A DNA stretch of 62,717 nt from a virus. Taxonomy: Duplodnaviria; Caudoviricetes. Below the pieces are notes generated by a model. It had not been told where the DNA came from and did no database searches. It saw only the letters and a program-made list of their open reading frames with translations. The stretch is taken from positions 1 to 62,717 of the IMG/VR virus record IMGVR_UViG_3300037509_000107; one strand, written 5' to 3'. Both the position numbers and the translations under genes were made by a program. This document shows positions 1 to 62,717 of this stretch, piece after piece (position 1 is the first letter of the stretch; every line of letters starts with the position of its first letter).

Positions 1-615
1 ATGCCCGACGCGAAACCCATCCTGTTCTTCGACACCGAGACGACGGGCATGCTGGTGCGGGGGCTCCCCGCGGACGACCCCGCGCAGCCGCGGGTGGTGC
101 AGTTGGCCGCGGTGCTCGCGGACGCCGGCGGCGACGTGATCGCGCAGCTCTCGACGCTGATCCGGCCCGACGGCTGGACCGTCTCCGAGGGTGCCCGGGA
201 CGTCCACGGGATTTCCACGGACAGGTGTGCCGCGTACGGGGTGCCGATCGCCGCGGCGGTCGGGCTCTTCGACGCGTTGTGCGGGGTGGCGGGCGAGCTG
301 GTCGCGCACAACCTGAGCTTCGACGAACGGGTCCTCGGGGCGGAATACGGGCGGCTCGGGCGGCCGGACTTCGCCGGCGGCCTGGTCGGATTCTGCACGA
401 TGCAGGCCGCCACGCCCGTCTGCCGCCTCCCCGGTCGCCAGGGCTTCAAGTGGCCGACGCTGGCCGAGGCGCACCGCCACCTGATCGGCACCGACTTCGT
501 CGACGCCCACGACGCGCTCGCCGACGTGCTGGCGTGCATGCGGTGCTACTTCGAGTTGAAGCAACGGGCCGCGGCCAAGGCCAACGGCCAGGCCACCGCC
601 CCCGCCCCGAGTTGA
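1..615 (+). CDS. DEDDh 3'-5' exonuclease (DnaQ/epsilon-like)
   Basis: Motifs FDTETTG, VAHNLSFD, AHDALADV. Confidence 0.9.
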   Translation: MPDAKPILFFDTETTGMLVRGLPADDPAQPRVVQLAAVLADAGGDVIAQLSTLIRPDGWTVSEGARDVHGISTDRCAAYGVPIAAAVGLFDALCGVAGELVAHNLSFDERVLGAEYGRLGRPDFAGGLVGFCTMQAATPVCRLPGRQGFKWPTLAEAHRHLIGTDFVDAHDALADVLACMRCYFELKQRAAAKANGQATAPAPS

Positions 616-674
616 TCCGCGGTTACCCACAGCATGGTTCTACGCGCCCCCGTGTTCCGAAATCCCGCGATCCG

Positions 675-1193
675 ATGCCGAAACCTACGAACCATCCCAA
701 GCTGAGCGCGGCGCTGCGGGAGCAGAAGGAGCAGGGCGCGCTGAAGGTCGAGACCTTCGCCGACGCCGCCCTGTGCTCGACGAGCACCGCCTACAGCGTG
801 TTCCGCGACGGCGCATGGGACGAGTTGTACGCCGACATCCGCCACATGCTGGCCAAGCTGCCGGCGCCCGCGGCGGACGCGGTGCTCGGCGTGCTGCTGC
901 CGGCGGTGTACGCGATGCCGCGGCGGCAGGACGCGTGCGGGGACATCAACGGGGACGGGCGGGTCGACGCGAAGGACGCCCTGGCGGGCGCGGTGCTGCT
1001 GACCGAGGAAGTGGCCACCACGCTGCGGGCCATCCACGGGGGCACGTGCGAGGGCGGGATCTTCACTGAACAACAGGGCGCCGCGCTGGGCGCGGCCGTC
1101 GACCAGATCCGCCGGATGGCGGACCGGCTGACGGCGCTGCTGCCGGCGGTGACCGCGGTGCGGCAGGACCGGCCGCGGATGAAGGTCGGATGA
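675..1193 (+). CDS. Putative phage regulatory protein (N-terminal HTH-like; GDINGDGRVDAKD loop; CII/CP76-like)
   Basis: ATG at 675; helical protein with DGR-x-D motif; GC3-rich codons. Confidence 0.5.
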   Translation: MPKPTNHPKLSAALREQKEQGALKVETFADAALCSTSTAYSVFRDGAWDELYADIRHMLAKLPAPAADAVLGVLLPAVYAMPRRQDACGDINGDGRVDAKDALAGAVLLTEEVATTLRAIHGGTCEGGIFTEQQGAALGAAVDQIRRMADRLTALLPAVTAVRQDRPRMKVG

Positions 1194-1265
1194 CGCGGGG
1201 TGGAGCAGAGGCAGCTCGCCGGGCTCATAACCCGGAGGCCGGAGGTTCGAATCCTCCCCCCGCAA
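1194..1265 (+). tRNA. Initiator tRNA-Met (CAT), CCA not encoded
   Basis: CGCGGGG/CCCCGCA acceptor stem with C1:A72 mismatch, anticodon stem CCGGG-CTCATAA-CCCGG with three G-C pairs, T arm GGAGG-TTCGAAT-CCTCC. Confidence 0.95.
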
Positions 1266-1298
1266 TTCGGACGGACCAACTGACAAGGGAGGCAGGCC

Positions 1299-1580
1299 AT
1301 GCACTACGCCGACAACAGCGTCGCCCACAGGGGCTGGGTCATCGACCCGGTGTGGAGCGACGCGGAGCAGCAGTGGGGCTACACGGCCACGAAGCCGGGC
1401 GAGGAGCCGCAGACGGCCGCCCCGGCGTGGCCGACGACGCACGGGGCGATCGCCGCGGCACGCCAGCGGATCAACGCCCTGGTCGACGTGCGGCGGCAGG
1501 CGGAGGACCGGCGGGCCGTGGCGGCGGCGGTGGCGCAGGAGTACGGCGACGCGGTGCAGCAGTGCCCGGACTGGCAGTGA
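1299..1580 (+). CDS. Hypothetical protein
   Basis: GGAGG RBS, coupled to next ORF. Confidence 0.7.
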   Translation: MHYADNSVAHRGWVIDPVWSDAEQQWGYTATKPGEEPQTAAPAWPTTHGAIAAARQRINALVDVRRQAEDRRAVAAAVAQEYGDAVQQCPDWQ

Positions 1581-1705
1581 TGAACGGCAACCGCCCCAAC
1601 CCCAACCGCCGGCTGGCCGCGATGTGGCTGGCGCTGCTGCTCCTGCCGTTCGTCGCCGGGTTCCTGGCGGTGGCGCTGATGCGGTGGGTCGAGTGGATGA
1701 GGTGA
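1580..1705 (+). CDS. Small single-pass membrane protein
   Basis: TGATG overlap; MWLALLLLPFVAGFLAVALM hydrophobic helix. Confidence 0.6.
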   Translation: MNGNRPNPNRRLAAMWLALLLLPFVAGFLAVALMRWVEWMR

Positions 1706-1710
1706 CGACC

Positions 1711-2205
1711 ATGCAGAACGGGACCCCGGTGAAGGACGTGCGCGGCGTCGACGTCGCCCAGGTGCGGGTGTCGCAGGCGACGCGGGACATGGCCAACGGG
1801 CGGTACCAATCGCCCGCGGCGGAGCTGGCCGCGGAGGTCGAGTCGCTGGAGCAGTGGATCGAGACGAAGAACGCCCGCAAGCGGCAGATCGAGGCCCGAC
1901 TCGGCGTGCTCAACGGCCGGGTGAAGGGCCAGGCCCGCCTGCCGACCGACGAGTACCGCGCCATCGTCGCCGAGCAGGGGAAGCTCAAGAACGAATTGGG
2001 CGACATCCTGGCCGAGACGTCCCGCGAGGGGCTACGGCTGCACAAGCTGCGCGACCGTCTCCGCGCCGAACGTCCGGACGACAAGGCGCAGTCGGAGCCG
2101 ATGTCCCCGATCTTGCGCGAGATCCTCGCGGAGTTGCGGGCGATCCGACAGTTGATCGAGCACCGGGTCGAGGTGATCGGTTCGGCCGACGCGTCGAGGG
2201 AATGA
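1711..2205 (+). CDS. Hypothetical coiled-coil protein
   Basis: GAGG RBS, heptad-rich sequence. Confidence 0.7.
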   Translation: MQNGTPVKDVRGVDVAQVRVSQATRDMANGRYQSPAAELAAEVESLEQWIETKNARKRQIEARLGVLNGRVKGQARLPTDEYRAIVAEQGKLKNELGDILAETSREGLRLHKLRDRLRAERPDDKAQSEPMSPILREILAELRAIRQLIEHRVEVIGSADASRE

Positions 2206-2292
2206 AGCAGGCCGCAGCGGGTGCCGCGGCCTGAGTGGAATTCAAATAGGGCGGCAGGGCCGTGAACCCTGAACTCCGCCCGGGATCGGAAG

Positions 2293-2730
2293 ATGGGCAA
2301 TCATATCGAGCAACCTGTAGCGCCGTCTACTGGAACCGGGGACGGGACTCTTCCCCACCCCGCCCACACGCCCGGCCCCTGGTTCGTCTTCGGCAACGGG
2401 CATTGCGTCGGCGGGCGCTTCACCCCACGCAGCGACCTCGGCGACGACCCCACCCAACAGACGGCCGGCGTCGCCATGTGCGCGATGAAGCTCCGGCCGC
2501 CATCGGAGAACGAGGCCAACGCAAAGCTGATCGTCTCCGCCCCCGCCGCCGACCTGATCCTCCGGATGCTCCAACGGGGCGTGGCCGCCTTCGACCCGTC
2601 GACCGCCGAGCTACGGTTCAACGGGCTGCGGTACAGCGCCCGCGATTGCGATTGGGACAAGATCGTCGCGGTCATCGGCTGGGAGAAGTGCCAGCGCGCC
2701 GCGTACGGACCGCGGGAGGGGGCGGGTTAA
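2293..2730 (+). CDS. Hypothetical phage protein (HTPGPW motif family)
   Basis: HTPGPW...EANAKLIVSAP pattern common in phage early genes. Confidence 0.7.
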   Translation: MGNHIEQPVAPSTGTGDGTLPHPAHTPGPWFVFGNGHCVGGRFTPRSDLGDDPTQQTAGVAMCAMKLRPPSENEANAKLIVSAPAADLILRMLQRGVAAFDPSTAELRFNGLRYSARDCDWDKIVAVIGWEKCQRAAYGPREGAG

Positions 2731-2745
2731 ACCCCGCCCCCTCCC
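2714..2745. terminator. 13-bp perfect inverted repeat hairpin
   Basis: GGGAGGGGGCGGG-TTAAAC-CCCGCCCCCTCCC over the stop codon; only a weak U-tract. Confidence 0.5.
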
Positions 2746-2957
2746 TTACGCCGGCCCCGCCGTCGAGCGACTGCGGGAGACCGCCCTGGTACGGGATAGC
2801 GGGCGGCCGCGGGCGAGACCCGGCCGGCGAGTGAAACCTTCGACGCGGGCGGCGACTGTCGCGTGTCCGACAGGCCGCCCACTCCACCGCGGCCGGGCGG
2901 CGCCGTCACTGGTTTGCCGGCGGCGCCGCCGGCCGCTTCTTTCCAAGGAACGATCTC

Positions 2958-3245
2958 ATGGGACTAACCCTCAACCGGCGCCGCGGCGAGACGGTCCTGG
3001 TCGGCGACGCGGCCGAGGCCCGGGTCGACTGGCTCGGCCACGGCGCCGTCCCGCGCGTCGGGCTGAGCGTCCGCGTGGCCGGCCAAGTCCGCTACGTCAC
3101 GATGCGGTGGCGCGAGCAGGTCCCGGTCGGCCCGGCGGTCGTGACGTTCTGCGGGATCTTCAACGGCGGGGCGCGGCTTGATTTCGCGGCCGACCGGTCG
3201 GTCAAGATCCTCCGGTCGGAGCTGGCGGCAACGGCCGCGACGTGA
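2958..3245 (+). CDS. csrA: CsrA/RsmA-like RNA-binding protein, apparently tandem double unit
   Basis: N-term LTLNRRRGETVLVGD and C-term GARLDFAADRSVKILRSEL match CsrA ends; 95 aa vs ~60 aa. Confidence 0.65.
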   Translation: MGLTLNRRRGETVLVGDAAEARVDWLGHGAVPRVGLSVRVAGQVRYVTMRWREQVPVGPAVVTFCGIFNGGARLDFAADRSVKILRSELAATAAT

Positions 3246-3328
3246 GACACGCGCCCCTCGCGGCCGCCGACACGGCGAAGAAACGCACGCTCTGGCCGCC
3301 GCGGGGGCCTTTGAACGAGGGATCAACG

Positions 3329-3697
3329 ATGACGAGTCAAGCCCCATTTAGCGAACTGGCCGCCGCGCTCGGCACCGGCACCGGCACCGGCTTCCCGCGA
3401 ATTGTCTGCCTCTGCGGAAGCACGCGGTTCAAGGACGCCTTCGTCACAGCCATGCGGGATGAAACGCTTGCCGGCCGAATCGTCCTCACGGTTGGGATGT
3501 TCGGGCACGTCGAAGGGCTCGACATGAACGGCCCGACTAAGACGGCACTCGATGAGCTGCACCTGAGGAAGATCGACTTGGCCAACGAGATCCTTGTGCT
3601 CAACGTGGGCGGCTACATCGGTGACTCGACACGCCGTGAAGTCCAGTACGCCCGCGACACCGGGAAGCCGATCCGCTGGCTGGAGCAGCCGGAGTAA
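3329..3697 (+). CDS. Nucleoside deoxyribosyltransferase-like (Rossmannoid) phage protein
   Basis: IVCLCGSTRF...LHLRKIDLANEILVLNVGGYIGDSTRREVQYA. Confidence 0.7.
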   Translation: MTSQAPFSELAAALGTGTGTGFPRIVCLCGSTRFKDAFVTAMRDETLAGRIVLTVGMFGHVEGLDMNGPTKTALDELHLRKIDLANEILVLNVGGYIGDSTRREVQYARDTGKPIRWLEQPE

Positions 3698-3701
3698 CGG
3701 G

Positions 3702-3914
3702 ATGCCTGACAACAGCGACATCGAGTGGCGGCCGATCACGCCGACCGACCCGCCGGACGGGGCGATCGTCCTCACGCGGATCAACGGCGGGCTGCTCGGC
3801 GTGCGGAACGAGCAACGGCTCATGCGCGTCGGGCAGACGTGGCTGGCCGCGGACGCCAAGAGCGCCCCGGAGCAACCGAACGAATACGCCGCGACGCCGC
3901 GGCCGAAGGAGTGA
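3702..3914 (+). CDS. Hypothetical protein
   Basis: GGAG RBS, fits operon spacing. Confidence 0.6.
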   Translation: MPDNSDIEWRPITPTDPPDGAIVLTRINGGLLGVRNEQRLMRVGQTWLAADAKSAPEQPNEYAATPRPKE

Positions 3915-3918
3915 CCCG

Positions 3919-4326
3919 GTGGACCAGCAGACCTTACGCGCGATCGTGGCGGCGATCCTCCTGCCGTCGGTCGGCCAGTGCCGCCGACTCGCCGTCACCC
4001 ACCCCCACTGCGTCGAGGACGCGATCAACCTGGCCGACACGCTGCTCGGGCGGGTGGCCGAGACTTCGGCGGCGGCGTCGTTCCTCGGGTCGCTCGACGC
4101 CGGGGCGCCGACGCCGGTGCCCGCGCCGCTGGCCGGGATGGGGCCGCCGGCGGCGAGGCAGCCGCCTTACGAGGCGCGCGCCAGCCACCACGGCTCAAAC
4201 GTGTACGACGTGGTCCGCACCAGCGACGGCGCGGTGATGAGCGGATTGCACTCGCTCCCGCTGGACGCCGCGCAGGAGGCGGTCGACCGGATGAACGAGG
4301 CGGTCGCCGCGGAGGTGGCAGGCTGA
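3919..4326 (+). CDS. Hypothetical protein
   Basis: AAGGAG RBS, GTG start, TGATG coupling to next gene. Confidence 0.6.
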   Translation: MDQQTLRAIVAAILLPSVGQCRRLAVTHPHCVEDAINLADTLLGRVAETSAAASFLGSLDAGAPTPVPAPLAGMGPPAARQPPYEARASHHGSNVYDVVRTSDGAVMSGLHSLPLDAAQEAVDRMNEAVAAEVAG

Positions 4327-5210
4327 TGATCACCGCCGAACAACGCCAGCTTCGCCGTCGGTACATCGGGTCCAGCGACGCCGCCGCCATCCTCGGCCTC
4401 GACCCCTACCGCTCCGCGTCGGACGTCTGGATGGAGAAGACGGGCCGGCTCGACGACGCCGACCGTGGCAACGACCGTGGCAACGACGCCACAGCGGCGG
4501 GCAACGTGCTGGAGCGCGCCGTACTCGATTGGGCCGAGCGGTCACTCGACCGGCCGCTGAACCGCGACGTGATGAAGGTCGCCGGCGACCTTTGCGCCAA
4601 CCTTGACGGGGAGTGGCCGGGGGCACTGGCGTCGGCACCGTTCGTTGTGGAGGCCAAAACGACCGGGATCGTCGGCTTACCCGACCCCGGCTACGGCGAG
4701 CCGGGCACGGACCAAGTGCCCGAGCGGGTGATCATCCAGACGCACCACCAGATGTTCGTGACTGGGTACGCGCTCGCGTGGGTACCGGTCCTGATCGGCG
4801 GCCGCGGCTTCTGCATGTACCAGGTCGAGCGGGACGAGGCGCTGGCCGCAGCGATCGCGGAGCGGGCGTCGGCGTTCGTCGACCGCCACGTGAAGACGGA
4901 CACCCCGCCCGACGACTTCCGGCCGTCGGTCGAGATCCTCAGGCGCGCCCGCCGGCAGCCGGGCAAGGTGGTCACCCTCGACGATGAGATCGTCAGCCGG
5001 TTCGTCGTCGCCCGCGCCGCCCGGATCCAGGCCGAAGAGGCCGAGAGTTACGCACTGGCCGACCTGATTGCGGCCCTGGGGGACGCCGAAGCGGGGGATT
5101 ACACGGCCGGGCGGGTGACCTACTTCCAGGCGACGCGCAAAGCGTACACGGTCAAAGAGTCCACCTACCGCACACTCCGGCTCGTGAAGGCCGGGAAAGG
5201 GACCGCATGA
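4326..5210 (+). CDS. YqaJ-like viral recombination exonuclease
   Basis: RRRYIGSSDAAAILGLDPY...WMEKTG, ANLDG, VEAKT, Q..HQM motifs. Confidence 0.9.
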   Translation: MITAEQRQLRRRYIGSSDAAAILGLDPYRSASDVWMEKTGRLDDADRGNDRGNDATAAGNVLERAVLDWAERSLDRPLNRDVMKVAGDLCANLDGEWPGALASAPFVVEAKTTGIVGLPDPGYGEPGTDQVPERVIIQTHHQMFVTGYALAWVPVLIGGRGFCMYQVERDEALAAAIAERASAFVDRHVKTDTPPDDFRPSVEILRRARRQPGKVVTLDDEIVSRFVVARAARIQAEEAESYALADLIAALGDAEAGDYTAGRVTYFQATRKAYTVKESTYRTLRLVKAGKGTA

Positions 5211-6256
5211 ATGCGACGATGGAGTTGCCGGCCGCGCCGGCGCAGTCCAACGGGAACGGCGGGACCGCGATCCAGCGGGCCAGCGTCTTCGAGCCGATGG
5301 CCAAGCGGTTCGGCACGTCCGTCGCCGGGCTCCGGCAGATCCTCAAGGCGACGGTGATCAAGGGCGCCGGCGGCCGCGAGGTCACCGAGGAAGAGATGGC
5401 CGCGTTCGCGATCGTGGCCAATCAGTACGGCCTCAACCCCTTCACCAAGGAGATTCACGCGTTCGCCGACCGCGGGCGGATCGTGCCCATCGTCGGGATC
5501 GACGGGTGGGCCCACATCGTGAACGCTCACCAGGAGTTCGACGGCTGCGACTTCCAGGAGGAAGAGGACCAGCAGGGCAACCCTCACAAGACAACGTGCC
5601 GTATGCACGTGAAGGGCCGGGGCCACCCCGTCACCGTCACCGAGCGGTACGCCGAGTGCCGGCGCGGGACCGAGCCGTGGAAGACGATGCCGTTCCGGAT
5701 GCTCCGGCACAAGGCGTTCATGCAGGCGGCCCGGCTCGCGTTCTCCGTCTCCGGTCTCTACGACGAAGACGAGGCGCGCGACATCATCGGCCACGCCGAC
5801 CCCACACTGGCGGCAGCACAAAGCATGGCCACCGGGAGCCGCACCGCGGGGGTCCTCAGGAAAGTTACCGAACGCCCCGTGTCCGAGAACCAAACTTTCG
5901 AGCCGACCGCCACGGCCGAGGACGCGCTGGCGGCTCAGGCCGCGGCGGACGGCGAGACGATCGAGGTCGACCGGGGAGCGGACGGCGACGCCAGTGATCA
6001 GGTGTCGCAGGCGCTGGACGGCGCGGCCCCCGACGTCTCGACCTGGGCGTCGACGCTCGCCGCGGCCGAAGAGGCCGCGCGGGCGATCGGCATGGACCCG
6101 GCCACCTTCGACACCGCGGTCAACCTGTACGTCGTGAAGGCCGGGGCGAAGGGCAAAGAAGACCGGAAGCTCAGCCGCCAGCAGCGGCTCGACCTGGTGG
6201 CGGCCGTGCGGGAGAAGCGGCTCAACCCCGACGGCACGATCAAGCCGGCGTCGTAA
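5207..6256 (+). CDS. bet: RecT/Bet single-strand annealing protein
   Basis: QYGLNPFTKEIHAF...PIVGIDGW...WKTMPFRMLRHKAFMQAARLAF. Confidence 0.9.
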   Translation: MNATMELPAAPAQSNGNGGTAIQRASVFEPMAKRFGTSVAGLRQILKATVIKGAGGREVTEEEMAAFAIVANQYGLNPFTKEIHAFADRGRIVPIVGIDGWAHIVNAHQEFDGCDFQEEEDQQGNPHKTTCRMHVKGRGHPVTVTERYAECRRGTEPWKTMPFRMLRHKAFMQAARLAFSVSGLYDEDEARDIIGHADPTLAAAQSMATGSRTAGVLRKVTERPVSENQTFEPTATAEDALAAQAAADGETIEVDRGADGDASDQVSQALDGAAPDVSTWASTLAAAEEAARAIGMDPATFDTAVNLYVVKAGAKGKEDRKLSRQQRLDLVAAVREKRLNPDGTIKPAS

Positions 6257-6497
6257 CCACGGCACTCCATCGGGCCACGGAGGTAAACACGGCCCGCAGT
6301 GCCGGCGCTGGTCCGCATCGCGAGCGGGCACACCGGAATTAAAGATCCTGCCACCGCCCTTGGCAGCGACGCCGACGCGCGACGGGGAGCCGATTGCACC
6401 GCGAGAGCGGGAGGCGTTGATCCGGGAGACCGCAGAGCGATGGAGCACGAGCCGCGCCCGACCGACGGGCCGGGCGCAGCTTTTGGAGGTAATGGCC

Positions 6498-6938
6498 ATG
6501 GACAAGGACAAGCCTTTCGAGTCGTGGGCGATCGTCGAGGTGATGGGCCACAAGCGGCTGGCCGGCTTCGTGTCGGAGCAGGCCGTCGGCGGCGCCAGCT
6601 TCATCCGCGTCGACGTGCCGGAGGCCGAGGTGCCGTCGCTGTACGGCCGCGACGCCGGGACGCCCGAGAAGCTGGCCGGGTTCACGCAACTGCTGGGCGC
6701 CGCCTCGATCTACGCGATCACGCCCTGCACCGAGGAAGTCGCCAAGCGGGCCGTTGCGTCGTTCCGCGCCCGGCCGGTGCAGCACCTCGACCTGTCGCCG
6801 CCCCGGGCGCTGCCGGCGCCGGCCACCGACGAGGACGGGGAGGCCGTCGAGACGCTGGATCGGCCGCGGGGGCACGACGTCAACGACGACTTCGAGGATG
6901 ACGACGACGGGGAGTGGGACGACCGCCCGGGCCACTAG
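6498..6938 (+). CDS. Conserved phage hypothetical protein
   Basis: GGAGGT RBS; WAIVEVMGH..LAG.VSEQ pattern; acidic tail. Confidence 0.7.
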   Translation: MDKDKPFESWAIVEVMGHKRLAGFVSEQAVGGASFIRVDVPEAEVPSLYGRDAGTPEKLAGFTQLLGAASIYAITPCTEEVAKRAVASFRARPVQHLDLSPPRALPAPATDEDGEAVETLDRPRGHDVNDDFEDDDDGEWDDRPGH

Positions 6939-6967
6939 CTCTCGGGCGGCCGCGACGGAGTGACCCG

Positions 6968-7194
6968 ATGCCCGACGAAACCCACACGTTCCAGGCCGAC
7001 AACGGCGACACGGTGACCGTCCGGCGGTCCCAGGCGGACCCGGGCCTCGTCGTGGTGGAGCGGTTCATCACGCCGGAGCAGATCGTGGACGACAAGCCGT
7101 AGCTGTACGTGGAGCTGCCGGCGGACGTGGCCGGGCTGGGGTCGGCAAGGCGCTGTGGACGATCGCGCAGGAGATGGCGAAGGCGGGGGAGTGA
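6968..7194 (+). pseudogene. Possible degraded small gene (in-frame TAG at 7100, frameshift near 7140)
   Basis: Protein-like reading continues after the stop: KP*LYVELPADVAGL / GVGKALWTIAQEMAKAGE*. Confidence 0.35.
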
Positions 7195-7223
7195 GGTGTG
7201 GCGTGGTCGCGGTCGGCGAACAG

Positions 7224-7427
7224 ATGACGACGGACCTTGCGGTGCCGCGGCTCGCTTACAACCAGCGGGACGCCGCCGCCCTGCTCAGCGTGAGTGACCG
7301 GACGCTGCGGCGGTGGGAGGCGTCGGGCCTGGTGCGGTCCGTGACGGTCGACGGCGTGAAGCTGTACCCGCGGGCGGAGCTGGAGCGGTTGGTCAAGTTG
7401 CCGCCGGCGGGCGGCGTGGAGGCGTGA
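7224..7427 (+). CDS. xis: Excisionase-like HTH (MerR/HTH_17)
   Basis: AYNQRDAAALLSVSDRTLRRWEASG directly upstream of integrase. Confidence 0.8.
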   Translation: MTTDLAVPRLAYNQRDAAALLSVSDRTLRRWEASGLVRSVTVDGVKLYPRAELERLVKLPPAGGVEA

Positions 7428-8914
7428 TCGTGGCGACGCTATCGAACAGCAACGGGCGGCGGGTGATCCAGTTTCCCGCGATCGGCGGCGGGCCGCGGGG
7501 CAAGCGGGCAACGGTCCGGCTCGGCAAGGTCGACGCGAAGACGGCGGCCGGCGTGCTGCTCCACGTGGAGCGGCTGATCGTCGCGGCCGAGACGCAGCAG
7601 CCCCCGCCGGCGGACACGGCCCGGTGGCTCGGGTCGATCGGGGGGAAGCTGCACGGCCGGCTGGCGGCCGCCGGCCTGGTTACGCCGCGGACGGCCCCGG
7701 CCCCCGCGCCGGCCGTCGCGATCGGCCCGTTCATCGACGGCTACCTGAAGCGGCGGACAGACCTGAAACAGTGGACGCTCCGGAACCTCGGGACGACCCG
7801 CCTCTGGCTGGTCCGGTTCTTCGGGGAGGGGCGCGACCTGAGGTCGGTCACCCGCGGCGACGCGCAGGACTTCCACCGGCACGTGCGGGCGGAGCTGGCC
7901 GGGGCGACGGCGTCGGGCCTGCTCAAGCGGTCGCGCATGATCTTCGAGGACGCGGTCGCCCGCGAGCTGATTGCGGCCAACCCGTTCCGCGGGATCAAGG
8001 CGGGCGGGCAGGCGAACCCCGCCCGCGCCCGGTACGTGCCGGCGGCCGACGTCGAGCGGGTGGTCGCCGCGTGCCCGTCGGCCGAGTGGCGGCTCGTGTT
8101 CGCCCTGGCCCGCTACGCCGGGCTCCGCACGCCGACGGAGCCGCAGGCCCTGCGGTGGGTCGACGTGGACTGGCAGCGCGGTCGGATGCTCGTTCACTCG
8201 AGTAAGACCGAGCACCACCAGGGGCGGGCCACGCGCCTCGTCCCGATCTTGCCGGCGCTGCTGCCCCACCTCCGCGACGCGTTCGAGCGGGCGGCCGAGG
8301 GGGCGGAGCACGTGATCCCGAGCCTCCGCGGCCGGGAGAACCTGAGGCGGCGCGCGCTGAAGATCGTCAAGCGGGCCGGGCTCGACCCGTGGCCCCGCCT
8401 GTTTCAGAACCTCCGGGCGAGCTGCGAGACGGACCTCACCGCCCTGGTGCCGCTGCACGTCGTGTGCGCGTGGATCGGCAACACCCAACTGATCGCCGCC
8501 CGGCACTACCTCCAGGTGACCGACGAGCACTTCGCCGCGGTGACCGGCGGCGGGGCCGGGGGCGCTGCACAAAGCGCTGCGGTCAATGGCGGACTACAGC
8601 GGACAGACCCCGAACCCGGGGCCATGGCAGCCGCGGAATCGGCCCCGGGAACGCGGGACGGCGGTTATTCGTTGTGCCGGAGGGGCTTAGAACCTTCGAC
8701 GGTTTCCCCTGAGAATCAACAGGTCGTGCATGAGGCGCTGCAAAAAGCGCTGCACGGCCCCCTCGCCCGCCGCTACTTCCAGTCACGGGGCCGGATCCGG
8801 GTACGGGTCCCCCGCCGGCCCCGGGTCGGACCCAAGCAGGCCGAGGCGTTCGCCCTGGTCCGTAGCCTGCTCAGTCGCCCCACCCCGGCCGCGCCGGCGG
8901 GGGTGGCGTCGTGA
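7424..8914 (+). CDS. int: Tyrosine recombinase / phage integrase
   Basis: ARYAGLRTPTE (R), KTEH, FQNLRASCET, WIGNT..IAARHYL (catalytic Y); start uncertain (GTG 7424 or 7430). Confidence 0.9.
   Translation: MIVATLSNSNGRRVIQFPAIGGGPRGKRATVRLGKVDAKTAAGVLLHVERLIVAAETQQPPPADTARWLGSIGGKLHGRLAAAGLVTPRTAPAPAPAVAIGPFIDGYLKRRTDLKQWTLRNLGTTRLWLVRFFGEGRDLRSVTRGDAQDFHRHVRAELAGATASGLLKRSRMIFEDAVARELIAANPFRGIKAGGQANPARARYVPAADVERVVAACPSAEWRLVFALARYAGLRTPTEPQALRWVDVDWQRGRMLVHSSKTEHHQGRATRLVPILPALLPHLRDAFERAAEGAEHVIPSLRGRENLRRRALKIVKRAGLDPWPRLFQNLRASCETDLTALVPLHVVCAWIGNTQLIAARHYLQVTDEHFAAVTGGGAGGAAQSAAVNGGLQRTDPEPGAMAAAESAPGTRDGGYSLCRRGLEPSTVSPENQQVVHEALQKALHGPLARRYFQSRGRIRVRVPRRPRVGPKQAEAFALVRSLLSRPTPAAPAGVAS
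8561..8753. other. Candidate attP: two arm-type repeats flanking a tRNA-3'-end-like core
   Basis: GGCGCTGCACAAAGCGCTGC (8561-8580) and GGCGCTGCAAAAAGCGCTGC (8734-8753); core GTGCCGGAGGGGCTTAGAACC near 8674-8694. Confidence 0.6.
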
Positions 8915-9411
8915 GCAGCCTGTACCTGATCAAGCGCGGCCCCGACTACGGGGCGCATTGGCACCCTTCGCTCACGCCCCACCGGGTGATCGTCTGCACC
9001 GCCCGGCACACCGCCCGGTGGGAGGCCGGCTGGACGGGTGACCGGGCGTGGGTGTGGGAGCGGTCGACCAGCGCCGACGGCGGCCAGGGGTGGCTGATCG
9101 TCCGGTGGGAGGGGCTGGAGATCGACTACGGGCACACCGTGCGCGGCGGCAAGCTGCCGGACGGGACGTCGCTCGGCTTCTCCCACCCCGGCAACAAAGA
9201 CCCGCAACACCGCCGGCCGTGGGAACTGCTCCGCGGGGCGGTCTGGTGGAGCGAGCACCCGCTGCCGACCTGGTTGCGCGTCAAGTGGGGCGTCGTCCAG
9301 GCGACGGACGAGTACACGCTCGAAGACATCCGGCGTGACGCGGGCGACTGCCTGCTGTCCGAGTCCAAGCGGCGCCGACTGGCGATGAGGCGGGAAGGGG
9401 GGCGCCGGTGA
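8911..9411 (+). CDS. Hypothetical protein (Trp-rich)
   Basis: GTGA overlaps at both ends. Confidence 0.65.
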   Translation: MSSLYLIKRGPDYGAHWHPSLTPHRVIVCTARHTARWEAGWTGDRAWVWERSTSADGGQGWLIVRWEGLEIDYGHTVRGGKLPDGTSLGFSHPGNKDPQHRRPWELLRGAVWWSEHPLPTWLRVKWGVVQATDEYTLEDIRRDAGDCLLSESKRRRLAMRREGGRR

Positions 9412-9758
9412 CCTCCTTCCTCGATGGACCCGCGGCCGGCGTCGTGCTCGACCTGAGGCGGGCGCCGCTCTTCCTCCGCGCCGTTTGCGGCCCCGGCGGC
9501 GAGCCGTGGGACGCGCTCGACCAGCTCGACGACAGACCAACGCCGGCTGAGGTGGTTCACGTCTACCGGCGGGAGGGGGAACCGAGCCACCTGCACTTGC
9601 TGATCCGTGGCGCGCGGAGCGGGCGGCGGTCCGGCTACTACACGGTCGCCCGGTACCGGTACGTGGAGCCGCAGCCGCCGGCCGACCAGGTGCGGGACAC
9701 GGCGATCTGGCGGGCGTGGTGCGAGCAGGCGGCGAGTGCCGCGGGGGTGGCACGTTGA
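9408..9758 (+). CDS. Hypothetical protein
   Basis: Coupled ORF; FLDGPAAG...WDALDQLDD.P pattern. Confidence 0.65.
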   Translation: MTSFLDGPAAGVVLDLRRAPLFLRAVCGPGGEPWDALDQLDDRPTPAEVVHVYRREGEPSHLHLLIRGARSGRRSGYYTVARYRYVEPQPPADQVRDTAIWRAWCEQAASAAGVAR

Positions 9759-10339
9759 GCACGTACCCCCCGAGTCTGCTCTTCCCCGACCCGTCGACCG
9801 ATGTCACGGCCAGCCCGCCGGCGACCCTTATGACACCGGTCGACTCGGGCTGGCGTCACGTCGTCAGCTTCTTCGTCCCCGGCACCCCGCGCCCCGGCGG
9901 CTCGAAGACCGCCACCGTGATCCGCCGCAAGGGCGGTCAGATCGTCATGACCGCGGCGGGCCGGCCGCTGATCACCATGCGCGACGACGGCGGCGAGAAG
10001 ACCGCCGACTGGAAACGCAACGTCGCCTACTTCGCCCGCGGTTCTTATTCGTCCGACCCGATCCCCCGCGGCGTCCCGATCCGGCTGGAGGTGACGTTCG
10101 TCATGCCGCGGTGCGCCTCGCACTTTGGCACGGGCAAGAACGCAGGGCGACTGAAGGCCAGCGCGCCGGCGGAGCACGTCACCAAGCCGGACCTGAGCAA
10201 GATCACCCGGTCAACCGAAGACGCGCTCACGGGGATTATCTGGGCCGACGACGCGGCCATTTCGCTTCAGGTGCTGAGCAAGGTGTACGGGGCCAAGGTC
10301 GGTGCCCACATTGCTGTGAGCGTGAAAGAAAACGCCTGA
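9755..10339 (+). CDS. rusA: RusA-family Holliday junction resolvase
   Basis: FFVPGTPRPGGSK...KPDLSKITRSTEDALTGIIWADDA. Confidence 0.9.
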   Translation: MSTYPPSLLFPDPSTDVTASPPATLMTPVDSGWRHVVSFFVPGTPRPGGSKTATVIRRKGGQIVMTAAGRPLITMRDDGGEKTADWKRNVAYFARGSYSSDPIPRGVPIRLEVTFVMPRCASHFGTGKNAGRLKASAPAEHVTKPDLSKITRSTEDALTGIIWADDAAISLQVLSKVYGAKVGAHIAVSVKENA

Positions 10340-10452
10340 TTTTCGAGGGTTTTTTATGCTTTTGGTGGACTCGAAAGGTATGATGGGCGGACCGGGAACG
10401 GTGCTGGAAACACCGCCCCGGCCCATCAGCAGACCTTTACAGGAGGTCCACC
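10328..10452 (+). promoter_or_regulatory. Conserved endonuclease leader, copy 1
   Basis: GCCTGATTTTCGAGGGTTTTT box, ATGCTT-17-TATGAT, hairpin, GACCT/AGGAGGTC RBS hairpin. Confidence 0.8.
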
Positions 10453-11313
10453 TTGCCCACGCGCACCTTATCCCGTCCGCGCCGGCCGGACAAGCAGAAA
10501 GCCACCGACGCGCAGGTCATCGCCGCATACCAGAAGGCGGGCTCCGTCAAGGCGGCCGGCCGGTTGCTCGGCATCGGCGGCGGGTCGGTTCACGAGCGAT
10601 TGAAGAAGCTGGGCGTCGCGTGCCCGAAGAAGGCTCGGCCCTGGACCGCGGCGGAGGAAGCCACGATCCGCAAGTGCTACGCGCAGTACCGCGGCCGCGG
10701 GACGGTCAAGACGCTGGCCGCCCGGCTGGGCCGGGACTACAGCACACTCGCCACCAAGGCAAAGGAGATGGGGCTGTCCGCTCACCCCAAGGTGAAGCCC
10801 TTCCTGCGGTCGATCCCGAACGAGACTGCGGCCCGTCGATGGTTCGACCGGTTCAAGCGGTCGTCGCTCGTGCTGGCGCAGTTCTGTGCCAAGTTCAAGA
10901 TCAGCGACGACGCAATGCGGACGCACGTCGCTTCGCGGTGGCCCGACGAGTGGGATGCGGTGATCGAATCGAAGGCACCGCGGCAGACCAGGTACCGGCT
11001 CGGCCGGCACTTCGAGTATCGCACGAGGGACCTGCTGCGCGACGCCGGCTACTTCGTCATGCGGTCGCCGCGGTCGCTGTCGATTGTGGACCTCGTGGCC
11101 ATCAAGACCGGCCGAGTCGTGTTCATCCAGTGCAAGCGGTCCGGCGGCATCTCGTCAACGGACTGGAACAAGCTGTTCGATTTGGCCGCCTCTGTCGGAG
11201 CGGTGCCGGTCCTTGCCGAGTGCTCCACGGGCCGCGGTACCTGTCTCTGGCGAATGACCGGTCGAAAGGACGGCGTGAAGCGGGCGCAGCCCCGCGAATC
11301 GTTCTTGCCGTAA
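10453..11313 (+). CDS. HTH-containing PD-(D/E)XK endonuclease with Hjc-like C-terminal domain
   Basis: GRHFEYRTRDLL..AGYFVMRS..S.SIVDLVAIK...FIQCKR; N-terminal HTH/Myb-like repeats. Confidence 0.75.
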   Translation: MPTRTLSRPRRPDKQKATDAQVIAAYQKAGSVKAAGRLLGIGGGSVHERLKKLGVACPKKARPWTAAEEATIRKCYAQYRGRGTVKTLAARLGRDYSTLATKAKEMGLSAHPKVKPFLRSIPNETAARRWFDRFKRSSLVLAQFCAKFKISDDAMRTHVASRWPDEWDAVIESKAPRQTRYRLGRHFEYRTRDLLRDAGYFVMRSPRSLSIVDLVAIKTGRVVFIQCKRSGGISSTDWNKLFDLAASVGAVPVLAECSTGRGTCLWRMTGRKDGVKRAQPRESFLP

Positions 11314-11344
11314 CCAATCAGCCATTGCCGGCCGGAGGTGACGC

Positions 11345-11980
11345 ATGACCTCCGTCGGCTCTTCTTCCCTGTTTCTCGGCCGCACGGCCGACGGCTCGGC
11401 GTTCTGGTGCGAGGCTCGCGACGGCGACGCCGAGGGTTTCGCGCTCGCGCGACGTCACTACTCGGCGGACAAGAACCGGTCGCCGAAGCAGCGTCGGTTC
11501 GTTGGTGCGGGCGAGAGGATGGTCCTCATTACCCCGACCGGCGACGGCCTGCTGGTCTGGCGAAAGTTCATCGACGACAGCGGGCAGACCGGCGTCAACT
11601 GCGCGATCTACAGGTACGAACGTCGCGCGGCAGACGCACCTCTGGCGAGCCTGCTCCTGCTCGACGGTATGGCGCTGGCTTGGCGGAAGTGGCCGGGCGA
11701 GCGTTTCTACACCTACATCAATCCTCGCAAGGTCAAGTCGGCCAATCCCGGCTACTGCTTCAAAGCGGCCGGCTGGTCCCTCGTGCGCGGGGTTGATGGG
11801 AAGCCAGTGCTGACAAAGCGGCGGAGGCTGCTGGTGCTGGAAGCGATGCCCGACGCACTAACCGGCATCCTCTGGGCGGATGACGCGGCGATCAGCCGGC
11901 AGGTCGTCGAGAAGCGGTACGGGGATAAGACCGGCGCACACATCACCCTCAGCGTGAAGGAGGACCATGCCACGACTTGA
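11345..11980 (+). CDS. Mom-like DNA-modification acetyltransferase-fold protein, C-terminally fused to a RusA tail
   Basis: RRHYS..., TYINPRKVKSANPGYCFKAAGW; last 42 aa resemble the RusA C-terminus. Confidence 0.6.
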   Translation: MTSVGSSSLFLGRTADGSAFWCEARDGDAEGFALARRHYSADKNRSPKQRRFVGAGERMVLITPTGDGLLVWRKFIDDSGQTGVNCAIYRYERRAADAPLASLLLLDGMALAWRKWPGERFYTYINPRKVKSANPGYCFKAAGWSLVRGVDGKPVLTKRRRLLVLEAMPDALTGILWADDAAISRQVVEKRYGDKTGAHITLSVKEDHATT

Positions 11981-12038
11981 AGTGCTCATCGGAATGATCG
12001 CCTCGGGCACGCGTGAGGAAGCCTTACGAGGTGCGTGA
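11967..12038 (+). pseudogene. Relic 5' end of the P-loop kinase gene
   Basis: MPRLEVLIGMIASG vs MPRLEVLVGMVGSG at 13121; AGGAGG RBS; truncated at the Walker A lysine. Confidence 0.75.
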
Positions 12039-12235
12039 TGCAGAGCCTGTGGCGACAAGCGCTCGGCTACTCCCGCCTGCGGTGGTGGGTGATGTGCCAC
12101 CTGCCGGGCTGGCCGTGGAAGCGTTGCGTCGAGTGTGGCCGGCTGTTCCTGCGGCAAACCTGGTGGTGGCCCAACCCGTTCGAAGAGCACTGCTCGCGTG
12201 AGTGTGCCGACGCCGAACTGGATCGCCTTGGATAG
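12035..12235 (+). CDS. Small Cys/Trp-rich (Zn-finger-like) protein
   Basis: CVECG...HCSREC. Confidence 0.55.
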   Translation: MMQSLWRQALGYSRLRWWVMCHLPGWPWKRCVECGRLFLRQTWWWPNPFEEHCSRECADAELDRLG

Positions 12236-12241
12236 CCCCCG

Positions 12242-12565
12242 ATGTCCGACGACGAACCGACCCAGGCTGAGCTCGATGACGCGACCGTGGAGGACACGGT
12301 CCACTGTGACCTCTGCGGTGCGCCGTGGGTGCTCGGCGGCCACGGCGACGGCATCATCGTACAGCCCACGCAGGCCACATGGTGGGCACTTGGGGGGCAG
12401 TTGAAGCTCTGCACAGACTGCGCCGTCTACGTTTCGCGCGTGCTGAGGGATGAGCTTGCCGAGCGCGACGTCTGCGAACACGGCGTCCTCTGCGGCGACT
12501 GGTGCGAGCCCTGCAATGCGGCCCACAAGCAGGCTCTGATCGACAACGGTGTCGGAGGCGACTGA
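12242..12565 (+). CDS. Small Cys-rich protein
   Basis: CDLCG, CTDC, CEHG..CGDWCEPC. Confidence 0.55.
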   Translation: MSDDEPTQAELDDATVEDTVHCDLCGAPWVLGGHGDGIIVQPTQATWWALGGQLKLCTDCAVYVSRVLRDELAERDVCEHGVLCGDWCEPCNAAHKQALIDNGVGGD

Positions 12566-12581
12566 CGCGGCTGGTTTGTGG

Positions 12582-12710
12582 GAAATCGCCTGTTTTTCCG
12601 AGGGTTTTTGAATGCTGCTGGTGACCTCACAAGGTATGATGGGCGGGCCGGGAACGGTGGTGGAACACCGCTCCGCGGCCCAACTCAGCGACCTGGTTAG
12701 GAGGTCACCG
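12582..12710 (+). promoter_or_regulatory. Conserved endonuclease leader, copy 2
   Basis: GCCTGTTTTTCCGAGGGTTTTT, ATGCTG-17-TATGAT, hairpin, GACCT/AGGAGGTC. Confidence 0.8.
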
Positions 12711-13133
12711 ATGCCCGAGCACACCGTAGACGGTGCGCCCTGCGCCGTCAATTCCACGTTCACCCGATCCTGCTCGAAGTGCGGGGCTCTCATCCGGCAT
12801 ACCCGGCTGAACAACCGCAACAAGGCCGCCGCGCTGCGGATCTCGTACGTCGGCCACGACGGGGCGGCGCGCACCTACACGGCCGACTTCCTGGTCGATG
12901 GTTCGACGCTGGTTGAGATCAAACCGAAGAAGCTTCACGCGACGCCGACCGTCCTCTTGAAACGGGCGGCCGCTGAGGCGTTCTGCGCCGCGGCGGGGCT
13001 GACCTACGAACTTGTTGACCAGCCCCCGCTGACGGATGCCGAAGTCGCCTCCCTGCGCGACAGCGGCGCGATCAAGTTCACCGACCGCTACGAGCAGAAA
13101 TACCTTGAAAGGAGCACTCAATGCCACGGTTAG
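12711..13133 (+). CDS. TnsA-N-like PD-(D/E)XK endonuclease (possibly internally deleted)
   Basis: ISYV...RTYTADFLVDG..LVEIKP...K..AAEAFC...GLTYEL. Confidence 0.7.
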   Translation: MPEHTVDGAPCAVNSTFTRSCSKCGALIRHTRLNNRNKAAALRISYVGHDGAARTYTADFLVDGSTLVEIKPKKLHATPTVLLKRAAAEAFCAAAGLTYELVDQPPLTDAEVASLRDSGAIKFTDRYEQKYLERSTQCHG

Positions 13134-13675
13134 AGGTTTTGGTGGGGATGGTAGGAAGCGGGAAGTCCACCTACGCCCGCCGCCGCGCGGACGAGGGCGC
13201 GATCGTGATCAGCCACGACGACCTCACGCAGATGCTCCACGCCCGCTACCGGTACGAGCAGGTGCTCCGCGACCAGTACCGGGCGGCCGAGGAAAAGCTG
13301 GCCCACGTGTTCCTGTCGGCCGGCCGCGACGTGGTGATCGACCGCACGCACCTGACGCGGGAGAGCCGCAAGCGGTGGGTCGACTTCACGAAGTGGCCCA
13401 ACTTCGCACACGACCGAGTGCCGGTGATCGCCGCCGTCACCTTCCCGATCGAGGCCCCCGAGGTGCACGCCCGGCGCCGGGTCGAGTGCGACGCGCGCGG
13501 CCGCTCCTACGACGACTGGCTCCGGGTCGCGCACCACCACTACCAGCAGTCGGTCGACGAGCCGCTCCACGCGAAGGACGAGGGGTTCGACTGGATCGAA
13601 GGCAATCGGTGGCGGATGCCCGTCGACCGCGGCTGTGAAGCCCCGGCGGCAGTGGCGCTCGGGTGCGACCGGTGA
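13121..13675 (+). CDS. P-loop kinase (AAA_33 / polynucleotide kinase-like)
   Basis: VLVGMVGSGKSTYA, ISHDDL, DVVIDRTH. Confidence 0.85.
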   Translation: MPRLEVLVGMVGSGKSTYARRRADEGAIVISHDDLTQMLHARYRYEQVLRDQYRAAEEKLAHVFLSAGRDVVIDRTHLTRESRKRWVDFTKWPNFAHDRVPVIAAVTFPIEAPEVHARRRVECDARGRSYDDWLRVAHHHYQQSVDEPLHAKDEGFDWIEGNRWRMPVDRGCEAPAAVALGCDR

Positions 13676-13842
13676 CCCGCCCCGCCCGCGATCCACGCGA
13701 CCGGCTGACGATCACCCTCGTCCCGGTCGGCAAGGGCCCGCCGGCGGCCGTGCGGTTCCGGCGGGTGCTGAAACTGTTGCTGAGGGGGTTCGGGCTCCGT
13801 GCCAGTTGGCCGGAGCAAAAGACCACGCGAAAGGAGAAGTGA
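13672..13842 (+). CDS. Small basic protein (PPAAVRFRRVLKLLLRGFGLR)
   Basis: Not in ORF track; GTGA and TGATG coupling on both sides; paralog at 41280. Confidence 0.7.
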   Translation: MTRPARDPRDRLTITLVPVGKGPPAAVRFRRVLKLLLRGFGLRASWPEQKTTRKEK

Positions 13843-14369
13843 TGGCAGTCGTTTACGAACAAGCCGAGCCCGAGGTCCACCAGATGGCCCGGGAGATCCT
13901 CGAACAGTACCACCCGGAACTGCGGTTGCCCGACGGCACCCACCCCACGATCGCGATCCTGATGGCCAGCGTCGGCGCCGACAGCGACGACTACCCGCTG
14001 AAGGACGGCCCGTACCGCGTCCTGGGCAAGATCAAAGCCGTGCCCTACGTCCAGCGCGTCGACGGCCGCCGGGACGCCGAGCTGCTGCTCGACGCCGGGC
14101 ACTGGAACGGGCTGACCGACCGTCGGCAACGCGCGCTCCTCGACCACTTCATCACCTGCCTGGAGTTCAACACGGGCGCCGACTCGTGCGTGAAGACCGA
14201 CGAGTTCGGCCGGCCCAAGCTCCGGGAGCGGGCGTGCGACTGGTACCTGAAGGGCTTCGGGTCGATCGCCGCGCGGTACGGCGAGGACGCGCCCGAGGTG
14301 GTCGCCGCCCAAGCCTTCCAGAAGCAGTACGGGAAGGTCGCGATGCCGGGGGACAAGCTGTTCGCGTAG
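13842..14369 (+). CDS. Phage metallopeptidase-like protein with degenerate HExxH
   Basis: W..LTDRRQRALLDHFITCL...RPKLR...F..IAARYG; AGGAG RBS. Confidence 0.6.
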   Translation: MAVVYEQAEPEVHQMAREILEQYHPELRLPDGTHPTIAILMASVGADSDDYPLKDGPYRVLGKIKAVPYVQRVDGRRDAELLLDAGHWNGLTDRRQRALLDHFITCLEFNTGADSCVKTDEFGRPKLRERACDWYLKGFGSIAARYGEDAPEVVAAQAFQKQYGKVAMPGDKLFA

Positions 14370-14415
14370 GCGGTCGGAGAAAGGCAACGGGGGCCGGGTC
14401 GTTCTGGAGGCTGCA

Positions 14416-15057
14416 ATGGATATCGAGGATCTGAAGGCGAGGGTTCGCCCGACGGTAGACCAGCACCTGGAACAGGAACGGGCTCGCTTGGACTACACAG
14501 TTAAGCGGGCGTGGGATCTCGGGAAAAGGGTTTGCGAGAGTGAGATCGAGGTGACCCTTCTCGCGGCCTGGATGGTGTGCAGCGAGACGAGTGACCACGT
14601 CCGCAAACGCCGGTCACAAATCAACGTGCGTGTACACGGGTACTGCGACCGTGACGACTACCTGCGTCCGCGACCCATCGGCCGCAAGGATGTCATCTGT
14701 GGCATCTTCACACGCGAGGTCCTGATTCCCCAATTCAAGGTCGGAGTCTATCGGGCAGACTTCGCCATTCAGCGATCCTCCCGCTACGGGGCCAAGCTGA
14801 GCCCTCGCGTACTCGTGGAGTGCGACGGCCACGACTTCCACGAGCGAACCAAGGAGCAGGCGCAGCGGGACAAGGCGCGCGATCGGGAGCTCCAAGCCGT
14901 CGGCTATTACGTCCTGCGCTTCACCGGCTCGGAGATCTGGAACGACGCCGCCGGGTGCGTCGAGCAGATCGACGCGTTCCTCGACTCCCACCTGATGGCC
15001 CCGGACCTGGCGGTGATCGACGCCGCTATCGAGGCGGAAGCGGCGGCGGCTCACTGA
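14416..15057 (+). CDS. DUF559/Vsr-like PD-(D/E)XK endonuclease
   Basis: CESEIE, PQFKVGVYRADF, VECDGHDFHE...RDKARDREL...GYYVLRFTGSEI. Confidence 0.85.
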   Translation: MDIEDLKARVRPTVDQHLEQERARLDYTVKRAWDLGKRVCESEIEVTLLAAWMVCSETSDHVRKRRSQINVRVHGYCDRDDYLRPRPIGRKDVICGIFTREVLIPQFKVGVYRADFAIQRSSRYGAKLSPRVLVECDGHDFHERTKEQAQRDKARDRELQAVGYYVLRFTGSEIWNDAAGCVEQIDAFLDSHLMAPDLAVIDAAIEAEAAAAH

Positions 15058-15065
15058 GGACGGTC

Positions 15066-15824
15066 ATGGGCAAGCTCCCCTCCATCCAGTTCTACCCCGG
15101 CGACTGGCTCCGGGACCCGGTCTCCACCTGCTCGCTCGCGGCGCAGGGGCTATGGCTGCGGATGCTCCTGGTGGCACACGACTCGGCACCCTACGGCTAC
15201 CTCGTTCACAAGGGCGCGCCTATTCCCCCGGAGCAGATCGCACGACGCTGCGGCTGCACGCTGGCGGAATACACGACTCTTCTGGCGGAGCTAGACGGCG
15301 TAGGCGTCCCGGAGCGCACACCCACAGGAGTCATCTTCTCACGGCGCATGGTCCGCGACGCCAAAAAGCGGGCGGAGGCAAGGAGATACGGCAAGCTCGG
15401 AGGCAACCCGCATCTTAAGGACGAGTCCCACGGGGGGGATAAGGGGGGGGTTAACCCCCCCCTGAAGAGGAAGAAGAAGATGAAGGGGAAGTCTTCGGGA
15501 GAAGGGGGAGCGGGGGAAGAGGTCGCGTTCTTTGCCCTAATCCCGGACTCGCTCCGCACCCCCAAGTTCCTCGACGCGTGGGCGGCGTGGATTGAGCACC
15601 GCCGCCAGCGGCGACCGGCGTACACGGAGGTCTCCGCGCGCCGGGCGTTGCCCAAACTGGCCGAGGAAGGGCCGGCTGCCGCCATCGCGCGGATCGACCG
15701 GTCAATCGTCAACGGCTACCAGGGCCTGTTTTTCCACGGCGAAAACGGCGCGGCCAACGGGCACCGGCCCACCGCGCGCGAGCAACGCGACGCGCTGATC
15801 GAGCAGGCGCTGGACGAGGAATGA
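15066..15824 (+). CDS. Phage replication initiator-like protein
   Basis: PSIQFYPGDWL..., W..WIEHR, SIVNGYQGLF; central low-complexity ori-like tract. Confidence 0.75.
   Translation: MGKLPSIQFYPGDWLRDPVSTCSLAAQGLWLRMLLVAHDSAPYGYLVHKGAPIPPEQIARRCGCTLAEYTTLLAELDGVGVPERTPTGVIFSRRMVRDAKKRAEARRYGKLGGNPHLKDESHGGDKGGVNPPLKRKKKMKGKSSGEGGAGEEVAFFALIPDSLRTPKFLDAWAAWIEHRRQRRPAYTEVSARRALPKLAEEGPAAAIARIDRSIVNGYQGLFFHGENGAANGHRPTAREQRDALIEQALDEE
15443..15462. repeat. G8-TTAA-C8 perfect palindrome, candidate origin element
   Basis: GGGGGGGGTTAACCCCCCCC preceded by GGGGGGGATAA and followed by a GAAGA purine run. Confidence 0.55.
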
Positions 15825-15827
15825 CCC

Positions 15828-16364
15828 ATGAGCCCGGAAGAAGCAAAGGGCCTCGCGAAGTGGATCGCCAAGCTGTTCACCGGCCAGGTGACGGCCGAGC
15901 AGGCCAAGCTCCTGCGCGACGAGCTGCTGCCGTTCGGGTTGGCGGCGGCGAAGGAGGCGATCAAGAACCACCGCACCTCGCACGAGTTCCTCAGCATCCC
16001 GCAACTGCTCGAAGGGTGCCGGGCGGCCGAGCGGGGCGCGACGTCGCAGCCGACCAGCACGACCCAGCGCGAGGGCTCCCGCGCCGACGTCTACCGCCGG
16101 CAGAACCCTCGGCTCGCCGCGTGCGCGACGGACCTGGAGGTCGTGCTCCGGGTGGCGCGGATCCAGTGGCACGCGTCCCGGCAGCGGCCGAGCTACCGGT
16201 CGAAGATCGAGACCGAGCTGCGGAACGACGAGGCGATGCGGGCGCTGCCCGACGAGGTGCCGGACGCGTGGACCGCCTACGTGTTCGAGGCCAGTGCCGG
16301 CGACTTCGACCTGGCGCTGGAGGACCTGCGGAGCGTCGGGGCGGTTGTAGGGGCGACCGCCTGA
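15828..16364 (+). CDS. Hypothetical protein (possible helicase loader/inhibitor by position)
   Basis: Directly follows initiator; GAGG RBS. Confidence 0.55.
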   Translation: MSPEEAKGLAKWIAKLFTGQVTAEQAKLLRDELLPFGLAAAKEAIKNHRTSHEFLSIPQLLEGCRAAERGATSQPTSTTQREGSRADVYRRQNPRLAACATDLEVVLRVARIQWHASRQRPSYRSKIETELRNDEAMRALPDEVPDAWTAYVFEASAGDFDLALEDLRSVGAVVGATA

Positions 16365-16382
16365 CCCGAAAGCGAGGACGCC

Positions 16383-16703
16383 ATGGGAGCCCGGAAACGA
16401 CCCAGGCACGTAATGACGCGGACCGGCGAGCGGCCGCCGCCCGGCCTGTCGGGCGACGTGATCGCGCTCCTGATCTTCCGCCGGGCCGAGGCGCTGTACG
16501 TGGCCAAGCTGGAGCCGACGCGCGAGGCGGCGGCCCGGCGCGCCGTCGGCGACGTCGAGCAGACGCTGCACGCAGTCACGTCGTCGCCGGCGGCCGTGCA
16601 GTTGGCCGAGTGGCTTGCGGAGACAACCAACAAGCGGTGGGCGCGCGACGTGGCGAAGTGGCGGGTGGGCGAGTTCCTCCTGGAACTGGAGCGGGTGGCA
16701 TGA
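16383..16703 (+). CDS. Hypothetical protein
   Basis: GAGG RBS, ATGA coupling. Confidence 0.6.
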   Translation: MGARKRPRHVMTRTGERPPPGLSGDVIALLIFRRAEALYVAKLEPTREAAARRAVGDVEQTLHAVTSSPAAVQLAEWLAETTNKRWARDVAKWRVGEFLLELERVA

Positions 16704-17050
16704 CGCGGCTGATCAACAACGCGGGGCTGAGCGGCGGCGAGTACGCGGCGTTCGGCCGCCTCGCCGGCGTGCTCCGCCAGGTCGGGCCGAGGCACGTCGC
16801 GCGGGTGACGTGCGAAGCGCCGGGCATGTACCGGGCGACAGTCTACCGACGGCCGCGGAAGTCGCTCCGGCTGGACCTCCCGCCGTCATACACGCTCGAC
16901 CCGGGGCTCACGGTGATCGGCGACTGGCCGACGGAAGAGGCCGCGGTCGAGGCGGCGAGCGACATGGTCGCGGGCCTGGGCAAGCCGAGGGTGTGTAACG
17001 GCGAGGATCTGGACGAGGTGCGACGGCTTCTCTCGGCCAACCAACTATGA
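16700..17050 (+). CDS. Hypothetical protein
   Basis: ATGA overlaps at both ends. Confidence 0.6.
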   Translation: MTRLINNAGLSGGEYAAFGRLAGVLRQVGPRHVARVTCEAPGMYRATVYRRPRKSLRLDLPPSYTLDPGLTVIGDWPTEEAAVEAASDMVAGLGKPRVCNGEDLDEVRRLLSANQL

Positions 17051-17811
17051 CCCCCTACTACGCCGACAACCTCGTGACGCTGTACCACGGGCATTGCCTT
17101 GATGTGCTGCCGCGCGTGCCCGACGCCGTGGCCGACCTGATCGTAACCGACCCACCCTTCTCTGTGTCGGTGGCCGGCGTCGGCCGGTGGGAGACGCGGT
17201 ACGGGCGGACGGATGATCTGGACTTCTTCGACGGCGACACCGACTGGAAGGCGATGACGGCGACCGTCGTCAACGCGGTCGCCATCGCCGTCCCGAAGCT
17301 AAAGCCGCACGGGTCACTCTACGTCTACTGCGGCCACCGCCAGTTCGGGCCGCTGGTCGCTCGCCTTGAGGACGACGGGTGGAGCACGCGGTTCCTCGTC
17401 TGGGCAAAGGAACACCCGGTGCCGCCCGCGCCGGGGTCCGGCTGGCCATCTGCCGCCGAGCTTTGTGTCTACGCCTACCGCGAGGGCCGGCGATGGACGC
17501 CGAAATCCTTCCGCGAGACGCCCCGATCGAACGTGCTGACGGCAGACAGCTACCGCCACGGCATGCCGGGGAAGACAGGCCACCCGACGCAGAAGCCGCT
17601 TCCGACGATCGAGCCACTGATCCTCGTCAGCAGCGAGCCGGGAGACTTAGTGCTGGACATGTTCGCGGGGAGCGGGACGACGCTGGTGTGCGCCAAGGCG
17701 GCGGGCCGTCGGGCCATCGGGATCGAGGTCAATGAAGAGTATTGCGAGATGGCCGCGAACCGGCTGCGACAGGGCGTGCTGTTCGGCGCGGAAAGTGTGG
17801 AAACTGCCTGA
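17047..17811 (+). CDS. N6-adenine/N4-cytosine DNA methyltransferase (beta class)
   Basis: TDPPF, HPTQKP, VLDMFAGSGTT. Confidence 0.92.
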   Translation: MTPYYADNLVTLYHGHCLDVLPRVPDAVADLIVTDPPFSVSVAGVGRWETRYGRTDDLDFFDGDTDWKAMTATVVNAVAIAVPKLKPHGSLYVYCGHRQFGPLVARLEDDGWSTRFLVWAKEHPVPPAPGSGWPSAAELCVYAYREGRRWTPKSFRETPRSNVLTADSYRHGMPGKTGHPTQKPLPTIEPLILVSSEPGDLVLDMFAGSGTTLVCAKAAGRRAIGIEVNEEYCEMAANRLRQGVLFGAESVETA

Positions 17812-17928
17812 TTTTCCGAGGGTTTTTCGATGCTAAATGGGGACGGATATGGTATGGTGGGCGACGCTGGAACGGGGTTCGTGGCCCCGCCCCAGCGCCA
17901 TCCGAACGACCTGTTAAGGAGGTCATCC
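17800..17928 (+). promoter_or_regulatory. Conserved endonuclease leader, copy 3
   Basis: GCCTGATTTTCCGAGGGTTTTT, ATGCTA-17-TATGGT, hairpin, GACCT/AGGAGGTC. Confidence 0.8.
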
Positions 17929-18408
17929 GTGCCCACCGAGCCCACCCTATTTGACGCTGCGCCTGCGGTCAACACGAAGCGGTGCAACCGCTGCGGCCTG
18001 TCGAAGCCGACTACGGAGTTCATTCGCAACGCCCGCATGAAGGACGGCCTGCTCAACCAGTGCAAGGCGTGCCGCCAGTTGGCTCAGAGTAAGCGGGAGA
18101 GGATTAGAACTCCCGAGACGAGGGCCGCGGAACGCCAATACCTTCGCGACTACCGCCGCCGCAATCCGGAGGCGAAGCGGTTGAACAATCTGCGGTACCA
18201 GCAGAGGTACCCGGATAAAGCCCGAGCGCACCGGCTACTGAATGAGGCGGTGCTGCGGGGGGAGGTCGAGCGGAAGCCTTGTGAGGTCTGCGGCTCCACA
18301 AACGCCCAAGGTCACCACGACGACTACTCAAAGCCGCTGGAGGTGCGGTGGCTGTGCCCCGTGCATCATGCGGCAGAGCACCCCCGCGCGCAACAGAAAC
18401 CACACTGA
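17929..18408 (+). CDS. HNH-like endonuclease with N-terminal Zn finger
   Basis: KRCNRCG..KP..EF...CKAC; PCEVCG...GHHDDYSKPLEVRWLCPVHH. Confidence 0.85.
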   Translation: MPTEPTLFDAAPAVNTKRCNRCGLSKPTTEFIRNARMKDGLLNQCKACRQLAQSKRERIRTPETRAAERQYLRDYRRRNPEAKRLNNLRYQQRYPDKARAHRLLNEAVLRGEVERKPCEVCGSTNAQGHHDDYSKPLEVRWLCPVHHAAEHPRAQQKPH

Positions 18409-18421
18409 AAGGAGACAGGCG

Positions 18422-20407
18422 ATGACGGCGACTCTGACGAGGAAGCGGAAGGCGAAGGGGGCCGGCAAAAAAGCGGGGGCGGCCGGATCGACGGCCGCCC
18501 CGAGCGCACACAAACCTACCGGCGAGACTGTAGCCGACGCGGGCGGCCCGGTCGAGCGGCCGCCGCGGCTGAGGTGGAGCGGGAGCTTCGACGGATGCTG
18601 GTACGCCGACACGACGTCGGGCGTCTGGAGCGGTGCCGGCGACTTCACGGCGCAGTACCACATCGACCGCCAGCCGGACGGGAAGCGGTACGTCGTCACG
18701 CTCGACCACCCGCTCGCCGAGCAGCTCGGTAGCAGCGGCGTGACGGAGGCGACGCTCGAAGACGCACAGGCGTGGTGCGAGCACCAGGAGGCAAAGCTCC
18801 TGGAGCCGCAACTGGCGTGGCGGGTCGACACCGACCGGCCCGGCGTTTACCGGGCGGAGAACATGGCCGGCGTCAAAGTCCCCGACGGCGGGGCGCGTGC
18901 CGAGTGGGTGATCGCCGAGAACAACGGGCGGCTGTCGGTCGGTTGGCACGTCCCGCTCCACCCTCGCGCGGCCGACGTGCCGGCCGGCCCGTTCGACAAC
19001 CTCGCCGACGCCAAGGCGTGGGCCGAGCGGCAGGACCGGTACGTCACGTCCCGGCAGGCCGCCGCCCCGCCGCGCCCGCGGCTGAGGTGGCAGGAGGGCG
19101 CGGACCCGGGCGAGACGTTCGCCCCGAACACGGCGGGGATCGAGGCTGAGGGGGATCTGCTGGCGGAGTTCGTCGTCACCCGCCGCGGCGGCCCGGACGC
19201 CGGCGTGTTCGTTTACGACGTGCTAGCCACCGACCCGGTCCTGATGCCGAAGGGTGGGCCGCCCGAGTCGTTCGCGACGCTCGACGCGGCGCGGGCCTGG
19301 TGCGAGCGGAGGAATGCGGAGTTGGTCGCCACAGCGAAGCCCGACACCGCGGCCGCACCCGAGGCGCCGGCGGCGGCGGCAACGTCGCCGACGCCAGTCG
19401 CGGATCCGCGGCCCGCCCCGCCCCCCTCGCCCGGCGGCGGCGTCGAGCTGGAGGCGATCCGGCGGCTCAACCAGATCCGCCACCTCGGCCGGCTGATCGA
19501 GGACAAGCGGCAGGAGATCGGCCGGCAGGAGACCAAGGTCGCCGAGGTCAAGGCCAACCTGGACCGGGAGCGCAAGCGGGCGAACGAACTGAACCGGCAG
19601 CGCGACGAGCTGATCAACGAGCTGGAGACGCTGGCGCTGGGGAAGAGCACCGAGCGACTGTTTCCCCCGGTCGCCGACGCTGCCCCAGCGGCGGTCCCCA
19701 CGCCCGCCGCCGACGGCAAGGCCCCCGCCGCCCCCGCCGGATCCTCCGCCGCGCCAGCGGGCGACGCAGGCCCGGCCAAGCCGGCTCCGGCGGACGACAC
19801 CGCCTGGCGGGACGTGCCGCTCGACCAGGTGATCACCGACGCGAAGGCGTGCAAGAAGCTGGTCGACGCCGGGATCAAGACGTTCGGCGACCTCGAGGAC
19901 TGGCGGGCCGGCGGCTGCACCGACCCGAAGGTGACCGGGTTCGGCGGTGTCGACACCAAGGGCCGGAAGCTGGTCGACGAGGCGGCGGTCAACTACTGGC
20001 AGCGCAACCCGCGGCCCAAGCCGGCCGACGCCCCGCCGCCGGCCGGCCAGATCGCCGCCCCGACCCCGGACAAGATCGACCTCGCCGGCTGCGGCTGGAT
20101 CGCGTTCAAGTCCGAGGGCGGGGCCGAGACCTGGTACCAGCACAACGTCGTCGTCGGGCCGGTGCGGGCGGGCCGGCTCGGGCAATGGTCCGGTCCGTTC
20201 CCCGACCGGAAGGCCGCGGCGCGGGAGGCCGGCAAGGAGATCGAGCAGTGGCTCCGGTCGGTCTCGGGCGACCTGCGCGGCCAGCCGGTCGAGGACGCGC
20301 GGCGCGTGATGGCGGTCGCGATCGGGCTCCAGCCGCTGCGGCTGGCACCGAAGGGCGAGGCGGCGAAGGCGGCGGGCAAGGCGAAGGCGGAGCCGGTCGG
20401 CGTGTGA
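18422..20407 (+). CDS. Large modular protein: three ~85-aa repeats, coiled coil, HhH/alpha-CTD-like domain
   Basis: Repeats begin P(R/Q)L(R/A)W and end (T/N)L.(D/A)A.AW.E; KKLVDAGIKTFGDL...VTGFG. Confidence 0.7.
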   Translation: MTATLTRKRKAKGAGKKAGAAGSTAAPSAHKPTGETVADAGGPVERPPRLRWSGSFDGCWYADTTSGVWSGAGDFTAQYHIDRQPDGKRYVVTLDHPLAEQLGSSGVTEATLEDAQAWCEHQEAKLLEPQLAWRVDTDRPGVYRAENMAGVKVPDGGARAEWVIAENNGRLSVGWHVPLHPRAADVPAGPFDNLADAKAWAERQDRYVTSRQAAAPPRPRLRWQEGADPGETFAPNTAGIEAEGDLLAEFVVTRRGGPDAGVFVYDVLATDPVLMPKGGPPESFATLDAARAWCERRNAELVATAKPDTAAAPEAPAAAATSPTPVADPRPAPPPSPGGGVELEAIRRLNQIRHLGRLIEDKRQEIGRQETKVAEVKANLDRERKRANELNRQRDELINELETLALGKSTERLFPPVADAAPAAVPTPAADGKAPAAPAGSSAAPAGDAGPAKPAPADDTAWRDVPLDQVITDAKACKKLVDAGIKTFGDLEDWRAGGCTDPKVTGFGGVDTKGRKLVDEAAVNYWQRNPRPKPADAPPPAGQIAAPTPDKIDLAGCGWIAFKSEGGAETWYQHNVVVGPVRAGRLGQWSGPFPDRKAAAREAGKEIEQWLRSVSGDLRGQPVEDARRVMAVAIGLQPLRLAPKGEAAKAAGKAKAEPVGV

Positions 20408-20466
20408 CCAGCGAGGCAGGCCCCGGCCCGGTCGGCGGGCCGGGATCAGGGATCGGGAGTTCCACG

Positions 20467-21915
20467 ATGATTGCGACGTTGACCAGAGACATCAGCCGCG
20501 ACCCCGCGAGGCACGAGGACTACGCGGCCTTCATCCGCCGCAAGTCCCAGCTCGGCGGCGACGGCGGGTTCGCCCCGGTGTGGGTGCCGGACTTCCTGTT
20601 CGACTTCCAGCGGGCGCTGATCGAGTGGGCGTGCCGTAAGGGGCGGGCGGCGATCTTCGCCGACTGCGGGCTGGGCAAGACCCCCATGCAGCTCGTGTGG
20701 GCGGAGAACGTGCGGCGTAGGACCGACAAGCCGGTCCTGGTGATCACGCCGCTGGCCGTCTCCTCGCAGACGGTGCGCGAGGGCGAGAAGTTCGGGATCG
20801 AGTGCCACCAGTCCAGGGACGGCGCGGTCCACCCCGGGATCACGGTCACGAACTACGAGCAGTTGCACCGCTTCGACCCGTCGGCCTTCGCCGGCGCCGT
20901 CGCCGACGAGTCCAGTGCGATCAAGGCGTTCGACGGCAAGCGCCGCAAGGAGGTGACCCGCTTCGTGTCGAAGATGCAGTACCGCCTGCTGGCCACCGCC
21001 ACCCCGTCGCCGAACGACTACGTCGAACTCGGGACCTCGTCGGAGTGCCTCGGCGTGATGACCCAGTCGGACATGCTCGGCTTCTTCTTCCGGCCGACGG
21101 AGAACATGCGGCACACCGTCCTCAAGGAGGACGACTTCTGGAACCGGCTGAAGTGGCACTTCAAGCCCCACTCGGAGCAGCCGTTCTGGCGGTGGGTGAC
21201 GTCCTGGTCCCGCGCGCTGCGCAGCCCGGCGGACCTCGGGTTCGACGCCAGCCGCTTCGAGCTGCCCCCCTTGGAGTACCGCGAGCACGTCCTCGACGTG
21301 CCGTTCATCCCGGACGGCGAGCTGTTCCCGCGGCCGGCGATCTCCCTGCACGAGCAAAGGAAGGAGCGGCGGCGGACCGTCCGCGAGCGGTGCGAGCGGG
21401 TCCGGCAGCTCGTGACGGGCCATGACCGCCCAGCGGTGATCTGGTGCCACTACAACGACGAGGGCGACTGCCTCGAGGAGATCATCCCCGGCGCCGTCCA
21501 GGTCGCCGGCCGGCACAGCGACGACGAGAAGGAGGTCCGGCTCAACGCCTTCACGCTCGGCCAGGCCCGCGTGCTGGTCACCAAGCCGAAGATCGGGGCG
21601 TGGGGGCTCAACTGGCAGCACTGCGGCGACGTCACGTGCTTCCCGAGTCACAGCTACGAGCAGTTCTATCAGGCGGTGCGGCGATGCTGGCGGTACGGCC
21701 GCCGCGGCCCGGTCACCGTGGACATCGTCAGCGCCAAGGGCGAGTCGGGCGTCGTCGGCGGCCTGCGGCGGAAGCAGGAGAAGGCGGACCGGATGTTCGC
21801 CTCCCTGGTGGCACACATGAACAACTCGATCGAGATGTTTTCGACCGACGGGCACACCCGGCCGATCAGCGTGCCGGCGTGGCTTGGCCAGTCGGAAAGG
21901 AGCGAGCAACAGTGA
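20467..21915 (+). CDS. SNF2/DEAD-like helicase
   Basis: AIFADCGLGKT, VADESS, ATATPSPND, WGLNWQHC, QAVRRCWRYG. Confidence 0.9.
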   Translation: MIATLTRDISRDPARHEDYAAFIRRKSQLGGDGGFAPVWVPDFLFDFQRALIEWACRKGRAAIFADCGLGKTPMQLVWAENVRRRTDKPVLVITPLAVSSQTVREGEKFGIECHQSRDGAVHPGITVTNYEQLHRFDPSAFAGAVADESSAIKAFDGKRRKEVTRFVSKMQYRLLATATPSPNDYVELGTSSECLGVMTQSDMLGFFFRPTENMRHTVLKEDDFWNRLKWHFKPHSEQPFWRWVTSWSRALRSPADLGFDASRFELPPLEYREHVLDVPFIPDGELFPRPAISLHEQRKERRRTVRERCERVRQLVTGHDRPAVIWCHYNDEGDCLEEIIPGAVQVAGRHSDDEKEVRLNAFTLGQARVLVTKPKIGAWGLNWQHCGDVTCFPSHSYEQFYQAVRRCWRYGRRGPVTVDIVSAKGESGVVGGLRRKQEKADRMFASLVAHMNNSIEMFSTDGHTRPISVPAWLGQSERSEQQ

Positions 21916-22982
21916 TCATCGACCAGGAAATCCGCGACCGGTACTCCCTGTACCACGCCGACTGCATGGAGGTCATGCCGGAGCTGCCGGCCAAGTCGAT
22001 CGACCTGTCGGTCTACTCCCCGCCGTTCCCGGAGCTGTACCAGTACAGCAACGACCCGCGGGACATGACCAACTGCACGAGCTACGACGAGTCGATCGAG
22101 CAGTACGGGTACGTCGTCCGGCAGATCGCCCGGCTGACCAAACCCGGCCGGCTGTCGTGCGTCCACTGCACCGACCTGAAGCGCGGGCAGATCTACCAGC
22201 GCGACTTCCCCGGCGACGTCATCCGCGTCCATGAGGACGCCGGCATGCACTTCTTCTGCCGGATCACCGTCTGGAAGGACCCGTGGCACTTCGCCCGGCG
22301 GACCCGGATGGTGACGCTGATGCACAAGACGTTGACGGAGGATTCGGCGCTAAGCCGTGTGGCACCGCCCGACTACCTGCTGGTGTTCAAGAAGGCGGGG
22401 GTCAACGCCGAGCCGATTACCCATGAGAAGGGCCTGCGGCGGTACGCCGGGGCCACGCCGATCCCACCGCAGCTCGTGCGGGACTTCGCCGAGTACCGCG
22501 GGGACCCGCGAAAGAACCTGATGTCGCACTGGATCTGGCGGCAGTACGCGAGCCCGGTGTGGATGGACGTCCGGCGGAAGCGGCTGCTGCCGTACGCCGA
22601 CGCGAAGGAGAACCCCGAGGAGAAGCACGTCTGCCCCCTCCAGCTCGACGTGATCGACCGCTGCCTCACCCTCTGGTCGAACCCGGGCGACGTCGTGCTG
22701 ACCCCGTTCATGGGCGTCGGGTCGGAGGTGTACTGCGCGGTCGTACACGAGCGGCGGGCGATCGGCGTGGAGCTGAAGGCGAGCTACTACCGGCAGGCGG
22801 TCCAGAACGTGCGCGTCGCGGTCGCCGGCGGATACCCCGCCGAGCAGTTCTCGCTCGACGCCGAGCCGGGCGCCGGTGGTGACGATGAGGACGACGCCGC
22901 CGAGGACCTGCCGGTGACCGCCGAAGCCGCGACCAGCAAGCCAGCCGCAGCCAAGCGAACAAGGCGGTCTGCGAAGTGCTGA
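21912..22982 (+). CDS. N4-cytosine/N6-adenine DNA methyltransferase
   Basis: YSPPF, HVCPLQLD, VLTPFMGVGSE. Confidence 0.9.
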   Translation: MIIDQEIRDRYSLYHADCMEVMPELPAKSIDLSVYSPPFPELYQYSNDPRDMTNCTSYDESIEQYGYVVRQIARLTKPGRLSCVHCTDLKRGQIYQRDFPGDVIRVHEDAGMHFFCRITVWKDPWHFARRTRMVTLMHKTLTEDSALSRVAPPDYLLVFKKAGVNAEPITHEKGLRRYAGATPIPPQLVRDFAEYRGDPRKNLMSHWIWRQYASPVWMDVRRKRLLPYADAKENPEEKHVCPLQLDVIDRCLTLWSNPGDVVLTPFMGVGSEVYCAVVHERRAIGVELKASYYRQAVQNVRVAVAGGYPAEQFSLDAEPGAGGDDEDDAAEDLPVTAEAATSKPAAAKRTRRSAKC

Positions 22983-23039
22983 TCATCAACGGCCCGAGCT
23001 ACGCGACCTGAGCAACCGGCCGCGCGGAGGATCTGACCC

Positions 23040-23342
23040 ATGGCACCCGGAGACTGGTACCTGCTCGGCGGGATGCTCGTCCTGCTGGCCACGTTCTTCC
23101 TCGCCGGCCTGGCGGTCGGCGACCACCGCGCGACCCGGAGCCGCGACGACTGGCGTGGCCGGGCGCAGAAGCTGGCGGCGACCAACCTGGAGCTGCACGC
23201 GTTCATCGGCGGCCGCGACGGCACGATCGAGCGGTTGCGGGAGGAAATCGTTGACCTGACGCACCAGCTACGCGCGGCGAAGGGCGAGGGGCCGGCGAAG
23301 GCTGCTGGCTTCTGGAACCGGATGAACGAGCGGAAGGCATGA
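23040..23342 (+). CDS. Membrane-anchored coiled-coil protein
   Basis: GGAGG RBS; N-terminal TM helix. Confidence 0.65.
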   Translation: MAPGDWYLLGGMLVLLATFFLAGLAVGDHRATRSRDDWRGRAQKLAATNLELHAFIGGRDGTIERLREEIVDLTHQLRAAKGEGPAKAAGFWNRMNERKA

Positions 23343-24034
23343 CCCCCTACTACACCGACAACCTCGTGACGCTGTACCACGGCGACTGCCGGGACATCCT
23401 CCCCTGGCTCACCGTGGCCGGCGATGTCGCGGTCGCGTCGGACCCGCCGTACGGGATCGGCCACCGGCACAGCGGTAAGGGGCGGCACGCGCACCACCAC
23501 GCCGAGCGGGGCCGGCGGAACGTGAACCTCGTCGCCGGGGACGACGAGCCGTTCGACCCGTCCCACCTGCTGGCGATGTTCGACAACGTGCTGCTATGGG
23601 GCGCGAACCACTACGCGAAGCGACTACCCGACGGCGGGCGGTGGCTGGCGTGGGACAAGTTGGCCGGGATGAAGGTAGAGGACTCGTTCAGCGACGTGGA
23701 GTTCGCGTGGCACAGCCGCGGGAAGGCGTCGCGGATCATCAACTTCGCGTGGAAGGGCGTCGCCTCGGTCAAGGCCGGCGAAGACAACGGCCGACGGTGG
23801 CACCCGACACAGAAGCCGGTCGGCGTGATGGTCTGGTCGATCGGCCAAACCGGCGTTGCGCCGGGCGGGACGATCATCGATCCGTACCTCGGCAGCGGAA
23901 CGACCGCCGTCGCGGCACGCCGTACCGGGCATCGGTTCATCGGGATTGAGATGGATGAGGGCCACCTGCGGACGGCGGTTCGGCGGCTCGCGCAGGGCGT
24001 GCTGGACTTCGGCGAAAGTGCGAAAAGTGCCTGA
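23339..24034 (+). CDS. N6-adenine DNA methyltransferase (beta class)
   Basis: SDPPYG, HPTQKP, IIDPYLGSGTT. Confidence 0.92.
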   Translation: MTPYYTDNLVTLYHGDCRDILPWLTVAGDVAVASDPPYGIGHRHSGKGRHAHHHAERGRRNVNLVAGDDEPFDPSHLLAMFDNVLLWGANHYAKRLPDGGRWLAWDKLAGMKVEDSFSDVEFAWHSRGKASRIINFAWKGVASVKAGEDNGRRWHPTQKPVGVMVWSIGQTGVAPGGTIIDPYLGSGTTAVAARRTGHRFIGIEMDEGHLRTAVRRLAQGVLDFGESAKSA

Positions 24035-24154
24035 TTTTCCGGGGATTCTATGACGCTGGAAATGGTGACGGATGTTAGAATGAGCGAGGCCGCGGCGGGG
24101 TGGAGCCCGACGCGACCTCTAACCACAAGCGGACCTGTTGAGGAGGCCCACGTC
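24022..24154 (+). promoter_or_regulatory. Conserved endonuclease leader, copy 4 (diverged)
   Basis: GCCTGATTTTCCGGGG, ACGCTG-17-TAGAAT, hairpin, GGACCT/AGGAGGCCC. Confidence 0.7.
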
Positions 24155-24904
24155 ATGGCTGACAGCCATTCTATCGACCCGCGGAAAGAGCGACAGCGTG
24201 AGTACGCCCGGCAGTGGCGAGCCAAGAACCGGGAGAAGCTGAGGCGGTATTACGAGCAGTACCGATCTGACCACCCGGAACTCAAAACTTACCACGCCAA
24301 TTACTACCAGACGAAGGAACGGCACCGCCGGGGGCCGCTGACCGACGCGCAGCGGGCCAAGCGGCGCGAGCGGTGGGCACGGAACCGGGAGCAGATCAAC
24401 GCGGCCCGGCGGGAGTGGCGTGCGAAGAACCGGGAGCGGGCCATTGAGATGGAGCGGCGGTCCCGGCAGAAGCATGCCCGCAAAAAGAAGCAGCGGGACC
24501 GAGAGTACCGGCGGAAGTACCCCGAGAAGTACCGGGCCAGCATCGCCGCAGCCAAGGCCGCCAAGCCAGAGCTGTACCGGATGATCGGCAGAGCGTCGGT
24601 GGCGAGGCGCAGGTCGCGGATGCGGGCGGCCCCGGTCGAGCTGGTCTCACTCGACGCCGTTTTCGCTCGCGACCAGATGCGGTGTCACCTTTGCGGCGGG
24701 CTGGTCGAGAAGGCGGACCGGACCATTGACCACCTCATCCCGGTCGTCCGCGGTGGCGCGTACGCCGAGTGGAACCTGATGACCGCCCACGAGCTTTGCA
24801 ACAAGGGCCGGGGTGCGCGGCAGATACTCCCCGAGGAAACGCGGGAGGCTGCCGCCGCCTACGTTGTCGCGCGGAACGCGCAGATCGCCGAGGCCGGACT
24901 ATGA
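24155..24904 (+). CDS. HNH endonuclease with long basic helical N-terminus
   Basis: RDQMRCHLCG...TIDHLIPVVRGG....NLMTAHELCN. Confidence 0.88.
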   Translation: MADSHSIDPRKERQREYARQWRAKNREKLRRYYEQYRSDHPELKTYHANYYQTKERHRRGPLTDAQRAKRRERWARNREQINAARREWRAKNRERAIEMERRSRQKHARKKKQRDREYRRKYPEKYRASIAAAKAAKPELYRMIGRASVARRRSRMRAAPVELVSLDAVFARDQMRCHLCGGLVEKADRTIDHLIPVVRGGAYAEWNLMTAHELCNKGRGARQILPEETREAAAAYVVARNAQIAEAGL

Positions 24905-26622
24905 CGAAAGTAGAGTTACGAGTTGCTACGAATCTATCGTTCCCGCACTCGATCGCCGCCCGGACTGTGTTCATCGCCGGCACGAAGGGCAGCGGCAAGA
25001 CGCACAACGCCGGCGTGATGGCCGAGGAGATGCTGGCTGCGGGCATCCACGTCGTCATCCTTGACCCTTTGGGTGCTTGGTACGGCCTGCGGCACGACGC
25101 CGCCGGCGGGGCGGGCGGGTTCCCCATCCTGATCCTCGGCGGGGAGCACGGCGACATCCCCCTGCTGCCGACCGGCGGGGAGGCCGTCGCGGAGTTCGTC
25201 GTCCGCAGCGGCCAGTCGGTCATCCTCGACATGAGCGGCTTCGGGGCCAACGCCGAGCAAGACCGGTTCGTCACCGACCTCCTGGCCAAGCTGTTCCGGC
25301 TGAAGGCGGCGGAGAAGTCGGCCATGCACCTGATCATCGACGAGGCCGACATGTTCGTGCCGCAGCAGGCGATCTCCAAGTCGGAGATCCCGCTGCTGGG
25401 GGCGACGAAGACGATCGTCACCAAGGGCCGCAGCCGCGGCCTGTCGATGACGATGATCACCCAGCGCCCGCAGTCGATCGCCAAGGCCGCGATCGAAGAA
25501 GCCGACGTCGTGCTCTGCCACCGGATGCAGGGCGTGAACGCCGTCAAGGCGATGAAGGCGTGGACCGACCTGTACGCCGACGCCGAACAGGCGCGGGTGT
25601 TCTACGAGAGCCTGCCCCAACTGGCCGACGGCGAGTGCTGGGTGTGGTCGCCCAACTTCCTGAAGCTGTTCCAGCGGGTGCAGTTCCGCCGCAAGCACAC
25701 GTTCGACAGCAGCCGCACGCCCGACCCCGGCGAGACGGCGCGGAAGCCGAAAACGGCGGCCAAGGTGGACCTCGCCAAGCTGACCGCCGAGATGAAGGCG
25801 ACGGCGGAGGCGGCCAAGGCGAACGACCCCCGGCACCTCCAGGCGGAGCTGGCCAAGGCGCGGGCCGAGCTGGCGAAGCGGCCGACCGTCGCGTCCGAGC
25901 CCCGCACGGTCGAGAAGATCGTCGAGGTGCCGGTGCTCAAGAACGGCCAGCTTGACCGGACGGAGAAGTTCACGGCCCGCCTGGAGGAAGCCGCCGCTAA
26001 GCTGTTGGCCGAGGCGAGCGAGCTGCGGCGGCTGATCGCGCCGGCGGCCGCGCCCCGGCCGGTGCCGGCCGCGGCGCGGGTGGCTCCCGCCGCGCCGGCC
26101 CGGCCGGTCGTCCCTCGCCCACGCCCCGCCCCGGCATCGGGTGCCGGCGACGGAGCGCTCCCCAAGGGCGAGCGGGTGATCCTGACCGCCGTCGCTCAGT
26201 ACCCCGACGGCGCCGACCGGGAGCAGCTCTCCGTCCTGACCGGCTACAAACGCAGTAGCAGGGATACGTATCTCCAGCGGCTGCGCGAGCGCGGCTACGT
26301 CGACCACCAGGGCGACCGCCTCGTGCCCACCGACGCCGGCATGACCGCGCTGGGGGCCGACTTCGAGCCCCTGCCGACCGGCGACGCCCTGCGCGAGCAC
26401 TGGCTCGGCCGGCTGCCGGAGGGCGAGCGGCGGATCCTGGAGGTGCTGATCGGCCACTACCCCGACGCCGTCCTACGCGACGCGCTGGACGAGCCGACCG
26501 GCTACAAGCGTTCCTCGCGCGACACGTACCTCCAGCGGCTGTCGGCCCGGAAGCTGGTCGAGCCAGTCGGCCGCGGGGAAGTGAGGGCGAGCGACAACCT
26601 TTTCGATGGGGCCGCGGCGTAG
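24901..26622 (+). CDS. HerA/DUF87-like ATPase with two C-terminal winged helices
   Basis: GTKGSGKT, ILDPLG, IIDEAD, KGRSRG..ITQRP; duplicated TGYKRSSRDTYLQRL. Confidence 0.85.
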   Translation: MTKVELRVATNLSFPHSIAARTVFIAGTKGSGKTHNAGVMAEEMLAAGIHVVILDPLGAWYGLRHDAAGGAGGFPILILGGEHGDIPLLPTGGEAVAEFVVRSGQSVILDMSGFGANAEQDRFVTDLLAKLFRLKAAEKSAMHLIIDEADMFVPQQAISKSEIPLLGATKTIVTKGRSRGLSMTMITQRPQSIAKAAIEEADVVLCHRMQGVNAVKAMKAWTDLYADAEQARVFYESLPQLADGECWVWSPNFLKLFQRVQFRRKHTFDSSRTPDPGETARKPKTAAKVDLAKLTAEMKATAEAAKANDPRHLQAELAKARAELAKRPTVASEPRTVEKIVEVPVLKNGQLDRTEKFTARLEEAAAKLLAEASELRRLIAPAAAPRPVPAAARVAPAAPARPVVPRPRPAPASGAGDGALPKGERVILTAVAQYPDGADREQLSVLTGYKRSSRDTYLQRLRERGYVDHQGDRLVPTDAGMTALGADFEPLPTGDALREHWLGRLPEGERRILEVLIGHYPDAVLRDALDEPTGYKRSSRDTYLQRLSARKLVEPVGRGEVRASDNLFDGAAA

Positions 26623-26679
26623 TGCCGACGGCTCATTCACCCCAAGCGCCGGCCGCAGAGCCGGCAGAGAGGCAGTGTT

Positions 26680-26790
26680 ATGGCAGGCTCGAAGAAGACG
26701 GCGACCACGAAGACGGCCGCCAAGCGTTCGACGACCAAGGGTGCCGCGGCGGCGCGGCCGGCGGCGAGGAAGGCCCCGCGCGGCAAGTGA
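26680..26790 (+). CDS. 36-aa Lys/Ala/Thr-rich histone-H1-like peptide
   Basis: MAGSKKTATTKTAAKRSTTKGAAAARPAARKAPRGK; GAGG RBS; below ORF-track cut-off. Confidence 0.6.
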   Translation: MAGSKKTATTKTAAKRSTTKGAAAARPAARKAPRGK

Positions 26791-26869
26791 GCCGTGGCGG
26801 CCTGAGGTCGACCGGGGCCGCGCGGCGCGTGCGAGCGTCGCGCGGCCCCCCTTACGATCGGAGGCGACT

Positions 26870-27898
26870 GTGGGCGAGACCTCAATCGAGTGGACTGACC
26901 GAAGCTTGAACCCCATCCGCGCCCGGCTGCGCGACGCGGCGCACGCGGCGCTGGTCAGCGGCGGCTACGGGTCGGGCGTCGGCCACTACTGCGAGAAGAT
27001 CAGTCCCGGCTGCGCGATGTGCTACGCGTCCGGGTCGCAGCCGCGATTCGGCATGCCGGAGTTCCCCGGCGCCCGCAAGTCGCTTGTGACGCTGCCGGTG
27101 CTGATCGAGCGGGGGGCCGTGCCGGTGTCGGACCGGGTCGAACTGTTCTTTGACGATTCGAAACTTTGGGAGGTGATCCGGCGGCGGACGCCGACAAAGT
27201 GGTTCTGGTGCGACCAGACGGACCTGTTCGGGTCGTGGGTGCCGGACGCATGGATCGACCGGTGCTTCGCGACGATGGCCGTGACGCTCTGGCATACGCA
27301 CCAGATCCTGACCAAGCGCGTCGACCGGATGGCGGCGTATCTGCTGACACCCGGCCGGCTGGAGCGGATCGGTCGCGCGCTCACGCAGGAGATGGCCGAT
27401 CTGGCGCGGCAACGCGACCCGGGCCGCCTCGGGCTCGGCAAGGTCGACCCGCGGTGCGCCCCGGGCGGCTGGCCTTTCCTGAACGTCCACGTGGGTTTCA
27501 GTGCGGAGAATCAGGACTGGTGGGACCAGCGACTGCCCCACGCACGCGGGATCTCGGCGGACGGGTGGCTAATGTGGTGCTCGGCGGAGCCGTTGATCGG
27601 CCCCCTGAACGCATCCGGGGCGAGGGGCGTGCTGTCCTGGCTCGTGTGCGGCGGGGAGTCCGGCCCCGGCGCCCGCCGCTTCGACCTCGCGTGGGGCCGT
27701 GACATCGCCCGCCGGTGCGAGGCCGCCGGCGTCCCCGTGTTCATGAAGCAGATCGGCAGCAACGCGGGTTGGACCGACGCCGACGGCGACTGGCACCCCG
27801 TCCGCACGGCCGACCGCAAGGGTGGGACGCCGGAGCAGTGGCCGGACGGGTTCCCTCGCGTCCGCGAGTTCCCGCGGGCGGAGGTGGCCCATGCCTGA
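26870..27898 (+). CDS. Phage Gp37/Gp68 (DUF5131) family protein
   Basis: TSIEWTD..NP, CEKISPGCAMCYA, QILTKR, SAEPLIG, GGESGPGAR. Confidence 0.9.
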   Translation: MGETSIEWTDRSLNPIRARLRDAAHAALVSGGYGSGVGHYCEKISPGCAMCYASGSQPRFGMPEFPGARKSLVTLPVLIERGAVPVSDRVELFFDDSKLWEVIRRRTPTKWFWCDQTDLFGSWVPDAWIDRCFATMAVTLWHTHQILTKRVDRMAAYLLTPGRLERIGRALTQEMADLARQRDPGRLGLGKVDPRCAPGGWPFLNVHVGFSAENQDWWDQRLPHARGISADGWLMWCSAEPLIGPLNASGARGVLSWLVCGGESGPGARRFDLAWGRDIARRCEAAGVPVFMKQIGSNAGWTDADGDWHPVRTADRKGGTPEQWPDGFPRVREFPRAEVAHA

Positions 27899-28445
27899 GG
27901 CCACCCTGTTCCCCACTGCCGCCCGGTCCGGCGCGGGCCTCTCACCCTGTGGCCGCTACCGCTACTGGCTGACCCGCACGTGGGACCCGGCCGTGCCGCC
28001 GGTCTGCTGGCTGATGCTCAACCCGTCGACCGCCGACGCCTCGATCGACGATCCGACCATCCGCCGCTGCATGGCCTTCGCGCGGGCGTGGGGGGCGGGC
28101 GGGATCGCCGTCGTCAACCTGTTCGCCCTCCGCGCGACGGACCGGCGGGAACTACGCCGCCACCCGCACCCGGTCGCCGAGCAGGGGATCGGTGGCACGC
28201 ACCCGCTGTACGAGAACGTCAACGACGCCTGGATCATCAACCAGAGCGACGGCCGGCGGCTGATCGTGGCGTGGGGGTGCGAGGGGACTCATCTCGCTCG
28301 CGACCGAGCGGTGCTGAAGCTGCTGGCGAACCGTCGCGTCGAGTGCCTGGGTGTTACGAAGGACGGCCACCCCCGCCACCCGCTGTACCTCGCAGACGCG
28401 ACCCTGCCTCAGCCATTCAAGATGCCGGAGGTGGCCCATGCCTGA
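27879..28445 (+). repeat. 20-bp direct repeat flanking the DUF1643 gene
   Basis: CGGAGGTGGCCCATGCCTGA at 27879-27898 and 28426-28445. Confidence 0.85.
27891..28445 (+). CDS. DUF1643 family protein
   Basis: CGRYRYWLTRTW, MLNPSTADA..DDPTIRRC, GHPRHPLY. Confidence 0.9.
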   Translation: MPEATLFPTAARSGAGLSPCGRYRYWLTRTWDPAVPPVCWLMLNPSTADASIDDPTIRRCMAFARAWGAGGIAVVNLFALRATDRRELRRHPHPVAEQGIGGTHPLYENVNDAWIINQSDGRRLIVAWGCEGTHLARDRAVLKLLANRRVECLGVTKDGHPRHPLYLADATLPQPFKMPEVAHA

Positions 28446-28500
28446 ACTCCCCGCTGTCGCGGCGCCGGCTCGAGCGGGGAATTAGATCGGGAGGTACATC

Positions 28501-28722
28501 ATGCCCGCCACGATCAAGCCCCGCGACGGCACCAGCCCCACGTACCACTCGGCCCGCCACGCCTTCGTCCGCGCCGTCTACGCCGACGGCGCGCCGGTCG
28601 ACACCTACCGGTTCGGACGGGACGGGCCGCTCGCCGCCGACGACGTCGCCTACTGCGGGCGGGTCGTGCGGCACTGCTACCCGGGGCGGCGGGTGGAGGT
28701 GGTGGTGACGCAGGAGCGGTAA
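28501..28722 (+). CDS. Hypothetical protein
   Basis: GGAGGT RBS. Confidence 0.6.
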   Translation: MPATIKPRDGTSPTYHSARHAFVRAVYADGAPVDTYRFGRDGPLAADDVAYCGRVVRHCYPGRRVEVVVTQER

Positions 28723-28830
28723 GCCTTGCTCCCGTAGGGGGCCACCGAGGGGAGAGGGCGGGGCGAGGGGCGCTACCTTGGGGTCAGATACCAGAGGGGT
28801 GTCACCTGGGCTCAGTTGGTTGCCCGGCGT

Positions 28831-29214
28831 TCACGCCCCCACCGCCCCGACGTCCCCCAGTAGCCGCAGGATCTCCCGGCAGGCCCGCACGGTCTCCTGA
28901 TCGCTCTGGTGCCGGCGGAGGATCGTCTCAACGTGTACCCGCGACGCCCGTAACTTGACGCCCCGGGCGTGCCGGTCGCGGGTGTCCCGGGCGATGTGCT
29001 CCCGGTCGAAGCCCGCCTCCTTCTCCGCCGCCCGATCGATCCACTGCCCGACGCTACGGCGTTGCGGGTCCTCGGCCACCCAACCGAGCACGATCAGGCG
29101 CGTGTCGGCGTCGACCGTGCCGACGATCAGCGGGCGGTTACGGCGCTTGCGGGTTGGCTCGGGGGGAGGGGCAGCCGCGGCGACCGTCCCCCCGCTCGGC
29201 GACGGGTCGGCCAC
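28831..29214 (-). CDS. Hypothetical protein (possible DNA-binding), probably leaderless
   Basis: TGCTAAGAT 6 nt before GTG. Confidence 0.55.
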   Translation of the reverse strand: MADPSPSGGTVAAAAPPPEPTRKRRNRPLIVGTVDADTRLIVLGWVAEDPQRRSVGQWIDRAAEKEAGFDREHIARDTRDRHARGVKLRASRVHVETILRRHQSDQETVRACREILRLLGDVGAVGA

Positions 29215-29235
29215 GCCCCTATCTTAGCATCGGGC

Positions 29236-29472
29236 TTATCGCTTTTCAGGGACGGCCTTTATGTCCAGCGCGTCAAAGACGTGCCCGAGGTAGGTGCTCG
29301 TCATGTCGGTGGGGTTCTCGTCACGGAGGAAGCTGTAGACCGTCCCCTGCGGCACCTTCCCGGCCAACTCCTTGGCGAGCCGATAGGCGGTCCACTTCCG
29401 CCGCTTCAGTTCCTTCCGCACCGCGGCTCTCAGGTCGGGCATCGTGGGCGGCATGGTAGCAGTTGGGGGCAT
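29236..29472 (-). CDS. Cro/CI-type HTH regulator
   Basis: LKRRKWTAYRLAKEL...PQGTVYSFL; start uncertain. Confidence 0.75.
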   Translation of the reverse strand: MPPTATMPPTMPDLRAAVRKELKRRKWTAYRLAKELAGKVPQGTVYSFLRDENPTDMTSTYLGHVFDALDIKAVPEKR

Positions 29473-29487
29473 GGTGTCACCTTCGGT

Positions 29488-30207
29488 TCAGGCTTCGATT
29501 TCCTCTTCCTCATGAACAACTGGCTCCCCGTCGTCCTGCCGCCGGTGTGGCTTGTCGTACGCCCACCATCCGCACAGGTCGCACCACCGAAGGTGATCGC
29601 AGAGCCACCCGCCGTCGGTGTCGGGCAGATGGTCCCTGCACTTCTCGCACCAGTGGCACTCCGTGTCCCCCTCCATCACGTCGAACGGGTTCCACGTCCG
29701 CTTCCCCTGCTTACGATCCCACTCGGGCAGGAGCCGGGTTAGCTCCACCGGCCGCAGGATTCGCCTGTAGCCCTTCTTGAGCAGTTCGGCGTCCGAGACG
29801 GGGCGCATCTTCTCGCACCGCGTACCCTCCACGTACTCCATCGCCTTGACGCCCGGCGCCAGCCAGATCCGCGCGGGTGGCGGGTCCGGCTTGACGAAGG
29901 CCCCGTTGCAGTGCCAGACGTAAGGTTCGCCCCCGCCGCCGCTGTTGTGCCAGTAGTGCTGCTTGTCCCGCCGGCACCACTCGACGTCGTACCACTGGGC
30001 GCATTCGGTGACCGGGCGGGACTTGTCCCGTTCGTTGACCCACCACGGCTTCTTGGTCCAGTCGGACACGAGCCGCGTCTGGACCGCAAAGGCGTTCCGG
30101 CCGTGGTACTCGATGGCGGCGACGAACTCCTGTTTGCCGGACTCCTCGCCGTGAGGTTTGGTCAGCGTCGCGACGATCCGATCGAGCGTCATTGACGTCG
30201 TCTCCAT
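29488..30207 (-). CDS. Hypothetical protein with C-terminal Cys cluster
   Basis: CHWCEKC..., CDHLRWCDLCG. Confidence 0.6.
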   Translation of the reverse strand: METTSMTLDRIVATLTKPHGEESGKQEFVAAIEYHGRNAFAVQTRLVSDWTKKPWWVNERDKSRPVTECAQWYDVEWCRRDKQHYWHNSGGGGEPYVWHCNGAFVKPDPPPARIWLAPGVKAMEYVEGTRCEKMRPVSDAELLKKGYRRILRPVELTRLLPEWDRKQGKRTWNPFDVMEGDTECHWCEKCRDHLPDTDGGWLCDHLRWCDLCGWWAYDKPHRRQDDGEPVVHEEEEIEA

Positions 30208-30297
30208 TTCCCCGGCAACCCGGCCGGATCGGTTGATTACTTCAAAAGATCGTACTACAATAAAGAGAAGTAGTCAAACGCGAAATCGGGAGGCAGC

Positions 30298-30963
30298 ATG
30301 GCTGAGTCTTGGGACGACCGTACAGGGGAGCGGTTCGGGCGGTGGACGGTTACCGGGCCGTCTCGTCACATGGCCGGGGAGGTCATCGTGCCATGCCGCT
30401 GCGACTGCGGGACCGTGCAAGAGGTGTGGGCGGGCAACCTCCCGCGGGCCAACGGCTGCGCGAAATGCACGGCCACACCGCTCTCGGCCGGTACCCTGCG
30501 GCAGGCTCGCCCGGTGGAGTATCGAGCTTGGCAAGCGATGAAGCGGCGGTGCGTGGTGGACTACTCGGACCGCGGGATCAGGACGTGCCAAGGGTGGCGA
30601 CGGTCCTTCGCCCAATTCTTTGCCGATCTCGGCCCGCGTCCGTCCCCGGAGCACAGCGTCGACCGAAGGGACAATGACGGCCACTACTCGTGCGGGCGGT
30701 GTGACGAGTGTCGGGCCAACGCGTGGCCGATGAACTGCCGGTGGGCTACACGCTCAGAACAGGCCGTAAATCGTCGGTCGACCCAGACGATCACCGTCAA
30801 CGGCGTGACTCGGTGCTTCATGCACTGGGCCAAGTTGCTCGGCGTTGCGCCCCACACGATTAACAAGCGGTTGGCGTTGGGTTGGACTCCTGAGGAAGCC
30901 GCGGTCACTCCGAAGGGACAGCCGCGGCCGGGCAGACACATCAATGTGGGTGGATCAGTATAA
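30298..30963 (+). CDS. Free-standing HNH homing endonuclease
   Basis: DRTGERFGRWTV, CRCDCG, WQAMKRRC, SVDRRDNDGHY, NCRWATRSEQAVNRR. Confidence 0.88.
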   Translation: MAESWDDRTGERFGRWTVTGPSRHMAGEVIVPCRCDCGTVQEVWAGNLPRANGCAKCTATPLSAGTLRQARPVEYRAWQAMKRRCVVDYSDRGIRTCQGWRRSFAQFFADLGPRPSPEHSVDRRDNDGHYSCGRCDECRANAWPMNCRWATRSEQAVNRRSTQTITVNGVTRCFMHWAKLLGVAPHTINKRLALGWTPEEAAVTPKGQPRPGRHINVGGSV

Positions 30964-31094
30964 CCCGTCTCAAATCCTGCCGTAAATCCTTACACCCGCG
31001 GGCGTGCCGGCCGTTACTGTCCACATGGGTTCGACGTTGCCCCGCCCCTCTGGCGTGGGCGACCCTCTGTGGGCATCCAGACGAGAGGTCAGTC

Positions 31095-31712
31095 ATGGGC
31101 TTTGCGGCGGTGGCTGCGCATGCGCGCAACGGCGGCGGTTCCAAGGGCGGGTTCCCGGCGGAGTACAAGCGGATGCCTCCGGCCCGAAAGCGGGAGTGGC
31201 TCGCGGGCGACGACGCGGCAGAGCGTGTCCGAGACGGCCGGATCCAGTTCAACCAGATCGCCAAGGAAACAAAGAACTTAGAGAAGGCGAGGGTGCGGAT
31301 CGGCGTCACCGTGCCGAGCCCCGCCCGGCTGGACGAGCAGCAGAGCACCGGCGCCCCCTTCCCGCCGCAGGCCGACGACCCGGCGAGCCAGATGCGCACG
31401 GCCGACCGCCTGCTCAACCCCCAAGCGGAGGCGCGGGTCCTCTGGCCGACGTCGTACCTCTCCGGCCCGCCCGGCGCGGTGGCCACGTTCGACGTCGTGG
31501 TGTGGGACGACCTCAAGCGGCGGGCGAGAAACGAGGGGTGCGGCGACCACGAGCCCGACGCCGGCGGCACCGAGAGCTGTAGCGCCGCCTCCATCCAGCA
31601 AGCCATCGAGTCGCCCCGGCTGGTCGTCGAGTGCAAGCTGGAGCCGGAGAGCACGGCGGCCCTGCTGCGCGAGATCCAGTCCTACCACGCGACACAAACG
31701 CTCGTCGTCTGA
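31095..31712 (+). CDS. Hypothetical protein
   Basis: GAGG RBS, GC3-rich codons. Confidence 0.6.
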   Translation: MGFAAVAAHARNGGGSKGGFPAEYKRMPPARKREWLAGDDAAERVRDGRIQFNQIAKETKNLEKARVRIGVTVPSPARLDEQQSTGAPFPPQADDPASQMRTADRLLNPQAEARVLWPTSYLSGPPGAVATFDVVVWDDLKRRARNEGCGDHEPDAGGTESCSAASIQQAIESPRLVVECKLEPESTAALLREIQSYHATQTLVV

Positions 31713-31780
31713 AACCGCCGCGGCGCGATTCTGCGGCGGTTTTGTGAACTGAAAAGGGGTAAGGGTAGAGGGGCATACAC

Positions 31781-32053
31781 ATGGACACCCCGGCGACCCC
31801 CGAGCTGAAGCTGACCCGCCGCGAGCAGATCACGCTCGCCGCGAAGTACCACGAGGGCCGGGTCCGCACGAACAAGGAACTGGCCGAGCGGTTCGGGGTG
31901 AAGGAGCCGGCGATCTCCATGCGGATCGCCCGGGCCCTGGCCAAGCTGGGCCGCTCGCCGTTGGCCACCGTCCAAGCCTACGCCGGTCGCCTCCGCCGCG
32001 GGGGCAAGCGGGCCCGGGTCTACCCGATCTCGCTGTCCCTGCTAACCGTCTGA
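31781..32053 (+). CDS. Sigma-70 region-4-like HTH protein (candidate late regulator)
   Basis: LTRREQ..L...Y....TNKELAERFGV....ISMRIARALAKL. Confidence 0.7.
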   Translation: MDTPATPELKLTRREQITLAAKYHEGRVRTNKELAERFGVKEPAISMRIARALAKLGRSPLATVQAYAGRLRRGGKRARVYPISLSLLTV

Positions 32054-32072
32054 CGCCCCTGCCGCCGCCACC

Positions 32073-32333
32073 GTGCCCCGCGACTACATCCCATCCAAGA
32101 CCTTCGCCGACGGCCGGAGCGTGGCCGCGCCGACGCCCGCTGGCGGCGCGACGTGGCAGCCGCCGTACACCGCGGGCCACGGGCGGCTCAAGCCGACCCT
32201 GGACGGCGAGCCCGTGCCCGGCGCCTTCGCCGCGTGCGAGGGGCCGGCGGGGTGGGTGCGGTACGTCGGCCGCGACGGCGAGATCCGCGAGCGGGGCGGT
32301 GTCGTGCGGGTCATCCCGGGCGACCGGGCATAA
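32073..32333 (+). CDS. Hypothetical protein
   Basis: ORF in late operon. Confidence 0.5.
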   Translation: MPRDYIPSKTFADGRSVAAPTPAGGATWQPPYTAGHGRLKPTLDGEPVPGAFAACEGPAGWVRYVGRDGEIRERGGVVRVIPGDRA

Positions 32334-32413
32334 CGAGCCTCAGCCGGTTTCCCGTCCGGACCCGCCCGCCCATCCAGCCCACCGGACGGACCGGCTCTTC
32401 TTCCAACGCACCC

Positions 32414-32659
32414 ATGGCCGCCACCGCCGTCATCCCCCTGCCGCCCGGGTTCGACCCCTACGCGCCGCTCTACGGCGAGGGCGTCGCCCGGGAGATGACC
32501 TGCGAGCAGTTCGCCGGGCTCGCCCGGGCCAACGGCTGGAGCGGCGCGGTCGTCAACCTCGTGCTCGACCGCCAGCCGATCGGCGGCCGCCCGGCACGGG
32601 TACCGGCGAGAATCCAAATGGGCAGGTTGCTCTGCCGCATCACCGACGCCCGCGCATGA
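32414..32659 (+). CDS. Hypothetical protein
   Basis: ATG 32414, coupled to next ORF. Confidence 0.5.
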   Translation: MAATAVIPLPPGFDPYAPLYGEGVAREMTCEQFAGLARANGWSGAVVNLVLDRQPIGGRPARVPARIQMGRLLCRITDARA

Positions 32660-32748
32660 CCCCCGACCAGCTCGGCTACGCCCTGATCTTCGCCGCGTAC
32701 CTCGGCCCCGCGCTGGTCGTGGCGCGCTGGGTCCGCCGCGGCTGGTAA
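32656..32748 (+). CDS. 30-aa membrane peptide
   Basis: MTPDQLGYALIFAAYLGPALVVARWVRRGW. Confidence 0.5.
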   Translation: MTPDQLGYALIFAAYLGPALVVARWVRRGW

Positions 32749-32837
32749 CCGCCCGCGCCGACACCGCCGGCACCCCTGCTGGCCACGGGACGACCCCGGC
32801 GGCCGGCGCGGGCCGACAAGCCACAAGGACCGACCGA

Positions 32838-33029
32838 ATGAGCCCTGCCACGCTCGCCGCCCTCGCCCGGAACCCGCGGACCCGCCACCTGCCTGAGGTG
32901 CAGCGCGGGCTGGCGATCCCGATGGGCGGGGTGATCGTCCGCAAGAAGGACGTGCTGAACCACCGGTACCTGGCCGCACACGGCCTGCCGCACTCGCCGA
33001 CGATGGCCGGCGTGTTCATCGGCCGCTGA
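32838..33029 (+). CDS. Hypothetical protein
   Basis: AAGGA RBS. Confidence 0.5.
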   Translation: MSPATLAALARNPRTRHLPEVQRGLAIPMGGVIVRKKDVLNHRYLAAHGLPHSPTMAGVFIGR

Positions 33030-33032
33030 CCC

Positions 33033-33428
33033 GTGCCCCTCCGCCGCCGCCGCCCCCGCCGCGACAAGCCGAAGCGGCCGGAAGGCTACTACGCCGGCTG
33101 CCCGATCCCCAAGCCCGGCCACGGCCGGGCCGACCGGAACCGCCGCGACGGCCTGCCGCTGGCGCCCGACGTCCGGATCGTCGACGAGGCCGTGCTCAAC
33201 TGGGCCCGGGCCCGCGGCGTGTGCGAGGTGTGCGGGCGGATCGTGAAGACGGAGCCGCTTCACATAAAAACTGTTGGGAGCGGGGGAAGCGACACCTACG
33301 CCAACGTGGCCGCGGGGTGTAGAGCGTGCCACGACGCGACCCAGGACGACGGAGAGCGAGGGAAAGAGGTACTGCGGGCGGCAGTCCGCCGTCGGAGGGC
33401 GTATCCCGATGGAAGACCTCAACTCTGA
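33033..33428 (+). CDS. HNH-fold nuclease-like protein
   Basis: CEVCG....EPLHIKTVGSGGSD...NV...CRACH. Confidence 0.7.
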   Translation: MPLRRRRPRRDKPKRPEGYYAGCPIPKPGHGRADRNRRDGLPLAPDVRIVDEAVLNWARARGVCEVCGRIVKTEPLHIKTVGSGGSDTYANVAAGCRACHDATQDDGERGKEVLRAAVRRRRAYPDGRPQL

Positions 33429-33467
33429 CATCGACGACCTGGTGATCTGACCCTCGCCCGCCAGCCG

Positions 33468-33623
33468 ATGCCCGACAACGTTGCCCAACTCCAACGGATC
33501 TACCGTATCCACGAGCGGCTGCGGCGGCGCGGGTCGATGCTCACCCCCGACCAGTTGGCCTCCGAGTGGATCCACCGCGGCTACGCCCAACTGTGGCGAC
33601 GCCGAAAGAACCGCCGACCGTGA
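33468..33623 (+). CDS. Small hypothetical protein
   Basis: 51 aa, not in track; LASEWIHRGYAQLWR; GTGA coupling. Confidence 0.45.
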   Translation: MPDNVAQLQRIYRIHERLRRRGSMLTPDQLASEWIHRGYAQLWRRRKNRRP

Positions 33624-33793
33624 GCACCAGCAGCAGCCAGCCTCACCGCCTCGACCGCGCGGCGTCCGCCCCGACGCCCAAGCCGCCGCAGGCCTGGTGG
33701 CTGTCCACCCCCTTCCAACAACCGGAAGTTCGGCCGGAGACGGCCGAGGAGCGGCGCGAGCGACAGGCACGGGCACGGACGCACAACCAGTAG
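33620..33793 (+). CDS. Small hypothetical protein
   Basis: GTGA overlap. Confidence 0.4.
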   Translation: MSTSSSQPHRLDRAASAPTPKPPQAWWLSTPFQQPEVRPETAEERRERQARARTHNQ

Positions 33794-33803
33794 GACCGAC
33801 CCC

Positions 33804-34205
33804 ATGAAGATCCGCGAACGAATCACCTTCGCCCTGCTGACCATCCTCGTCCTCGCCGCCGGCGCGCTGTGCGCCGCCGGCTGCGCCACCGCCCCGCCGC
33901 CGACGATCCCCCAGGTGACGAGCGGCCGCACCGCGCTGGCCGCGACCGAGATCGGCATCAACGCCACGGCCACCGCCGCCGAGAAGCGCAAGGCCCGGCC
34001 GTGGGTGCTGACCGTCCGTGCCTACCTCGACGCGACGGAGGCCGCCGCCCGCGCCGCCCTGCCCGTGCCTCCAACGGCCAAGGACCTCGCCGACCTGGCG
34101 GCGTTGGACGCGGCCCGTGCGATCCAGCGCGCGGCTGACGAGGCGTTCGACGCCGTGTGGGCCGCCGCACGACTCACGTTCCCGGCGACGCGGCCGACCG
34201 AATAA
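33804..34205 (+). CDS. Lipoprotein (possible lysis/spanin-type)
   Basis: Basic N-term, hydrophobic core, lipobox CAAG-C. Confidence 0.65.
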   Translation: MKIRERITFALLTILVLAAGALCAAGCATAPPPTIPQVTSGRTALAATEIGINATATAAEKRKARPWVLTVRAYLDATEAAARAALPVPPTAKDLADLAALDAARAIQRAADEAFDAVWAAARLTFPATRPTE

Positions 34206-34250
34206 CCCCCTATGAGCCCGCGAGGGCACCGCCGTAGGAGTGCCCCGCGC

Positions 34251-34634
34251 ATGCCGACCGAACCGATCGCCAACGTCCTGCCCGCGTGGGCGCAGATCCT
34301 GCTCGCCGCCATTACCGCCGGCGGGATCATCGACCGCACGTTCGCCCACTTCACCCGCCGCGCGCGGCTCGCCGCGGCCACCGCCAAGGGTGAGCAGGCC
34401 GCGGCCGAGAAGCTCCGGGCCGAGCTGTTCGCGATCGTCGACCGCCAGCAGGCGCAGATCGACGCGCAGGCAAAGAAGATCGAAGGGCTGGAGACGGACC
34501 GCCAGCGGCTCTCCGAAGAGAACACCGCCCTCAAAACGCGGTGCCAGCACCTGGAGGGGGAGATCGTCGACCTCCGCCGCCGGCTGAACCGGAAGGAAGA
34601 CCGGCCCGGCAACCCTGGCCTCGTGCAGACCTGA
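34251..34634 (+). CDS. Membrane-anchored coiled-coil protein (holin/spanin-like)
   Basis: AGGAG RBS; N-term TM plus coiled coil. Confidence 0.6.
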   Translation: MPTEPIANVLPAWAQILLAAITAGGIIDRTFAHFTRRARLAAATAKGEQAAAEKLRAELFAIVDRQQAQIDAQAKKIEGLETDRQRLSEENTALKTRCQHLEGEIVDLRRRLNRKEDRPGNPGLVQT

Positions 34635-34639
34635 TCCCC

Positions 34640-35050
34640 ATGCCCCGCCGCCCTACCGCTGACAGTTTCAGCCGCTGGATGTGGCCGACGGTAATCGCCG
34701 TCGTCGCCTACGTCCTGCTGGCGATCGCGTCGGCCGCGGCGCGCGGGCGGGAGACGTGCCCCGCCGAGGCTAAGGCCGCGGCGGAGCAGTACCCGCGGCC
34801 GAACGACATCGAGCTCGCCATCCTCGGCCGGTGCGTGCCCGCCGACGTGCCCGCCGCGGTCTACCTGGCGACGGTCTACGACCTCCCCGACGGCACGCTG
34901 GTCCTGATCTACGGCGGGGACGTCGACCTGTGGGACCGTTGGATGATCCGCCGGGCACTGGAGATCAGCCAGCCGGGCAGGCGGCTGGAGTGGGTGTACG
35001 TCGAGCCGCCGCCCGTCGAAGAGGGGCCGCCGCCGGAGATGCTGGAATAG
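34640..35050 (+). CDS. Membrane/secreted hypothetical protein
   Basis: TM helix VIAVVAYVLLAIASAAA. Confidence 0.55.
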   Translation: MPRRPTADSFSRWMWPTVIAVVAYVLLAIASAAARGRETCPAEAKAAAEQYPRPNDIELAILGRCVPADVPAAVYLATVYDLPDGTLVLIYGGDVDLWDRWMIRRALEISQPGRRLEWVYVEPPPVEEGPPPEMLE

Positions 35051-35054
35051 CCCT

Positions 35055-36350
35055 TTGAACATCGAAGCCCAGAACATCCGCAGCGCGCTGGTCGACTGCC
35101 GCGACGGCACCCCCCACCGAGCCCCGCTGCTCCTGGTGACGTGGCCCCGCCTGCGGAAGCTGATCGTCCAGTCGGCCAGGCAGCACGGCGCCACCGAACT
35201 GGCCGGCCAGCCCCCGACCGGGATCACGCTCAAGCCGACAGCCCCCGCTGACCTCCTCACCGTGGAGATCCAGCACGGGCGGAAGTGGTTCCAGCTCAAG
35301 GCCCTCTCCCCCGAGTTGCGGCAAGCGATCGCCGAGTCTTCTGGTTGGCGACCCCCCGCGCCGCCCCCGCCGGTGACGCCCCCGCCGCCGGCGATGCCCC
35401 CGCTCACCCGGAAGGTGGCCGAGGGGGAAGGCCCCCGCGGGAACGGCGTCGTCTGCCGCGGCGGCGACCACACGATCCGCGACTGCCACTACGACAACTT
35501 CGAGCAGAACATCGTGGCCGAGGGGTGCGGGTCGCTGTCGCTGACCAACGTCCGCAGCGTCAACGCCTACCGCGACAACCCCGCGCAGCAGTACGAGGGC
35601 CAGGGCCTGTACGCCCGCGACGTGCGGGGCGGCGTCACCCTCCGCGGCTGCGTCCTGGGCGACAACGGCTGGCGGGCCGGCAAACCCGTCGCCGGGCGGT
35701 CCAAGTACCGGCACAACCTGTACATGGACTTCGGCGCGCCGGTCGACATGGAAGACTGCATCGTCTTTCGCGCGCCAAACTGCGGCCTGCAAACGCGGGC
35801 CGGCGGGCGGGTGAAGAACTGCGTGTTCATCGACTGCGGCATTGGCATCATCAACTCGATGGGGTCGCTGGTCGCGGAGGGCGTGGACATCATCGGCGGC
35901 CGGTACTACTGCGAGCCGTCCGGCAACTGGGGCGGGATGCTCGGCGTCCTCGCCCACCACCCGACCACCCTGCGGGACGTGCGGATCCTCCCGCTCGCCG
36001 GGCAGTTCGAGGGCGACGAGGCCGCGCGCAACGCCGGCGGCCGGATGTTCTGGGGTCCGGCGCTGTCGGCCCGCACGATGCCCAAGCACTTCATCGACGG
36101 CCACCCGCGGTACAAGCCGCCCGGCACCCGCAAGCTGTTCGCCTGCGAGAACGTGCTGGTCAAGGGGTGGCAAGAGCCGAAGGTCACCGGCGACCTCGAC
36201 GGCGACCAGTCGTGGGCCGGCGTCCGGCACGTGGCGGGGTCGGTGACGCTGGACTACCAGCCGATCCTCGACCTCGTTCTGGCGAACGAAATCCCGGTGG
36301 TCGAAGGGGTCCGCCGCCTCCGCGACGCCGCGGCCGCCGCGGTGAACTAA
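35055..36350 (+). CDS. Right-handed beta-helix (pectin-lyase-like) protein
   Basis: Repeats TIRDC, SLTNV, VTLRGCVLGDNG, HNLY, MEDCIV, VKNCVFIDCG. Confidence 0.7.
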   Translation: MNIEAQNIRSALVDCRDGTPHRAPLLLVTWPRLRKLIVQSARQHGATELAGQPPTGITLKPTAPADLLTVEIQHGRKWFQLKALSPELRQAIAESSGWRPPAPPPPVTPPPPAMPPLTRKVAEGEGPRGNGVVCRGGDHTIRDCHYDNFEQNIVAEGCGSLSLTNVRSVNAYRDNPAQQYEGQGLYARDVRGGVTLRGCVLGDNGWRAGKPVAGRSKYRHNLYMDFGAPVDMEDCIVFRAPNCGLQTRAGGRVKNCVFIDCGIGIINSMGSLVAEGVDIIGGRYYCEPSGNWGGMLGVLAHHPTTLRDVRILPLAGQFEGDEAARNAGGRMFWGPALSARTMPKHFIDGHPRYKPPGTRKLFACENVLVKGWQEPKVTGDLDGDQSWAGVRHVAGSVTLDYQPILDLVLANEIPVVEGVRRLRDAAAAAVN

Positions 36351-36372
36351 CGCCCCCGAAGGGGAGCCGCCC

Positions 36373-36993
36373 ATGCCCACGAACCCCACACTCGAAGCCT
36401 TCGTCCGCGACCGCCTCGCCGACTCCGACGCGGCGATCCTCACCGCGTGGCTGGCGGACATGACCACCATCCGCCCCATCCCACTCAAGCCGCTCAAGGC
36501 CCGGCTCCGCGCCATGGTGGTCGACGGGGAAACCGGCGAATCACTCTTCCAGCGCATCGAGGCGATCGTCGCCGACGGCACCAAGCCGATTAAGGTCCGC
36601 AACGGGCTGGCAAACTTCCTCGGACAAGCCGCCGACGACCAGACGGAGATCGGCAGCGACGACGACGACACGGGCACCGCCACCAAAACGGCCGCCCTGC
36701 TCGGCTACCTCGCCGCCGCCGGCGTGATGACCGCCGCCCACGTCGCCGCCATCTACGCGATGGGCGGCGGCCGGCGGCACGACCCCGCCGTGACGCCGGG
36801 GGACGTGGCCGCGGCAAGGGCGGCCGTCGTGCGGGCCGACGCGATCGATGCGTTGCAGCGGGCGGCCGTGGCCGAGCTGACCGCCGCGCAGGTGCTGCAC
36901 CAGCAGCGAGGCAGCCGGCTCGCCGACCTCCGCAACGACGACACGCTGTCCGTGCCGGCGACGCTGGCCGAGCTGGACGCGGGGGGCGAGTGA
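36373..36993 (+). CDS. Hypothetical virion-associated protein
   Basis: GGGAG RBS. Confidence 0.6.
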   Translation: MPTNPTLEAFVRDRLADSDAAILTAWLADMTTIRPIPLKPLKARLRAMVVDGETGESLFQRIEAIVADGTKPIKVRNGLANFLGQAADDQTEIGSDDDDTGTATKTAALLGYLAAAGVMTAAHVAAIYAMGGGRRHDPAVTPGDVAAARAAVVRADAIDALQRAAVAELTAAQVLHQQRGSRLADLRNDDTLSVPATLAELDAGGE

Positions 36994-37742
36994 TGCCCGC
37001 CCCTGCCTCCGGGATGTCGCTCTGGCTCAAGGCCGACGCCGGGCTGTACGACGCGGCCAGCGGCGGGAGCGCCGTAACGGCCAACGGCGCGAGCGTGGCC
37101 CGGTGGGAGGACCAGAGCGGCAACGCCCGACACGTCACGCAGGCGGCGAGCGGCAACCGCCCGACCTACGTAGCGTCGGCGCTCAACGGCCTGCCCGCCG
37201 TCAGTTTCGCGACCGCGCAGGGGCTGCGGAACACCTCGCTCGCGGTCGCGCAGCCGAACGACGTGTACGCCGTGTTCGATTTCGCCGCGGACGCCGGCAC
37301 GCTGTTTTTGTGCGACGGGGACGGCAGCGGGCACCGGCAGAGCCCGATTTTTCGCTACCCGTCGGCCAACCTGTTCCGCGTCTTCGCCGGGACCGAGGCG
37401 GACACCGGGGCCGGGTCGCTAGCCGGCGGGACGTTCCGCCTGATGTCGTTCCGCTTCAACGGCGCGGCGTCCGCCGTGCGGGTCGACGGCACTGCCGTAG
37501 GTTCGACGTTCAACCCCGGCGCGCAGGGGCTGGCCGGTGTCACGGTCGGCAACCGCTTCACGCTCAACTTGGGGTTGCGGGGCCGGCTCGCGGAAATCCT
37601 GATCTACCCGTCCGCCCTGCCCGACGCCGGCCGGCAGACTGTGGAGCAGTACCTCGGCCAGAAGTGGCTCGGCTGGACCCCGGCCGCCGCCGGCCTGCTC
37701 CCGATCCTGCTCGCCCACGGCCTCTACGCCGGGAGTCGCTGA
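36990..37742 (+). CDS. LamG/concanavalin-A-like domain protein
   Basis: LWLKADAG, VARWEDQSGNARH, LNGLPAVSF, GRLAEILIY..AL....VEQYLGQKW. Confidence 0.85.
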   Translation: MMPAPASGMSLWLKADAGLYDAASGGSAVTANGASVARWEDQSGNARHVTQAASGNRPTYVASALNGLPAVSFATAQGLRNTSLAVAQPNDVYAVFDFAADAGTLFLCDGDGSGHRQSPIFRYPSANLFRVFAGTEADTGAGSLAGGTFRLMSFRFNGAASAVRVDGTAVGSTFNPGAQGLAGVTVGNRFTLNLGLRGRLAEILIYPSALPDAGRQTVEQYLGQKWLGWTPAAAGLLPILLAHGLYAGSR

Positions 37743-37745
37743 CCC

Positions 37746-39845
37746 ATGCCGAGACCCATCAAGCACGGCTCAGCAGATCAGTCGGTAGTCATCCGAATCA
37801 TTGACAGCACCGACGGCACCCCCGAGACGGGCGTCGCCTGGAACACGTCGGGGATTGCCCTGTGGTACCGGCGGGACGGCGGGTCCAAGGTGGACATCAC
37901 CGAGGCGACGCTGGCCGCAGCCGACTCGGCTCACGCGGACGGCGGTTTCGTCGCCATCGCCGACGGGTACTACCGCCTCGACCTCCCCGACGCCGCCTGC
38001 GCCTCCGGCTCGACCGGCGTCGCGGTCGGCGGCACCGTGACGGGCATGGTGGTGATCGGCGCGTACCACCCGCTCGTCCCGTGGGACCCGCAGGACGCCG
38101 CCCGCCTCGGCCTGACCGCCCTGCCCTCGTCCGGCACGCTCGCCGTCAACCCGACGCTCGCCGCCTCGCAGGCGTTCAACAACACCGGACAGACCATCCC
38201 GGTCCTGGCTGCCCTAGCCGACGACCGCCTGGCCGGCGCCCGCGCCGTCGCCGCCGCCATCCGCGCGGTGCAGACGGACCGGGTCGACTTCTTCCGCGCC
38301 GGCGACAGCACGACGATCGGCTACGAGGCCGGCCTCGCGGAGTGCCTGTCGAAGATCGGCCAGCAGTACGCGTCGCCCCTGTTCTGGGGTGGCGAGGACG
38401 CCCAGGCCGGCGTCGGCTACCTCTGCGGCATCCAGTACGCCGCGGGGACGCCCGGCACCGGCGCGCCGAGCCAGTTGGCGGCCTACCTTGACCGGGGTTC
38501 GGGCGGGCTGTACCCCGCCGGCTACAGCTACTACACCGCCGGCGTCTTCCTGGCCGACGCAGTGGTGGTGGACCCCGGCTGTCCGCTGGGGCTGGCCGGG
38601 CCGATGACGTGGGAGATCCACTACGGCACGTTCGCCAGCGGCACGCACTCGTTCCACCCGACGATCATCCACGAGGCCGAGCCGTACACGCTGATCGTGG
38701 ACGCCGGTAGCGTCAACGCGACGACGGGCGGCTACGGGATGACCCGCATGGACGTGGCCCTGCCGGCGGACGCCGCCCGCACCCGGCAGCTGAAGTTCCG
38801 CACGGCCCGCCTCGGCGTGGACGGGCACGCCGACCCGTTCCTGCTCTACCACCGGGTCGTGCGGGCCGACCGCCCGGCCGGCTGGTCGACCCACGTGCTC
38901 GACGCCCGCAACGGCCAGTCGATGCGGTTGGTCGCCTACGACTTGCAACAGGCGACCAACACGACGCTGACCTACTACTTCAGCCAGATCCGCCGCCTAC
39001 AAGGCCACACCAAGCGGCTCGTCTTCGTCCTCAACGGCTCGCAGAACGACGCCACCGACAGCAACACCAGCGTCGGCCCGGCCGCCGTCGCCTCCAACAC
39101 CGCCGACGGCTACTTTGACAACATGCTGGCGATCGTCCAGCGGATCACGGGGCTGTGGCGGACGAACGGGTGGGACCCATCCGAGCTGTACTGGATCTTC
39201 GAGCCGACGCACCCCAAGGCCGCGAGCGAGGCCGCGCTGGTGACGCAGCAGCGGGAGGCCGCCCGGCGGCTGGCCCGGTTCGTGCCGCAGTCGGTGGCGG
39301 TCGACCTGTCGGAGCTGACGACGTACGACGAGCTGGTCGCGGCCGGCTACCTCGACACCGGCGACCTCGCCCACCCCACGGCCAGCGGCTACACGGAGCT
39401 GACTCGGCTGCGGCTGTACGAGGTCGCGAAGCGGGGCGAATCCCTGCCCACCGGCGGGATCGCGACGGCCAGTTTCGCGAGCGGCACGAGGGTCCCGCGG
39501 GTGACGCTGGTCGACACGACGACGGACGTGACCAACGTCGTGGACGCCTCCGTCTCCCCCCTCGCCTCCGGCACCGTCGCGAGCACCACCGGCACCACGA
39601 CGACGCTCGACAGCGGGGCCGTCGCGACCGCCAGCTACTACCTCAACGCCCGGCTCGTCATCACGACCGGCACCGGCGCCGGCCAGGAACGACTCATCAC
39701 CGCCTACAGCGCCGGCCGCGTCGCCACCCACGCGGCCTGGACGACCAACCCGACCAGCAGCAGCACCTACGAGATCCAGCCGGCCCGGGGCGTGGGGCGG
39801 GACATCAGCATCACCAACCGCAGCGTCGCCGTCGCCGACCTCTAA
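37746..39845 (+). CDS. Virion protein with central SGNH/GDSL esterase domain
   Basis: AGDST, NGSQND, DLAHPTASGY; Thr-rich beta termini. Confidence 0.7.
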   Translation: MPRPIKHGSADQSVVIRIIDSTDGTPETGVAWNTSGIALWYRRDGGSKVDITEATLAAADSAHADGGFVAIADGYYRLDLPDAACASGSTGVAVGGTVTGMVVIGAYHPLVPWDPQDAARLGLTALPSSGTLAVNPTLAASQAFNNTGQTIPVLAALADDRLAGARAVAAAIRAVQTDRVDFFRAGDSTTIGYEAGLAECLSKIGQQYASPLFWGGEDAQAGVGYLCGIQYAAGTPGTGAPSQLAAYLDRGSGGLYPAGYSYYTAGVFLADAVVVDPGCPLGLAGPMTWEIHYGTFASGTHSFHPTIIHEAEPYTLIVDAGSVNATTGGYGMTRMDVALPADAARTRQLKFRTARLGVDGHADPFLLYHRVVRADRPAGWSTHVLDARNGQSMRLVAYDLQQATNTTLTYYFSQIRRLQGHTKRLVFVLNGSQNDATDSNTSVGPAAVASNTADGYFDNMLAIVQRITGLWRTNGWDPSELYWIFEPTHPKAASEAALVTQQREAARRLARFVPQSVAVDLSELTTYDELVAAGYLDTGDLAHPTASGYTELTRLRLYEVAKRGESLPTGGIATASFASGTRVPRVTLVDTTTDVTNVVDASVSPLASGTVASTTGTTTTLDSGAVATASYYLNARLVITTGTGAGQERLITAYSAGRVATHAAWTTNPTSSSTYEIQPARGVGRDISITNRSVAVADL

Positions 39846-39854
39846 CGCCCTCCC

Positions 39855-40637
39855 TTGGCTACGATCAACGTCACATTTACGGGCGACATCGCCTCTGCGG
39901 TGACGCTGCTGACCCTTGTCCGATCGGACACGGGGGCATCCGTCTCGTTCGACGCCGCGTTCACCGACGCCGGCAGTGGGACGTGGACCCGGACGTTCAC
40001 CGCCCCGGCCACGAACGTCACCTACTCGTACACCTACTCCGTCACGTGGACGGACGGGACCACGACGCCCAGCGTTCCGGGCACCGTCTATGTCCCCGCC
40101 ACCAGCTACAGCGGCCGGTACACCACCGCCGCCCTGCTCCGCCGCCGGTTCGGCACCCGCAACGTCCTCGCCTGGAGCGACACCGAGGGCACCGGCACCG
40201 AGGACACGACGGCGGTTCAGGAAGCCATCGACCATGCGGAAGACGTGTTGGACGCGGAATTTAATGGGTCGGTGTACGCCGTCCCCTTCACCGCCACCGG
40301 TGCCGCCCTTCCGAAGACCGTCGTCAACTGGGCAACGGAACTGGCCGGCTACTGGCTGTACACGAAGCGGGGGCTGGAGGACGGGGACAAGAAGGGTGAC
40401 AAGCTCACGGCGATGTACGGCCGGGTGATGGGCGAGATCCGGCGGTACCGCGACGGATGGCCCCGCCGCACCCTGCTCGGCGTCTCCATGCGGACCGGCG
40501 TCGGCTCGGCCGTGACGATCGTCAGCCCGCGGGCCCGGAACGTCAGCAACGGGGCCGCGCTGGACCCGACGACGCAGGGGCGAGGCCCGGCGGTCCGGCA
40601 CGTCCAGGGCGCCGGGTTCATCGTCGGAGGCGGGTAA
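39855..40637 (+). CDS. Mu gp36/DUF1320-like head-tail adaptor with N-terminal Ig-like domain
   Basis: YTT..LL..RFG...., VQEAIDHAEDVLDAEF....YAVP, LAGYWLY. Confidence 0.75.
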   Translation: MATINVTFTGDIASAVTLLTLVRSDTGASVSFDAAFTDAGSGTWTRTFTAPATNVTYSYTYSVTWTDGTTTPSVPGTVYVPATSYSGRYTTAALLRRRFGTRNVLAWSDTEGTGTEDTTAVQEAIDHAEDVLDAEFNGSVYAVPFTATGAALPKTVVNWATELAGYWLYTKRGLEDGDKKGDKLTAMYGRVMGEIRRYRDGWPRRTLLGVSMRTGVGSAVTIVSPRARNVSNGAALDPTTQGRGPAVRHVQGAGFIVGGG

Positions 40638-40643
40638 CGCGCC

Positions 40644-41267
40644 ATGCAGATCGAATCCGTCGACATCGACTCCCTCGCGCCGGACCCGCGGAACGCCAAG
40701 AAGCACGGCGCCCGCAGCATTGCGGAGATCAAGAACTCCCTCTCCCGGTTCGGTCAGCAACGCCCCATCGTCGTCGACGCCGCCGGCGTCGTCCGCGCCG
40801 GCAACGGCACGCTCCAGGCCGCCCGTGAACTCGGCTGGCGGTTCATCGACGTCGTCCGCTCCGACCTGTCGCCGACGGAACTGCGGGCGTTCGCGATCGC
40901 CGACAACCGCACGGCGGAGTGGGCTGATTGGAACCTGTCGGAGCTGGCCGACGCGCTCGCCGACCCCGGCGTCGGCGACGTGGGGTTCGAGGCTGGCGAG
41001 TTCGAGAAACTGACCGCCGCCCTGGCGACGTCGGAGTCCGCCCCCGACGGTCCGCCGCCTGGTGCGGCGGATCCGGCGACCGCACCGGAACCCACCGACT
41101 CGACGCCGCCGAAGTCCGGCCGGTCGATCAAGCTGACCGCCGAGCAGCGCGAGGGCGTCGACGACGCATTCGCCCGGTTCCGCGAGAAACACGGCGCCGA
41201 CGGTCCCCCGCTGAGCGAGGGGCAAATCGTGACGCTGATCTTCGCGGACTGGGTCGCGGGCAACTGA
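40644..41267 (+). CDS. ParB/Srx N-terminal domain protein
   Basis: LAPDPRNAKKH, SLSRFGQQRPIVVD, AGNGTLQAARELG, IADNRT. Confidence 0.88.
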   Translation: MQIESVDIDSLAPDPRNAKKHGARSIAEIKNSLSRFGQQRPIVVDAAGVVRAGNGTLQAARELGWRFIDVVRSDLSPTELRAFAIADNRTAEWADWNLSELADALADPGVGDVGFEAGEFEKLTAALATSESAPDGPPPGAADPATAPEPTDSTPPKSGRSIKLTAEQREGVDDAFARFREKHGADGPPLSEGQIVTLIFADWVAGN

Positions 41268-41279
41268 GAACGGCCGGAC

Positions 41280-41546
41280 GTGGCTGACGACCTCTGGCGC
41301 CTCACCTTCTGCCGCGAGGGTCCCGCCGCCGCCGGCGCCCCGCCGATGGAGGTCCGCGTCCGGCGGCTCCTCAAGGCGGCCCTGCGGGGCTACGGGCTAC
41401 GGTGCGTGCGGGTGGAGTCGACACGGGCGGCAAGGAACCAACAGGACGACGCGACCAGTGGGCAGACGGGGACCAAAGCCGGTTTACGACGTAGAGCGCC
41501 ACCCATTTCTTGTAAGGGCTCTCGCTCGCGAGGGCAAAACGGCTGA
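41280..41546 (+). CDS. Small basic protein (PPMEVRVRRLLKAALRGYGLRC)
   Basis: Paralog of 13672-13842; overlaps terS start. Confidence 0.55.
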   Translation: MADDLWRLTFCREGPAAAGAPPMEVRVRRLLKAALRGYGLRCVRVESTRAARNQQDDATSGQTGTKAGLRRRAPPISCKGSRSRGQNG

Positions 41547-42081
41547 CGTAATTGCCCGTGAAATCGGGGTTTCCCGCAAGACCCTGTACGCCTGGGTCGA
41601 ACAGTACCCGGAAATAGGTGGCGCGCTCCAGGGGGGTCGATGGCTGGCCGACGCCAAGGTCGAAGACAGCCTGTACAGCCGGGCCACCGGCTACACCTAC
41701 GAGGACCAGGAGGTCCGCCAAGTCACGACCGAGGACGAGCGGCCGGTCGAGAGCGAGCGGGGCAAGCAGCTCGGCCAGACCGAGAAGGTGACCAAGACCG
41801 TCCGCACCGTCCGGCGGATGAAGTACCACTGCCCGCCGGACGTAGCTGCCTGCATCTTCTGGCTTAAGAACCGGCGACCGGCACAGTGGCGGGAGAAGGT
41901 GGCGGAGCCGAAACCGGAGGGGGCGGCCGGACCGCATGACGTCGCACGACGATTGGCCGCGCAGGTGTTGGGCGACCCGGAGGCGTACGCCGCGGCTGAA
42001 CTGCTGGCCCGGATGATGTCCCCCGATGCCGCCGAAGCCGCCGCCCCCAACGCCACAGCCCCTGCCTCCGGCGGAACTTGA
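41458..42081 (+). CDS. terS: Terminase small subunit
   Basis: GRRGPK..Y, HTH IAREIGVSRKTLYAW, VEDSLYSRATGY, PPDVAACIFWLKNRRP.QWR. Confidence 0.85.
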   Translation: MGRRGPKPVYDVERHPFLVRALAREGKTADVIAREIGVSRKTLYAWVEQYPEIGGALQGGRWLADAKVEDSLYSRATGYTYEDQEVRQVTTEDERPVESERGKQLGQTEKVTKTVRTVRRMKYHCPPDVAACIFWLKNRRPAQWREKVAEPKPEGAAGPHDVARRLAAQVLGDPEAYAAAELLARMMSPDAAEAAAPNATAPASGGT

Positions 42082-43510
42082 GCGGATCGAACGGGTTGCC
42101 TGGCCGGACCGGTTCGCCGAGTACGCCAGCGGCGGCGCCTTCCGGCCGTTCGCCTACCAGCGGTTCATCGCCCGGCGGATCGCGGCGGCGGTGGCCCGGG
42201 GCAACGGCCGGCTGATCGTCAACCTCCCCAGCCGGCACGGCAAGAGCGAGTTGTGCAGCCGCTGGATCCCGACGTGGTTCCTGGACTGCCAGCCCCGCAA
42301 GCGGGTGATCGTCGCCTGCTACGGCGCCGAGCTGGCCGAGAACTGGGGCCGGACCGTCCGCAACGAGTTCGACCACAACGAGCGGCTGACCGCCCGCCTG
42401 CGGGACGACTCCAAGGCCGCCAACCGCTGGAACACCCCGGAGGGGGGCGGGATGCTGGCCGTCGGCGTCGGCGGCGCGGTGATCGGGTTCGGCGGGGACC
42501 TGATCGTCATCGACGACCCGCACAAGGACTGGGCCGAGGCCCACAGCCCCACCCAGCGCAAGCGGGTGATCGAGTGGTTCGGCTCGACGCTGTACAGCCG
42601 GTGCGAGCCGCGCGGGACGATCGTGCTGCTGATGCAGCGGCTGCACGCCGAGGACCTCAGCGGCTTCCTGATCGAGCACCACGCGGAGCCGTGGGACGTC
42701 GTCCGCCTGCCGGCGATGGCCGAGGAAGCCGACCCCATGGGCCGGCCGGCCGGTGCCGCGCTGTGCCCAGAGCGGTATGACGCCGACGCCCTGCTCCGCC
42801 TCCGCCACGGCCTGACGGTCGGCGCGTGGGAGTCGATGTACCAGCAGCGCCCCGAGGCGTTCGGCGCCGGCCGCGCCTACCACCGGTTCGTCCCCGCCGC
42901 GAACGAGGACAAGACGCTGCGGCTGCGGCCGGAACTGCCGGTCCACCTGGCGTTCGACTTCAACGTCAACCCCGGTACGCACGGCATCGTCGGCCAGTAC
43001 GACCCGCGGGCGGATGTCTTCACGGCCTTGCACGAGATCTTCGGGCCGCGGCAAAAGACCGGGCCGACGATGGACGAGTTCGCCCGGGTGGCCAAGCGGC
43101 TCGGCGTGCCGGCCGGGGCGGAGGTCGTCGTCTTCGGCGACCGCAGCGGCAAGTCCGAGCACACGACGACGTCGGAGACGGACTACCAGATCATCCTGGC
43201 CAAGCTCCGCCAGTTCGGCTACCGCCCGACGCTGCGGGTGCCGGCGGCGAACCCGCCGGTGAAGGACCGGCTCGACACGTTCAACGACGCGCTGTGCGAC
43301 CAGTTCGGTGGGGTGCATTACCTCGTGAACCCGCTGACGTGCCCGCGGCTGGTCAACGACCTGAAGCGGTGCAAGGAAGACGAGGACGGGCTGCTCGACA
43401 AGAGCGACGAGGACCTGACGCACCCGAGCGACGCCGAGGGGTATCGAATCATCCGCCTCCGTCCGATCCGCAAGCTGACGATCACCGGCGCGCCGCCGGT
43501 CATCGTGTGA
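42026..43510 (+). CDS. terL: Terminase large subunit
   Basis: NLPSRHGKS, GFGGDLIVIDDP, LMQRLHAEDL, nuclease AFDFNVNP...HPSDAEGY. Confidence 0.92.
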   Translation: MPPKPPPPTPQPLPPAELERIERVAWPDRFAEYASGGAFRPFAYQRFIARRIAAAVARGNGRLIVNLPSRHGKSELCSRWIPTWFLDCQPRKRVIVACYGAELAENWGRTVRNEFDHNERLTARLRDDSKAANRWNTPEGGGMLAVGVGGAVIGFGGDLIVIDDPHKDWAEAHSPTQRKRVIEWFGSTLYSRCEPRGTIVLLMQRLHAEDLSGFLIEHHAEPWDVVRLPAMAEEADPMGRPAGAALCPERYDADALLRLRHGLTVGAWESMYQQRPEAFGAGRAYHRFVPAANEDKTLRLRPELPVHLAFDFNVNPGTHGIVGQYDPRADVFTALHEIFGPRQKTGPTMDEFARVAKRLGVPAGAEVVVFGDRSGKSEHTTTSETDYQIILAKLRQFGYRPTLRVPAANPPVKDRLDTFNDALCDQFGGVHYLVNPLTCPRLVNDLKRCKEDEDGLLDKSDEDLTHPSDAEGYRIIRLRPIRKLTITGAPPVIV

Positions 43511-43518
43511 GCCGACCC

Positions 43519-43755
43519 ATGTGCCGCTGCACCCCCGAGATTCGCACGCCGTTCTGCGGCAAGCCGGGATGCGAGGTCCCGCCCCAGTGGCAGGCCCCGC
43601 GACCCGCCTCCCGAACGATGGAGGAGCTGACCGAGGAGTGCTGGCACATCCTCGACTCCGCCGTTTTGGGCGGAGACACGGGGATGCGGAACGCCGCCGA
43701 GCGGATGGCCGCGCTGCTGAAGGAACTGACCGCCAACACCGGCCTCCGCAAGTAA
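43519..43755 (+). CDS. Small Cys-containing protein
   Basis: MCRCTPEIRTPFCGKPGC; fills terL-portal gap. Confidence 0.55.
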   Translation: MCRCTPEIRTPFCGKPGCEVPPQWQAPRPASRTMEELTEECWHILDSAVLGGDTGMRNAAERMAALLKELTANTGLRK

Positions 43756-43764
43756 CCCCGCCCC

Positions 43765-45549
43765 ATGCCCGACACCGACCCCCAGCAGCCCGCCGCGCCC
43801 GCTCCCCAGCCGGCGCAGGCCGCCGGCGCGCAGACCACGCTGCCGCCTGAAGGTCAGCAGTCGGGCGCGCAGGTCCTGAACAACTGGCTCGGCGCGGCCG
43901 GCGTGCTCGGGTTCGGCCCCGGCATGATCTTGTGCGGGGCGGGATCCCCGCTGCTGAGCGGCGCCGGCGGCTCGTGGGCCAACCCGTGCGGGATCAGCGG
44001 GTGGGGCGCGGCCGGGTTCGGCGGGCCGACGATCGGCACGTACCGGCTGATGCTCCAGCATCCCACGATCCGGCACGTCCGGGCCAACGTCTTCGCCCCG
44101 ATCAAAGACAGCCAGTGGACCGTCGAGCGGGCCGAGGAAAAGGAACAGGTCGAGCAGGAGCAGGCGGCCGACCCGATGGACCCAGCGGGCCGGCAGCCGC
44201 CGACCGATGGTGCCGAGGATCCCGACGCCGGCCCGGCCGACCCGCCGACCCCCGGCGCCCTCCCGCCCGAACCGCCGCAGCCGAACGACCCGATCGACGA
44301 GGCGGTCAAGTTCGTGCAGAAGGTGATGGACGGCCTGCGGCCCAAGCTGGTGCCGCACGCCCTCCGCGGCCTCGACTACGGCCACGCCCCGTTCGAGATC
44401 GTCTGGGGCCACGACCCCCGCGGGTACTACACGATCACCGTGGCCAAGCCGCTCGCCGTGTCGTCCTTCCCGCTCACCGGGTACGCCGGGGCCGTCGCCT
44501 ACACGGAGATCGAGGACGACGATTTCGGCAACCTGAAGACACTCCGCAACGTCGGCGTGAAAGGCGGGGCGAAGGGGGCGACCGTCGAGCTCCACGTCGC
44601 CGACCGCAAGGCGTGGCTCTACACGTACGACGGCGAGACGGGCAACCTCCGCGGCCGCAGCATCCTGGAGAACATCCGCGAGACCGCGTGGCTCGACTGG
44701 CTCGACGCCCGCCAGCAGTTGCAAAGCCTCGGCTTCAAGATCGCCGGCCGGCAGGCGTACGCCGTCGTCCCCCCCGGGGGTTACGAGCACCCCGTCACCG
44801 GGGAGTTCCGCACGTTCGCACAAGACGCCGCCGACGGCCTGACCGCGTTCGTCCACGGCAAGCAGCCCATCTTCATCCGGCCGGCCGTCGAGGGGATGGC
44901 CGACGACGTGAAGCAAGTCACGTCGGGCACGCCGCTTGTCAGTTTTGAGGTGGTGGACTTCGGAGACCAGGCCCCGTTTGCCGCGAGCCTGCTCAACCGC
45001 ATGGCCGCGGCCGAGCGGATGATGTTCAGCGGCTACCTCTGCTCCCCCCGCACCGGCATGGAGGCCGAGCACGGCAGCCGCGCCGACGCCGCGGAGCACA
45101 GGGACGGCGGGATCCAGATCAGCCAGGCGATCGCCAACGACCTCGCCCAGCAGGCGCAGGTCCTCGTGGACTGGCTCGCCGAGATCAACTTCGGCCTGCC
45201 GCACGGGACGCTGGTCATCAAGAACGCGCCGCTGGTCGACACGCGCAAGAGTGCCTACCTCGATGTGATCAAGGGCCTGCTGTTCAACCAGCAGTTCCAG
45301 AACGAGGCGGTCCACACGCTCGACGTCGACAAGATGCTCGACTCGCTGGACTTCCCGCGGCTAGCGAACTTCCGCGAGGTGCTGTTCGACCTCAAGGCAA
45401 TGCAGGCGCAGCAGTCCGCCCTGCAAGCCCAGCAGCCCCCCGCCGGCGGGGACGGGGCGGGCGAGGGGGATGAGGGCGACGATGGTCCGCCCAACGGCCC
45501 GCCGCAGCAACCGCCGACGCCCGCACTCCCGCCGCCGGCCGCGGCTTAA
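43765..45549 (+). CDS. Portal protein (Mu gp29/DUF935-like)
   Basis: Position after terL; ALRGLDYGHAPFEIVW, LRGRSILE, GSRADAAEH, LVDWLAEINFG. Confidence 0.8.
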   Translation: MPDTDPQQPAAPAPQPAQAAGAQTTLPPEGQQSGAQVLNNWLGAAGVLGFGPGMILCGAGSPLLSGAGGSWANPCGISGWGAAGFGGPTIGTYRLMLQHPTIRHVRANVFAPIKDSQWTVERAEEKEQVEQEQAADPMDPAGRQPPTDGAEDPDAGPADPPTPGALPPEPPQPNDPIDEAVKFVQKVMDGLRPKLVPHALRGLDYGHAPFEIVWGHDPRGYYTITVAKPLAVSSFPLTGYAGAVAYTEIEDDDFGNLKTLRNVGVKGGAKGATVELHVADRKAWLYTYDGETGNLRGRSILENIRETAWLDWLDARQQLQSLGFKIAGRQAYAVVPPGGYEHPVTGEFRTFAQDAADGLTAFVHGKQPIFIRPAVEGMADDVKQVTSGTPLVSFEVVDFGDQAPFAASLLNRMAAAERMMFSGYLCSPRTGMEAEHGSRADAAEHRDGGIQISQAIANDLAQQAQVLVDWLAEINFGLPHGTLVIKNAPLVDTRKSAYLDVIKGLLFNQQFQNEAVHTLDVDKMLDSLDFPRLANFREVLFDLKAMQAQQSALQAQQPPAGGDGAGEGDEGDDGPPNGPPQQPPTPALPPPAAA

Positions 45550-45788
45550 TCGAAATCGCTTGCCGGCAGGGACTGTTCGACCCACCGCATCGCCTCGGCC
45601 CCGAACCGTTCGCGGAAGAGGTCGATTGGCCGCCGCCGTGCCTGCTGAGCCTCGTAACGCAGCAGGGCCAGCGACGACGGATCGGGTTGCGGCGGCGGGT
45701 TGCCCGCGGCCCGCTGTGAAAGCTGCCGGATGCTCTGAATGTCCTTGATCGGCGTAGCCGTCCTCGAGTCTGCCCAGTCGCCCATCAT
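45546..45788 (-). CDS. Small hypothetical moron protein, probably leaderless
   Basis: TGCTATGAT 6 nt before ATG at 45785. Confidence 0.5.
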   Translation of the reverse strand: MMGDWADSRTATPIKDIQSIRQLSQRAAGNPPPQPDPSSLALLRYEAQQARRRPIDLFRERFGAEAMRWVEQSLPASDFD

Positions 45789-45867
45789 CCGATCATAGCA
45801 TGACCGCCCCCGCCCCGACGATCCCCACCCACCCCGCGCGCCGCGTGTTCCGCGGCAGCCGGTGGGC

Positions 45868-46011
45868 TTAGCGTCGCGGGGGCTTCGGGGCGTTCTTCTT
45901 GGGGCGGCCGCCCTTCTTGCCGTTGGCGGCGGCGGCCTTTGCTTTGGCGGGGGACTTGCGGCGGCCGAGGGCTGCCATCGCCTTGCGGATGATGTCGGAT
46001 TCGCTCGGCAT
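45868..46011 (-). CDS. 47-aa basic DNA-binding peptide (S.AKA.AA..NGKKGGRP)
   Basis: MPSESDIIRKAMAALGRRKSPAKAKAAAANGKKGGRPKK; TGATG coupling; not in track. Confidence 0.7.
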   Translation of the reverse strand: MPSESDIIRKAMAALGRRKSPAKAKAAAANGKKGGRPKKNAPKPPRR

Positions 46012-46550
46012 CACGCCCTCAGACACAGGCCCAGGATCATCGCGTCGATTCGCCAGACCTCGTCATCGGGGCAGGTGTTCCGGCGGGCCTGTAGTTCGCG
46101 GATGGCGGCCGCGACGCTGGGGTTGGCCGACTTCGGCCATCGATCGTCGTCCGGCAGGATCGTGCGGCGGTCCATCGTTGACCGAGCCCACGGCGCGTTG
46201 GGGTCGCCGGGGTACAGGTCCGGCAGTCGATACCCCATCCGGTCGAGCCTTTCGATTATCTCGCTCGCCCAGACGCTCCCGGTCAGATCCGACGGGGAGA
46301 CCGGTTCCCAGTCACCGACCCCGTTCTTGGTCGCCCGCCGCACGAGCGTCGGGGCGTAGTTTGAGCGGGCGAGGGCGAACCAGATTTCAACCCGCGGCGA
46401 GCCGGACCCGCCAGCGTCTTCCGGCAGGCTCGCCAGCAGGCGAACCGTGACCCACTGCTCGTCGCCCCCCGACAGGACCGTCCCGAAGATCTTTGGCCGA
46501 CCGCCGGTCGGCGGGGGCGAGTACGCGACATCGAGCTTTGTTGCCGGCAT
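46011..46550 (-). CDS. Hypothetical moron protein
   Basis: ATG 46550, 6 nt downstream of a -10 box. Confidence 0.6.
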   Translation of the reverse strand: MPATKLDVAYSPPPTGGRPKIFGTVLSGGDEQWVTVRLLASLPEDAGGSGSPRVEIWFALARSNYAPTLVRRATKNGVGDWEPVSPSDLTGSVWASEIIERLDRMGYRLPDLYPGDPNAPWARSTMDRRTILPDDDRWPKSANPSVAAAIRELQARRNTCPDDEVWRIDAMILGLCLRA

Positions 46551-46556
46551 AGAGCC

Positions 46557-46585
46557 AAGGTATCCCATCCGTTGGGTTTCCGCAA
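46557..46585 (-). promoter_or_regulatory. Leftward promoter with operator-like palindrome in the spacer
   Basis: TTGCGG-17-TACCTT; spacer contains CCCA-ACGGA-TGGG. Confidence 0.55.
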
Positions 46586-46604
46586 GCAGAATCTGGAAAG
46601 CCGC

Positions 46605-49600
46605 TTGAGTACCGCTACTACCCATCCCAAGGCCGCCGCGATTCGCCTTTCGCGCGCCCCCACTGGTCAGGGTCATTGGGTGACGCACAACGGGCACCGG
46701 ATCTTCATTTCAACCGGGCAACACTCGCCGGCTCCGGTGGCCACCGCTGGCGTCCCGGCCGCCGCGCCGGCTACACTCCCGCCAGTGGCGAAGCCCCGCG
46801 GGGCGGGTCGCAAAACGCCGCAGCCGAAACCCCCTCAGCGACCCGGCGGCGAGAAGGTTTATCACGGCACCCCTCACGATTTTGAAGGGCTGCCCCGCGT
46901 CGGTTCGTACTTCACTCGGACGCCGAGGGCCGCCGAGGTCTACCAGCGGAAGGGCGACGGAGCCGGGCGGGTGGTGGAAGCCCAGATCAATCCGAAAGCA
47001 AAGATCAAGTCGATCGACCGCGGGTGGAACGACGAGGACGTACAGGAGTTCTTCAAACGCACGGACCGTTCCGACCTAAACTACGATCATTTTATTGATC
47101 TGGTTGAGTCCGACGCCTTCCGGGATTTCCTGCGCGAGAAGGGCTATGACGCCGTGGGGTTCCGCGAAGAATCGGCGCAAGCCGGGGACGTAACCGCTGT
47201 CGAACACGACTCGTTTACCACCCTGACCAAGAACGCCTTGGTGGGGCAAACAGAGGAACGCCCACAGGCTCAAGCGGCGGCCCCGGACGCCAAAGACCCG
47301 GCCGAGCTTAAGGTGATCTTGGCGCAGCGGCACGCGGATTTCCACCCCTACATCCGCGCCTACTACGGGCACATTGCGCGTGGCGAACCGGAGCCCGACC
47401 CCAAGCAGTTCGGCATTCGAAACGCCTACAACGCGGAACTCATCAGAAAACTGTTCCCCTCGTCTTTTAACCCGCCCGCCCCCGTCGCGTCCGGGGGCAC
47501 CACGCGCCTGTCCCGCGCCTTCATCAACGGCCGCTGGGAGTCCGCCAACGCCGTCGAACTCGCCCGCCAGCCCAGCATCCCCGGCCAGGGCTCGCTGTTC
47601 GGCAGCGGGCACTGGGTGATGGTTGAGCGGCACGGAGAACACCACCGGGTGTTCATTCAGGACAAGCCGCAGGGCCAGCAGGGCAGGCTGTTCGGCCAGA
47701 CCCCCGGCACTGCGTTCGGCGGCGGCAGCGCCCCGACCCCCGCCCACCACGCCGTCGCCCACGCCGCGGTGTCGGCGGTCAAGGGCGCGCCGGGCGCGGC
47801 GTTCCAGCCCCGGCAGGCTCCGGCCCCCGCAACCCCAACGGCACCCGCCCCGGCCCCGCAACCGGCCGCACCGTCCGCCCCCCAGATCGACCACGACAAG
47901 CTGCACGCCCGCACCCGGGAACTCCGCGCCGCCGGCCAGTCCGGCGGCCAAGCCGTCGTCAACGCCATGCGGGAGCAGGGTTACGAGCCCAAACCCGTCG
48001 CGGCCCGCCCCGAGCCGAAGGCGTGGCAGCGGGAACTGGCCCAGCCGGACAAGCCCAAGGGCGAGTCCGAGCCGACCGTCGCCGAGCGGCGGGACGTCCA
48101 CCCGTCTGTGAAGCGGGCACTGGAACGGCAGCGGAACGCGAAGGAAGCCGGCGCCGCGGCCCCGCAGCCGGCACAGGAGCCGCCGGCCGCGCCGGACGCC
48201 CCCGCGGCACCCCCGGCGGCATCTGCCAACCCCCCAACTACCAAGCCGGCCGCCAAGGCGGCCAAGGCCCCGACCAAGGCCGAGATCCAGCGCCACCTCA
48301 CCGAGCGGTGGGAGCGGGAGGGCGGCGACCTCGGCGTGCAGGACGACGACGCGCTGGCCGACTTCCACTCCCCGTTCACGTTCCACCGGGAACTGCCGGG
48401 CGAGGTCAAGACGTTCCTCGAGGGCCGGGCCCACCTGAAGAAGCTGTTCACCGTCACTCAGGACGGCAACAAGGCGCAGGGGGCGGACGCCTTCGGGGCC
48501 CTCGGTGACGAGTATTTCAACATCGCCGAGCGGCGCGGGGCGAGCCGGGTCAACGCGGCCCTGGACCACGCCCGCAACCACCACGACCCCGAAGTGCGGC
48601 TCATGGCCGCCATCCACGATACGCTGCCGCCGGCGGGCGAGCGTCAGAAGGTCGAGCCGGTCAAGCCAGAGAACCTCGAACTCGACACCGCCGGCACCAT
48701 CAACCAGATCCCCGTCCGCGTGATGCTGAACGAGGACGGCGAGAAGATCCTCCAGGACCACGGCGACCTCCCCGACACGCCGGTTGACGCGCTGGACCGG
48801 CCCGTGCCGTTCGACAAGGGCAGCATCCACAAGGAGGAACTGCCGGACGTGGGGGCCCTGCCGGACTTCACGCAGGGGTTGGAGCAGGATCCGCCGCCGC
48901 CCGCTCCGGCGGACGAGCCGGCCCCGGCGCTCCCGCAGCCCGTCTCCCGCCCCTCCGGCGACTCGCCCCTCGGCGACGCCGCGGAGGCGGAGGCCGCGAA
49001 GTGGGCGAAGGCGACCGAGGGGCTGACCCAGGAGCAGATCGACTACTACACCGGCCGGCTGGCCGCGGGGAACGCCCAACCGGACGTGGACGAGTCGTTC
49101 CGCGCCCGCGCCGAGTCGAACGCCGCCGCCCGCCGCGCCGCCGCGCGGATGGGCGAGAACCTGAACCCGCGGCCGGTCCGCAGCCCCGCGCCCGCCCCGA
49201 CGCAGACCGAGAAGCGGGTTGCCGCCGCCCGCGCCGACATCGAAAGCCGCCTCGGCCCCGACCTCGGCACCGGGGCGATGAAGAAGGCGCTGCGGGACAT
49301 CGGCACCAGTACCCCGCAGGCCGCCGCCCCCGTCTCGATCCCCCACGCGGAGATCCAGCGGCGCACGGCCGAGCACCTGAAGAAGGGCATGCCCTACCGC
49401 CAGGCGTGGCAGAAGGCACTGGCCGACGCCCACGCCGAGGTGACGAGCCGCCCGCCGGCCGCGCCGGCGTCCGCGCCCGCCCCGGCCAACGCGACGCCCG
49501 GGGTGACCCGCGACGCCGCGGGGAACGCCGCCCCGACCGCCACCGACGGATTCCGCCCGTTCCACGCATGGAGCAAGGAGGGCGACAGCCCCGACCGGCG

Positions 49601-52600
49601 CTACGAGGGCGTGGTCTACGGGAGGGACGCCGACCACGCGGAGCACAACGCCCGGGAGCAGTTCGGCGTCCACAAGGCGTTCGACCTGCACGTCGGGCAC
49701 AAGGGCGGGCCGGTGGCGAAGAAGGCGGGGCAGAAGGCGCGGGACGTGAGGCTGAGCCGCGCGGCGGACGACGTCGACGCGGTCATGCTGTCCCGCCACA
49801 AGTTCAGCAGTACACAGATCAACCTGCACGGCTACATCGCGCAGGCTGTCCTCGCCCACGCGCACGCGATCCCCGACAGCGATCTCGCCGACGGCGGCCG
49901 CGAAACCGAACCTCACGTGACGGTCAAGTACGGGATTCACGGGTCGGACGTGGAGGCCGTCCGCCGGGCACTGGCCGATGCCGACCCGGTCGAAATCATG
50001 CTCGGCAGGACGTCCGTATTCCCGGCCACTGAAGACCGGCAATCCGACGTGCTCAAGGTCGAGGTGATCGGCCCCGGCCTTCACCGGCTGAACAAGAGAC
50101 TGTCCGCCGCCCTGCCGCACACCGACACGTACCCCGACTACCGGCCCCACGTTACCCTCGCCTACCTCCGGCCTGGTGCCGGCCGACGGCACACGGGACG
50201 GGATGTGGTCGAGGGAATGGCCTTCGTCGCCGACCGCGTGCGGTTCAGCGACCGCGACGGGCACTGCACCGACATCCCGCTTGGCAAGGCCGCGGCGGTG
50301 CGGATGTCGCGCGGCGACGGGCAACCCTACTGGTTCACCGGCCATGACGGGAAGCGGCACTTCGTCCAGCCGCACACGCAGGGGTCGCTGTTCGGGGGGC
50401 CGCCGAGTCGCCCGGCGCCGGCGCACGCGGCGGCACCGCAGGCCGCGGCACCGACGCCCAAGCCCGCCCCGGCCCCCACGCCGGTTCCCCAACCGGCTCC
50501 CGAGCCGGCGACGTCCGCCGCCAATCTGCCGCCCAAGGGCAGGGTTACGGACTTCGGCGAGAAGATCGGCGGGGCGCGGAAGGACATCGCCCGGCCGACC
50601 GGCCCGCGCGCCCCCAAGGCGGACGACGGCGACACCCGCCCGGCGTGGGCGAAGCGCTGGGTGTCGATGCAGAGCCTCAAGACCGGCAAGTGGGCAGTGG
50701 TGCGCAACGACGGCGGTGGCCAGTCGAACATCATCCTCGACTCCATCTACAACCGCAGCACCGAGTTTGCCACGCAGGCGGAGGCGGACGCCGCGATCCC
50801 GCTCAAGGAAGTGGCCCGCAACCACGTCGTCCGCGACGTCGGCCGCCGCGGCGAACCGGCCAACTTCGCCATCGTCCGCAAGATCAACGACCGCAAGTCG
50901 GCCACCGTCAAGGGCGGGTTCGCCACCCGCGAGGAAGCCATGAAGTACATGGCGGCCCACCCGGTCGAGATCATCGAGCACAAGTTCCCGTTCCCCGACG
51001 AGGTGGAGCACCTGGCGAACGTCGAGCGGACCGGCAAGAGCCGCCGCACGGGCGACGTGTCCCCGGAGGACTTCCAGACCGCGTTCGGGTTCCGCGGCGG
51101 CGAGTTCGGCAACTGGAACGTCGGCCGGGAGGGGCAGGAGGCCCTGAACCACGCCTACGACGCCCTGCACGACCTGGCCGACCTGTTGGGTGTCCCGCCG
51201 AAGGCCGTCAGCCTGAACGGGGAGCTGGCCATCGCGTTCGGCGCCCGTGGCACCGGCGGCAAGGGGGCGGGCAAGGCCCACTACGAAACCGACAAGCGGG
51301 TCATCAACCTGACGAAGATCAAGGGCGCGGGGTCGCTCGCCCACGAGTGGTTCCACGCGCTGGACCACTACGTCGGGAAGCTCGCCGGCAAGCTCGACAC
51401 GGACAAGGATCCGGCGTTCGCAAGCCACGGGCTGCACACCAAGCACACCGCCCGCCCCGAACTGGCCGACGCCTTCAAGCGGGTGATGGACACGATCACC
51501 CACAAGGAAACCGAGAAGGCGATCGAGTCCACCTTCGAGGCCCACAAGGTCGGCCGGTACAAGGAGAACCTGGCCGACCAGATCAAGCGGCTCGAATCCC
51601 GGTTCGGTGACGAGGCCCGCTACAACAAAAAGTTCAAGCCGTTCACGCCGGAGCAGCAGAAGCAATGGGACGCCGCCAAGGCGAAACTGCTGAGCGGCGA
51701 CGTGGGCGAAAAGAAGTGGGTGTATCCGGAACGGACGGGCGGCCGACTCAGCCATAACGCCCGCCCGTCGTTCGAGCCCATCGAGGAGATGAACGCCCTA
51801 TACAAACAGGCGACCGGCCGCGGGTTCGCCAGCATGACGCCGGGTAGCGACGCGCACCACCTGTTTTGGGGCGTTGAGAACATCAAGACGGCCGAGACGC
51901 GGCTGGCCGAGGCCCACCAGGGCCAGAAGGAAACGAAGCGGATCACCACCGACTTCTACGACGAAGCCCGGAAGATCGACAGCTACCGCGGGAGCGACTA
52001 CTACTCCGAGCGGCACGAGATGGCCGCCCGCGCGTTCGGGGGGTACGTCCGCGACCGGATCGAGGCCGCCGGGAACAAGAGCCAGTACCTCAGCCACGGC
52101 AACCGCAACAACTTCCTGAACTCGCAACTCGGCAAGCCCTACCCCGAGGGCGCCGAGCGGGAGGCGATCCACGCCGCGTTCGACCACCTGTTCAAGACGA
52201 TCAGGACCGAGGCCGCGAAGGACGCCCGGGGCCGCGACACGGTGCGGATGCTCTCCCGCTCCGCCCGCGGCCACTGGTCCGCCCTCCCCGGCGGCGCCCG
52301 CGTCTTCCGCCTGAGCCGCGCGTGGGAAGAGGCCAAGCACCCGCGGGCCGAGGACGGGCGGTTCGGCCACACCGCCGGCCAGCACGGGGGCACCGTCGAC
52401 ACCAACCGGCAATTCGGCCTGTTCGCGAAGGACGCCGCCGGCAACCCCGCCGAGGTCGGCGAGCGGGCCGGGCAGGGCAACCTGTTCGCCCCGGGCAAGC
52501 CGGCCGCGGCACCCGCCGCCGCCCCGAAGCCGGAGCGGGTCGGCAGCGCCAACGCGTCGGACCCGAAGCACACCGCCCCCCTGCCGTTCGATAAGCCGGC

Positions 52601-53768
52601 CGGGGGGAAGGACGGCGACCCGTGGGCGGGCGACCCGTACCGGGAGGCGGCGCGGGCCGTGGTCGACCAGATCAACAAGCGGTACGCCGCCGTCGAGGCC
52701 GAGGTGACGGCCAAGGTCAAGGGCTACGCCAAGGCCGCGAACGACGAGTTCGCCCGCCGGCTGGAGGCCGACAAGGCGTCGCCCGTGGGCAAGGCACTCG
52801 CCGGCGTGGTCGACCGGGCCGCGAAGGAGCTGGCCGCCATCCCCGACGCCGAGTACGACGCCATGACGGCCGAACAGGCGGACGCCCGCGCTCTGAAGGC
52901 GGTGGACGCGGCGATCGACGCCGCCCCGGCGGAGACCCGGGACGCGCTGCGGGCGGCACGGGCCGAGATCGCCGACGACCTGTACGCCATCGAGCCCGGG
53001 GCGGCCGCCGACCGCACGGAAAGCCTCCTACGCTCCGCCGCCGCCAAGGCCGCGATTGAGGCGGCGACCAAGTCGCTGCCGGAGGGGTTCACCGAACTGG
53101 TGGACCTGGACGGCCACGCGGACACGCTGGCTGAGGGCGAGAAGCTGTCCGCCCGCGACGTGGCGGACGAGTGGGACGGGGAGGTCGAGCAGTACCTGGA
53201 GAATGAGCGGGAGATCCTGGTGAGCGAGGCGTCCGCCCCCGCCGACGCCCCGGCGTCCGTCCGCGAGTACGTCGACGCCCACAACTACCGCTTGCAGGAG
53301 GCGATGGAAGAGCGGCCGGGTAAGGTCGACGCCGACCGTGTGTTCGCCGAGGACGACAACGGCGTCCGGGCCATACCCGCCGCCGCCGGCCGGGCGTTCG
53401 CCGCCGCAGCCAACCGGTACTACGACGAGGAACTGAAGGCCCGCGGGGTTGACGGCGAGGGCTACCCGCTCGGCGTTGACCCCGAGTCAGACGAGTATGA
53501 GGACAAGTACGACGGGGACGCGCCGGCGGAGGCCGCCCGCGCCGCCGTACTGCGGGCTACGAAGGAAGCCCCGAAGGAAGCCCGCGGCCGACTGAAGGAC
53601 GACCGGGACGACCTGATCGAATCGCTGGCGACCTACGGCGAGTTGCCGGCCGACCAGTTCCACTCTGACGACGAGCCGCCGGCGGCGAAGTTGTCCCGGT
53701 CGGCCCGCGGCGGCACCTGGTCCCGCGACGCCGGCGGGCGGCGGGTGTTCAGCCCCGCGGCCGCCTGA
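46605..53768 (+). CDS. Giant polyvalent protein/polyprotein: ART-like, 2H phosphoesterase (Acb1-like), LPD1-like zincin, acidic helical domain
   Basis: KVYHGT..GSYFT; two HVT motifs; FGFRGGEFGNW, AHEWFHALD, EMAARAF, YPEGAER; nine [LM][SA]R boundary motifs; TTG start at 46605 after GGAAAG. Confidence 0.85.
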   Translation: MSTATTHPKAAAIRLSRAPTGQGHWVTHNGHRIFISTGQHSPAPVATAGVPAAAPATLPPVAKPRGAGRKTPQPKPPQRPGGEKVYHGTPHDFEGLPRVGSYFTRTPRAAEVYQRKGDGAGRVVEAQINPKAKIKSIDRGWNDEDVQEFFKRTDRSDLNYDHFIDLVESDAFRDFLREKGYDAVGFREESAQAGDVTAVEHDSFTTLTKNALVGQTEERPQAQAAAPDAKDPAELKVILAQRHADFHPYIRAYYGHIARGEPEPDPKQFGIRNAYNAELIRKLFPSSFNPPAPVASGGTTRLSRAFINGRWESANAVELARQPSIPGQGSLFGSGHWVMVERHGEHHRVFIQDKPQGQQGRLFGQTPGTAFGGGSAPTPAHHAVAHAAVSAVKGAPGAAFQPRQAPAPATPTAPAPAPQPAAPSAPQIDHDKLHARTRELRAAGQSGGQAVVNAMREQGYEPKPVAARPEPKAWQRELAQPDKPKGESEPTVAERRDVHPSVKRALERQRNAKEAGAAAPQPAQEPPAAPDAPAAPPAASANPPTTKPAAKAAKAPTKAEIQRHLTERWEREGGDLGVQDDDALADFHSPFTFHRELPGEVKTFLEGRAHLKKLFTVTQDGNKAQGADAFGALGDEYFNIAERRGASRVNAALDHARNHHDPEVRLMAAIHDTLPPAGERQKVEPVKPENLELDTAGTINQIPVRVMLNEDGEKILQDHGDLPDTPVDALDRPVPFDKGSIHKEELPDVGALPDFTQGLEQDPPPPAPADEPAPALPQPVSRPSGDSPLGDAAEAEAAKWAKATEGLTQEQIDYYTGRLAAGNAQPDVDESFRARAESNAAARRAAARMGENLNPRPVRSPAPAPTQTEKRVAAARADIESRLGPDLGTGAMKKALRDIGTSTPQAAAPVSIPHAEIQRRTAEHLKKGMPYRQAWQKALADAHAEVTSRPPAAPASAPAPANATPGVTRDAAGNAAPTATDGFRPFHAWSKEGDSPDRRYEGVVYGRDADHAEHNAREQFGVHKAFDLHVGHKGGPVAKKAGQKARDVRLSRAADDVDAVMLSRHKFSSTQINLHGYIAQAVLAHAHAIPDSDLADGGRETEPHVTVKYGIHGSDVEAVRRALADADPVEIMLGRTSVFPATEDRQSDVLKVEVIGPGLHRLNKRLSAALPHTDTYPDYRPHVTLAYLRPGAGRRHTGRDVVEGMAFVADRVRFSDRDGHCTDIPLGKAAAVRMSRGDGQPYWFTGHDGKRHFVQPHTQGSLFGGPPSRPAPAHAAAPQAAAPTPKPAPAPTPVPQPAPEPATSAANLPPKGRVTDFGEKIGGARKDIARPTGPRAPKADDGDTRPAWAKRWVSMQSLKTGKWAVVRNDGGGQSNIILDSIYNRSTEFATQAEADAAIPLKEVARNHVVRDVGRRGEPANFAIVRKINDRKSATVKGGFATREEAMKYMAAHPVEIIEHKFPFPDEVEHLANVERTGKSRRTGDVSPEDFQTAFGFRGGEFGNWNVGREGQEALNHAYDALHDLADLLGVPPKAVSLNGELAIAFGARGTGGKGAGKAHYETDKRVINLTKIKGAGSLAHEWFHALDHYVGKLAGKLDTDKDPAFASHGLHTKHTARPELADAFKRVMDTITHKETEKAIESTFEAHKVGRYKENLADQIKRLESRFGDEARYNKKFKPFTPEQQKQWDAAKAKLLSGDVGEKKWVYPERTGGRLSHNARPSFEPIEEMNALYKQATGRGFASMTPGSDAHHLFWGVENIKTAETRLAEAHQGQKETKRITTDFYDEARKIDSYRGSDYYSERHEMAARAFGGYVRDRIEAAGNKSQYLSHGNRNNFLNSQLGKPYPEGAEREAIHAAFDHLFKTIRTEAAKDARGRDTVRMLSRSARGHWSALPGGARVFRLSRAWEEAKHPRAEDGRFGHTAGQHGGTVDTNRQFGLFAKDAAGNPAEVGERAGQGNLFAPGKPAAAPAAAPKPERVGSANASDPKHTAPLPFDKPAGGKDGDPWAGDPYREAARAVVDQINKRYAAVEAEVTAKVKGYAKAANDEFARRLEADKASPVGKALAGVVDRAAKELAAIPDAEYDAMTAEQADARALKAVDAAIDAAPAETRDALRAARAEIADDLYAIEPGAAADRTESLLRSAAAKAAIEAATKSLPEGFTELVDLDGHADTLAEGEKLSARDVADEWDGEVEQYLENEREILVSEASAPADAPASVREYVDAHNYRLQEAMEERPGKVDADRVFAEDDNGVRAIPAAAGRAFAAAANRYYDEELKARGVDGEGYPLGVDPESDEYEDKYDGDAPAEAARAAVLRATKEAPKEARGRLKDDRDDLIESLATYGELPADQFHSDDEPPAAKLSRSARGGTWSRDAGGRRVFSPAAA

Positions 53769-53802
53769 TCCACGCTCTAACCCCGCACCCCGCACAACCC
53801 AC

Positions 53803-55023
53803 ATGAGCCACGCACCCGACACGCTGATCCTCCGCGCGCCCGCCGACAAGCCGGCCCGCAAGGGCGACGCCGACGCCGCGCGGCTCGGGCTGCCGAAGGA
53901 CCGCCTTGGCGTCCCCTGCTTCTACTACTGGAAGTCGATGGCCGACGCGGACACCGACTACGCCCACCCGAACCCCAAAATGGGCACGATCCGGTTCAGC
54001 CGCAAGGACCTCACCGACGCCGACCGCTACACCAAGGAGTGGATCGCCGACGGCGGCAAGCCGTTCCTCCCGATGGGCCACGGCACCAGCGGCAACCAGG
54101 GCTTCCTGAAGGACACGAAGTTCGACGGCAAGACCCTCTGGGGCCTGCACCAGTTCGTGGGCGAGACCGCCCGCGAGAACGCGGCCAAGCACGAGACCAG
54201 CGTGTGCCTCCGCCGCCGGTTCAAGGGCGGCAACGGCAAGGTCTACCCCATCCTCGTTGAACACAACGCCCTCGTCGCCGACCCGGTGGTGATGGGCCTC
54301 CCCGACTACGTGGCTCTGTCGCGCGGCTCAGGCGGCCCCGCTGACACCCTTCCCGTCTACACCCCGGCCGCCCAAGGAACCCCCCACATGCCCAACGCCG
54401 AACAACTGGCGAAGGCGAAGGAACTCCTCGGTACGCCGGATCTCGCCGACGACCAGGTGTTCGACGTTCTCATGTCCGCCACCGCCGTTGCGCTGGAGGA
54501 CGCCACCCGCTTCGAGCAGGAGAACACCGGCCTGAAGGAGTCGGTCGAACTCGCCCGCCGCGAGCGGGACGACGCCAAGCGCGAGCGGGACGACGCGATC
54601 GAGCTGTCCCGCCACGCCGGCGGCCAGCCTCACGCCCCGGCCGCCCCCTCCGCCGCGGAGATCTACTACATGAGCCGCACGGTCGCCGCCGCCAAGCGGT
54701 CCGTCGTCGAGCGGCGGGCATTGTCCCCCGCCGCGGTCGCCCGGCTGGAGGCCAAGCTGCTCGCGGGCAAGCCGGTCGAGCTGGACAAGATCAGCCTCAG
54801 CCGCGCCGTCGAGCCCGACGACCACAAGGTCCGCGACGGCCTGGCCGTCTTCGCCGACGTGCTCGAAGCCCTGGAGTGCAACGTCCCCACCCCGCCCGTC
54901 GGCGCCGCCACCGGGCCGCAGGGCGACGTCAGCCTCAGCCGCACGGGCGAGGGCGCCGGCGAGGGCGAGCGAGTCAACCCGTACGAGCCCACGATCAAGG
55001 CCCTGACCGGCGACGCGAAGTAA
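53803..55023 (+). CDS. Mu gpI-like prohead protease fused to scaffold
   Basis: Position before decoration/capsid; PMGH, TSVCL, HNALVADPVVMGL; coiled-coil C-half. Confidence 0.75.
   Translation: MSHAPDTLILRAPADKPARKGDADAARLGLPKDRLGVPCFYYWKSMADADTDYAHPNPKMGTIRFSRKDLTDADRYTKEWIADGGKPFLPMGHGTSGNQGFLKDTKFDGKTLWGLHQFVGETARENAAKHETSVCLRRRFKGGNGKVYPILVEHNALVADPVVMGLPDYVALSRGSGGPADTLPVYTPAAQGTPHMPNAEQLAKAKELLGTPDLADDQVFDVLMSATAVALEDATRFEQENTGLKESVELARRERDDAKRERDDAIELSRHAGGQPHAPAAPSAAEIYYMSRTVAAAKRSVVERRALSPAAVARLEAKLLAGKPVELDKISLSRAVEPDDHKVRDGLAVFADVLEALECNVPTPPVGAATGPQGDVSLSRTGEGAGEGERVNPYEPTIKALTGDAK
54388..55023 (+). CDS. Nested in-frame scaffolding protein (internal start)
   Basis: AAGGA...ATG at 54388 in frame after the protease domain, as in Mu I/Z. 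Confidence 0.55.
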   Translation: MPNAEQLAKAKELLGTPDLADDQVFDVLMSATAVALEDATRFEQENTGLKESVELARRERDDAKRERDDAIELSRHAGGQPHAPAAPSAAEIYYMSRTVAAAKRSVVERRALSPAAVARLEAKLLAGKPVELDKISLSRAVEPDDHKVRDGLAVFADVLEALECNVPTPPVGAATGPQGDVSLSRTGEGAGEGERVNPYEPTIKALTGDAK

Positions 55024-55088
55024 CTCAGCCCGGCCCCGGTCCCCGCACGTAACGCTTCCCCACCCACAACCCTCCCGAGGAAACAAGA

Positions 55089-55769
55089 ATGAGCATCACC
55101 AACTACCCGACGGTTCCCGCGGTGTACACCTCTCGCTCGGTGGCGCCGCGCAACATCTTCAAGAGCGGCACCCCGGCGTTCTACCCCTCCCTTGCCACGC
55201 TCGACGGCACCAAGAGCCGCGACACCGGCAACGACCGCGTCGCCGTCCTCCGTGCCGGCCTGCTCATGGGCAAGGTCACCAGCGGCGGCAAGTACGCCGC
55301 GTCGGTCCTGGGCGTCACCACGAACGCCGAGGCGTCCGGCAGCACGTCGATCCAGGCCGCGGCCGCCGTCGTGACGGAGCTCGTCCGCCGCGTCGGCGCG
55401 TCCGGCACGTTCAAGCTGATCGGCCCGCCGACCGCCGGCGGCACCGTCGCCGTCGAGACCGTCACCTACAGCGCCGCCAGCGGGACCGACATCACCGTCA
55501 CGGCGACCACCGCCGCCTTCGTCGCCGGCTCGCTGATCTGCCCGACCGACGGCAGCGAGACCCCGACGCAGCTCCTGACCCCGCAGTACGGCGTCCCGGT
55601 CACCAACGAGTTCGGCGACTCGCTGGACCAGACCATGCGGCTGCTCCGCGGCGGCGACATCGACGTGACCCAGATCGTCAACTACCCGTCCGACGCGAGC
55701 CTCAAGGCGTGGGTCAAGGCCGCCCTCCGCACGCTGGGCGGCGAGCTGACGTTCAGCGACGACCGGTAA
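55089..55769 (+). CDS. Head decoration protein
   Basis: VLRAGLLMGKVTSGGKY...PTDGSETP pattern; precedes capsid. Confidence 0.75.
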   Translation: MSITNYPTVPAVYTSRSVAPRNIFKSGTPAFYPSLATLDGTKSRDTGNDRVAVLRAGLLMGKVTSGGKYAASVLGVTTNAEASGSTSIQAAAAVVTELVRRVGASGTFKLIGPPTAGGTVAVETVTYSAASGTDITVTATTAAFVAGSLICPTDGSETPTQLLTPQYGVPVTNEFGDSLDQTMRLLRGGDIDVTQIVNYPSDASLKAWVKAALRTLGGELTFSDDR

Positions 55770-55920
55770 ACGCCCCGGCCGTTCCGCCCCCTCTCCCTTC
55801 CGCTTCCGCTTCCGCTTCACCACCACAACCCCGGACCGGCCAGCCCCGCGACGCGTGGGGCCAATCTCGCCCCGCGCCGCAGGAGGCCGGTCCGCCTGAA
55901 CACAGAAAAGGAACAACCCC

Positions 55921-57036
55921 ATGCCCGCAAGTTTGATGGACTACCTCTCGGGCGATCAGCTCACGAAGCTCGCCCAGGCGTACGCGGTCAAGCCCCGCCT
56001 CGCCCGCCCGTTCCCGGCGGCCTTCTACAACATGGGCACGAAGGTCTACGGGACCGCCGTCAAGTACGACCTCGTCAACGGCTCCCGCGAGTCGGCCAAG
56101 ATCACCAACCCGGACAGCCCCTCGCAGGTCGCGCAGGGCATCCAGACCGACAGTCGGAAGGTCGTGGCGATCGGCAGCCGCGAGCACTTCGTCGTCGGCA
56201 TGGACCTCATCCAGGCCCTCCAGTGGCCCGGCGACATGGTCCGCGCCAACGCCCAGATGGAACTGGAGCGGCAGGTCAAGGCGTTCGTCGACCGGTTCAT
56301 GAACATCGAGACCAACGCCGTCCACTCCGCGCTGGTCCGCGGCAAGATCGACGTCGGCTCCGACGGGTCGATCCAGGCGAGCACCAGCAGCCCCGTCCGC
56401 ACGATCGACTACACCGGCGCGACCGGCACGCAGCTCACCAAGGACGGCGCCGGCGGCACGTTCAACATCGGCGACTGGTCCGACGCCAGCACCGACATCG
56501 TGACGAAGGTCAAGGACCTCAAGCGGTACATCCTCAAGACGTACGGGTGGGAGCTGACCGACGTCTACCACGGGATCAACGTCGGCGCGAACCTGGCGAA
56601 GAACTCTGCGTTCCGCGAGTACCTCAGCCGCCACGAGAGCTACCGGAACCAGTTCGTGTCCGCCGGCGAGATCGCCCCGGGAACTTTGGGGCTTCGCTGG
56701 CACGCGGTCGACACCGCCACGACCGTCACCGGCGGCTCGGCCACGAGCTGGGCCGGCGACAACTTCCTGGCCTTCTCGCCCGACCCATCCGACACCGGCT
56801 GGTACGAAGGGTTCGTCGCGGGCCTGCCCGCCCCGAGCGGCCTGACGAGCGAGGCGGAGATCAAGTCCGCCATGCTGTCGCCGGAGACGCTCGGCGCGGC
56901 CTTCCCGGTCAAGTACGGCGTCCACAGCTACACGATCTACAACGCCGACCCGATCAGCGCTAAGATCGTGACCTCGAATTTCTCGCTCGGCGTGATCAAG
57001 GCGCCGAACGTCTTCCCGAGAGGCGTTTGCGCGTAA
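55921..57036 (+). CDS. Major capsid protein (lambda gpE-like)
   Basis: 371 aa after decoration gene; AAAGGA RBS; size and synteny. Confidence 0.75.
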   Translation: MPASLMDYLSGDQLTKLAQAYAVKPRLARPFPAAFYNMGTKVYGTAVKYDLVNGSRESAKITNPDSPSQVAQGIQTDSRKVVAIGSREHFVVGMDLIQALQWPGDMVRANAQMELERQVKAFVDRFMNIETNAVHSALVRGKIDVGSDGSIQASTSSPVRTIDYTGATGTQLTKDGAGGTFNIGDWSDASTDIVTKVKDLKRYILKTYGWELTDVYHGINVGANLAKNSAFREYLSRHESYRNQFVSAGEIAPGTLGLRWHAVDTATTVTGGSATSWAGDNFLAFSPDPSDTGWYEGFVAGLPAPSGLTSEAEIKSAMLSPETLGAAFPVKYGVHSYTIYNADPISAKIVTSNFSLGVIKAPNVFPRGVCA

Positions 57037-57101
57037 GGCGCGCCGCCCGGCCCCGAACCCACCCGCACCGCCGGCCCTAACCGGCCGGCAGTGCCTTCGC
57101 T

Positions 57102-57353
57102 ATGGCTAAGACCACCAAGCAACCCGCCGCCCCCAAGCCGTCCCCACCCCCGCCGGCCGTGGGCGATGTCGTACTCTACTGCGCCCGCGCCGATTTCGGC
57201 GGGACCGAGGACCGCGCGGCGATCGTGGCCGGAGTGGCAGACGGCGGCGCCGTCGCCCTGCACGTCTTCCCGGCCGCGGCCGACGCCTACCGCCTGGCCG
57301 ACGTGCCACGGGACGAGTCGGGCAAGACCGTCGGGACGTGGCGTAGCCGCTGA
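57102..57353 (+). CDS. Small hypothetical protein
   Basis: P.VGDVVLY...RAAIV....V.LHVF...GTW pattern. Confidence 0.6.
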   Translation: MAKTTKQPAAPKPSPPPPAVGDVVLYCARADFGGTEDRAAIVAGVADGGAVALHVFPAAADAYRLADVPRDESGKTVGTWRSR

Positions 57354-57364
57354 CCGCCGCCAGC

Positions 57365-57634
57365 TCACCCCGGCGCCGGGGCTTCGGCCGCCGCCCGCAC
57401 CACCCGCACGTTCCCCGGGCCGTTGGGACCGCGGGCGGCCGCGGCGAGGGCGTCGCGGCAACGAAACAGGGCCGCCGGGTTGTCCGGCGACCCCGCGACG
57501 TCGACCGTACCGTCGGCGAAGTCGACCACCCACTCGGCCGCCTGGGTGTCACCGTCGAGGCGGACGAACAGCACGCCGGGGAGGAAGCGGACGAGCCAGC
57601 GGCGGCCGGCGATGTCGTGGTGGTAGAGGGTCAC
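57365..57634 (-). CDS. Hypothetical moron protein
   Basis: AGGAGG RBS, GTG start. Confidence 0.6.
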   Translation of the reverse strand: MTLYHHDIAGRRWLVRFLPGVLFVRLDGDTQAAEWVVDFADGTVDVAGSPDNPAALFRCRDALAAAARGPNGPGNVRVVRAAAEAPAPG

Positions 57635-57646
57635 GCCCGCGGCCTC

Positions 57647-58048
57647 CTACGCCATCGCCCACAGCAGCGGGCGGTCGTCGTACTCAACCCGCTCCCGGGC
57701 CATCGTCGCCTCCCGCTCCGTGATCGCGTCCAGGTCCTCGGCCATCTCCGCGAGTCGCAGCACCCGGAGGGCGACCGCGAACCACGTGACGCCGTCGAGG
57801 CACGACAGCACGGCGTAGCACACGATGTCCTCGGACGCGTCGCCCGCCATCCGCTCGGCGTGCCGCCGCAGTCGCGGGGCCAGTTCCGTCGCCGCCAGGG
57901 CGTCGCCGGCCGCGCCGGTGCCGTTCCGCCCGCGGGCCGCGGCGACGTCGACGGCCACGAGGGGGTCGGCGATCAGCCAGTCGGCCATCGCGTCGTCGAG
58001 GGGGCGGGTCGGGGGCGGCTCGCGACGTAGAGGGTTCGGGGCTACCAT
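57647..58048 (-). CDS. Hypothetical moron protein
   Basis: AAGGAG RBS before ATG 58048. Confidence 0.6.
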   Translation of the reverse strand: MVAPNPLRREPPPTRPLDDAMADWLIADPLVAVDVAAARGRNGTGAAGDALAATELAPRLRRHAERMAGDASEDIVCYAVLSCLDGVTWFAVALRVLRLAEMAEDLDAITEREATMARERVEYDDRPLLWAMA

Positions 58049-58156
58049 CGGACTCCTTGGTTGGCCCCGGTCCGGTTCATCTGCCAAGGTTCGCCGGCCG
58101 GGGCTGACTTGTTGATGCCCGCGCCGGGGCGTGACTCCCGGCGACTCACTGGCGGG

Positions 58157-58537
58157 CTACTTCCCGACCTTCCGCCGTTTCCCCTTCAGGAACGCCGGCA
58201 CGATCCCGCGGGCCTTGCGGTCGTCCGCGGCCTGCTGGGCACCGCGCTTGCGGGAACGGGTGGTGAGGGCGTCCCGCTGGCGGGCGATGCAGTGCGTCAC
58301 CTGCGGCGGCAGCACGATGCGCACGGAACCGGCCCCGTCCACGTACTGGAGGAACACGGTGTCACCGGACTTGTCGCCATCCCGTTGCCGGTAGGTCTGC
58401 ACGATGAACGTCTGGGCCTCGCCGACCAGCGGCGTCGCGACCTGAATTGTCGTCGGCTGTGTGCTCAGCACGTCGGGCACCCCGAACAGCGCACCGAGCT
58501 TGCGGTCGAACAGGTCTTTCCGTGTGTCCTCTGACAT
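58157..58537 (-). CDS. Hypothetical moron protein with basic C-terminus
   Basis: AAGGAG RBS before ATG 58537. Confidence 0.65.
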   Translation of the reverse strand: MSEDTRKDLFDRKLGALFGVPDVLSTQPTTIQVATPLVGEAQTFIVQTYRQRDGDKSGDTVFLQYVDGAGSVRIVLPPQVTHCIARQRDALTTRSRKRGAQQAADDRKARGIVPAFLKGKRRKVGK

Positions 58538-58572
58538 GGTGGCTCCTTCCGGCCGTCCGGCCGGGGTTGTGG

Positions 58573-58668
58573 TCACTCCGCCGGCATCCACGCCGCCAGG
58601 ATTCGCCCCGCGACGGCGAGGCCGGTCAGCACGAGGTACGCCAGGCAGATCGGGACGGCGAGGGACAT
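58573..58668 (-). CDS. 31-aa membrane peptide
   Basis: MSLAVPICLAYLVLTGLAVAGRILAAWMPAE; AAGGAG RBS; not in track. Confidence 0.55.
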   Translation of the reverse strand: MSLAVPICLAYLVLTGLAVAGRILAAWMPAE

Positions 58669-58679
58669 GGGCGGCTCCT

Positions 58680-58796
58680 TGGTTGGACGCCCACACAATA
58701 CAATAACAGTGCTGGGTCAATCAAGCGATTTTCCGAGGAATTCCGCAGAGTTGTTCAACGATGGCAAAACATCATTGTTGGGGCTAAGATTCGGGC
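58680..58796. promoter_or_regulatory. Divergent AT-rich promoter region
   Basis: Leftward TTGA.../TATTGT; rightward TAAGAT 6 nt before the HTH ATG. Confidence 0.55.
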
Positions 58797-58994
58797 ATGT
58801 TGGACGCCCGGAAGGTACGTGCCCGCCGCGAAGCCCTGACGCTCACTCAGGGGGAGGCCGCAAAGCGAGCCGGGTTCGAAACTTACCAGCAGTGGGCGCG
58901 GCTTGAGCAGGAGAACCGCGACCCCCGCGCGTCCACGCTCGCCAAGATTGCCCACGCCCTCCGCTGCAAGATCGAAGACCTGTTGACCGACTGA
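58797..58994 (+). CDS. XRE-family HTH repressor (leaderless)
   Basis: RARREALTLTQGEAAKRAG....WARLEQ...DPRASTLAKIAHAL. Confidence 0.88.
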   Translation: MLDARKVRARREALTLTQGEAAKRAGFETYQQWARLEQENRDPRASTLAKIAHALRCKIEDLLTD

Positions 58995-59054
58995 TCCCCT
59001 GACGCACCCTGGCCCCGCCCCGACGACGGCCGCCCCGCGCGGCCGGGCTCTCCC

Positions 59055-59582
59055 ATGCCGACGCCGACCGTCAACGACGACCCGATGAGCAAGGTCCACG
59101 CGGCCCTATGGTCCGCGCTCACCGGCTACACGAAGTGGGCGAACCTGATCCGCGCCGGCAACCGCGTCCGCTTCGACGAGGGGCTGAACTGGCCGGCGAA
59201 CCGCGACCGCCAGATCCAGCCGGGCGATACTGCCGAGGTGCGGCTGGAGCAGGGGGCGTTCACCTTCGACCTGTACAACTGGGACGCCTCGACGACGAAG
59301 ATCGTCCAGTCCTACCCGCTCGTCATCACCGCCGAAGACCACGACGTCATCCCGCTCAACCGCGTGAAGTGGCTGACGCTCGCGGCGATCAAGAACGCCG
59401 GCTATCGGCTCGGCCTCGCCGGGTTCGTCGCCCGCGTCACGATCCGCGACGGGAAGGACAGCGCCAGCCCCGGCAAGCCCGCCGACCGCGGCAGCAACCG
59501 GTGGGTCACGCTGCTGACGATCGACGTCGACATGATCATCCCCGACACCGACCTCGCGGCCGACACGTTCACGCTCACCTGA
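59055..59582 (+). CDS. Putative tail completion/terminator protein
   Basis: Size and position before tail tube. Confidence 0.5.
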   Translation: MPTPTVNDDPMSKVHAALWSALTGYTKWANLIRAGNRVRFDEGLNWPANRDRQIQPGDTAEVRLEQGAFTFDLYNWDASTTKIVQSYPLVITAEDHDVIPLNRVKWLTLAAIKNAGYRLGLAGFVARVTIRDGKDSASPGKPADRGSNRWVTLLTIDVDMIIPDTDLAADTFTLT

Positions 59583-59627
59583 GCCGCCGGCCACCGCCCC
59601 AACCCAACAACTCAGGAGACCCCCGCT

Positions 59628-60173
59628 ATGGCTGCGATCTTCCAGTCCGGCCCTTGTTCGCTCCGCTACTCGCCCGCATCCCAGTACGGAGGCAGCGGTA
59701 CGTCCGCCCTCGGCACGACCGCGCCGTCCTACTCGGACATTGGCTACAGCAAGGACGGCATCCGTGTCCGCCAGCAGCTCCACCATCAGGAGATTCGCAC
59801 CGACCAGGGCGGCATGGGCATCGTCAACGGTGTCTGCATGGGGCAAACCATCTATGCCGAGTTCTCCCACGTGAGTTACTCGAAGATCAAGGCGGCCATC
59901 GCGGCTCACAGCCCGACGGGCGTTTTGTACACGAACGTCGGCAAGCTGCTGACCCACCTCGCCGGCCCGCTGGTCATTACCCCGCTCGCGGGGACACCGT
60001 GGGCGACGGAACTGGGGGTCGGCAAGAGTCGGATTCTGTACAAAGCGCTTTTGGTCACCGACGTGGATTACCTCATGGGGGCTGGGTACTCCGAGGGGCG
60101 ATGCACGTTCCTGGCCCTACCCGACGATGGGGTGTCGGACAAGATTTGGGAAGACCTCAACACCCCGGCCTGA
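59628..60173 (+). CDS. Putative tail tube protein
   Basis: AGGAG RBS; DIGYSKDGI..., EIRTDQ.G; precedes chaperone. Confidence 0.65.
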   Translation: MAAIFQSGPCSLRYSPASQYGGSGTSALGTTAPSYSDIGYSKDGIRVRQQLHHQEIRTDQGGMGIVNGVCMGQTIYAEFSHVSYSKIKAAIAAHSPTGVLYTNVGKLLTHLAGPLVITPLAGTPWATELGVGKSRILYKALLVTDVDYLMGAGYSEGRCTFLALPDDGVSDKIWEDLNTPA

Positions 60174-60177
60174 CCCC

Positions 60178-60663
60178 ATGCCCACGCTCACCTACACCGC
60201 CGCCGTCGGCGGCGACGAACGCCGTGCCGCGGCCGTCGCCCTGCTCGCGTCCGAGGCGGGCGATCGCCTGCTCGTCACCGACGCCCCGTGCCCAGAGGCG
60301 GAAGCCGCGGGCGTGCGCGTCGTCGTCCTGCCGGGCATCGACCCCGCGGGCGAGCAGTACCTGCCCGCGCAGGTCGGTCGCTGGGCGGACCCCGCCGACT
60401 ACGACGCCCTGCTCTACCGCCCCGCCGACGGCTCCGCGCCCGTCGAGATCCCCGGCGGCGACGCCGGCCGGCAGTTCCTGCGGCTGTGGGACGCCTACAA
60501 CGGCCAGCTCGTAGACGCCGCGGCCGCGCTCGTGTTTCTGCTGACCGGGCAACGGCCGGTGGACTCCGACGACGTGATCCGCCGCGAGCACCTTGCCGAC
60601 CTTACCGCCCGGGCGAACCCGCTCACACCACCCGTTGGCCGTACCCCGCCCGTTGTCGGCTGA
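60178..60663 (+). CDS. Hypothetical tail-region protein
   Basis: ORF in operon. Confidence 0.55.
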   Translation: MPTLTYTAAVGGDERRAAAVALLASEAGDRLLVTDAPCPEAEAAGVRVVVLPGIDPAGEQYLPAQVGRWADPADYDALLYRPADGSAPVEIPGGDAGRQFLRLWDAYNGQLVDAAAALVFLLTGQRPVDSDDVIRREHLADLTARANPLTPPVGRTPPVVG

Positions 60664-60780
60664 TCCTGAACCTTAACCCCTGATCTGCCTGCTCCCCTCC
60701 CGGCGGCCGGGCGTCTTCGTGTGCCCGGCCGCTTTGGGGAGCGGCGTCACCACCTACCGGCCTGGGAGGGCCGCAGACAC

Positions 60781-61152
60781 ATGCTCGACCTGAGTGTAAC
60801 GACCGACCCGACGTTCGATTTCAAACTGCCGGACGGAACGGCCAAGAGCTACGACCTCTGGGACGTGTACGAGAAGGTCCGCGTCGCCTCGCAGAAGGCC
60901 GCCGACGCCGCGGCCGACCAGGCGGCGTGGAAGGCCCGCGCCCGCGACGGCGAACCGAACCTCGGCCCCGAGCCGGTGGCGGTGGACCCGTACGACGCCA
61001 TCCGCAGCGCGTTCGGCTTCCCGACGGCCGCCGAGGCGGCGAAGTCCGGCGCGTTCACCCCGACCCGCGGGCAGTGCAGCGTCCTCAGTGCCGCCGTCGC
61101 CGAGCGGGTGGAGGAGCTGCCCCACCTAAAAAAGCAGCGAGGGGCGCGATAG
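60781..61152 (+). CDS. Tail assembly chaperone (gpG-like)
   Basis: GGAGG RBS; ends just after in-frame A-AAA-AAG. Confidence 0.7.
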   Translation: MLDLSVTTDPTFDFKLPDGTAKSYDLWDVYEKVRVASQKAADAAADQAAWKARARDGEPNLGPEPVAVDPYDAIRSAFGFPTAAEAAKSGAFTPTRGQCSVLSAAVAERVEELPHLKKQRGAR

Positions 61153-61409
61153 TTCTCGCGCAGGCGGGGATCTCCCTGTCTGAGCAGAACGCGATCGGCC
61201 CCGACCGGCGGTACGCCCTCGCCCTCGCCGCGCGCGAGTCCGAGGCCCGCCGCCGCTGGAACTTCATCCAGGACCTGTCGGCCGCCCTCGCCGGCAAGGA
61301 CCAGGCGGAGGCGCGGCAGAAGTACCTCGCCGATCTGGTCCGCCAGGCATTCCCGGGCGAGCCGGACACCGCCCTTGAACTGCTCGAACAAGTCACCCGG
61401 AAGGGGTAA
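61128..61409 (+). CDS. -1 frameshift extension (gpGT-like)
   Basis: Slippery heptamer AAAAAAG 61128-61134; -1 frame open to 61409 with no own start. Confidence 0.7.
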   Translation, partial: KKAARGAIVLAQAGISLSEQNAIGPDRRYALALAARESEARRRWNFIQDLSAALAGKDQAEARQKYLADLVRQAFPGEPDTALELLEQVTRKG

Positions 61410-61415
61410 CTACCT

Positions 61416-62717
61416 GTGGCGATCAACTACACGACCCTCTTCCAGCGCGTGGGCCGGTTCATCTATGTCTCGAACCAGCTTCTCGCCGCGCAAAACACCT
61501 ACCGCGGGATTGGCACACACGCCGACGGCATCCTCGACGAGTACGCCGACCGCCGCGACCTCGTCGACGGGCTGCTGCCGACGTTCGACGGCCTCGCCGC
61601 GCAGATGGCCGCGCAGGTGCTCGTGCTCAAGGGCTACGTCGACCGCACGCTCGGCGACCTCCAGGCGGAACTCAATACCCCGTCCGACGACGTCGCCGTG
61701 ATCCTGCCGCGGCTGTATGAGGACATGGTGCTGAACGGCCACACGGTCGACGCCAGCACGATTGGCAGCCCGTCGATCGCCGCCGTCTCCGGCAACACGG
61801 GTAACGGCTCGCTCGTGGCGTCCAAGGTCGACGCCCTCGGGCGGGACGCGGAGACGTCGATCTCCGAAGTGGTTCGGTTCACCTGCACGCTGGACAGCTA
61901 CGACGGCGGCACCGCCGGCGGCGAGCAGTTCAGCGTCGTGGGATACCCGGAGATCAACCCGGAGACGTACGGCACCCGCGGCAACGGCAACGGGCCGACG
62001 CTGTCGGTGCTGAACGAGGGCGGGGGGAACATCCCCACCAACGCCGGCTTCGACACCTTCTCGACGGCCAATACCCCGGACAGTTGGGACATCGACGCCC
62101 CCGGATCCGGGGGCCCCGGCACGGTCATCTTCTCGGAAGCGTCCACCGTCTACACGGCGGGCGGGATGGCTCTGAAGCTCCAAGGCAACTCGTCGACGGC
62201 CACCGTCACCCTGTCCCAGACGATCGCCAGCCGGCTCGACCCGCTCACCCGCTACGTCGGCGGCGTGCGGCTGCGGAAGGGTGCGGGCACGTTCGCGGCC
62301 GGGTCGACGCTGACGATCCGGCTGACGAACGGGACGACGCACCACGTCCTGTACTCGGCGGACCCGTCGACACTCACGACGTCTTACGTGCTGCACCACG
62401 CCTTCGTCTCGACGGGGGAGGAGGTGTCGTCGGCGTACGAGCTGCAAATCACCTGGACCTCGGCGTCAGGTGTGGCGTCGACCGGACAAATCTTCATCGA
62501 CGACTTGGCGTTCGGCGAGGCGTACGAGTTTGGGGGGATTTTCTATGGTTTGTTCCGCGGCTCCACAAACTACACCGTGGGGGACGCCTTCACCAGCACG
62601 ACCAGTAACGGATACGAAGGAACGATCCAGACTTGGTTCGGGAGGTTTTACCCCGGCTTCCAGCTCCCCAGCAACGCCGCCGGGGCCGAGACGATCGACG
62701 ACGCCCTCGCCGAGTAA
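61416..62717 (+). CDS. Virion structural protein with C-terminal carbohydrate-binding-like domain
   Basis: NAGFDTF....PDSW, LSQTI, IFIDDLAFG jelly-roll pattern. Confidence 0.6.
   Translation: MAINYTTLFQRVGRFIYVSNQLLAAQNTYRGIGTHADGILDEYADRRDLVDGLLPTFDGLAAQMAAQVLVLKGYVDRTLGDLQAELNTPSDDVAVILPRLYEDMVLNGHTVDASTIGSPSIAAVSGNTGNGSLVASKVDALGRDAETSISEVVRFTCTLDSYDGGTAGGEQFSVVGYPEINPETYGTRGNGNGPTLSVLNEGGGNIPTNAGFDTFSTANTPDSWDIDAPGSGGPGTVIFSEASTVYTAGGMALKLQGNSSTATVTLSQTIASRLDPLTRYVGGVRLRKGAGTFAAGSTLTIRLTNGTTHHVLYSADPSTLTTSYVLHHAFVSTGEEVSSAYELQITWTSASGVASTGQIFIDDLAFGEAYEFGGIFYGLFRGSTNYTVGDAFTSTTSNGYEGTIQTWFGRFYPGFQLPSNAAGAETIDDALAE

Follow-up and report, generated by a model that had tools for sequence, protein, structure and literature searches.

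In one soil prophage, carried on the stretch of DNA that was analysed at its full length of 62,717 nt (the window), four nuclease genes are each preceded by a copy of a regulatory cassette of about 175 bases. There are exactly four copies in the window, every one of them directly 5' of a nuclease gene (Table 1). The proteins behind them are pairwise unrelated by BLASTP, although proteins 3 and 4 each have a match to phrog_1035; these results, together with the domain matches, uphold the view of the earlier note that four unrelated endonucleases (Hjc-like, TnsA-like, and two HNH types) lie downstream. Conservation of the leader greatly exceeds that of the encoded proteins. Several of these proteins are structure-specific nucleases. 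A junction is defined by a second RusA-like protein, RusA2, which shares the C-terminus SVKE with RusA1 and lacks the cassette. Searches for close relatives of the phage gave none, the nearest ATPase relatives being 55-60% identical.

Table 1. Coordinates of the cassettes, the flanking genes, and the predicted antisense features in the window (SD, Shine-Dalgarno).
Feature	Coordinates	Strand	Remarks
Cassette copy 1	10322..10493	+	box, sense -10-like TATGAT, long hairpin, SD hairpin, TTG start, first ~14 codons
Cassette copy 2	12576..12751	+	box not fused to upstream stop codon: TGT replaces TGA
Cassette copy 3	17795..17972	+	17862-17936 align with RF00043 model positions 1-75, 26.5 bits
Cassette copy 4	24018..24196	+	most divergent; 24085-24162 align with RF00043 model positions 1-75, 23.3 bits
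Upstream box, copy 1, GCCTGATTTTCGAGGGTTT	10334..10352	+	pattern match
Same upstream box, copies 2, 3, 4	12588-12606, 17806-17824, 24029-24047	+	pattern match
RusA-like resolvase gene	9716..10339	+	TGA within box 1
Nuclease 1, 286 aa	10453..11313	+	C-terminal part Hjc-like (PF01870); N-terminal part regulator-like (phrog_323)
Nuclease 2, 140 aa	12711..13133	+	TnsA-like N-terminal endonuclease domain (PF08722; phrog_15427)
N6/N4 DNA methylase gene	17047..17811	+	TGA within box 3
Nuclease 3, 159 aa	17929..18408	+	phrog_2340 (endonuclease) match; endonuclease VII/HNH-like matches
Paralogous N6/N4 DNA methylase gene	23339..24034	+	TGA within box 4
Nuclease 4, 249 aa	24155..24904	+	HNH endonuclease (PF01844)
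Predicted antisense RNA 1, ~80 nt	10379..10458	-	two stem-loops; -45.7 kcal/mol, z -4.85
Predicted antisense RNA 2, ~80 nt	12637..12716	-	-51.9 kcal/mol, z -6.08
Predicted antisense RNA 3, ~82 nt	17856..17937	-	-56.9 kcal/mol, z -7.33
Predicted antisense RNA 4, ~83 nt	24079..24161	-	-45.4 kcal/mol, z -5.35; linker GGUUAG
Antisense promoter-like site, copy 1, TTGTCC-17-TAAGGT	10465..10493	-	ORF codons 5-14
Antisense promoter-like site, copy 2, TTGACG-17-TACGGT	12723..12751	-	
Antisense promoter-like site, copy 3, TTGACC-17-TAGGGT	17944..17972	-	
Antisense promoter-like site, copy 4, CTGTCG-17-TAGAAT	24168..24196	-	

Four matches to the box GCCTGWTTTTC(N)GRGGRTT are present, all on the plus strand, against 0.05 expected from 100 shuffles, none of which reached four. 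An nhmmer profile built from the four copies finds these alone, at E 1e-29 to 1e-37, the next match in the window being a reverse-strand hairpin at E 0.023; the family covariance model R3, run with filters off, recovers the same copies at 55-65 bits, followed by a full-length match at 16.4 bits. A shared conserved leader, as the earlier note had claimed, is thus confirmed. Its proposed length of about 125 nt, ending at the start codon, is too short: the similarity persists to about +45 of each ORF, hence the unit boundaries given in Table 1. The four genes share no sequence or right-hand repeat at their 3' ends in a repeat search. Of the proposed portable mobile-element family, the portability with interchangeable cargo is supported, and the repeat search lends no support to a transposing unit. 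Copies 3 and 4 additionally share the 3' end of the paralogous methylase genes.

On the sense strand, the box lies 45, 47, 47, and 47 nt from the -10-like hexamer in copies 1-4, respectively; the hexamers are TATGAT (10379-84), TATGAT (12635-40), TATGGT (17853-58), and TAGAAT (24076-81), so that a TAnnnT adjoining the hairpin is kept in all four copies. Each copy then has an imperfect GC hairpin and the element GACCT-N4-AGGAGG(T/C)C (10432-48, 12690-706, 17908-24, 24132-48). Box spacing, hexamers, stem-loop, and pairing of GACCT with the Shine-Dalgarno sequence had all been described before and are present in every copy. The GACCU/AGGUC helix is short and nearly invariant, with five base pairs in copies 1-3 and an A·C mismatch in copy 4. 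The box was also said to supply the stop codon TGA of the upstream gene in three copies, and does so in copies 1, 3, and 4; in copy 2 the position is occupied by TGT, and the upstream ORF terminates at 12565. A sigma-70 consensus scan of 9000-26000 on both strands yielded no promoters. The sense-strand folds are marginal (z -1.73, -3.21, -2.54, and +0.04 for copies 1-4), and in the minimum free energy structures of copies 1-3 the start region is paired with GGGC (GGGC/GCCC, including the start codon).

Relatives of the cassette are found in other phage contigs, in plasmids, and in one Streptomyces chromosome, the phages and plasmids having 52-71% GC; the upstream box is present in the window copies and absent from the relatives. 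Among the relatives with an assigned ORF, an HNH homing endonuclease is located downstream in 7 of 17, the others including Rha regulators and small ORFs, and therefore the element is not specific to nucleases, contrary to the earlier suggestion. Twelve members were retrieved by a pattern that fixes the inner stem, GACCT, and AGGAGG, and alignment A12 was fitted to the model. Held-out members (L229, L220, L218) are recovered by R3 at 30-34 bits, and the 12-Mb Streptomyces genome yields a single R3 match with the same anatomy. The leaders of L218 and L220 are >90% identical up to the ATG, as read off the alignment, and their ORFs give no BLASTP alignment.

Covariation, proposed earlier as a check, is real in the long hairpin. 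In 16 sequences, 93.9% of cells pair, versus 79.7% in shuffles, and 10 of 17 pairs show both-sided changes; none of 500 shuffles reaches any of the measures, although the members share descent, and the shuffle figures, as well as the binomial values below, overstate independence. Slid controls give at most 0.036, compared with 0.318 for the actual alignment. The outer stem of the long hairpin, unconstrained by any retrieval pattern, covaries at six of seven pairs. In the Shine-Dalgarno hairpin, three of four core pairs are invariant in the same set; compensatory variants are CACCU/AGGUG in plasmid members and AGCCU/AGGCU in L110 and L118.

Comparison with Rfam places the cassette next to RF00043 (Plasmid_R1162). 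On the mRNA-sense strand this model matches L222 (36.7 bits, E 0.0068), L226 (32.3 bits), and L212 (the L210 element; 29.5 bits), and, in the window, copy 3 (E 5e-4) and copy 4 (E 0.0026). All five matches span the full model (positions 1-75 of 75), and the parts come in the same order: a hairpin, the linker CCUAACCA, the Shine-Dalgarno hairpin, and the start AUGGCU. Their scores of 23-37 bits all fall short of the 55-bit gathering score; for copies 1 and 2 the model gives nothing at E values up to 10. Judged by this model comparison, the cassette is a distant relative of RF00043, the RepX antisense-RNA region before repA of the IncQ plasmid R1162/RSF1010; since this is a sub-threshold but full-length relative, the family is not the undescribed one that had been supposed.

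According to the available text of PMC8136791, RepX is a 75-nt antisense RNA that covers the ribosome-binding site and the start codon of repA-repC and has two stem-loops with a GUUA spacer. The RNA predicted here, of about 80 nt with two stem-loops over the same signals, resembles it as described there (PMC8136791), and the complement of the cassette linker CCUAACC is GGUUAGG, which may be compared with the GUUA spacer. The RepX target is the replication operon repA-repC of an IncQ plasmid, with the helicase gene repA, whereas those of the cassette are nucleases, Rha regulators, and small ORFs, and the hosts are phages and other plasmids; moreover, unlike the RepX locus, the window has four diverged copies in one genome, with the extra upstream box and without a U-tail.

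Several features favour the opposite strand as the likelier functional RNA. The predicted window antisense RNAs fold into two stem-loops, with none of 200 shuffles as stable; SLI is the complement of the Shine-Dalgarno region and start codon, and SLII that of the long hairpin. When both strands are folded over the same coordinates, the antisense one is the more stable in 20 of 21 members, by a mean of 8.7 kcal/mol. In the 17 pairs of the model, the cells that depart from Watson-Crick pairing comprise 13 A·C, which read as G·U on the opposite strand, three G·U, and three of other kinds. Antisense promoter-like sites, called by a looser TAnnnT criterion together with position, put the predicted 5' end at approximately +6 to +9. 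The antisense -10-like hexamer TAnnnT, within the first codons, starts at ORF positions +13 to +16 in 12 of 21 members (binomial 1e-17), a number that rises to 17 of 21 (1e-22) for starts at +8 to +16, against a background of 0.0035 per position inside the same ORFs; AnnnTA is absent from the first 39 nt in four of 21 members (L210, L215, L221, L175). Sites in relatives include TTGACC-17-GATAAT (L224) and TTGCCG-17-TAAACT (L222). The antisense 3' tails are U-rich in these two lower-GC relatives, L222 (CUUAUUUU) and L224 (GUUUUUUA); in the window antisense RNAs no U-tract follows the hairpin, the tails of RNAs 1, 2, and 4 being CAUCAUA, CAUCA, and GCUCAUU and RNA 3 having no tail beyond CCCACC, and U-tracts are absent from the window copies on either side of the hairpin.

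We consider it rather probable that each copy is a portable, self-contained cis-antisense translation brake of the RepX/FinP type. On the sense strand, a promoter-like site would be followed by a leader made of the long GC hairpin, a short linker, the 5-bp hairpin with a very strong Shine-Dalgarno sequence, and the start codon. On the opposite strand, a promoter within nuclease codons 5-14 would fire back over the start codon and the Shine-Dalgarno sequence, producing a two-stem-loop RNA of about 80 nt that ends at the long hairpin. This RNA may pair with its own leader via loop-loop contacts, an action proposed from the parallel with RepX (repA) and FinP (traJ), and would then cover the ribosome-binding site and start codon, keeping nuclease translation low. 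As the amount of antisense RNA would track gene dosage, it could brake nuclease synthesis both in the lysogen and during multiplication of the phage genome. Firing of either promoter, the existence of the antisense RNA, and repression by it are inferred from the sequences.

A rather unlikely alternative is that only the sense strand matters, the leader being a promoter and a structured 5' UTR in which the 5' hairpin stabilises the mRNA and GACCU/AGGUC partly hides the ribosome-binding site, with no antisense RNA. The TAnnnT kept beside the hairpin, the compensatory Shine-Dalgarno variants, and the GGGC pairing in copies 1-3 agree with it, as do good sense promoters just 5' of the element in L148 (TTGACA-16-TAAAAT), L110 (TTGACA-17-TAGAAT), and L216 (TTGACA-17-TAGATT); however, L219, L222, and L224 have no evident sense promoter, the sense folds are weak and almost always the less stable ones, and A·C outnumbers G·U by 13 to 3, which speaks for the opposite strand. 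Moreover, a 5-bp hairpin would be a weak block against a 9-nt Shine-Dalgarno sequence, and neither the conservation over some 45 nt into unrelated ORFs nor the fixed TAnnnT there is accounted for. Compared with the antisense z-scores of -4.9 to -7.3 and the antisense promoter-like signal, the marginal sense z-scores also make the T4-style hairpin hiding the ribosome-binding site, put forward in the earlier note, the weaker reading.

Two other explanations were weighed. The long hairpin might be a terminator or an RNase III-type site, acting on one or both strands, as part of a boundary insulator whose remainder is a strong ribosome-binding site travelling with inserted genes. This we regard as improbable: it agrees with the hairpin immediately 3' of the upstream stop codon in L219, L222, and L224, with the minus-strand U-runs of L222 and L224, and with separate hairpin-plus-T-run sites just upstream in L205 and L210, but the window copies lack such tracts, and this view leaves unexplained why the linker is conserved, why the resemblance to RF00043 runs on through the start codon, and why a hexamer is conserved inside the ORFs. 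Less probable still is a DNA-level element, with the inverted repeats as a recombination or homing site (a cruciform or a recognition sequence) for insertion or exchange of nuclease genes and the RNA without a role. The switch of cargo near the start codon between L218 and L220, the SVKE junction of RusA2 and RusA1, and the structure-specific nucleases among the cargo would fit it; a cruciform, however, predicts no strand bias, whereas the A·C excess and the energy asymmetry point to single-stranded RNA of one polarity, the repeat search showed no right-hand repeat at the 3' ends of the nuclease genes, and the locus that the cassette resembles has a proven antisense RNA in the available account (PMC8136791).

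RepX and FinP are of similar length and fold, with about 50% identity, in the text available for PMC8136791. With FinP and the traJ leader of F-like plasmids the cassettes share, as predicted, a two-stem-loop antisense RNA over the target ribosome-binding site, and the L222 leader matches, in BLASTN, a plasmid region annotated as TraJ (86.8% identity over 38 nt). Rfam families of FinP or traJ are not among the matches at E up to 5 from six sources; unlike FinP/traJ, the window has no FinO/ProQ-domain protein (no matches to PF04352). Free-standing homing endonuclease genes of the T4 type (mobE, I-TevI) have hairpins that sequester the ribosome-binding site. The cassettes are similar in combining a nuclease gene with its own expression signals and a Shine-Dalgarno sequence within an mRNA hairpin, and differ in forming one sequence family across unrelated genes and plasmids, with evidence that favours an antisense transcript. 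Some restriction-modification systems, such as EcoRI, have antisense RNAs. Here the likeness lies in the predicted RNA and in the order methylase, control element, nuclease at copies 3 and 4, where the nuclease would be held in check by a small antisense RNA; copies 1 and 2, however, follow no methylase, and the methylase/HNH pairs are only candidate restriction-modification systems.

Restraint of free-standing nucleases and homing endonucleases in phages is known mainly from T4-type phages, through cis hairpins and late promoters. Our results suggest that phages use a plasmid-style antisense switch, as for replication proteins, to restrain potentially harmful DNA-cutting genes. On a far more speculative level, the copies might be members of a family of portable antisense "governor" cassettes that spans phyla; each cassette would comprise a sense promoter, the target leader, and the first ~15 codons with the antisense promoter, move between plasmids and phages, and be captured repeatedly by selfish or dangerous genes (homing endonucleases, other nucleases, Rha). 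Four diverged, mutually orthogonal copies would then provide this phage with one dosage-sensing brake per nuclease, and the antisense RNAs might also act in trans to silence the matching nuclease of a superinfecting relative, forming an RNA layer of phage-phage conflict. If the antisense reading is true, a plasmid-style countertranscript switch would restrain nucleases in high-GC soil phages, and one module of about 80 nt would be common to plasmids, phages, and a Streptomyces chromosome, before very different cargo. RF00043, so far confined to a few IncQ plasmids, would become a broad family of regulators of mobile elements, offering natural sets of related antisense/target pairs that are probably orthogonal, together with a concrete example of a regulatory cassette reaching into the coding region under its control.

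The box pattern at the 5' end of the leader occurs four times in the window, against 0.05 expected, and both an nhmmer profile and the family covariance model (filters off) return exactly the four leader copies, which are thus real. The geometric details reported for them in the earlier note are correct throughout, and the downstream genes are indeed unrelated: pairwise similarity between the Hjc-like, TnsA-like, phrog_2340/EndoVII-like, and HNH proteins is no better than chance. The leader itself stands, but not its proposed end at the start codon, as similarity among the copies reaches ~45 nt inside the ORFs and then ceases. The upstream box looks private to the window phage, as judged from exact box patterns, which yielded no homologue in IMG/VR: the box pattern gives 21 loci there, none homologous when inspected, and the box combined with the Shine–Dalgarno (SD) sequence gives none. 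In species-representative genomes the combined pattern is found at 11 loci; the inspected Streptomyces match is not homologous, and the remaining ten, from Geotalea and MAGs of unrelated phyla, were deemed chance matches from their source titles.

Features of the window and their positions
Feature	Position	Remark
Cassette copy 1	10322..10493	(+)
Cassette copy 2	12576..12751	(+)
Cassette copy 3	17795..17972	(+)
Cassette copy 4	24018..24196	(+)
tRNA-Met (CAT)	1194-1265	~6 kb from the integrase gene
GC hairpin GGGAGGGGGCGGG...CCCCGCCCCCTCCC	2704-2778	strong hairpin; weak match to covariance model R1
Tyrosine integrase gene	7313-8914	
First RusA-like gene	9716-10339	
Second RusA-like gene	11345-11980	weak RusA Pfam match, E 4.5e-4
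MTES_1575/DUF559 (Vsr-like) gene	14416-15057	fifth nuclease-type gene, same region, no cassette copy
N6/N4 DNA methylase genes	17047-17811, 21444-22982, 23339-24034	all within 7 kb
Three 34-nt direct repeats	18749-19307	~250-280 nt apart, within the 721-aa ORF
Single 2398-aa ORF	46572-53768	in the structural region

The 62.7-kb window, an IMG/VR provirus record with ~70% GC, encodes, among others, a RecT-like protein, a terminase, and a portal protein. Genes for DNA handling abound in its early region, which has two RusA-like genes, three N6/N4 methylase genes, and genes for a DUF559 nuclease and a HerA-like ATPase. Megablast, blastn, and tblastn searches with the region, the 721-aa ORF, and a leader as queries reveal no close relative among cultured phages, and neither the terminase nor the 721-aa ORF yields related loci in single-protein searches; among 401 genomes sampled evenly across the phylum of Streptomyces G001, the 721-aa protein has one weak, uninformative match. 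This protein has no Pfam match, and the repeats within its ORF suggest an internally repeated protein. The GC content is 0.65–0.67 at 10000–16000 and 24000–26000 versus 0.70–0.73 elsewhere, and nucleases 2 and 3 are encoded by ORFs below the GC3 cut-off of 0.82, which most window genes pass. The GC hairpin listed in the table is unrelated to the cassette family and may be a terminator.

The genes preceding the copies help to delimit the cassette. The second RusA-like gene has the C-terminal ...SVKE(N/D) in common with the first, yet no cassette follows it; hence, the left junction of copy 1 lies immediately before GCCTGA. The two RusA-like proteins are alike only over their last ~55 residues (58% identity), the N-terminal parts being unrelated. 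The methylases preceding copies 3 and 4 are paralogous (31% identity, E 4e-26), and their last codons belong to a stretch common to both copies. A cassette and then an HNH-type nuclease come after each of these two paralogues, an order reminiscent of a restriction–modification pair.

The ATPase adjoining copy 4 is conserved (1462 related proteins at E<=1e-10), and relatives of the cassette were sought in 80 viral and 80 metagenome loci around its homologues. The first nhmmer pass over the 80 viral loci gave no convincing match; nhmmer recovered one ATPase-relative locus, L148 (E 7e-6). The element there has a consensus promoter TTGACA-16-TAAAAT, a hairpin with compensating changes, and GACCUGUUAAGGAGG and AUGGCU as in the window; it is flanked by a C5 methylase gene and an HNH gene, whose product is unrelated to the window HNH protein except at the HNH motif. 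A scan of IMG/VR with the SD-hairpin motif returned 10 loci, yielding three further members (L204, L205, L210), and a scan with the inner stem plus SD returned 13 loci versus ~1 estimated by chance, 12 of which are new and have the same anatomy. Since MAFFT leader alignments were structurally wrong in the hairpin, covariance models were seeded from one sequence self-aligned. The final family model, R3, built from 16 sequences, retrieved three held-out members at 30–34 bits. Applied to the viral loci, it found L110, L118, L116, L077, and L093; applied to the metagenome loci, it found L148, L175, and L185, the last coinciding with L093 in coordinates and score (apparently one sequence); and in a 12-Mb Streptomyces genome it gave one match, of the same anatomy. 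The single-sequence model R2 found no match when run on whole viral records with ATPase relatives (44 records), which reflects the low sensitivity of R2, since R3 later recovered members from loci in this set (L077; L110, L116, L118, and L093 among the 80). Borderline R3 matches at 18–19.5 bits (L076, L054, L090 = L184, L137) were excluded from membership, and R2 gave no confirmation of the motif-found L080 and L208. BLASTN of one leader produced matches in 16 plasmid records, three of which were inspected: the match follows a CopG gene in a Burkholderia plasmid, precedes a DNA methyltransferase gene in a Cupriavidus plasmid, and precedes a small ORF in a Streptomyces plasmid. The L224 leader gave only chance-level blastn matches in phages.

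Outside the window, an HNH-type endonuclease is encoded downstream in 7 of the 17 viral or metagenome elements with an assigned ORF, a tally that leaves out L116, L077, and L093, to which no ORF was assigned. The HNH type was established by Pfam for L148, L204, L205, L215, and L223, by BLASTP to L205 for L210 (E 2e-10), and by evident likeness to L223 for L225. Rha regulators follow the elements of L222 and L224; that of L218 precedes a gene whose 265-aa product weakly matches a recombinase domain; and small ORFs of 56–86 aa follow another seven, with no Pfam match in the five searched (all but L118 and L175). Given that no member was selected by its downstream gene, nucleases appear strongly over-represented in this tally, though not obligatory. 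In L218 and L220, the leader is the same up to the ATG, and the ORFs give no alignment.

Several relatives show further features. The 62–86-aa ORFs behind the L216, L110, and L118 cassettes are similar by eye, L110 and L118 having a common N-terminus, M-A-x-S-T-L-P-V-F-S, and L216 and L110 a common C-terminal ...ATVH.L......C..HF.EV.... The matches in L116 (1675-1756) and L077 (9624-9693), at ~33–35 bits, have the hairpin and an ACC-rich linker and are followed by no recognisable SD sequence or ORF; they may be stand-alone RNA variants. A near-consensus promoter lies immediately upstream of the L116 match. In L205 (4631-5290), the cassette and its HNH_3 gene are apparently on the opposite strand to the flanking ORFs, as seen from the six-frame ORF list alone, and a hairpin plus T-run lies directly 5' of the cassette. 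The L222 provirus, with its cassette before a Rha gene, also carries an int-alpA RNA (RF02996) at 12655-12719 (-), scoring 41.8 bits versus the gathering threshold of 35.8.

At gathering thresholds, Rfam returns nothing from the window but one tRNA, and HEARO or another Rfam family was rejected as the identity of the element for want of any other match at that score. CsrA-type GGA loops were also rejected, since the loop sequence, as read from the alignment, is not conserved. Under E-value thresholds, five elements, window copies 3 and 4 among them, give full-length alignments to RF00043 (R1162-like plasmid antisense RNA), the matching strand being mRNA-sense. The RF00043 consensus runs hairpin, CCUAACCAccAac, SD hairpin, AAUGGCUac, the same anatomy as that of the window elements and their relatives; AUGGCUAC is presumably the start of RSF1010 repA. 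No RF00043 score reaches the curated cut-off, and neither copy 1 nor copy 2 is matched; by these sequence comparisons, the element is a distant relative of RF00043 rather than a member. As described in PMC8136791, the 75-nt RNA RepX is transcribed from the opposite strand of the RF00043 locus, antisense to repA–repC's ribosome-binding site and start codon, and is FinP-like, with two stem-loops and a GUUA spacer; mutations in it raise the plasmid copy number. The same GUUA is found within the complement of the family linker CCUAACC.

Four independent tests favour the minus strand as the functional one in the cassette family. Compared over the same coordinates, the minus strand folds more stably than the sense strand in 20 of 21 members (mean difference 8.7 kcal/mol), and the predicted 80–83-nt minus-strand RNAs form two stem-loops with z from -4.9 to -7.3, the sense leaders of copies 1–4 having z of -1.7, -3.2, -2.5, and 0.0. 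Apart from these tests, and in keeping with the structured RNA proposed in the earlier note, the long hairpin covaries strongly, chiefly in its outer stem, which is free of the constraint from the retrieval pattern (for 12 members, this fixed the inner stem and SD hairpin). Among the non-Watson–Crick cells, A·C accounts for 13, G·U for 3, and other combinations for 3, counted in an alignment fitted to the model and across non-independent family members. Lower-GC relatives have a U-run after the hairpin on the minus strand; the predicted antisense RNAs of the window have no U-tails. A -10-like TAnnnT occupies a fixed place on the antisense strand within the first codons, which is why the first ~15 codons are common to unrelated ORFs, and in the window TTGxCx-type -35 boxes accompany these hexamers at a distance of 17 nt. 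A sigma-70 consensus scan found no promoters on either strand, and the only sequencing run listed as containing the sequence is a DNA metagenome, which may be its source. A sense promoter is plausible: all four window copies retain TAnnnT, and the promoter is consensus-like in L148, L110, and L216, without being universal in the family.

RepX-like modules before phage endonucleases were not found described in the full-text literature covered, most subscription journals lying outside it. Each cassette copy most likely acts as a countertranscript brake, in which the predicted antisense RNA would restrain translation of its nuclease gene. Both loops differ among the four copies, which suggests that each copy probably controls its own nuclease gene only.

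Follow-up and report, generated by a model that had tools for sequence, protein, structure and literature searches.

The window, a 62,717-nucleotide stretch of tailed-phage DNA (Caudoviricetes; IMG/VR record IMGVR_UViG_3300037509_000107), carries a rusA gene and, downstream of it, a polynucleotide-kinase-like gene, with two nuclease cassettes and displaced pieces of both genes lying between them (Table 1). The ORF at 9830-10339, whose start codon at 9830 is uncertain (the reading frame is open from 9716), encodes RusA: it matches PF05866 over the whole domain (47.9 bits vs. a cutoff of 22.8) and has all of D121, E130, D131, D140, and D141, the residues that are invariant across 27 RusA relatives. 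The final 37 codons of this gene (10220-10330) reappear at 11852-11962, where 27/37 residues and 75/111 bases (68%) are identical in an ungapped alignment, and tblastn of upstream frames against the downstream DNA recovered this duplication of the tail at E = 1.4e-14.

Table 1. Parts of the rusA-kinase region, in window coordinates
Feature	Position	Strand	Evidence
rusA 5' two thirds (R)	9830-10219	+	Pfam RusA 2.5e-12; phrog_140 4.8e-19; GC3 0.91, backbone-like
T1, rusA tail in use, from D-A-L-T, stop codon included	10220-10339	+	ORF end ..SVKENA, stop at 10339
Leader 1: T-rich stretch, TATGAT box, GC hairpin, hairpin over AGGAGG ribosome-binding site	10328-10452	+	repeat alignment
H, three helical HTH-like modules and Hjc-fold PD-(D/E)XK nuclease domain; candidate homing-type endonuclease	10453-11313	+	Pfam Hjc 2.1e-6
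M, GNAT-fold gene of phrog_24928, complete, without its own stop codon	11345-11851	+	phrog_24928 9.6e-18
T2, stranded rusA tail, in frame with M, stop codon included	11852-11980	+	ORF end ..SVKEDHATT, stop at 11980
K2, stranded kinase head, 14 codons, overlapping the T2 stop	11967-12008	+	11/14 residues, 24/42 bases match 13121-13162
Two small cysteine-rich ORFs	12035-12565 (12035-12235; 12242-12565)	+	ORF calls
Leader 2	12582-12710	+	repeat of leader 1
E, TnsA-N-like PD-(D/E)XK nuclease	12711-13133	+	Pfam PF08722 5.2e-6; phrog_15427 9.7e-9
K1 head, kinase head in use	13121-13162	+	GC3 9/14 vs. 162/170 in the rest of the kinase, p = 0.001
Kinase body, AAA_33/polynucleotide-kinase-like	13163-13675	+	Pfam AAA_33 1.3e-15; phrog_505 2.3e-15

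An original prediction, made from the letters of this DNA, had held that the 3' end of rusA is present twice, that the second copy continues the reading frame of the ORF before it, and that a leader, an Hjc-like nuclease gene, and a further gene lie between the copies. All of this agrees with what we found: both copies are where it had placed them, T2 is in frame with the ORF at 11345-11980, and the leader, the Hjc-like ORF, and the GNAT-fold ORF separate them. It had also placed the junction at a conserved acidic motif of RusA, and the T1/T2 junction indeed falls between E130 and D131, both of which are invariant in the 27 aligned RusA proteins. Alone, T2 aligns to profile positions 89-123 of PF05866 (E = 4.5e-4), and because it is a fragment, its 21.3 bits are just below the cutoff of 22.8; it also matches phrog_140 (5.7e-6) and a RusA HMM that we built from 69 sequences (1.5e-6). 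The sequence at 11852-11980 is a RusA gene fragment and not a RusA protein, as the domain is incomplete. Compared with 26 rusA relatives, T2 is closer than T1 to 16, further from 7, and tied for 3.

The stop codon of T2 overlaps K2, a displaced kinase head that breaks off within the Walker A motif, after G-S-G, and that was absent from the original prediction. Because T2 and K2 overlap, the 157 bases at 11852-12008 are a relic of an older rusA-kinase junction. This relic is flanked by the two nuclease cassettes, each physically interlocked with a substitute for part of the gene that it interrupts: on the left, the leader repeat begins within the last four codons of T1 (its final 12 bases), and on the right, the second nuclease ORF, E, ends within the replacement kinase head, which holds its final four codons. 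The K1 head is compositionally foreign to the remaining kinase, and the best GC3 change point in the kinase (13157-13163; permutation p = 0.0065) coincides with the break in homology. The two small cysteine-rich ORFs have no Pfam or PHROG match, and E has no relatives in IMG/VR. Both junctions, in rusA and in the kinase, fall in catalytic-motif codons, and insertion at such codons is a habit of homing endonucleases.

H matches Pfam Hjc (PF01870) at 28.0 bits (cutoff 21.1), and a profile search of the PDB returned 1gef at 3.3e-7. In the predicted model (pLDDT 88), which Foldseek also matched to 1gef (8.7e-5; TM 0.64-0.68 on the target), helical bundles at residues 19-53, 66-105, and 124-174 are followed by the nuclease domain, and the N-terminal part gave weak HTH_23 and SANT-like matches. 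The likeness to archaeal Hjc (PF01870; PDB 1gef) lies in the fold of residues 170-258 and in the E, D, and K catalytic positions, E188, D213, and K228 being invariant in 35 H relatives and Q226 nearly so. H differs from archaeal Hjc in the ~170 added N-terminal residues that form the three helical HTH-like modules, and it departs from the canonical E...D...E-x-K set, as Q226 aligns to the second glutamate. As modeled, H is predicted to have a nuclease domain joined to DNA-binding modules, as a free-standing homing endonuclease requires. We found at least 132 metagenome proteins of the H family, which are labeled "Holliday junction resolvase" or "hypothetical protein" where they are named at all; H had no match among 50,697 cultured-phage records and occurred in 2 of 401 Chloroflexi genomes sampled.

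The H family is tied to rusA in other genomes. In a contig of a Chloroflexi metagenome-assembled genome (L140), an intact rusA (5533-6000) is followed by H (6001-6840) and then by a tail (6842-6946) that starts at D-A-L-T and matches the tail of the rusA upstream at E = 9.4e-15; on our RusA HMM, this tail covers positions 103-146 and that of the window 105-147. At a further locus (L146), H is followed by a tail (HMM positions 111-144; E = 1.9e-5) that starts within about three codons of the D-A-L-T junction, with no rusA present. Two metagenome proteins of the 120 H-family proteins scanned (P0023 and P0034) join H in frame with a tail that begins L-D-A-I-T-G (HMM 107-148; E = 3-5e-6). Overall, 5 of 13 informative loci have rusA sequence directly beside H at E < 1e-3 (the window, the L084 type, L140, L142/143, and L146), two others have weaker rusA neighbors (a head at L157, E = 0.19; a tail at L147, E = 7.8), and the remaining 6 have neither rusA within 3 kb nor a flanking duplication. 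Of 14 H loci compared for duplicated sequence on the two sides of H, the window and L140 alone contain it, the other matches being short and of low complexity (E = 1e-3 to 1e-2); a weak repeat apparent in L142/L143 did not hold up. Since some H relatives have shorter tail ends or rusA heads in frame with H, not all junctions are at D-A-L-T, and in the head- or tail-fused lineages, H may simply have replaced rusA.

The tail that each stranded copy resembles most is the one in use in its own genome. T2 of the window is 72% identical to T1 of the window (next best 56%), T2 of L140 is 66% identical to T1 of L140 (next best 49%), and neither stranded tail has the other as its nearest relative. Comparing T1 with T2 gave pS 0.77 and pN 0.18 in the window and pS 0.59 and pN 0.24 in L140, the pattern of copies that diverged as working genes, and T2 is undecayed. 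Because each stranded tail is closest to its own genome's tail and synonymous change is near saturation, the two strandings look independent. In the window, composition does not separate the tails (GC3 0.78 for T1 vs. 0.81 for T2); T1 differs from the backbone genes (31/39 vs. 593/634; p = 0.005), and the GC3 change point within rusA is not significant (p = 0.11). In L140, GC3 is 33/35 in T2 and 192/208 in the upstream backbone, and lower in R, T1, and H (upstream vs. H, p = 0.0018; T1 vs. T2, p = 0.046). By codon bias, then, the stranded tail of L140 looks like backbone and its rusA and H look imported, which fits an old tail stranded and a new one brought in. As a separate observation, "GII" occurs in the tail of 3 of 3 H-linked intact rusA genes vs. 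5 of 92 others, a post hoc count that is a lead only.

The layout of R, T1, cassette, and T2, recurring in unrelated viruses, suggests a selfish homing-type element. We consider it slightly better than an even bet that H acts as a free-standing homing-type endonuclease, is native to the rusA locus, and spreads by one-sided repair; the roles of H and E as makers of breaks, and the one-sided repair itself, are what we infer from the arrangement of the parts. A cassette-free rusA allele would have been broken at or beside the invariant E|D-A-L-T codons, and a related phage with rusA followed by H (here also by the leader and M) would have served as repair template. On the left, repair would have run through homologous rusA, so that the donor tail T1 entered with the cassette and kept rusA intact; on the right, where there was no homology, donor DNA would have been joined straight to the broken end, stranding the recipient tail T2. 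The kinase may record the mirrored event, in which the TnsA-like nuclease cassette (12009-13162) would have brought a replacement kinase head and stranded the old head K2, so that the original rusA-kinase junction would survive as the 157-base relic. The original prediction had likewise proposed that the cassette entered rusA and restored it with a new tail. This stands in part: the layout recurs at the same codon and the composition of L140 fits, whereas GC3 in the window does not show which tail is older.

Because H is Hjc-like, a genome slot shared with rusA could reflect function and not targeting. H could be a working Hjc-type resolvase that entered the rusA slot by illegitimate recombination, with no targeted cleavage and with the rusA pieces as scars; the intact rusA upstream in the window and in L140 would then have come by later recombination. 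The Hjc fold itself speaks for such an in situ displacement, as do L146, with H and a tail but lacking rusA, L157, with only a rusA head abutting H, four proteins in which RusA-head-like peptides at the start are fused to H (P0064, P0093, P0042, and P0052, with weak E-values of 0.03 to 1.4), and several H proteins that end in peptides resembling, by eye, the last strand of RusA. Since many H relatives have rusA head or tail remnants and no intact rusA, displacement stays alive, although we judge it unlikely: it accounts neither for the shared starting codon of the tail in three or more lineages with mutually unrelated tails, nor for the fact that every stranded tail resembles its own genome's tail in use more than any other, nor for the lack of decay in the stranded tails. 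In addition, homologous exchange cannot turn head-H-tail into R-T1-H-T2, whereas deletions alone suffice for the opposite change. Ordinary mosaicism is still less probable in our estimate. Here, two random illegitimate joins between phages would have left a 157-base foreign rusA-kinase piece, and the likeness to L140 and the other loci would reflect one old H-tail junction inherited by descent and refreshed by gene conversion. The whole block at 10220-13162 has lower GC3 than the backbone genes (686/810 vs. 593/634), so it may have arrived as one piece, and identity between the window and L140 is nearly the same for H (47%) as for the stranded tails (43%). Against this, synonymous sites of T1 and T2 are close to saturated, which speaks against any recent conversion, and a non-coding tail kept since the H lineages split should be unrecognizable, yet T2 fits the family no worse than T1 does. 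The junction is moreover M|T2 in the window and H|T2 in L140, so that at least two joins occurred at the same rusA codon.

Site-specific, integrase-type insertion into a gene's 3' part, by an element whose attachment site carries a replacement gene end, yields an outcome of the same shape, with the gene restored by the element's tail and the old tail at the far junction. Phage 21 and e14 in icd are examples. We regard it as very improbable here: no recombinase gene was found between 10220 and 13162 with Pfam or PHROG, the junctions share no identical core (their first 14 bases match at 11/14), and the insert in L140 is a single nuclease gene. Least credible of all is a chimeric contig, which we practically dismiss even though the window comes from a metagenome assembly and Logan contigs break at the cassette edges. 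T1 and T2 share no 14-mer and so cannot mislead an assembler, and unrelated records show this architecture too. The Logan contigs of run X1 agree with the window sequence in every letter, and one of them (10189-11890), with a depth like that of its neighbors, spans both junctions, by 31 and 39 letters. As X1 is possibly the source sample, this agreement comes from an independent assembler and not from independent data.

The same contigs bear on whether a cassette-free allele exists. One ends at 10218, one covers 10189-11890, and one starts at 11861, with 30-base overlaps; since the 30-mers at these overlaps occur just once each in the window, the assembly graph forks at the cassette edges. A further contig end lies near 13803. 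Such forks would be expected if the sample contained an allele that lacks the cassette or is otherwise different, and they hint at one, although their positions (10218|10219 and 11860|11861) are off those expected exactly of a simple join of R to T2, and contig depths of 18.2, 18.5, and 18.1 leave room for a rare variant only. Elsewhere, the search for an empty allele with a T2 30-mer gave 0 matches in IMG/VR, the kinase query for relatives with rusA beside the kinase gave none there either, and the nearest rusA proteins in a set of 5.8 billion proteins were at most 62% identical. The kinase, E, the two small ORFs, and the neighboring genes had no homologue in ~160 fetched loci, and our searches of IMG/VR, the fetched loci, and the protein set found no close relative of this phage.

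Returning to H as a homing-type endonuclease of rusA, a broader joint reading, which we offer tentatively and think doubtful as a whole, would make the H family widespread, unrecognized phage homing elements with a Holliday-junction-resolvase fold that prey on the analogous resolvase gene, rusA. They would either bring a spare rusA tail, which lets the gene survive, or take over the start and end of rusA and replace its function, as in the head::H::tail forms, and a retained stranded tail would then offer the right-hand homology arm when the site is invaded again. Together with the mirrored kinase-head cassette, the block at 10220-13162 would be a mobile island with two nucleases, moving between the D-A-L-T site of rusA and the P-loop site of the kinase, and the source community may still be polymorphic for it.

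The closest parallels to this arrangement are the mobile endonuclease ORFs (mORFs) of fungal mitochondria, which make hybrid genes in Glomus atp6, atp9, cox2, and nad3 (Beaudet et al. 2013, PMC3630166) and in Allomyces macrogynus atp6, where endonuclease activity was shown (Paquin et al. 1994, as cited in PMC3630166). In the cases described there, the order of parts is the same (native 5' part, foreign C terminus, endonuclease ORF, and native C terminus downstream), DNA identity between the duplicates is 64-81% (68% here), most of the changes being synonymous, and the insert sometimes lacks a stop and runs on in frame, like M::T2 (PMC3630166). The mORFs encode LAGLIDADG or GIY-YIG enzymes in an organelle, whereas the system here is an Hjc-fold PD-(D/E)XK enzyme with HTH modules in a prophage, known from sequence; here also the leader and M ride along, and the mirrored event at the neighboring kinase replaced a gene head, not a tail.

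Among phages, the HEG-islands of vibriophage ICP1-like phages have nuclease genes bracketing a locus (Barth, Dunham and Seed 2023, PMC10055350). As described in that account, the small ORFs beside the nucleases are fragments of neighboring genes, as here, which its authors propose as recombination substrates in later homing, and a PD-(D/E)XK homing endonuclease gene is mentioned; unlike here, the enzymes are mostly T5orf172, HNH, and GIY-YIG and surround essential cargo, and section 22 mentions neither a replacement gene end that keeps the invaded gene whole nor a recurrent junction codon (PMC10055350). Intronless homing by the seg and mob genes of T4, and one-sided illegitimate double-strand-break repair, are further related systems (Edgell, Gibb and Belfort 2010, PMC2988022; Parker et al. 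1999 as cited). In the passages on these genes, the free-standing nuclease gene adjoins its presumed target gene, homology on a single side places junctions near the cut, as proposed here, and known insertions lie in functionally critical codons, again as here (PMC2988022). By contrast, the insertions of mobE in nrdA and of mobA in gene 60 leave the gene product divided between two polypeptides, whereas here a duplicate end keeps the gene whole, and the word stem "duplicat" is absent from PMC2988022. The open-access literature that we searched yielded no description of a nuclease cassette in rusA or of an Hjc-like homing endonuclease. If our reading is correct, an HTH-bearing family of Hjc fold joins the homing endonucleases, and the hybrid-gene trick of fungal mitochondrial mobile ORFs (invading a conserved codon, supplying a spare gene end, and stranding the old one) also works in bacterial viruses. 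On the same condition, stranded gene ends fused to neighboring ORFs, such as M::T2, would be annotation traps and could also serve to mark recent gene flow between phages.

Of the parts that ride along with H, M was originally predicted to be Mom-like, which holds at the level of the GNAT fold and fails for the Mom profile. Structure comparison assigns M a GNAT fold and ranks Mu Mom (8bv8) 15th (E = 1.3e-3), whereas 0 of 17 M relatives match any acyltransferase or Mom (PF25680) model at E <= 1; the Atlas gave a weak lead only, at 0.87 to a cluster with PF25680 in 23% of members. Relatives of the N-terminal 169 residues of the ORF at 11345-11980 usually end ..L.ILE..P a few residues from the junction, and the M gene is therefore complete. 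The leader matches no Rfam family, and a sigma-70 scan found no promoter within 9700-13800. Gapped local alignment pairs 10328-10436 with 12582-12694, with a 63-base core that is 83% identical, and a third copy lies near 17808; the leader hairpins show compensatory change in 7 of 32 predicted pairs, a count drawn from just three sequences.

The rusA ORF of the window is a bona fide RusA (Pfam, E = 2.5e-12; phrog_140, 4.8e-19), and its 3' end is present twice, as stated in the original prediction. An ungapped second copy of the last 37 rusA codons (10220-10330) lies at 11852-11962, sharing 27/37 residues and 75/111 bases with the first (tblastn, E = 1.4e-14). Pfam, PHROGs, and our own RusA profile, an HMM built from 69 sequences, all identify this second, stranded tail (T2; the tail in use is T1) as the C-terminal end of a RusA. 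T2 is in frame with a GNAT-fold ORF (M), confirming the predicted fusion to the Mom-like ORF. Relatives of M stop within a few residues of the M|T2 junction, indicating that M is complete and merely lacks a stop codon of its own. The rusA tail begins with D-A-L-T, which places the junction between E130 and D131; neither residue varies among 27 RusA proteins, consistent with the predicted junction at a conserved acidic motif.

The earlier description caught the rusA tail copy but overlooked a stranded kinase head directly 3' of T2. An ATG at 11967 overlaps the T2 stop codon and opens 14 codons that copy the kinase head at 13121 (11/14 residues and 24/42 bases identical), with the resemblance breaking off after G-S-G, within the Walker A motif. 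On its sequence, 11852-12008 (157 bases) is thus what remains of a junction between rusA and the kinase at which both genes overlapped. The relic is flanked by two insertions whose replacement pieces are interlocked with their cassettes: the leader repeat starts within the last four codons of T1, and the last four codons of a TnsA-N-like nuclease ORF fall inside the replacement kinase head. GC3 is 9/14 in the first 14 kinase codons versus 162/170 in the remainder, with the best change point at 13157-13163 (permutation p = 0.0065); composition thus supports the kinase head in use being a graft with foreign codon bias. For rusA, the composition signal is weaker (T1 versus backbone genes, p = 0.005; within-gene change point, p = 0.11).

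Features of the rusA-kinase region and other elements of the window
Feature	Position	Strand	Content or evidence
tRNA-Met gene	1194-1265		6 kb upstream of integrase
Integrase gene	7313-8914		
rusA ORF	9830-10339	+	Start 9830 probable, stop 10339; Pfam, PHROGs
rusA tail in use (T1)	10220-10339		
Left insertion	10220-11851	+	T1, leader of ~115 bases, H, M
Leader copy	10328-10452		Next start TTG 10453
Hjc-like nuclease ORF (H)	10453-11313		
GNAT-fold ORF (M)	11345-11851		
Stranded rusA tail (T2)	11852-11980		
Stranded kinase head	11967-12008		
Right insertion	12009-13162	+	Two small cysteine-rich ORFs, second leader copy, TnsA-N-like nuclease, replacement kinase head
Leader copy	12582-12710		Next start ATG 12711
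TnsA-N-like nuclease ORF	12711-13133		
Kinase head in use	13121-13162		
DUF559 / MTES_1575 nuclease ORF	14416-15057		GC3 0.80, low; flanking genes backbone-like, 0.94; third small nuclease within 5 kb
N6/N4 DNA methylase gene	17047-17811		
Leader copy	about 17808-17908		Next start GTG 17909
N6/N4 DNA methylase gene	23339-24034		
HNH endonuclease ORF	24050-24904		Directly 3' of second methylase and a truncated leader-like start

The Hjc-like nuclease (H, 286 aa) comprises three helical HTH-like bundles followed by an Hjc-fold nuclease domain (model pLDDT 88; Pfam Hjc, 2.1e-6; PDB profile match to 1gef, 3.3e-7; Foldseek 1gef, 8.7e-5). All of 35 relatives share E188, D213, and K228; where Hjc has its second glutamate, the family carries a nearly invariant glutamine, leaving H one canonical acidic residue short. 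The family has at least 132 metagenome proteins, named, if at all, "Holliday junction resolvase" or "hypothetical protein"; no member was found among 50,697 cultured phage records. For M, the predicted "Mom-like" label holds at the level of fold (GNAT, with Mu Mom at rank 15 among many GNAT matches) but not of family, as none of 17 M-family members matched the Pfam Mom model. At three loci (L086-L088), the M domain also forms the N-terminal part of proteins of >1000 residues whose C-termini resemble DNA methylases.

We examined 14 distinct, full-length H loci, 13 with usable flanks. On a Chloroflexi MAG contig (L140), H begins at the base after the stop of an intact rusA and is followed by a stranded tail starting at the same D-A-L-T residues (E = 9.4e-15 against its own rusA tail). 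L146 carries a rusA tail downstream of H, starting ~3 codons later (HMM 111-144, E = 1.9e-5), and the gene upstream of H encodes a cytosine methylase instead of RusA. Loci of the L084 type have intact rusA upstream of H and no tail; L142 and L143 have a degenerate rusA-like gene downstream, which in L142 (ORF 1190-1570) directly adjoins the H relative and has lost the conserved aspartates. Matches are weak for a rusA head of ~20 residues adjoining the H start in L157 (2940-3007, E = 0.19), where no intact copy of rusA lies within 3 kb, and very weak for a tail in L147 (E = 7.8); at six other loci, rusA is absent within 3 kb and H is not flanked by a duplication. Scanning 120 H-family proteins for RusA remnants, we found two (P0023 and P0034) in which H continues in frame into a RusA tail starting L-D-A-I-T-G (HMM 107-148, E = 3-5e-6), the same junction as in the window and L140. 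Four others (P0064, P0093, P0042, and P0052) have RusA-head-like N-terminal peptides with weak E values of 0.03 to 1.4, and several C-terminal peptides resemble, by eye only, the last RusA strand. Judged from these neighborhoods, H is tied to rusA beyond the window.

The stranded tails of different genomes are not mutual nearest relatives. Nearest to T2 is the T1 of the same genome, both in the window (72%; runner-up, 56%) and in L140 (66%; runner-up, 49%). Between T1 and T2, synonymous sites are nearly saturated with differences and replacement differences are few (pS 0.77 and pN 0.18 in the window; 0.59 and 0.24 in L140). The strandings thus look independent. T2 is as close as T1, or closer, to 26 rusA relatives, so each stranded tail would until recently have belonged to a functional rusA allele, related to the one in use yet distinct from it. 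The tail is joined to M in the window (M|T2) and to H in L140 (H|T2), indicating at least two separate joins of different DNA at one and the same rusA codon. In L140, codon bias is backbone-like in the stranded tail (33/35, versus 192/208 upstream) and lower in rusA (89/107; its tail, 27/36) and in H (230/279), the pattern that import of rusA and H, with the native tail staying in place, would produce.

H is a candidate free-standing homing-type nuclease with one-sided repair at rusA, a reading we hold at slightly better than even. The missing acidic residue of H, and the lack of a nearby rusA at about half of the H loci, weigh against it. In a rusA free of the cassette, a break close to or at E|D-A-L-T would be repaired from a donor carrying rusA and then H; homologous repair on the left would bring in the donor tail, and illegitimate repair on the right would strand the recipient tail from the break onward. 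The kinase side would be the mirror image, with the TnsA-N-like nuclease as suspect. Alternatively, H displaced rusA in situ, the shared slot reflecting resolvase function. Its resolvase fold would allow this, and forms with H between a rusA head and tail then resemble such displacement, but this less likely reading leaves the recurrent junction and the undecayed, locally related tails unexplained. A documented precedent for one-sided repair as proposed for H is T4 intron homing (PMC2988022). The nearest known parallels are fungal mitochondrial mobile endonuclease ORFs (mORFs), which yield the same "hybrid gene" product and whose inserted and native C-termini share 64-81% DNA identity with mostly synonymous change (PMC3630166), and phage HEG-islands, in which gene fragments beside nuclease genes are proposed recombination substrates (PMC10055350); relative to both as described there, the nuclease family and target would be new.

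The prediction that a cassette entered rusA stands in part: the layout recurs beside H elsewhere, but a search for close relatives of the phage found none, and no empty allele (rusA without the cassette) was found. One sequencing run with the region (X1), a biocrust metagenome and possibly the source sample, has Logan contigs identical to the window at every letter. One contig ends at 10218, the next covers 10189-11890, and the one after it begins at 11861; neighbors overlap by 30 bases, and their depths are equal (18.2, 18.5, and 18.1). Both overlap 30-mers occur once in the window, so some further DNA in the sample makes the assembly graph fork at both cassette edges; a rare allele that lacks the cassette or carries another would have this effect. 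The forks lie one base 5' of the codon for D and, at the second edge, nine bases inside T2, with no exact match to a plain join of the rusA 5' two thirds to T2. A third contig end lies in the spacer 3' of the kinase (about 13774-13803).

The window is an IMG/VR provirus record of 62,717 bases (completeness estimate 72%; GC ~70%), with nearly all genes from the integrase onward on the + strand. Each of the three leader copies ends with a conserved hairpin over an AGGAGG ribosome-binding site and lies directly 5' of an ORF beginning M-P, two of the three being nucleases; the leader matched no Rfam family. The two methylase genes, 6.3 kb apart, are only 31% identical overall, and their ends are alike (72% over the first 110 bases; 74% over the last 74 together with the beginning of the next leader-like sequence), a pattern of similar ends and different middle that may mark another exchange boundary.

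What the first reader, a model, noticed from the sequence alone, without database searches (positions are those of the whole stretch)
46605..55023. Candidate protease-processed, capsid-loaded effector polyprotein punctuated by a [VIF]-x-[LM]-[SA]-R motif shared with the scaffold
Seen: the ~2,390-aa ORF has nine copies of the motif (L/M codon at 46647 IRLSR, 47508 TRLSR, 47559 VELAR, 49752 VRLSR, 49788 VMLSR, 50304 VRMSR, 52251 RMLSR, 52311 FRLSR, 53691 AKLSR). They fall at domain borders, often in pairs, and bracket an ART-like, a 2H phosphoesterase, an LPD/zincin and an acidic helical module. Codons differ between copies, so the conservation is at protein level. The adjacent 406-aa protease/scaffold has six more (54316 VALSR right after the protease domain, 54550 VELAR, 54604 IELSR, 54670 YYMSR, 54796 ISLSR, 54934 VSLSR). 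Known: prohead proteases cut scaffold and internal head proteins at short motifs (T4 gp21, phiKZ gp175), and the portal-protease slot normally holds MuF, which can carry effector domains. Inference: one polyprotein is packaged and cut by the head protease into separate enzymes that are injected with the DNA, a modular anti-defence payload.
Basis: partly seen in the sequence, partly recalled or inferred. Interest (0 to 1): 0.92.

Follow-up and report, generated by a model that had tools for sequence, protein, structure and literature searches.

The report
Phage effector polyprotein with protease-like cut marks
A prophage encodes a giant multi-enzyme protein whose module borders carry the same short Leu/Met-Ser-Arg mark that is repeated in the neighbouring head protease/scaffold protein, which suggests, but does not prove, that the head protease cuts it into separate enzymes inside the capsid.

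Summary
All 15 motif copies lie at the stated coordinates with varied codons. [LM]SR occurs 8 times in the giant protein (shuffle mean 0.51), 5 times in the 406-aa neighbour (0.13), and 5 times in the other 12,118 aa.

The neighbour is a Mu gpI-like prohead protease/scaffold: T4 gp21/assemblin fold, invariant Ser133 and His154. LSR is the most over-represented tripeptide in 141 related scaffolds, 331 observed against 12.4 expected.

The giant protein is a polyvalent protein in the MuF slot. Its motifs sit at module edges. Relatives P0070 and P0171 bracket the same 2H enzyme with [LM]SR, and P0171 and P0129 fuse that enzyme to the protease/scaffold.

Cleavage and packaging remain untested. Against the reading, a similar delimiter, D-[IV]-R-hydrophobic-S-(R), recurs in polyvalent proteins of phages with no detectable Mu-like protease. 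A co-variation test was inconclusive.

Verdict: a new variant of known kinds. Head-protease processing has odds of about 0.5.

The parts
46572..53768 (+). Giant polyvalent protein gene. 2398 aa from TTG 46572; alternative start TTG 46605 with GGAAAG upstream.
46647..46655 (+). Motif copy 1, IR-LSR (residues 26-28), near the N-terminus.
46671..46706 (+). Hairpin motif 1, GHWVTHNGHRIF (residues 34-45).
46854..47180 (+). ART-PolyVal-like region (residues 95-203). Weak match.
   Evidence: 17.5 bits, below the 31.2 cut-off; 17.3 bits
47508..47516 (+). Motif copy 2, TR-LSR (313-315).
47559..47567 (+). Motif copy 3, VE-LAR (330-332). The pentapeptide VELAR also occurs in the scaffold.
47607..47654 (+). 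Hairpin motif 2, GHWVMVERHGEHHRVF (346-361), flanked by QGSLFG (339) and QGRLFG (370).
48261..48827 (+). Conserved module of unknown function (residues 564-752; motifs FTFHxxLP, GADAFGxLGD, DPEVRxxAAIHD). In other phages it is fused N-terminally to the protease/scaffold.
49752..49760 (+). Motif copy 4, VR-LSR (1061-1063), in a low-confidence linker.
49788..49796 (+). Motif copy 5, VM-LSR (1073-1075). It ends immediately before the start of the 2H domain (1076).
49797..50294 (+). 2H phosphoesterase domain (residues 1076-1241) with two H-x-T motifs (PHVTV, PHVTL).
50304..50312 (+). Motif copy 6, VR-MSR (1245-1247), 4 residues after the 2H block, where pLDDT is below 50.
50325..50363 (+). Hairpin motif 3, PYWFTGHDGKRHF (1252-1264), followed by QGSLFG (1270). 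The model shows two short strands at low confidence.
50379..52271 (+). LPD5 / zincin-like (HEWFH at residues 1591-1595) / LPD1 block (residues 1270-1900).
52251..52259 (+). Motif copy 7, RM-LSR (1894-1896), at the end of the LPD1 block.
52269..52307 (+). Hairpin motif 4, GHWSALPGGARVF (1900-1912).
52311..52319 (+). Motif copy 8, FR-LSR (1914-1916).
52320..53699 (+). Acidic C-terminal module (residues 1917-2376, net charge -36). It begins with QFGLFA and QGNLFA.
53691..53699 (+). Motif copy 9, AK-LSR (2374-2376), 22 residues from the C-terminus.
53712..53750 (+). Hairpin motif 5, GTWSRDAGGRRVF (2381-2393), in the C-terminal tail.
53803..55023 (+). Prohead protease/scaffold gene (406 aa).
53902..54312 (+). 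Protease domain (about residues 34-170). Assemblin/T4 gp21 fold; S133 and H154 invariant, H93 nearly invariant.
54316..54324 (+). Scaffold motif 1, YVA-LSR (172-174), at the end of the protease domain. Invariant among the three close homologues.
54550..54558 (+). Scaffold motif 2, VE-LAR (250-252).
54604..54612 (+). Scaffold motif 3, IE-LSR (268-270).
54670..54678 (+). Scaffold motif 4, YY-MSR (290-292).
54796..54804 (+). Scaffold motif 5, IS-LSR (332-334). L332 and S333 are nearly invariant in 70 relatives.
54934..54942 (+). Scaffold motif 6, VS-LSR (378-380), in a disordered stretch.
43765..45549 (+). Portal protein (Portal_Mu). No [LM][SA]R.
42026..43510 (+). Terminase large subunit.
55921..57036 (+). 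Probable major head protein (weak phrog_29 match). It carries PR-LAR at residues 27-29 and Y-LSR at residues 235-237.

Best explanation
The 2398-aa protein is a phage polyvalent protein sitting in the head-gene slot that usually holds MuF. It carries an ART-like module, an unknown module, a 2H phosphoesterase, an LPD5/zincin/LPD1 block and an acidic tail. The modules are separated by linker cassettes made of one or two [LM]-S-R sites, a short G-H-W-V-T..G..V-F-I hairpin and a Q-x-x-[LM]-F motif. The next gene encodes a Mu gpI-like serine prohead protease fused to a helical scaffold that carries the same [LM]-S-R at six places. The proposed mechanism is as follows. The polyprotein is co-assembled into the procapsid. 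The prohead protease cuts both its own scaffold and the polyprotein at [LM]-S-R. This yields about five enzyme-sized pieces (about 287, 731, 172, 649 and 460 aa) plus short spacers. These pieces stay in the head and leave with the DNA. What is shown: the motif statistics, the identity of the protease, the family-wide conservation of the motif, the placement at module borders, and the natural fusions. What is inferred: packaging, cleavage, the scissile bond, ejection, and any anti-defence role. From recall of herpesvirus assemblin sites of the type V-x-A|S, the scissile bond may lie between L/M and S.
For: 1. Enrichment. [LM]SR occurs 8 times in the giant protein (shuffle mean 0.51) and 5 times in the scaffold (0.13). 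It occurs 5 times in the other 12,118 aa.

2. Protease identity. The best structural match of residues 2-161 is T4 gp21 (Z 9.9, rmsd 3.3, 135 aligned), followed by herpesvirus proteases at Z 8.8 to 5. Foldseek's top 12 rows are gp21 and herpesvirus proteases, though none has E at or below 0.001. S133 and H154 are invariant and H93 nearly invariant in 70 relatives. 14 of 70 relatives match Pfam Mu-like_Pro.

3. Family-wide motif. In the scaffold parts of 141 of the 150 listed relatives, LSR is the most over-represented tripeptide among those seen 40 or more times: 331 observed against 12.4 expected. 123 of 141 have at least one [LM]SR, 105 at least two and 74 at least three. Site positions are conserved while the flanks diverge.

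4. Classical Mu-like scaffolds repeat a related motif, A-[AS]-L-[ST]. Mu gpI has 6 (0.13 expected), DMS3 has 3 (0.16) and HKPH_J3 has 4 (0.14). Mu portal has one at residue 427 of 512.

5. Borders. Five of 9 sites lie within 15 residues of a homology-block edge (P 0.0003). In the AlphaFold model, LSR1061, LSR1073 and MSR1245 lie in stretches with pLDDT below 50 that flank a 2H domain with pLDDT 84-96.

6. Independent examples. P0070 (2644 aa) has 7 [LM]SR against 0.70 expected, with the same cassettes after its 2H and ART modules, and it has no HExxH. In P0171 the 2H module is bracketed by LSR677 and MSR864 upstream of its own protease/scaffold, which carries 4 LSR.

7. Natural fusions of the 2H module (P0171, P0129) and of the unknown module (8 of the 13 extended forms printed) to the N-terminus of the protease/scaffold place these modules inside procapsids.

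8. Gene order is terminase, portal, giant protein, protease/scaffold, a 226-aa protein, head protein. The genome has no Phage_Mu_F match.

9. Precedent. Prohead proteases cut ejected head proteins in SPN3US, with 14 sites in 9 proteins (abstract of PMC10052503).
Against: - No cleavage, packaging or ejection has been observed.
- The giant protein's sites mostly have Arg before the L/M (IRLSR, VRLSR, VRMSR, FRLSR). Only 8 of 366 scaffold sites do.
- A similar delimiter is common in other polyvalent proteins. For [IV]R[FYLM]S, 32 were observed against 11.9 expected in 74 long ORFs, and 53 against 20.7 in 119 homologues. Among 101 sites matching the wider pattern [IV]R[FYLMWIV]S, R follows the S in 32.
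- Five such phage records, four of them at least 97% complete, have no match to Mu-like_Pro or to my profile. In one of them, IRFS occurs 5 times in the giant protein but in no scaffold-like protein.
- The closest relatives by domain show no enrichment: P0005 has 1 against 0.73 expected, and P0271-P0273 have 0, 2 and 1 against 0.63-0.73.
- Across all 120 proteins counted (P0001 plus 119 homologues) the excess is only 235 against 133.9.
- Co-variation in 21 natural fusions was not significant (rho 0.11, p 0.73, n 13).
- Several scaffold sites lie in predicted helices.
- In DMS3 and HKPH_J3 the scaffold motif is absent from portal and MuF.
- The giant protein has its own HExxH zincin-like module, which could do the cutting (proposal of PMC5512222).
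Confidence: 0.5

Rival explanations
1. The giant protein's [IV]-R-[LM]-S-R sites are the local form of a generic module delimiter of polyvalent proteins, D-[IV]-R-hydrophobic-S-(R). Its role does not depend on the head protease. It could be cut by the protein's own zincin-like module, as Iyer et al. proposed for MPTases, or by a host protease after entry, or it could serve a structural or unfolding role. On this reading the likeness to the scaffold motif is partly coincidental.
For: - ART-PolyVal modules end in the consensus NPDIR[FY]S across the 66 loci ORFs examined.
- [IV]R[FYLM]S is 2.6-2.7 times over expectation, and DIR[FYLM] 4.3-6.4 times.
- There are up to 5 IRFS copies in one 5699-aa protein.
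- Among 101 wider-pattern sites, R follows the S in 32 and D precedes the motif in 56.
- 0 of 5 such phage records have a Mu-like protease match.
- The giant protein has HEWFH.
- Iyer et al. propose MPTase autoprocessing (passages of PMC5512222).
Against: - P0070 has the same cassettes but no HExxH, so an intrinsic zincin cannot be general.
- In other polyvalent proteins the hydrophobic position is mostly F or Y (60 of 101). In this protein and in P0070 it is only L or M, the residues used by the scaffolds (L 331, M 35, F 4, Y 1).
- The second member of each site pair (VELAR, VMLSR) lacks the [IV]R signature and reads like scaffold sites. VELAR is in both proteins.
- The DIR enrichment is partly inherited with the homologous ART module, because those loci were selected through that module.
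Confidence: 0.28
2. [LM]SR is a shared docking motif rather than a cleavage site. Scaffold and cargo both use it to bind the inner capsid surface, the portal or each other, so it acts as a capsid-targeting signal, and the protein is packaged whole.
For: - The motif is shared only by the two proteins expected inside the procapsid.
- Several scaffold copies lie within predicted helices rather than loops.
- By recall, N4-type virion RNA polymerase is packaged unprocessed; this is cited in PMC5512222.
Against: - Five or six copies at conserved positions with diverging flanks in a helical scaffold is the pattern of protease sites. T4 gp22 and the phiKZ-like phages are recalled examples; SPN3US is supported by the abstract read.
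- One copy sits exactly at the end of the protease domain, where assemblin-type enzymes release themselves (the assemblin parallel is recalled).
- The copies lie in low-confidence linkers and in close pairs 12-20 residues apart.
Confidence: 0.12
3. The shared motif is a by-product of amino-acid composition in a 70% G+C genome.
For: L, S, R and A are common residues in high-GC proteomes. The loose form [LM][SA]R occurs 15 times elsewhere in the proteome.
Against: - Composition-preserving shuffles never reached the observed [LM]SR counts (0 of 5000 for each protein).
- The rest of the proteome has 0.41 per 1000 aa, against 3.3 in the giant protein and 12.3 in the scaffold.
- The motif is conserved across 141 scaffolds of varied composition.
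Confidence: 0.02

Closest known systems
Polyvalent proteins of phages and conjugative elements (Iyer, Burroughs, Anand, de Souza, Aravind 2017, PMC5512222)
   Same: One polypeptide with LPD1, LPD5, 2H and an ART-PolyVal-like module, encoded among virion genes. That paper already predicts packaging, delivery with the DNA, and proteolytic processing (passages read).
   Different: The paper proposes processing by intrinsic zincin-like MPTases. The words 'linker' and 'head protease' do not occur in its main text. Here the candidate enzyme is the capsid maturation protease, with a defined site motif shared with the scaffold. Its supplementary alignments could not be seen and may already show the DIR[FY]S ending of ART-PolyVal.
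T4 gp21 with internal proteins and Alt; phiKZ gp175 / SPN3US gp245 with ejection proteins
   Same: The protease fold is the same. The logic is the same: one short motif marks the scaffold and the packaged or ejected proteins, which are cut in the prohead (SPN3US abstract; T4 and phiKZ details recalled).
   Different: By recall, those substrates are separate small or medium proteins, usually trimmed once to remove a propeptide, at motifs ending in Glu. Here a single 2398-aa multi-enzyme chain would be cut at up to nine sites into several enzymes, at [LM]-S-R.
Bacteriophage Mu gpI protease / gpZ scaffold (Pfam PF10123)
   Same: A protease and a helical scaffold in one reading frame between the portal/MuF genes and the head protein. 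The scaffold carries a repeated short L-[ST] motif: Mu has 6 copies of A[AS]L[ST], and 6 LSA against 0.24 expected.
   Different: The window's protein does not itself match PF10123, and my profile does not detect Mu gpI. The motif is x-[LM]-S-R instead of A-A-L-S/T-x. Three tblastn searches against 50,697 phage records, using this protein and two relatives (P0002, P0135, P0150), found nothing.
Herpesvirus assemblin release (R) and maturation (M) sites
   Same: The fold is the same. The Ser and His residues come in the order H93, S133, H154. One site lies directly after the protease domain (YVA-LSR; FVAASRG in most relatives), and further sites lie in the scaffold part.
   Different: The assemblin consensus V/L-x-A|S is recalled, not tested. 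Whether the bond cut here is L|S or follows the Arg is unknown.
MuF-family head proteins with C-terminal toxin or effector domains (SPP1 gp7 / Mu F)
   Same: The gene slot after the portal is the same, and so is the idea of effector delivery from the head (passages of PMC5512222). A distant relative, locus L001, has an ordinary 305-aa MuF-like gene in this slot.
   Different: There is no Phage_Mu_F match in the giant protein or anywhere in the genome.

Membership tests
Polyvalent protein (Iyer et al. 2017) | Several unrelated enzymatic or LPD domains in one polypeptide | tested here: met
   LPD1 9e-19, 2H 1.1e-10 and LPD5 9e-9 in Pfam. 153 homologues had E at or below 0.001; the 120 listed carry varied LPD domain architectures in their precomputed Pfam column.
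Polyvalent protein (Iyer et al. 2017) | Encoded by a phage or conjugative element, next to virion or transfer genes | tested here: met
   The gene lies between a Portal_Mu portal and the protease/scaffold, in a record that IMG/VR classes as a provirus.
Polyvalent protein (Iyer et al. 2017) | Packaged and delivered into the host with the DNA | not testable with these tools
   Needs virion proteomics. Support is only indirect, from the natural fusions to protease/scaffold.
Mu gpI-type prohead protease/scaffold (Pfam PF10123, assemblin-like fold) | Match to the Mu-like_Pro profile | tested here: inconclusive
   The window protein has no Pfam match. 14 of 70 aligned relatives match, with a best E of 1.7e-6.
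Mu gpI-type prohead protease/scaffold (Pfam PF10123, assemblin-like fold) | Assemblin / T4 gp21 fold of the N-terminal domain | tested here: met
   5jbl_C has Z 9.9, rmsd 3.3 and 135 aligned residues. Herpesvirus proteases have Z 8.8-5. The first unrelated row scores Z 5.0. Foldseek E-values are weak, 3.7e-3 at best.
Mu gpI-type prohead protease/scaffold (Pfam PF10123, assemblin-like fold) | Conserved catalytic Ser and His | tested here: met
   S133 and H154 are invariant and H93 nearly invariant in 70 sequences. Their superposition on the catalytic residues of solved proteases was not checked.
Mu gpI-type prohead protease/scaffold (Pfam PF10123, assemblin-like fold) | C-terminal helical scaffold in the same frame, with the gene lying before the head protein | tested here: met
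   Helices at 199-209, 216-271, 284-303, 309-319 and 340-358. Gene order.
Mu gpI-type prohead protease/scaffold (Pfam PF10123, assemblin-like fold) | Proteolytic activity on scaffold and head proteins | not testable with these tools
   Needs an experiment.
MuF / SPP1 gp7 head morphogenesis protein (PF04233) | Phage_Mu_F domain | tested here: not met
   No match in the giant protein, and none in the whole 62.7-kb record at E up to 1.
2H phosphoesterase superfamily | Two H-x-T/S motifs in a 2H fold | tested here: met
   PHVTV and PHVTL are present in the sequence. Pfam 2_5_RNA_ligase2 scores 1.1e-10. The model has pLDDT 84-96. Foldseek finds Usb1, CPDase, a phage phosphodiesterase, Acb1 and LigT, with 35 matches at E at or below 0.001.
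ART-PolyVal ADP-ribosyltransferase (PF18760) | Profile match above the curated cut-off | tested here: inconclusive
   17.5 bits against a cut-off of 31.2. My own profile, built from P0070 plus 19 loci segments, gives 17.3 bits on residues 95-203, with the VYHGT and YFT motifs aligned.
Zincin-like metallopeptidase (MPTase) of polyvalent proteins | HExxH motif in an LPD5/CLCA_X-like region | tested here: inconclusive
   HEWFH lies at 1591-1595. The NCBIfam CLCA_X match of 150 bits is below its cut-off of 260. No fold test was made.
Prohead-protease-processed internal or ejected head proteins (T4 IP/Alt type) | The substrate carries the same short site motif as the scaffold | tested here: met
Prohead-protease-processed internal or ejected head proteins (T4 IP/Alt type) | Cleavage at that motif in the prohead | not testable with these tools
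   Needs an experiment.

The most novel reading that the evidence does not exclude
Phage polyvalent proteins may be true polyproteins. A conserved module delimiter (D-[IV]-R-hydrophobic-S, often followed by R) would mark processing sites in many lineages. In this lineage it has been tuned to the [LM]-S-R specificity of a large, uncultured clade of Mu-like capsid proteases. One packaged chain would then be cut inside the head into several enzymes. Most released pieces would begin with a G-H-W-V-T hairpin and a Q-x-x-[LM]-F motif. By recall, that motif resembles the bacterial sliding-clamp-binding motif, so it could dock the enzymes on the host replisome or on the entering DNA.
Probability: 0.2. 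Interest if true: 0.88.

Novelty: new variant of a known kind. Interest (0 to 1): 0.7.

Why it matters
If the reading is true, it has several consequences.

- It gives the first defined cleavage motif for a clade of Mu-like prohead proteases. That clade has 751 representatives at E at or below 0.001, and three tblastn searches against GenBank phage records found no match.
- It turns the 2017 prediction that polyvalent proteins are processed into a directly testable statement: a named enzyme, named sites and predicted fragment sizes.
- It would show that tailed phages use a polyprotein strategy for their injected enzymes.
- It would allow the mature products of polyvalent proteins to be predicted from sequence alone.
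- The natural fusions of a 2H phosphodiesterase (related to Acb1 and Usb1) to the protease/scaffold suggest a simple ancestral way of loading such an enzyme into the capsid.

Tried and rejected
- **Complex prediction.** I submitted protease domain residues 28-168 with giant residues 1046-1085. The answer was no verdict (score 0.00, controls not run). It says nothing either way.
- **Genomic context of LSR-type scaffolds.** One scan found a single distant 6.6-kb contig, L001, which has an ordinary MuF and a scaffold without LSR.
- **Scans with P0070 and P0005.** The metagenome and viral scans with P0070 returned only relatives of its ART module (78 and 15 loci). None holds a protease/scaffold match apart from L001. 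The scan with P0005 found nothing.
- **Searches of GenBank phages.** blastn and tblastn with the head region, P0002, P0135 and P0150 gave no match. The LPD5-LPD1 region found only LPD5-type proteins, mostly of Stx phages with other head types.
- **Co-variation in natural fusions.** I used 21 fusions. P0171 fell outside my filter and was examined by hand. N-terminal extensions hold xSR 10 times against 4.0 expected, and xSA 11 times against 4.0. There was no correlation with scaffold type (rho 0.11, p 0.73, n 13).
- **Other searches without result.** The sequence search of PDB with P0002 found nothing. The protein atlas search for the unknown module 545-800 scored no hit above 0.78.
- **Literature.** No listed paper joins 'polyvalent protein' with 'maturation protease'. 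No paper holds two or more of DIRFS, DIRYS, IRLSR and polyvalent. I found no paper giving the cleavage sites of Mu gpI.
- **Upstream coding.** I rejected the idea that the region upstream of 46572 belongs to the polyprotein. The frame has a stop before 46365, and the 1-kb gap holds only a doubtful minus-strand ORF.

Full report
**What the window is**

The window is the whole record held for this genome: one contig of 62,717 bases with about 70% G+C. IMG/VR classes it as a provirus estimated 72% complete. The finding lies in the head-gene block, which runs as follows:

- terminase large subunit, 42026-43510 (phrog_38, 5.2e-53)
- portal, 43765-45549 (Portal_Mu, 6.8e-9)
- a 1-kb gap
- the giant ORF, 46572-53768
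- the 406-aa ORF, 53803-55023
- a 226-aa ORF
- a probable major head protein, 55921-57036 (weak phrog_29 match, E 0.0042)

**Check of the observation**

I compared them with a crude GC3-based proteome of 55 ORFs.

| Pattern | Giant protein | 406-aa protein | Other 53 proteins (12,118 aa) |
|---|---|---|---|
| [LM]SR | 8 | 5 | 5 |
| [LM][SA]R | 9 | 6 | 15 |

None of 5000 composition-preserving shuffles of either protein reached its observed [LM]SR count; the shuffle means were 0.51 and 0.13. The Ala-containing form is much less specific: for the giant protein the shuffle mean was 2.48 (P 0.0008), and the form occurs 15 times elsewhere. So the real signal is [LM]-S-R. The two LAR copies are plausible only because of their context: the pentapeptide VELAR is present in both proteins.

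**The 406-aa protein**

It matches nothing in Pfam, PHROGs, NCBIfam or PDB sequences. It has only two close relatives. A profile search of 1.84 billion representatives found 751 relatives at E at or below 0.001.

- In an alignment of 70 relatives, G100, G120, S133 and H154 are invariant and H93 is nearly invariant.
- 14 of the 70 match Pfam Mu-like_Pro.
- The AlphaFold model has mean pLDDT 81.3. It shows a beta-rich domain to about residue 170, a disordered stretch at 173-194, and then helices.
- VIA-align puts T4 gp21 first (Z 9.9, rmsd 3.3, 135 residues), followed by herpesvirus proteases (Z 8.8 to 5). Unrelated folds begin at Z 5.0.
- Foldseek's top rows are the same families, but at weak E-values of 3.7e-3 and above.

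I therefore accept that this protein is a prohead serine protease fused to a scaffold, a divergent branch of the Mu gpI type.

**The motif is a property of that whole family**

I took the scaffold parts of 141 of the 150 listed relatives. Nine were dropped because they lacked the N-terminal part of the profile or had a scaffold part shorter than 120 aa. A de novo count of all tripeptides puts LSR first among those seen 40 or more times: 331 observed against 12.4 expected, a 26.6-fold excess.

- 123 of the 141 have at least one [LM]SR, 105 at least two, and 74 at least three.
- After [LM]S the next residue is R in 366 cases and A in 92.
- The sites keep their positions while the flanks change.
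- One site sits directly after the protease domain. It reads YVA-LSR here and FVAASRG in the family consensus.

Classical Mu-like phages show a related pattern with another ending, A-[AS]-L-[ST]:

- Mu gpI has 6 copies (0.13 expected).
- DMS3 has 3 (0.16 expected).
- HKPH_J3 has 4 (0.14 expected).
- LSA occurs 6 times in Mu gpI, against 9 times in the other 10,860 aa of Mu.
- Mu portal has one copy at residue 427 of 512. The portals and MuF proteins of DMS3 and HKPH_J3 have none.

Repeated short sites with free flanks in a helical scaffold are what one expects of maturation-protease sites. I found no paper that gives the sites of Mu gpI. That the Mu portal is trimmed at its C-terminus is my recollection only.

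**The giant protein**

Pfam finds LPD1 (residues 1803-1880, 9e-19), a 2H phosphoesterase (1110-1203, 1.1e-10) and LPD5 (1423-1503, 9e-9). It also finds a sub-threshold ART-PolyVal match at 95-199. A profile I built from ART relatives hits the same place at 17.3 bits. There is an HEWFH motif at 1591. It is thus a polyvalent protein in the sense of Iyer et al. 2017.

That paper predicts packaging and processing, but by intrinsic zincin-like peptidases (passages read). The words 'linker' and 'head protease' do not occur in its main text. The genome has no Phage_Mu_F match. A distant relative of the head module, locus L001, has an ordinary 305-aa MuF-like gene in the same slot.

**Borders**

I defined homology blocks from the alignments to all proteins fetched up to that point, requiring coverage of 5 or more. 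The blocks are 564-752, 1076-1241 and 1270-1900.

- Five of the nine sites lie within 15 residues of a block edge (P 0.0003).
- Counted as six clusters, three lie near an edge (P 0.009).
- Site 1894 lies 4 residues inside a block end.

I also modelled residues 1030-1330 with AlphaFold. The 2H domain comes out at pLDDT 84-96. LSR1061, LSR1073 and MSR1245 fall in the flanking stretches below 50. The fold matches Usb1, CPDase, a phage phosphodiesterase, Acb1 and LigT.

If the protein were cut after each Arg, the pieces would be 28, 287, 17, 731, 12, 172, 649, 20, 460 and 22 residues long.

The sites belong to larger linker cassettes.

- A hairpin-like motif, G-[HT]-W-x..G..[RH]-[VI]-F, occurs five times. 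It occurs only in this protein in the genome, each time just after a site.
- Q-x-x-[LM]-F occurs five times (shuffle mean 0.18; 0 of 5000 shuffles reached five). It occurs twice in the other 12,524 aa.
- Sites often come in pairs 12-20 residues apart.

**Independent examples**

Among the 119 listed homologues of the giant protein, most show little excess. The total, including the query, is 235 against 133.9 expected. P0070 stands out with 7 against 0.70.

- P0070 has the same cassettes after its 2H module (VRMSR ... VEMAR ... hairpin ... QxxMF), after its ART module (IRMSR ... VEMAR), and at its C-terminus. It has no HExxH.
- Among the scaffold relatives, 21 carry N-terminal extensions of more than 100 residues.
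- P0171 (1278 aa) reads: hairpin, unknown module, 2H (bracketed by LSR677 and MSR864), protease, then a scaffold with four LSR.
- P0129 is a 2H module fused to the protease/scaffold.
- Eight of the 13 extended forms I printed begin with the hairpin and the unknown module that occupies residues 564-752 of the giant protein.

Because the protease/scaffold works inside the procapsid, these fusions are the best available evidence that the modules are capsid cargo.

**Evidence against a simple reading**

- The giant protein's sites mostly read [IV]-R-[LM]-S-R, with Arg before the L/M. Only 8 of 366 scaffold sites have that.
- ART-PolyVal modules end in the consensus NPDIR[FY]S across 66 ORFs from unrelated loci. 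Only 1 of the 66 has [LM]SR there.
- [IV]R[FYLM]S is 2.6-2.7 times over expectation in 74 long ORFs and in 119 homologues. DIR[FYLM] is 4.3-6.4 times over expectation. There are up to five IRFS copies in one 5699-aa protein.
- In 191 other polyvalent proteins I counted 101 sites of the wider pattern [IV]R[FYLMWIV]S. The hydrophobic residue is F in 39, Y in 21, L in 16 and M in 4. R follows the S in 32, and D precedes the motif in 56.
- Five phage records with such proteins, four of them at least 97% complete, have no match to Mu-like_Pro or to my scaffold profile.
- In one of those records, IRFS occurs five times in the giant protein and only once elsewhere, in a 250-aa ORF that holds a single copy.

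So a delimiter of this general shape exists without a Mu-like protease. What is special to this phage, to P0070 and to P0171 is the choice of L or M, the residues the scaffolds use (L 331, M 35, F 4, Y 1), together with a constant Arg after the Ser.

Further points against: the closest relatives by domain (P0005, P0271-P0273) show no excess and no hairpins. The co-variation test on 21 fusions was not significant.

**Weighing**

The motif statistics, the protease identity, the border placement and the fusions are solid. The step from 'shared motif' to 'cut by the head protease' is an inference by analogy with T4 and with phiKZ/SPN3US. For SPN3US the abstract reports 14 sites in nine head proteins. 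I put this step at about 0.5.

The main rival, at 0.28, is a generic polyvalent delimiter that is handled by another protease or by none. A shared docking motif gets 0.12, and chance 0.02.

Packaging itself I think likely, at about 0.8. No tool here can show packaging or cleavage. The complex prediction gave no verdict, and I do not use it.

**Novelty**

Polyvalent proteins are known, and so is prohead-protease processing of internal and ejected proteins. The following points are new as far as my searches reach (no cleavage-site data):

- a defined [LM]-S-R site motif for a large uncultured clade of Mu-like proteases;
- the presence of that motif at module borders of a polyvalent protein;
- the fusions of a 2H enzyme to the protease/scaffold;
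- the accompanying hairpin and Q-x-x-[LM]-F motifs;
- the wider D-[IV]-R-hydrophobic-S delimiter.

The supplementary alignments of Iyer et al. could not be read and may already show that last feature.

Noticed in passing
window 46671-46706, 47607-47654, 50325-50363, 52269-52307, 53712-53750: A hairpin-like motif, G-[HT]-W-x..G..[RH]-[VI]-F, occurs five times, only in the giant protein, each time just after an [LM]SR site. The same motif opens six of the natural protease/scaffold fusions printed (P0171, P0140, P0142, P0144, P0211, P0174). Its function is unknown.
   Followed up: partly
window, giant residues 339, 370, 1270, 1947, 1968 (QGSLFG, QGRLFG, QGSLFG, QFGLFA, QGNLFA): Q-x-x-[LM]-F occurs five times in the linkers (shuffle mean 0.18; twice in the other 12,524 aa). 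It also occurs in P0070 and P0171. By recall only, it resembles the bacterial sliding-clamp-binding motif.
   Followed up: partly
loci L091 (ORF 1085-18181), L007 (5537-16474), L081, L086, L013, L089 and others: Polyvalent proteins of unrelated phages carry a recurrent delimiter, D-[IV]-R-[FYLM]-S, often followed by R, at the end of ART-PolyVal and other modules. There are up to five copies in one protein.
   Followed up: partly
window 48261-48827 (giant residues 564-752): A conserved module without any Pfam or PHROG name (motifs FTFHxxLP, LFxVT, GADAFGxLGDxYF, DPEVRFxAAIHDxLP). It is shared with three other giant proteins (P0271-P0273) and with the N-terminal extensions of several protease/scaffold fusions. 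The atlas search gave nothing above 0.78.
   Followed up: partly
window 45550-46571: A 1-kb gap lies between the portal and the giant gene. It holds only a doubtful minus-strand ORF (46011-46568, about 185 aa) with no significant Pfam match. That ORF would diverge from the giant gene with almost no spacer if the giant gene starts at 46572.
   Followed up: partly
window 55921-57036: The probable major head protein carries PR-LAR at residues 27-29, which could be an N-terminal trimming site, and Y-LSR at residues 235-237. Neither was examined further.
   Followed up: no
window 55089-55769; L001 4928-5662: A 226-aa Ala/Thr/Gly-rich ORF lies between the protease/scaffold and the head protein. The distant relative L001 has a 244-aa ORF in the same place. 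Neither has a family match.
   Followed up: no
L080 / L096 (phage Mu, AF083977): Mu gpI carries six LSA (0.24 expected), five of them as [VI]-A-A-L-S-A-like repeats in the scaffold part. Mu portal has EAALSAED at residue 429 of 512 and Mu F has VRALSAAR at 191.
   Followed up: partly
window 40644-41267: A 207-aa ORF upstream of the terminase has a sub-threshold ParB_N match (E 0.00086, 19.7 bits against a cut-off of 26.3).
   Followed up: no
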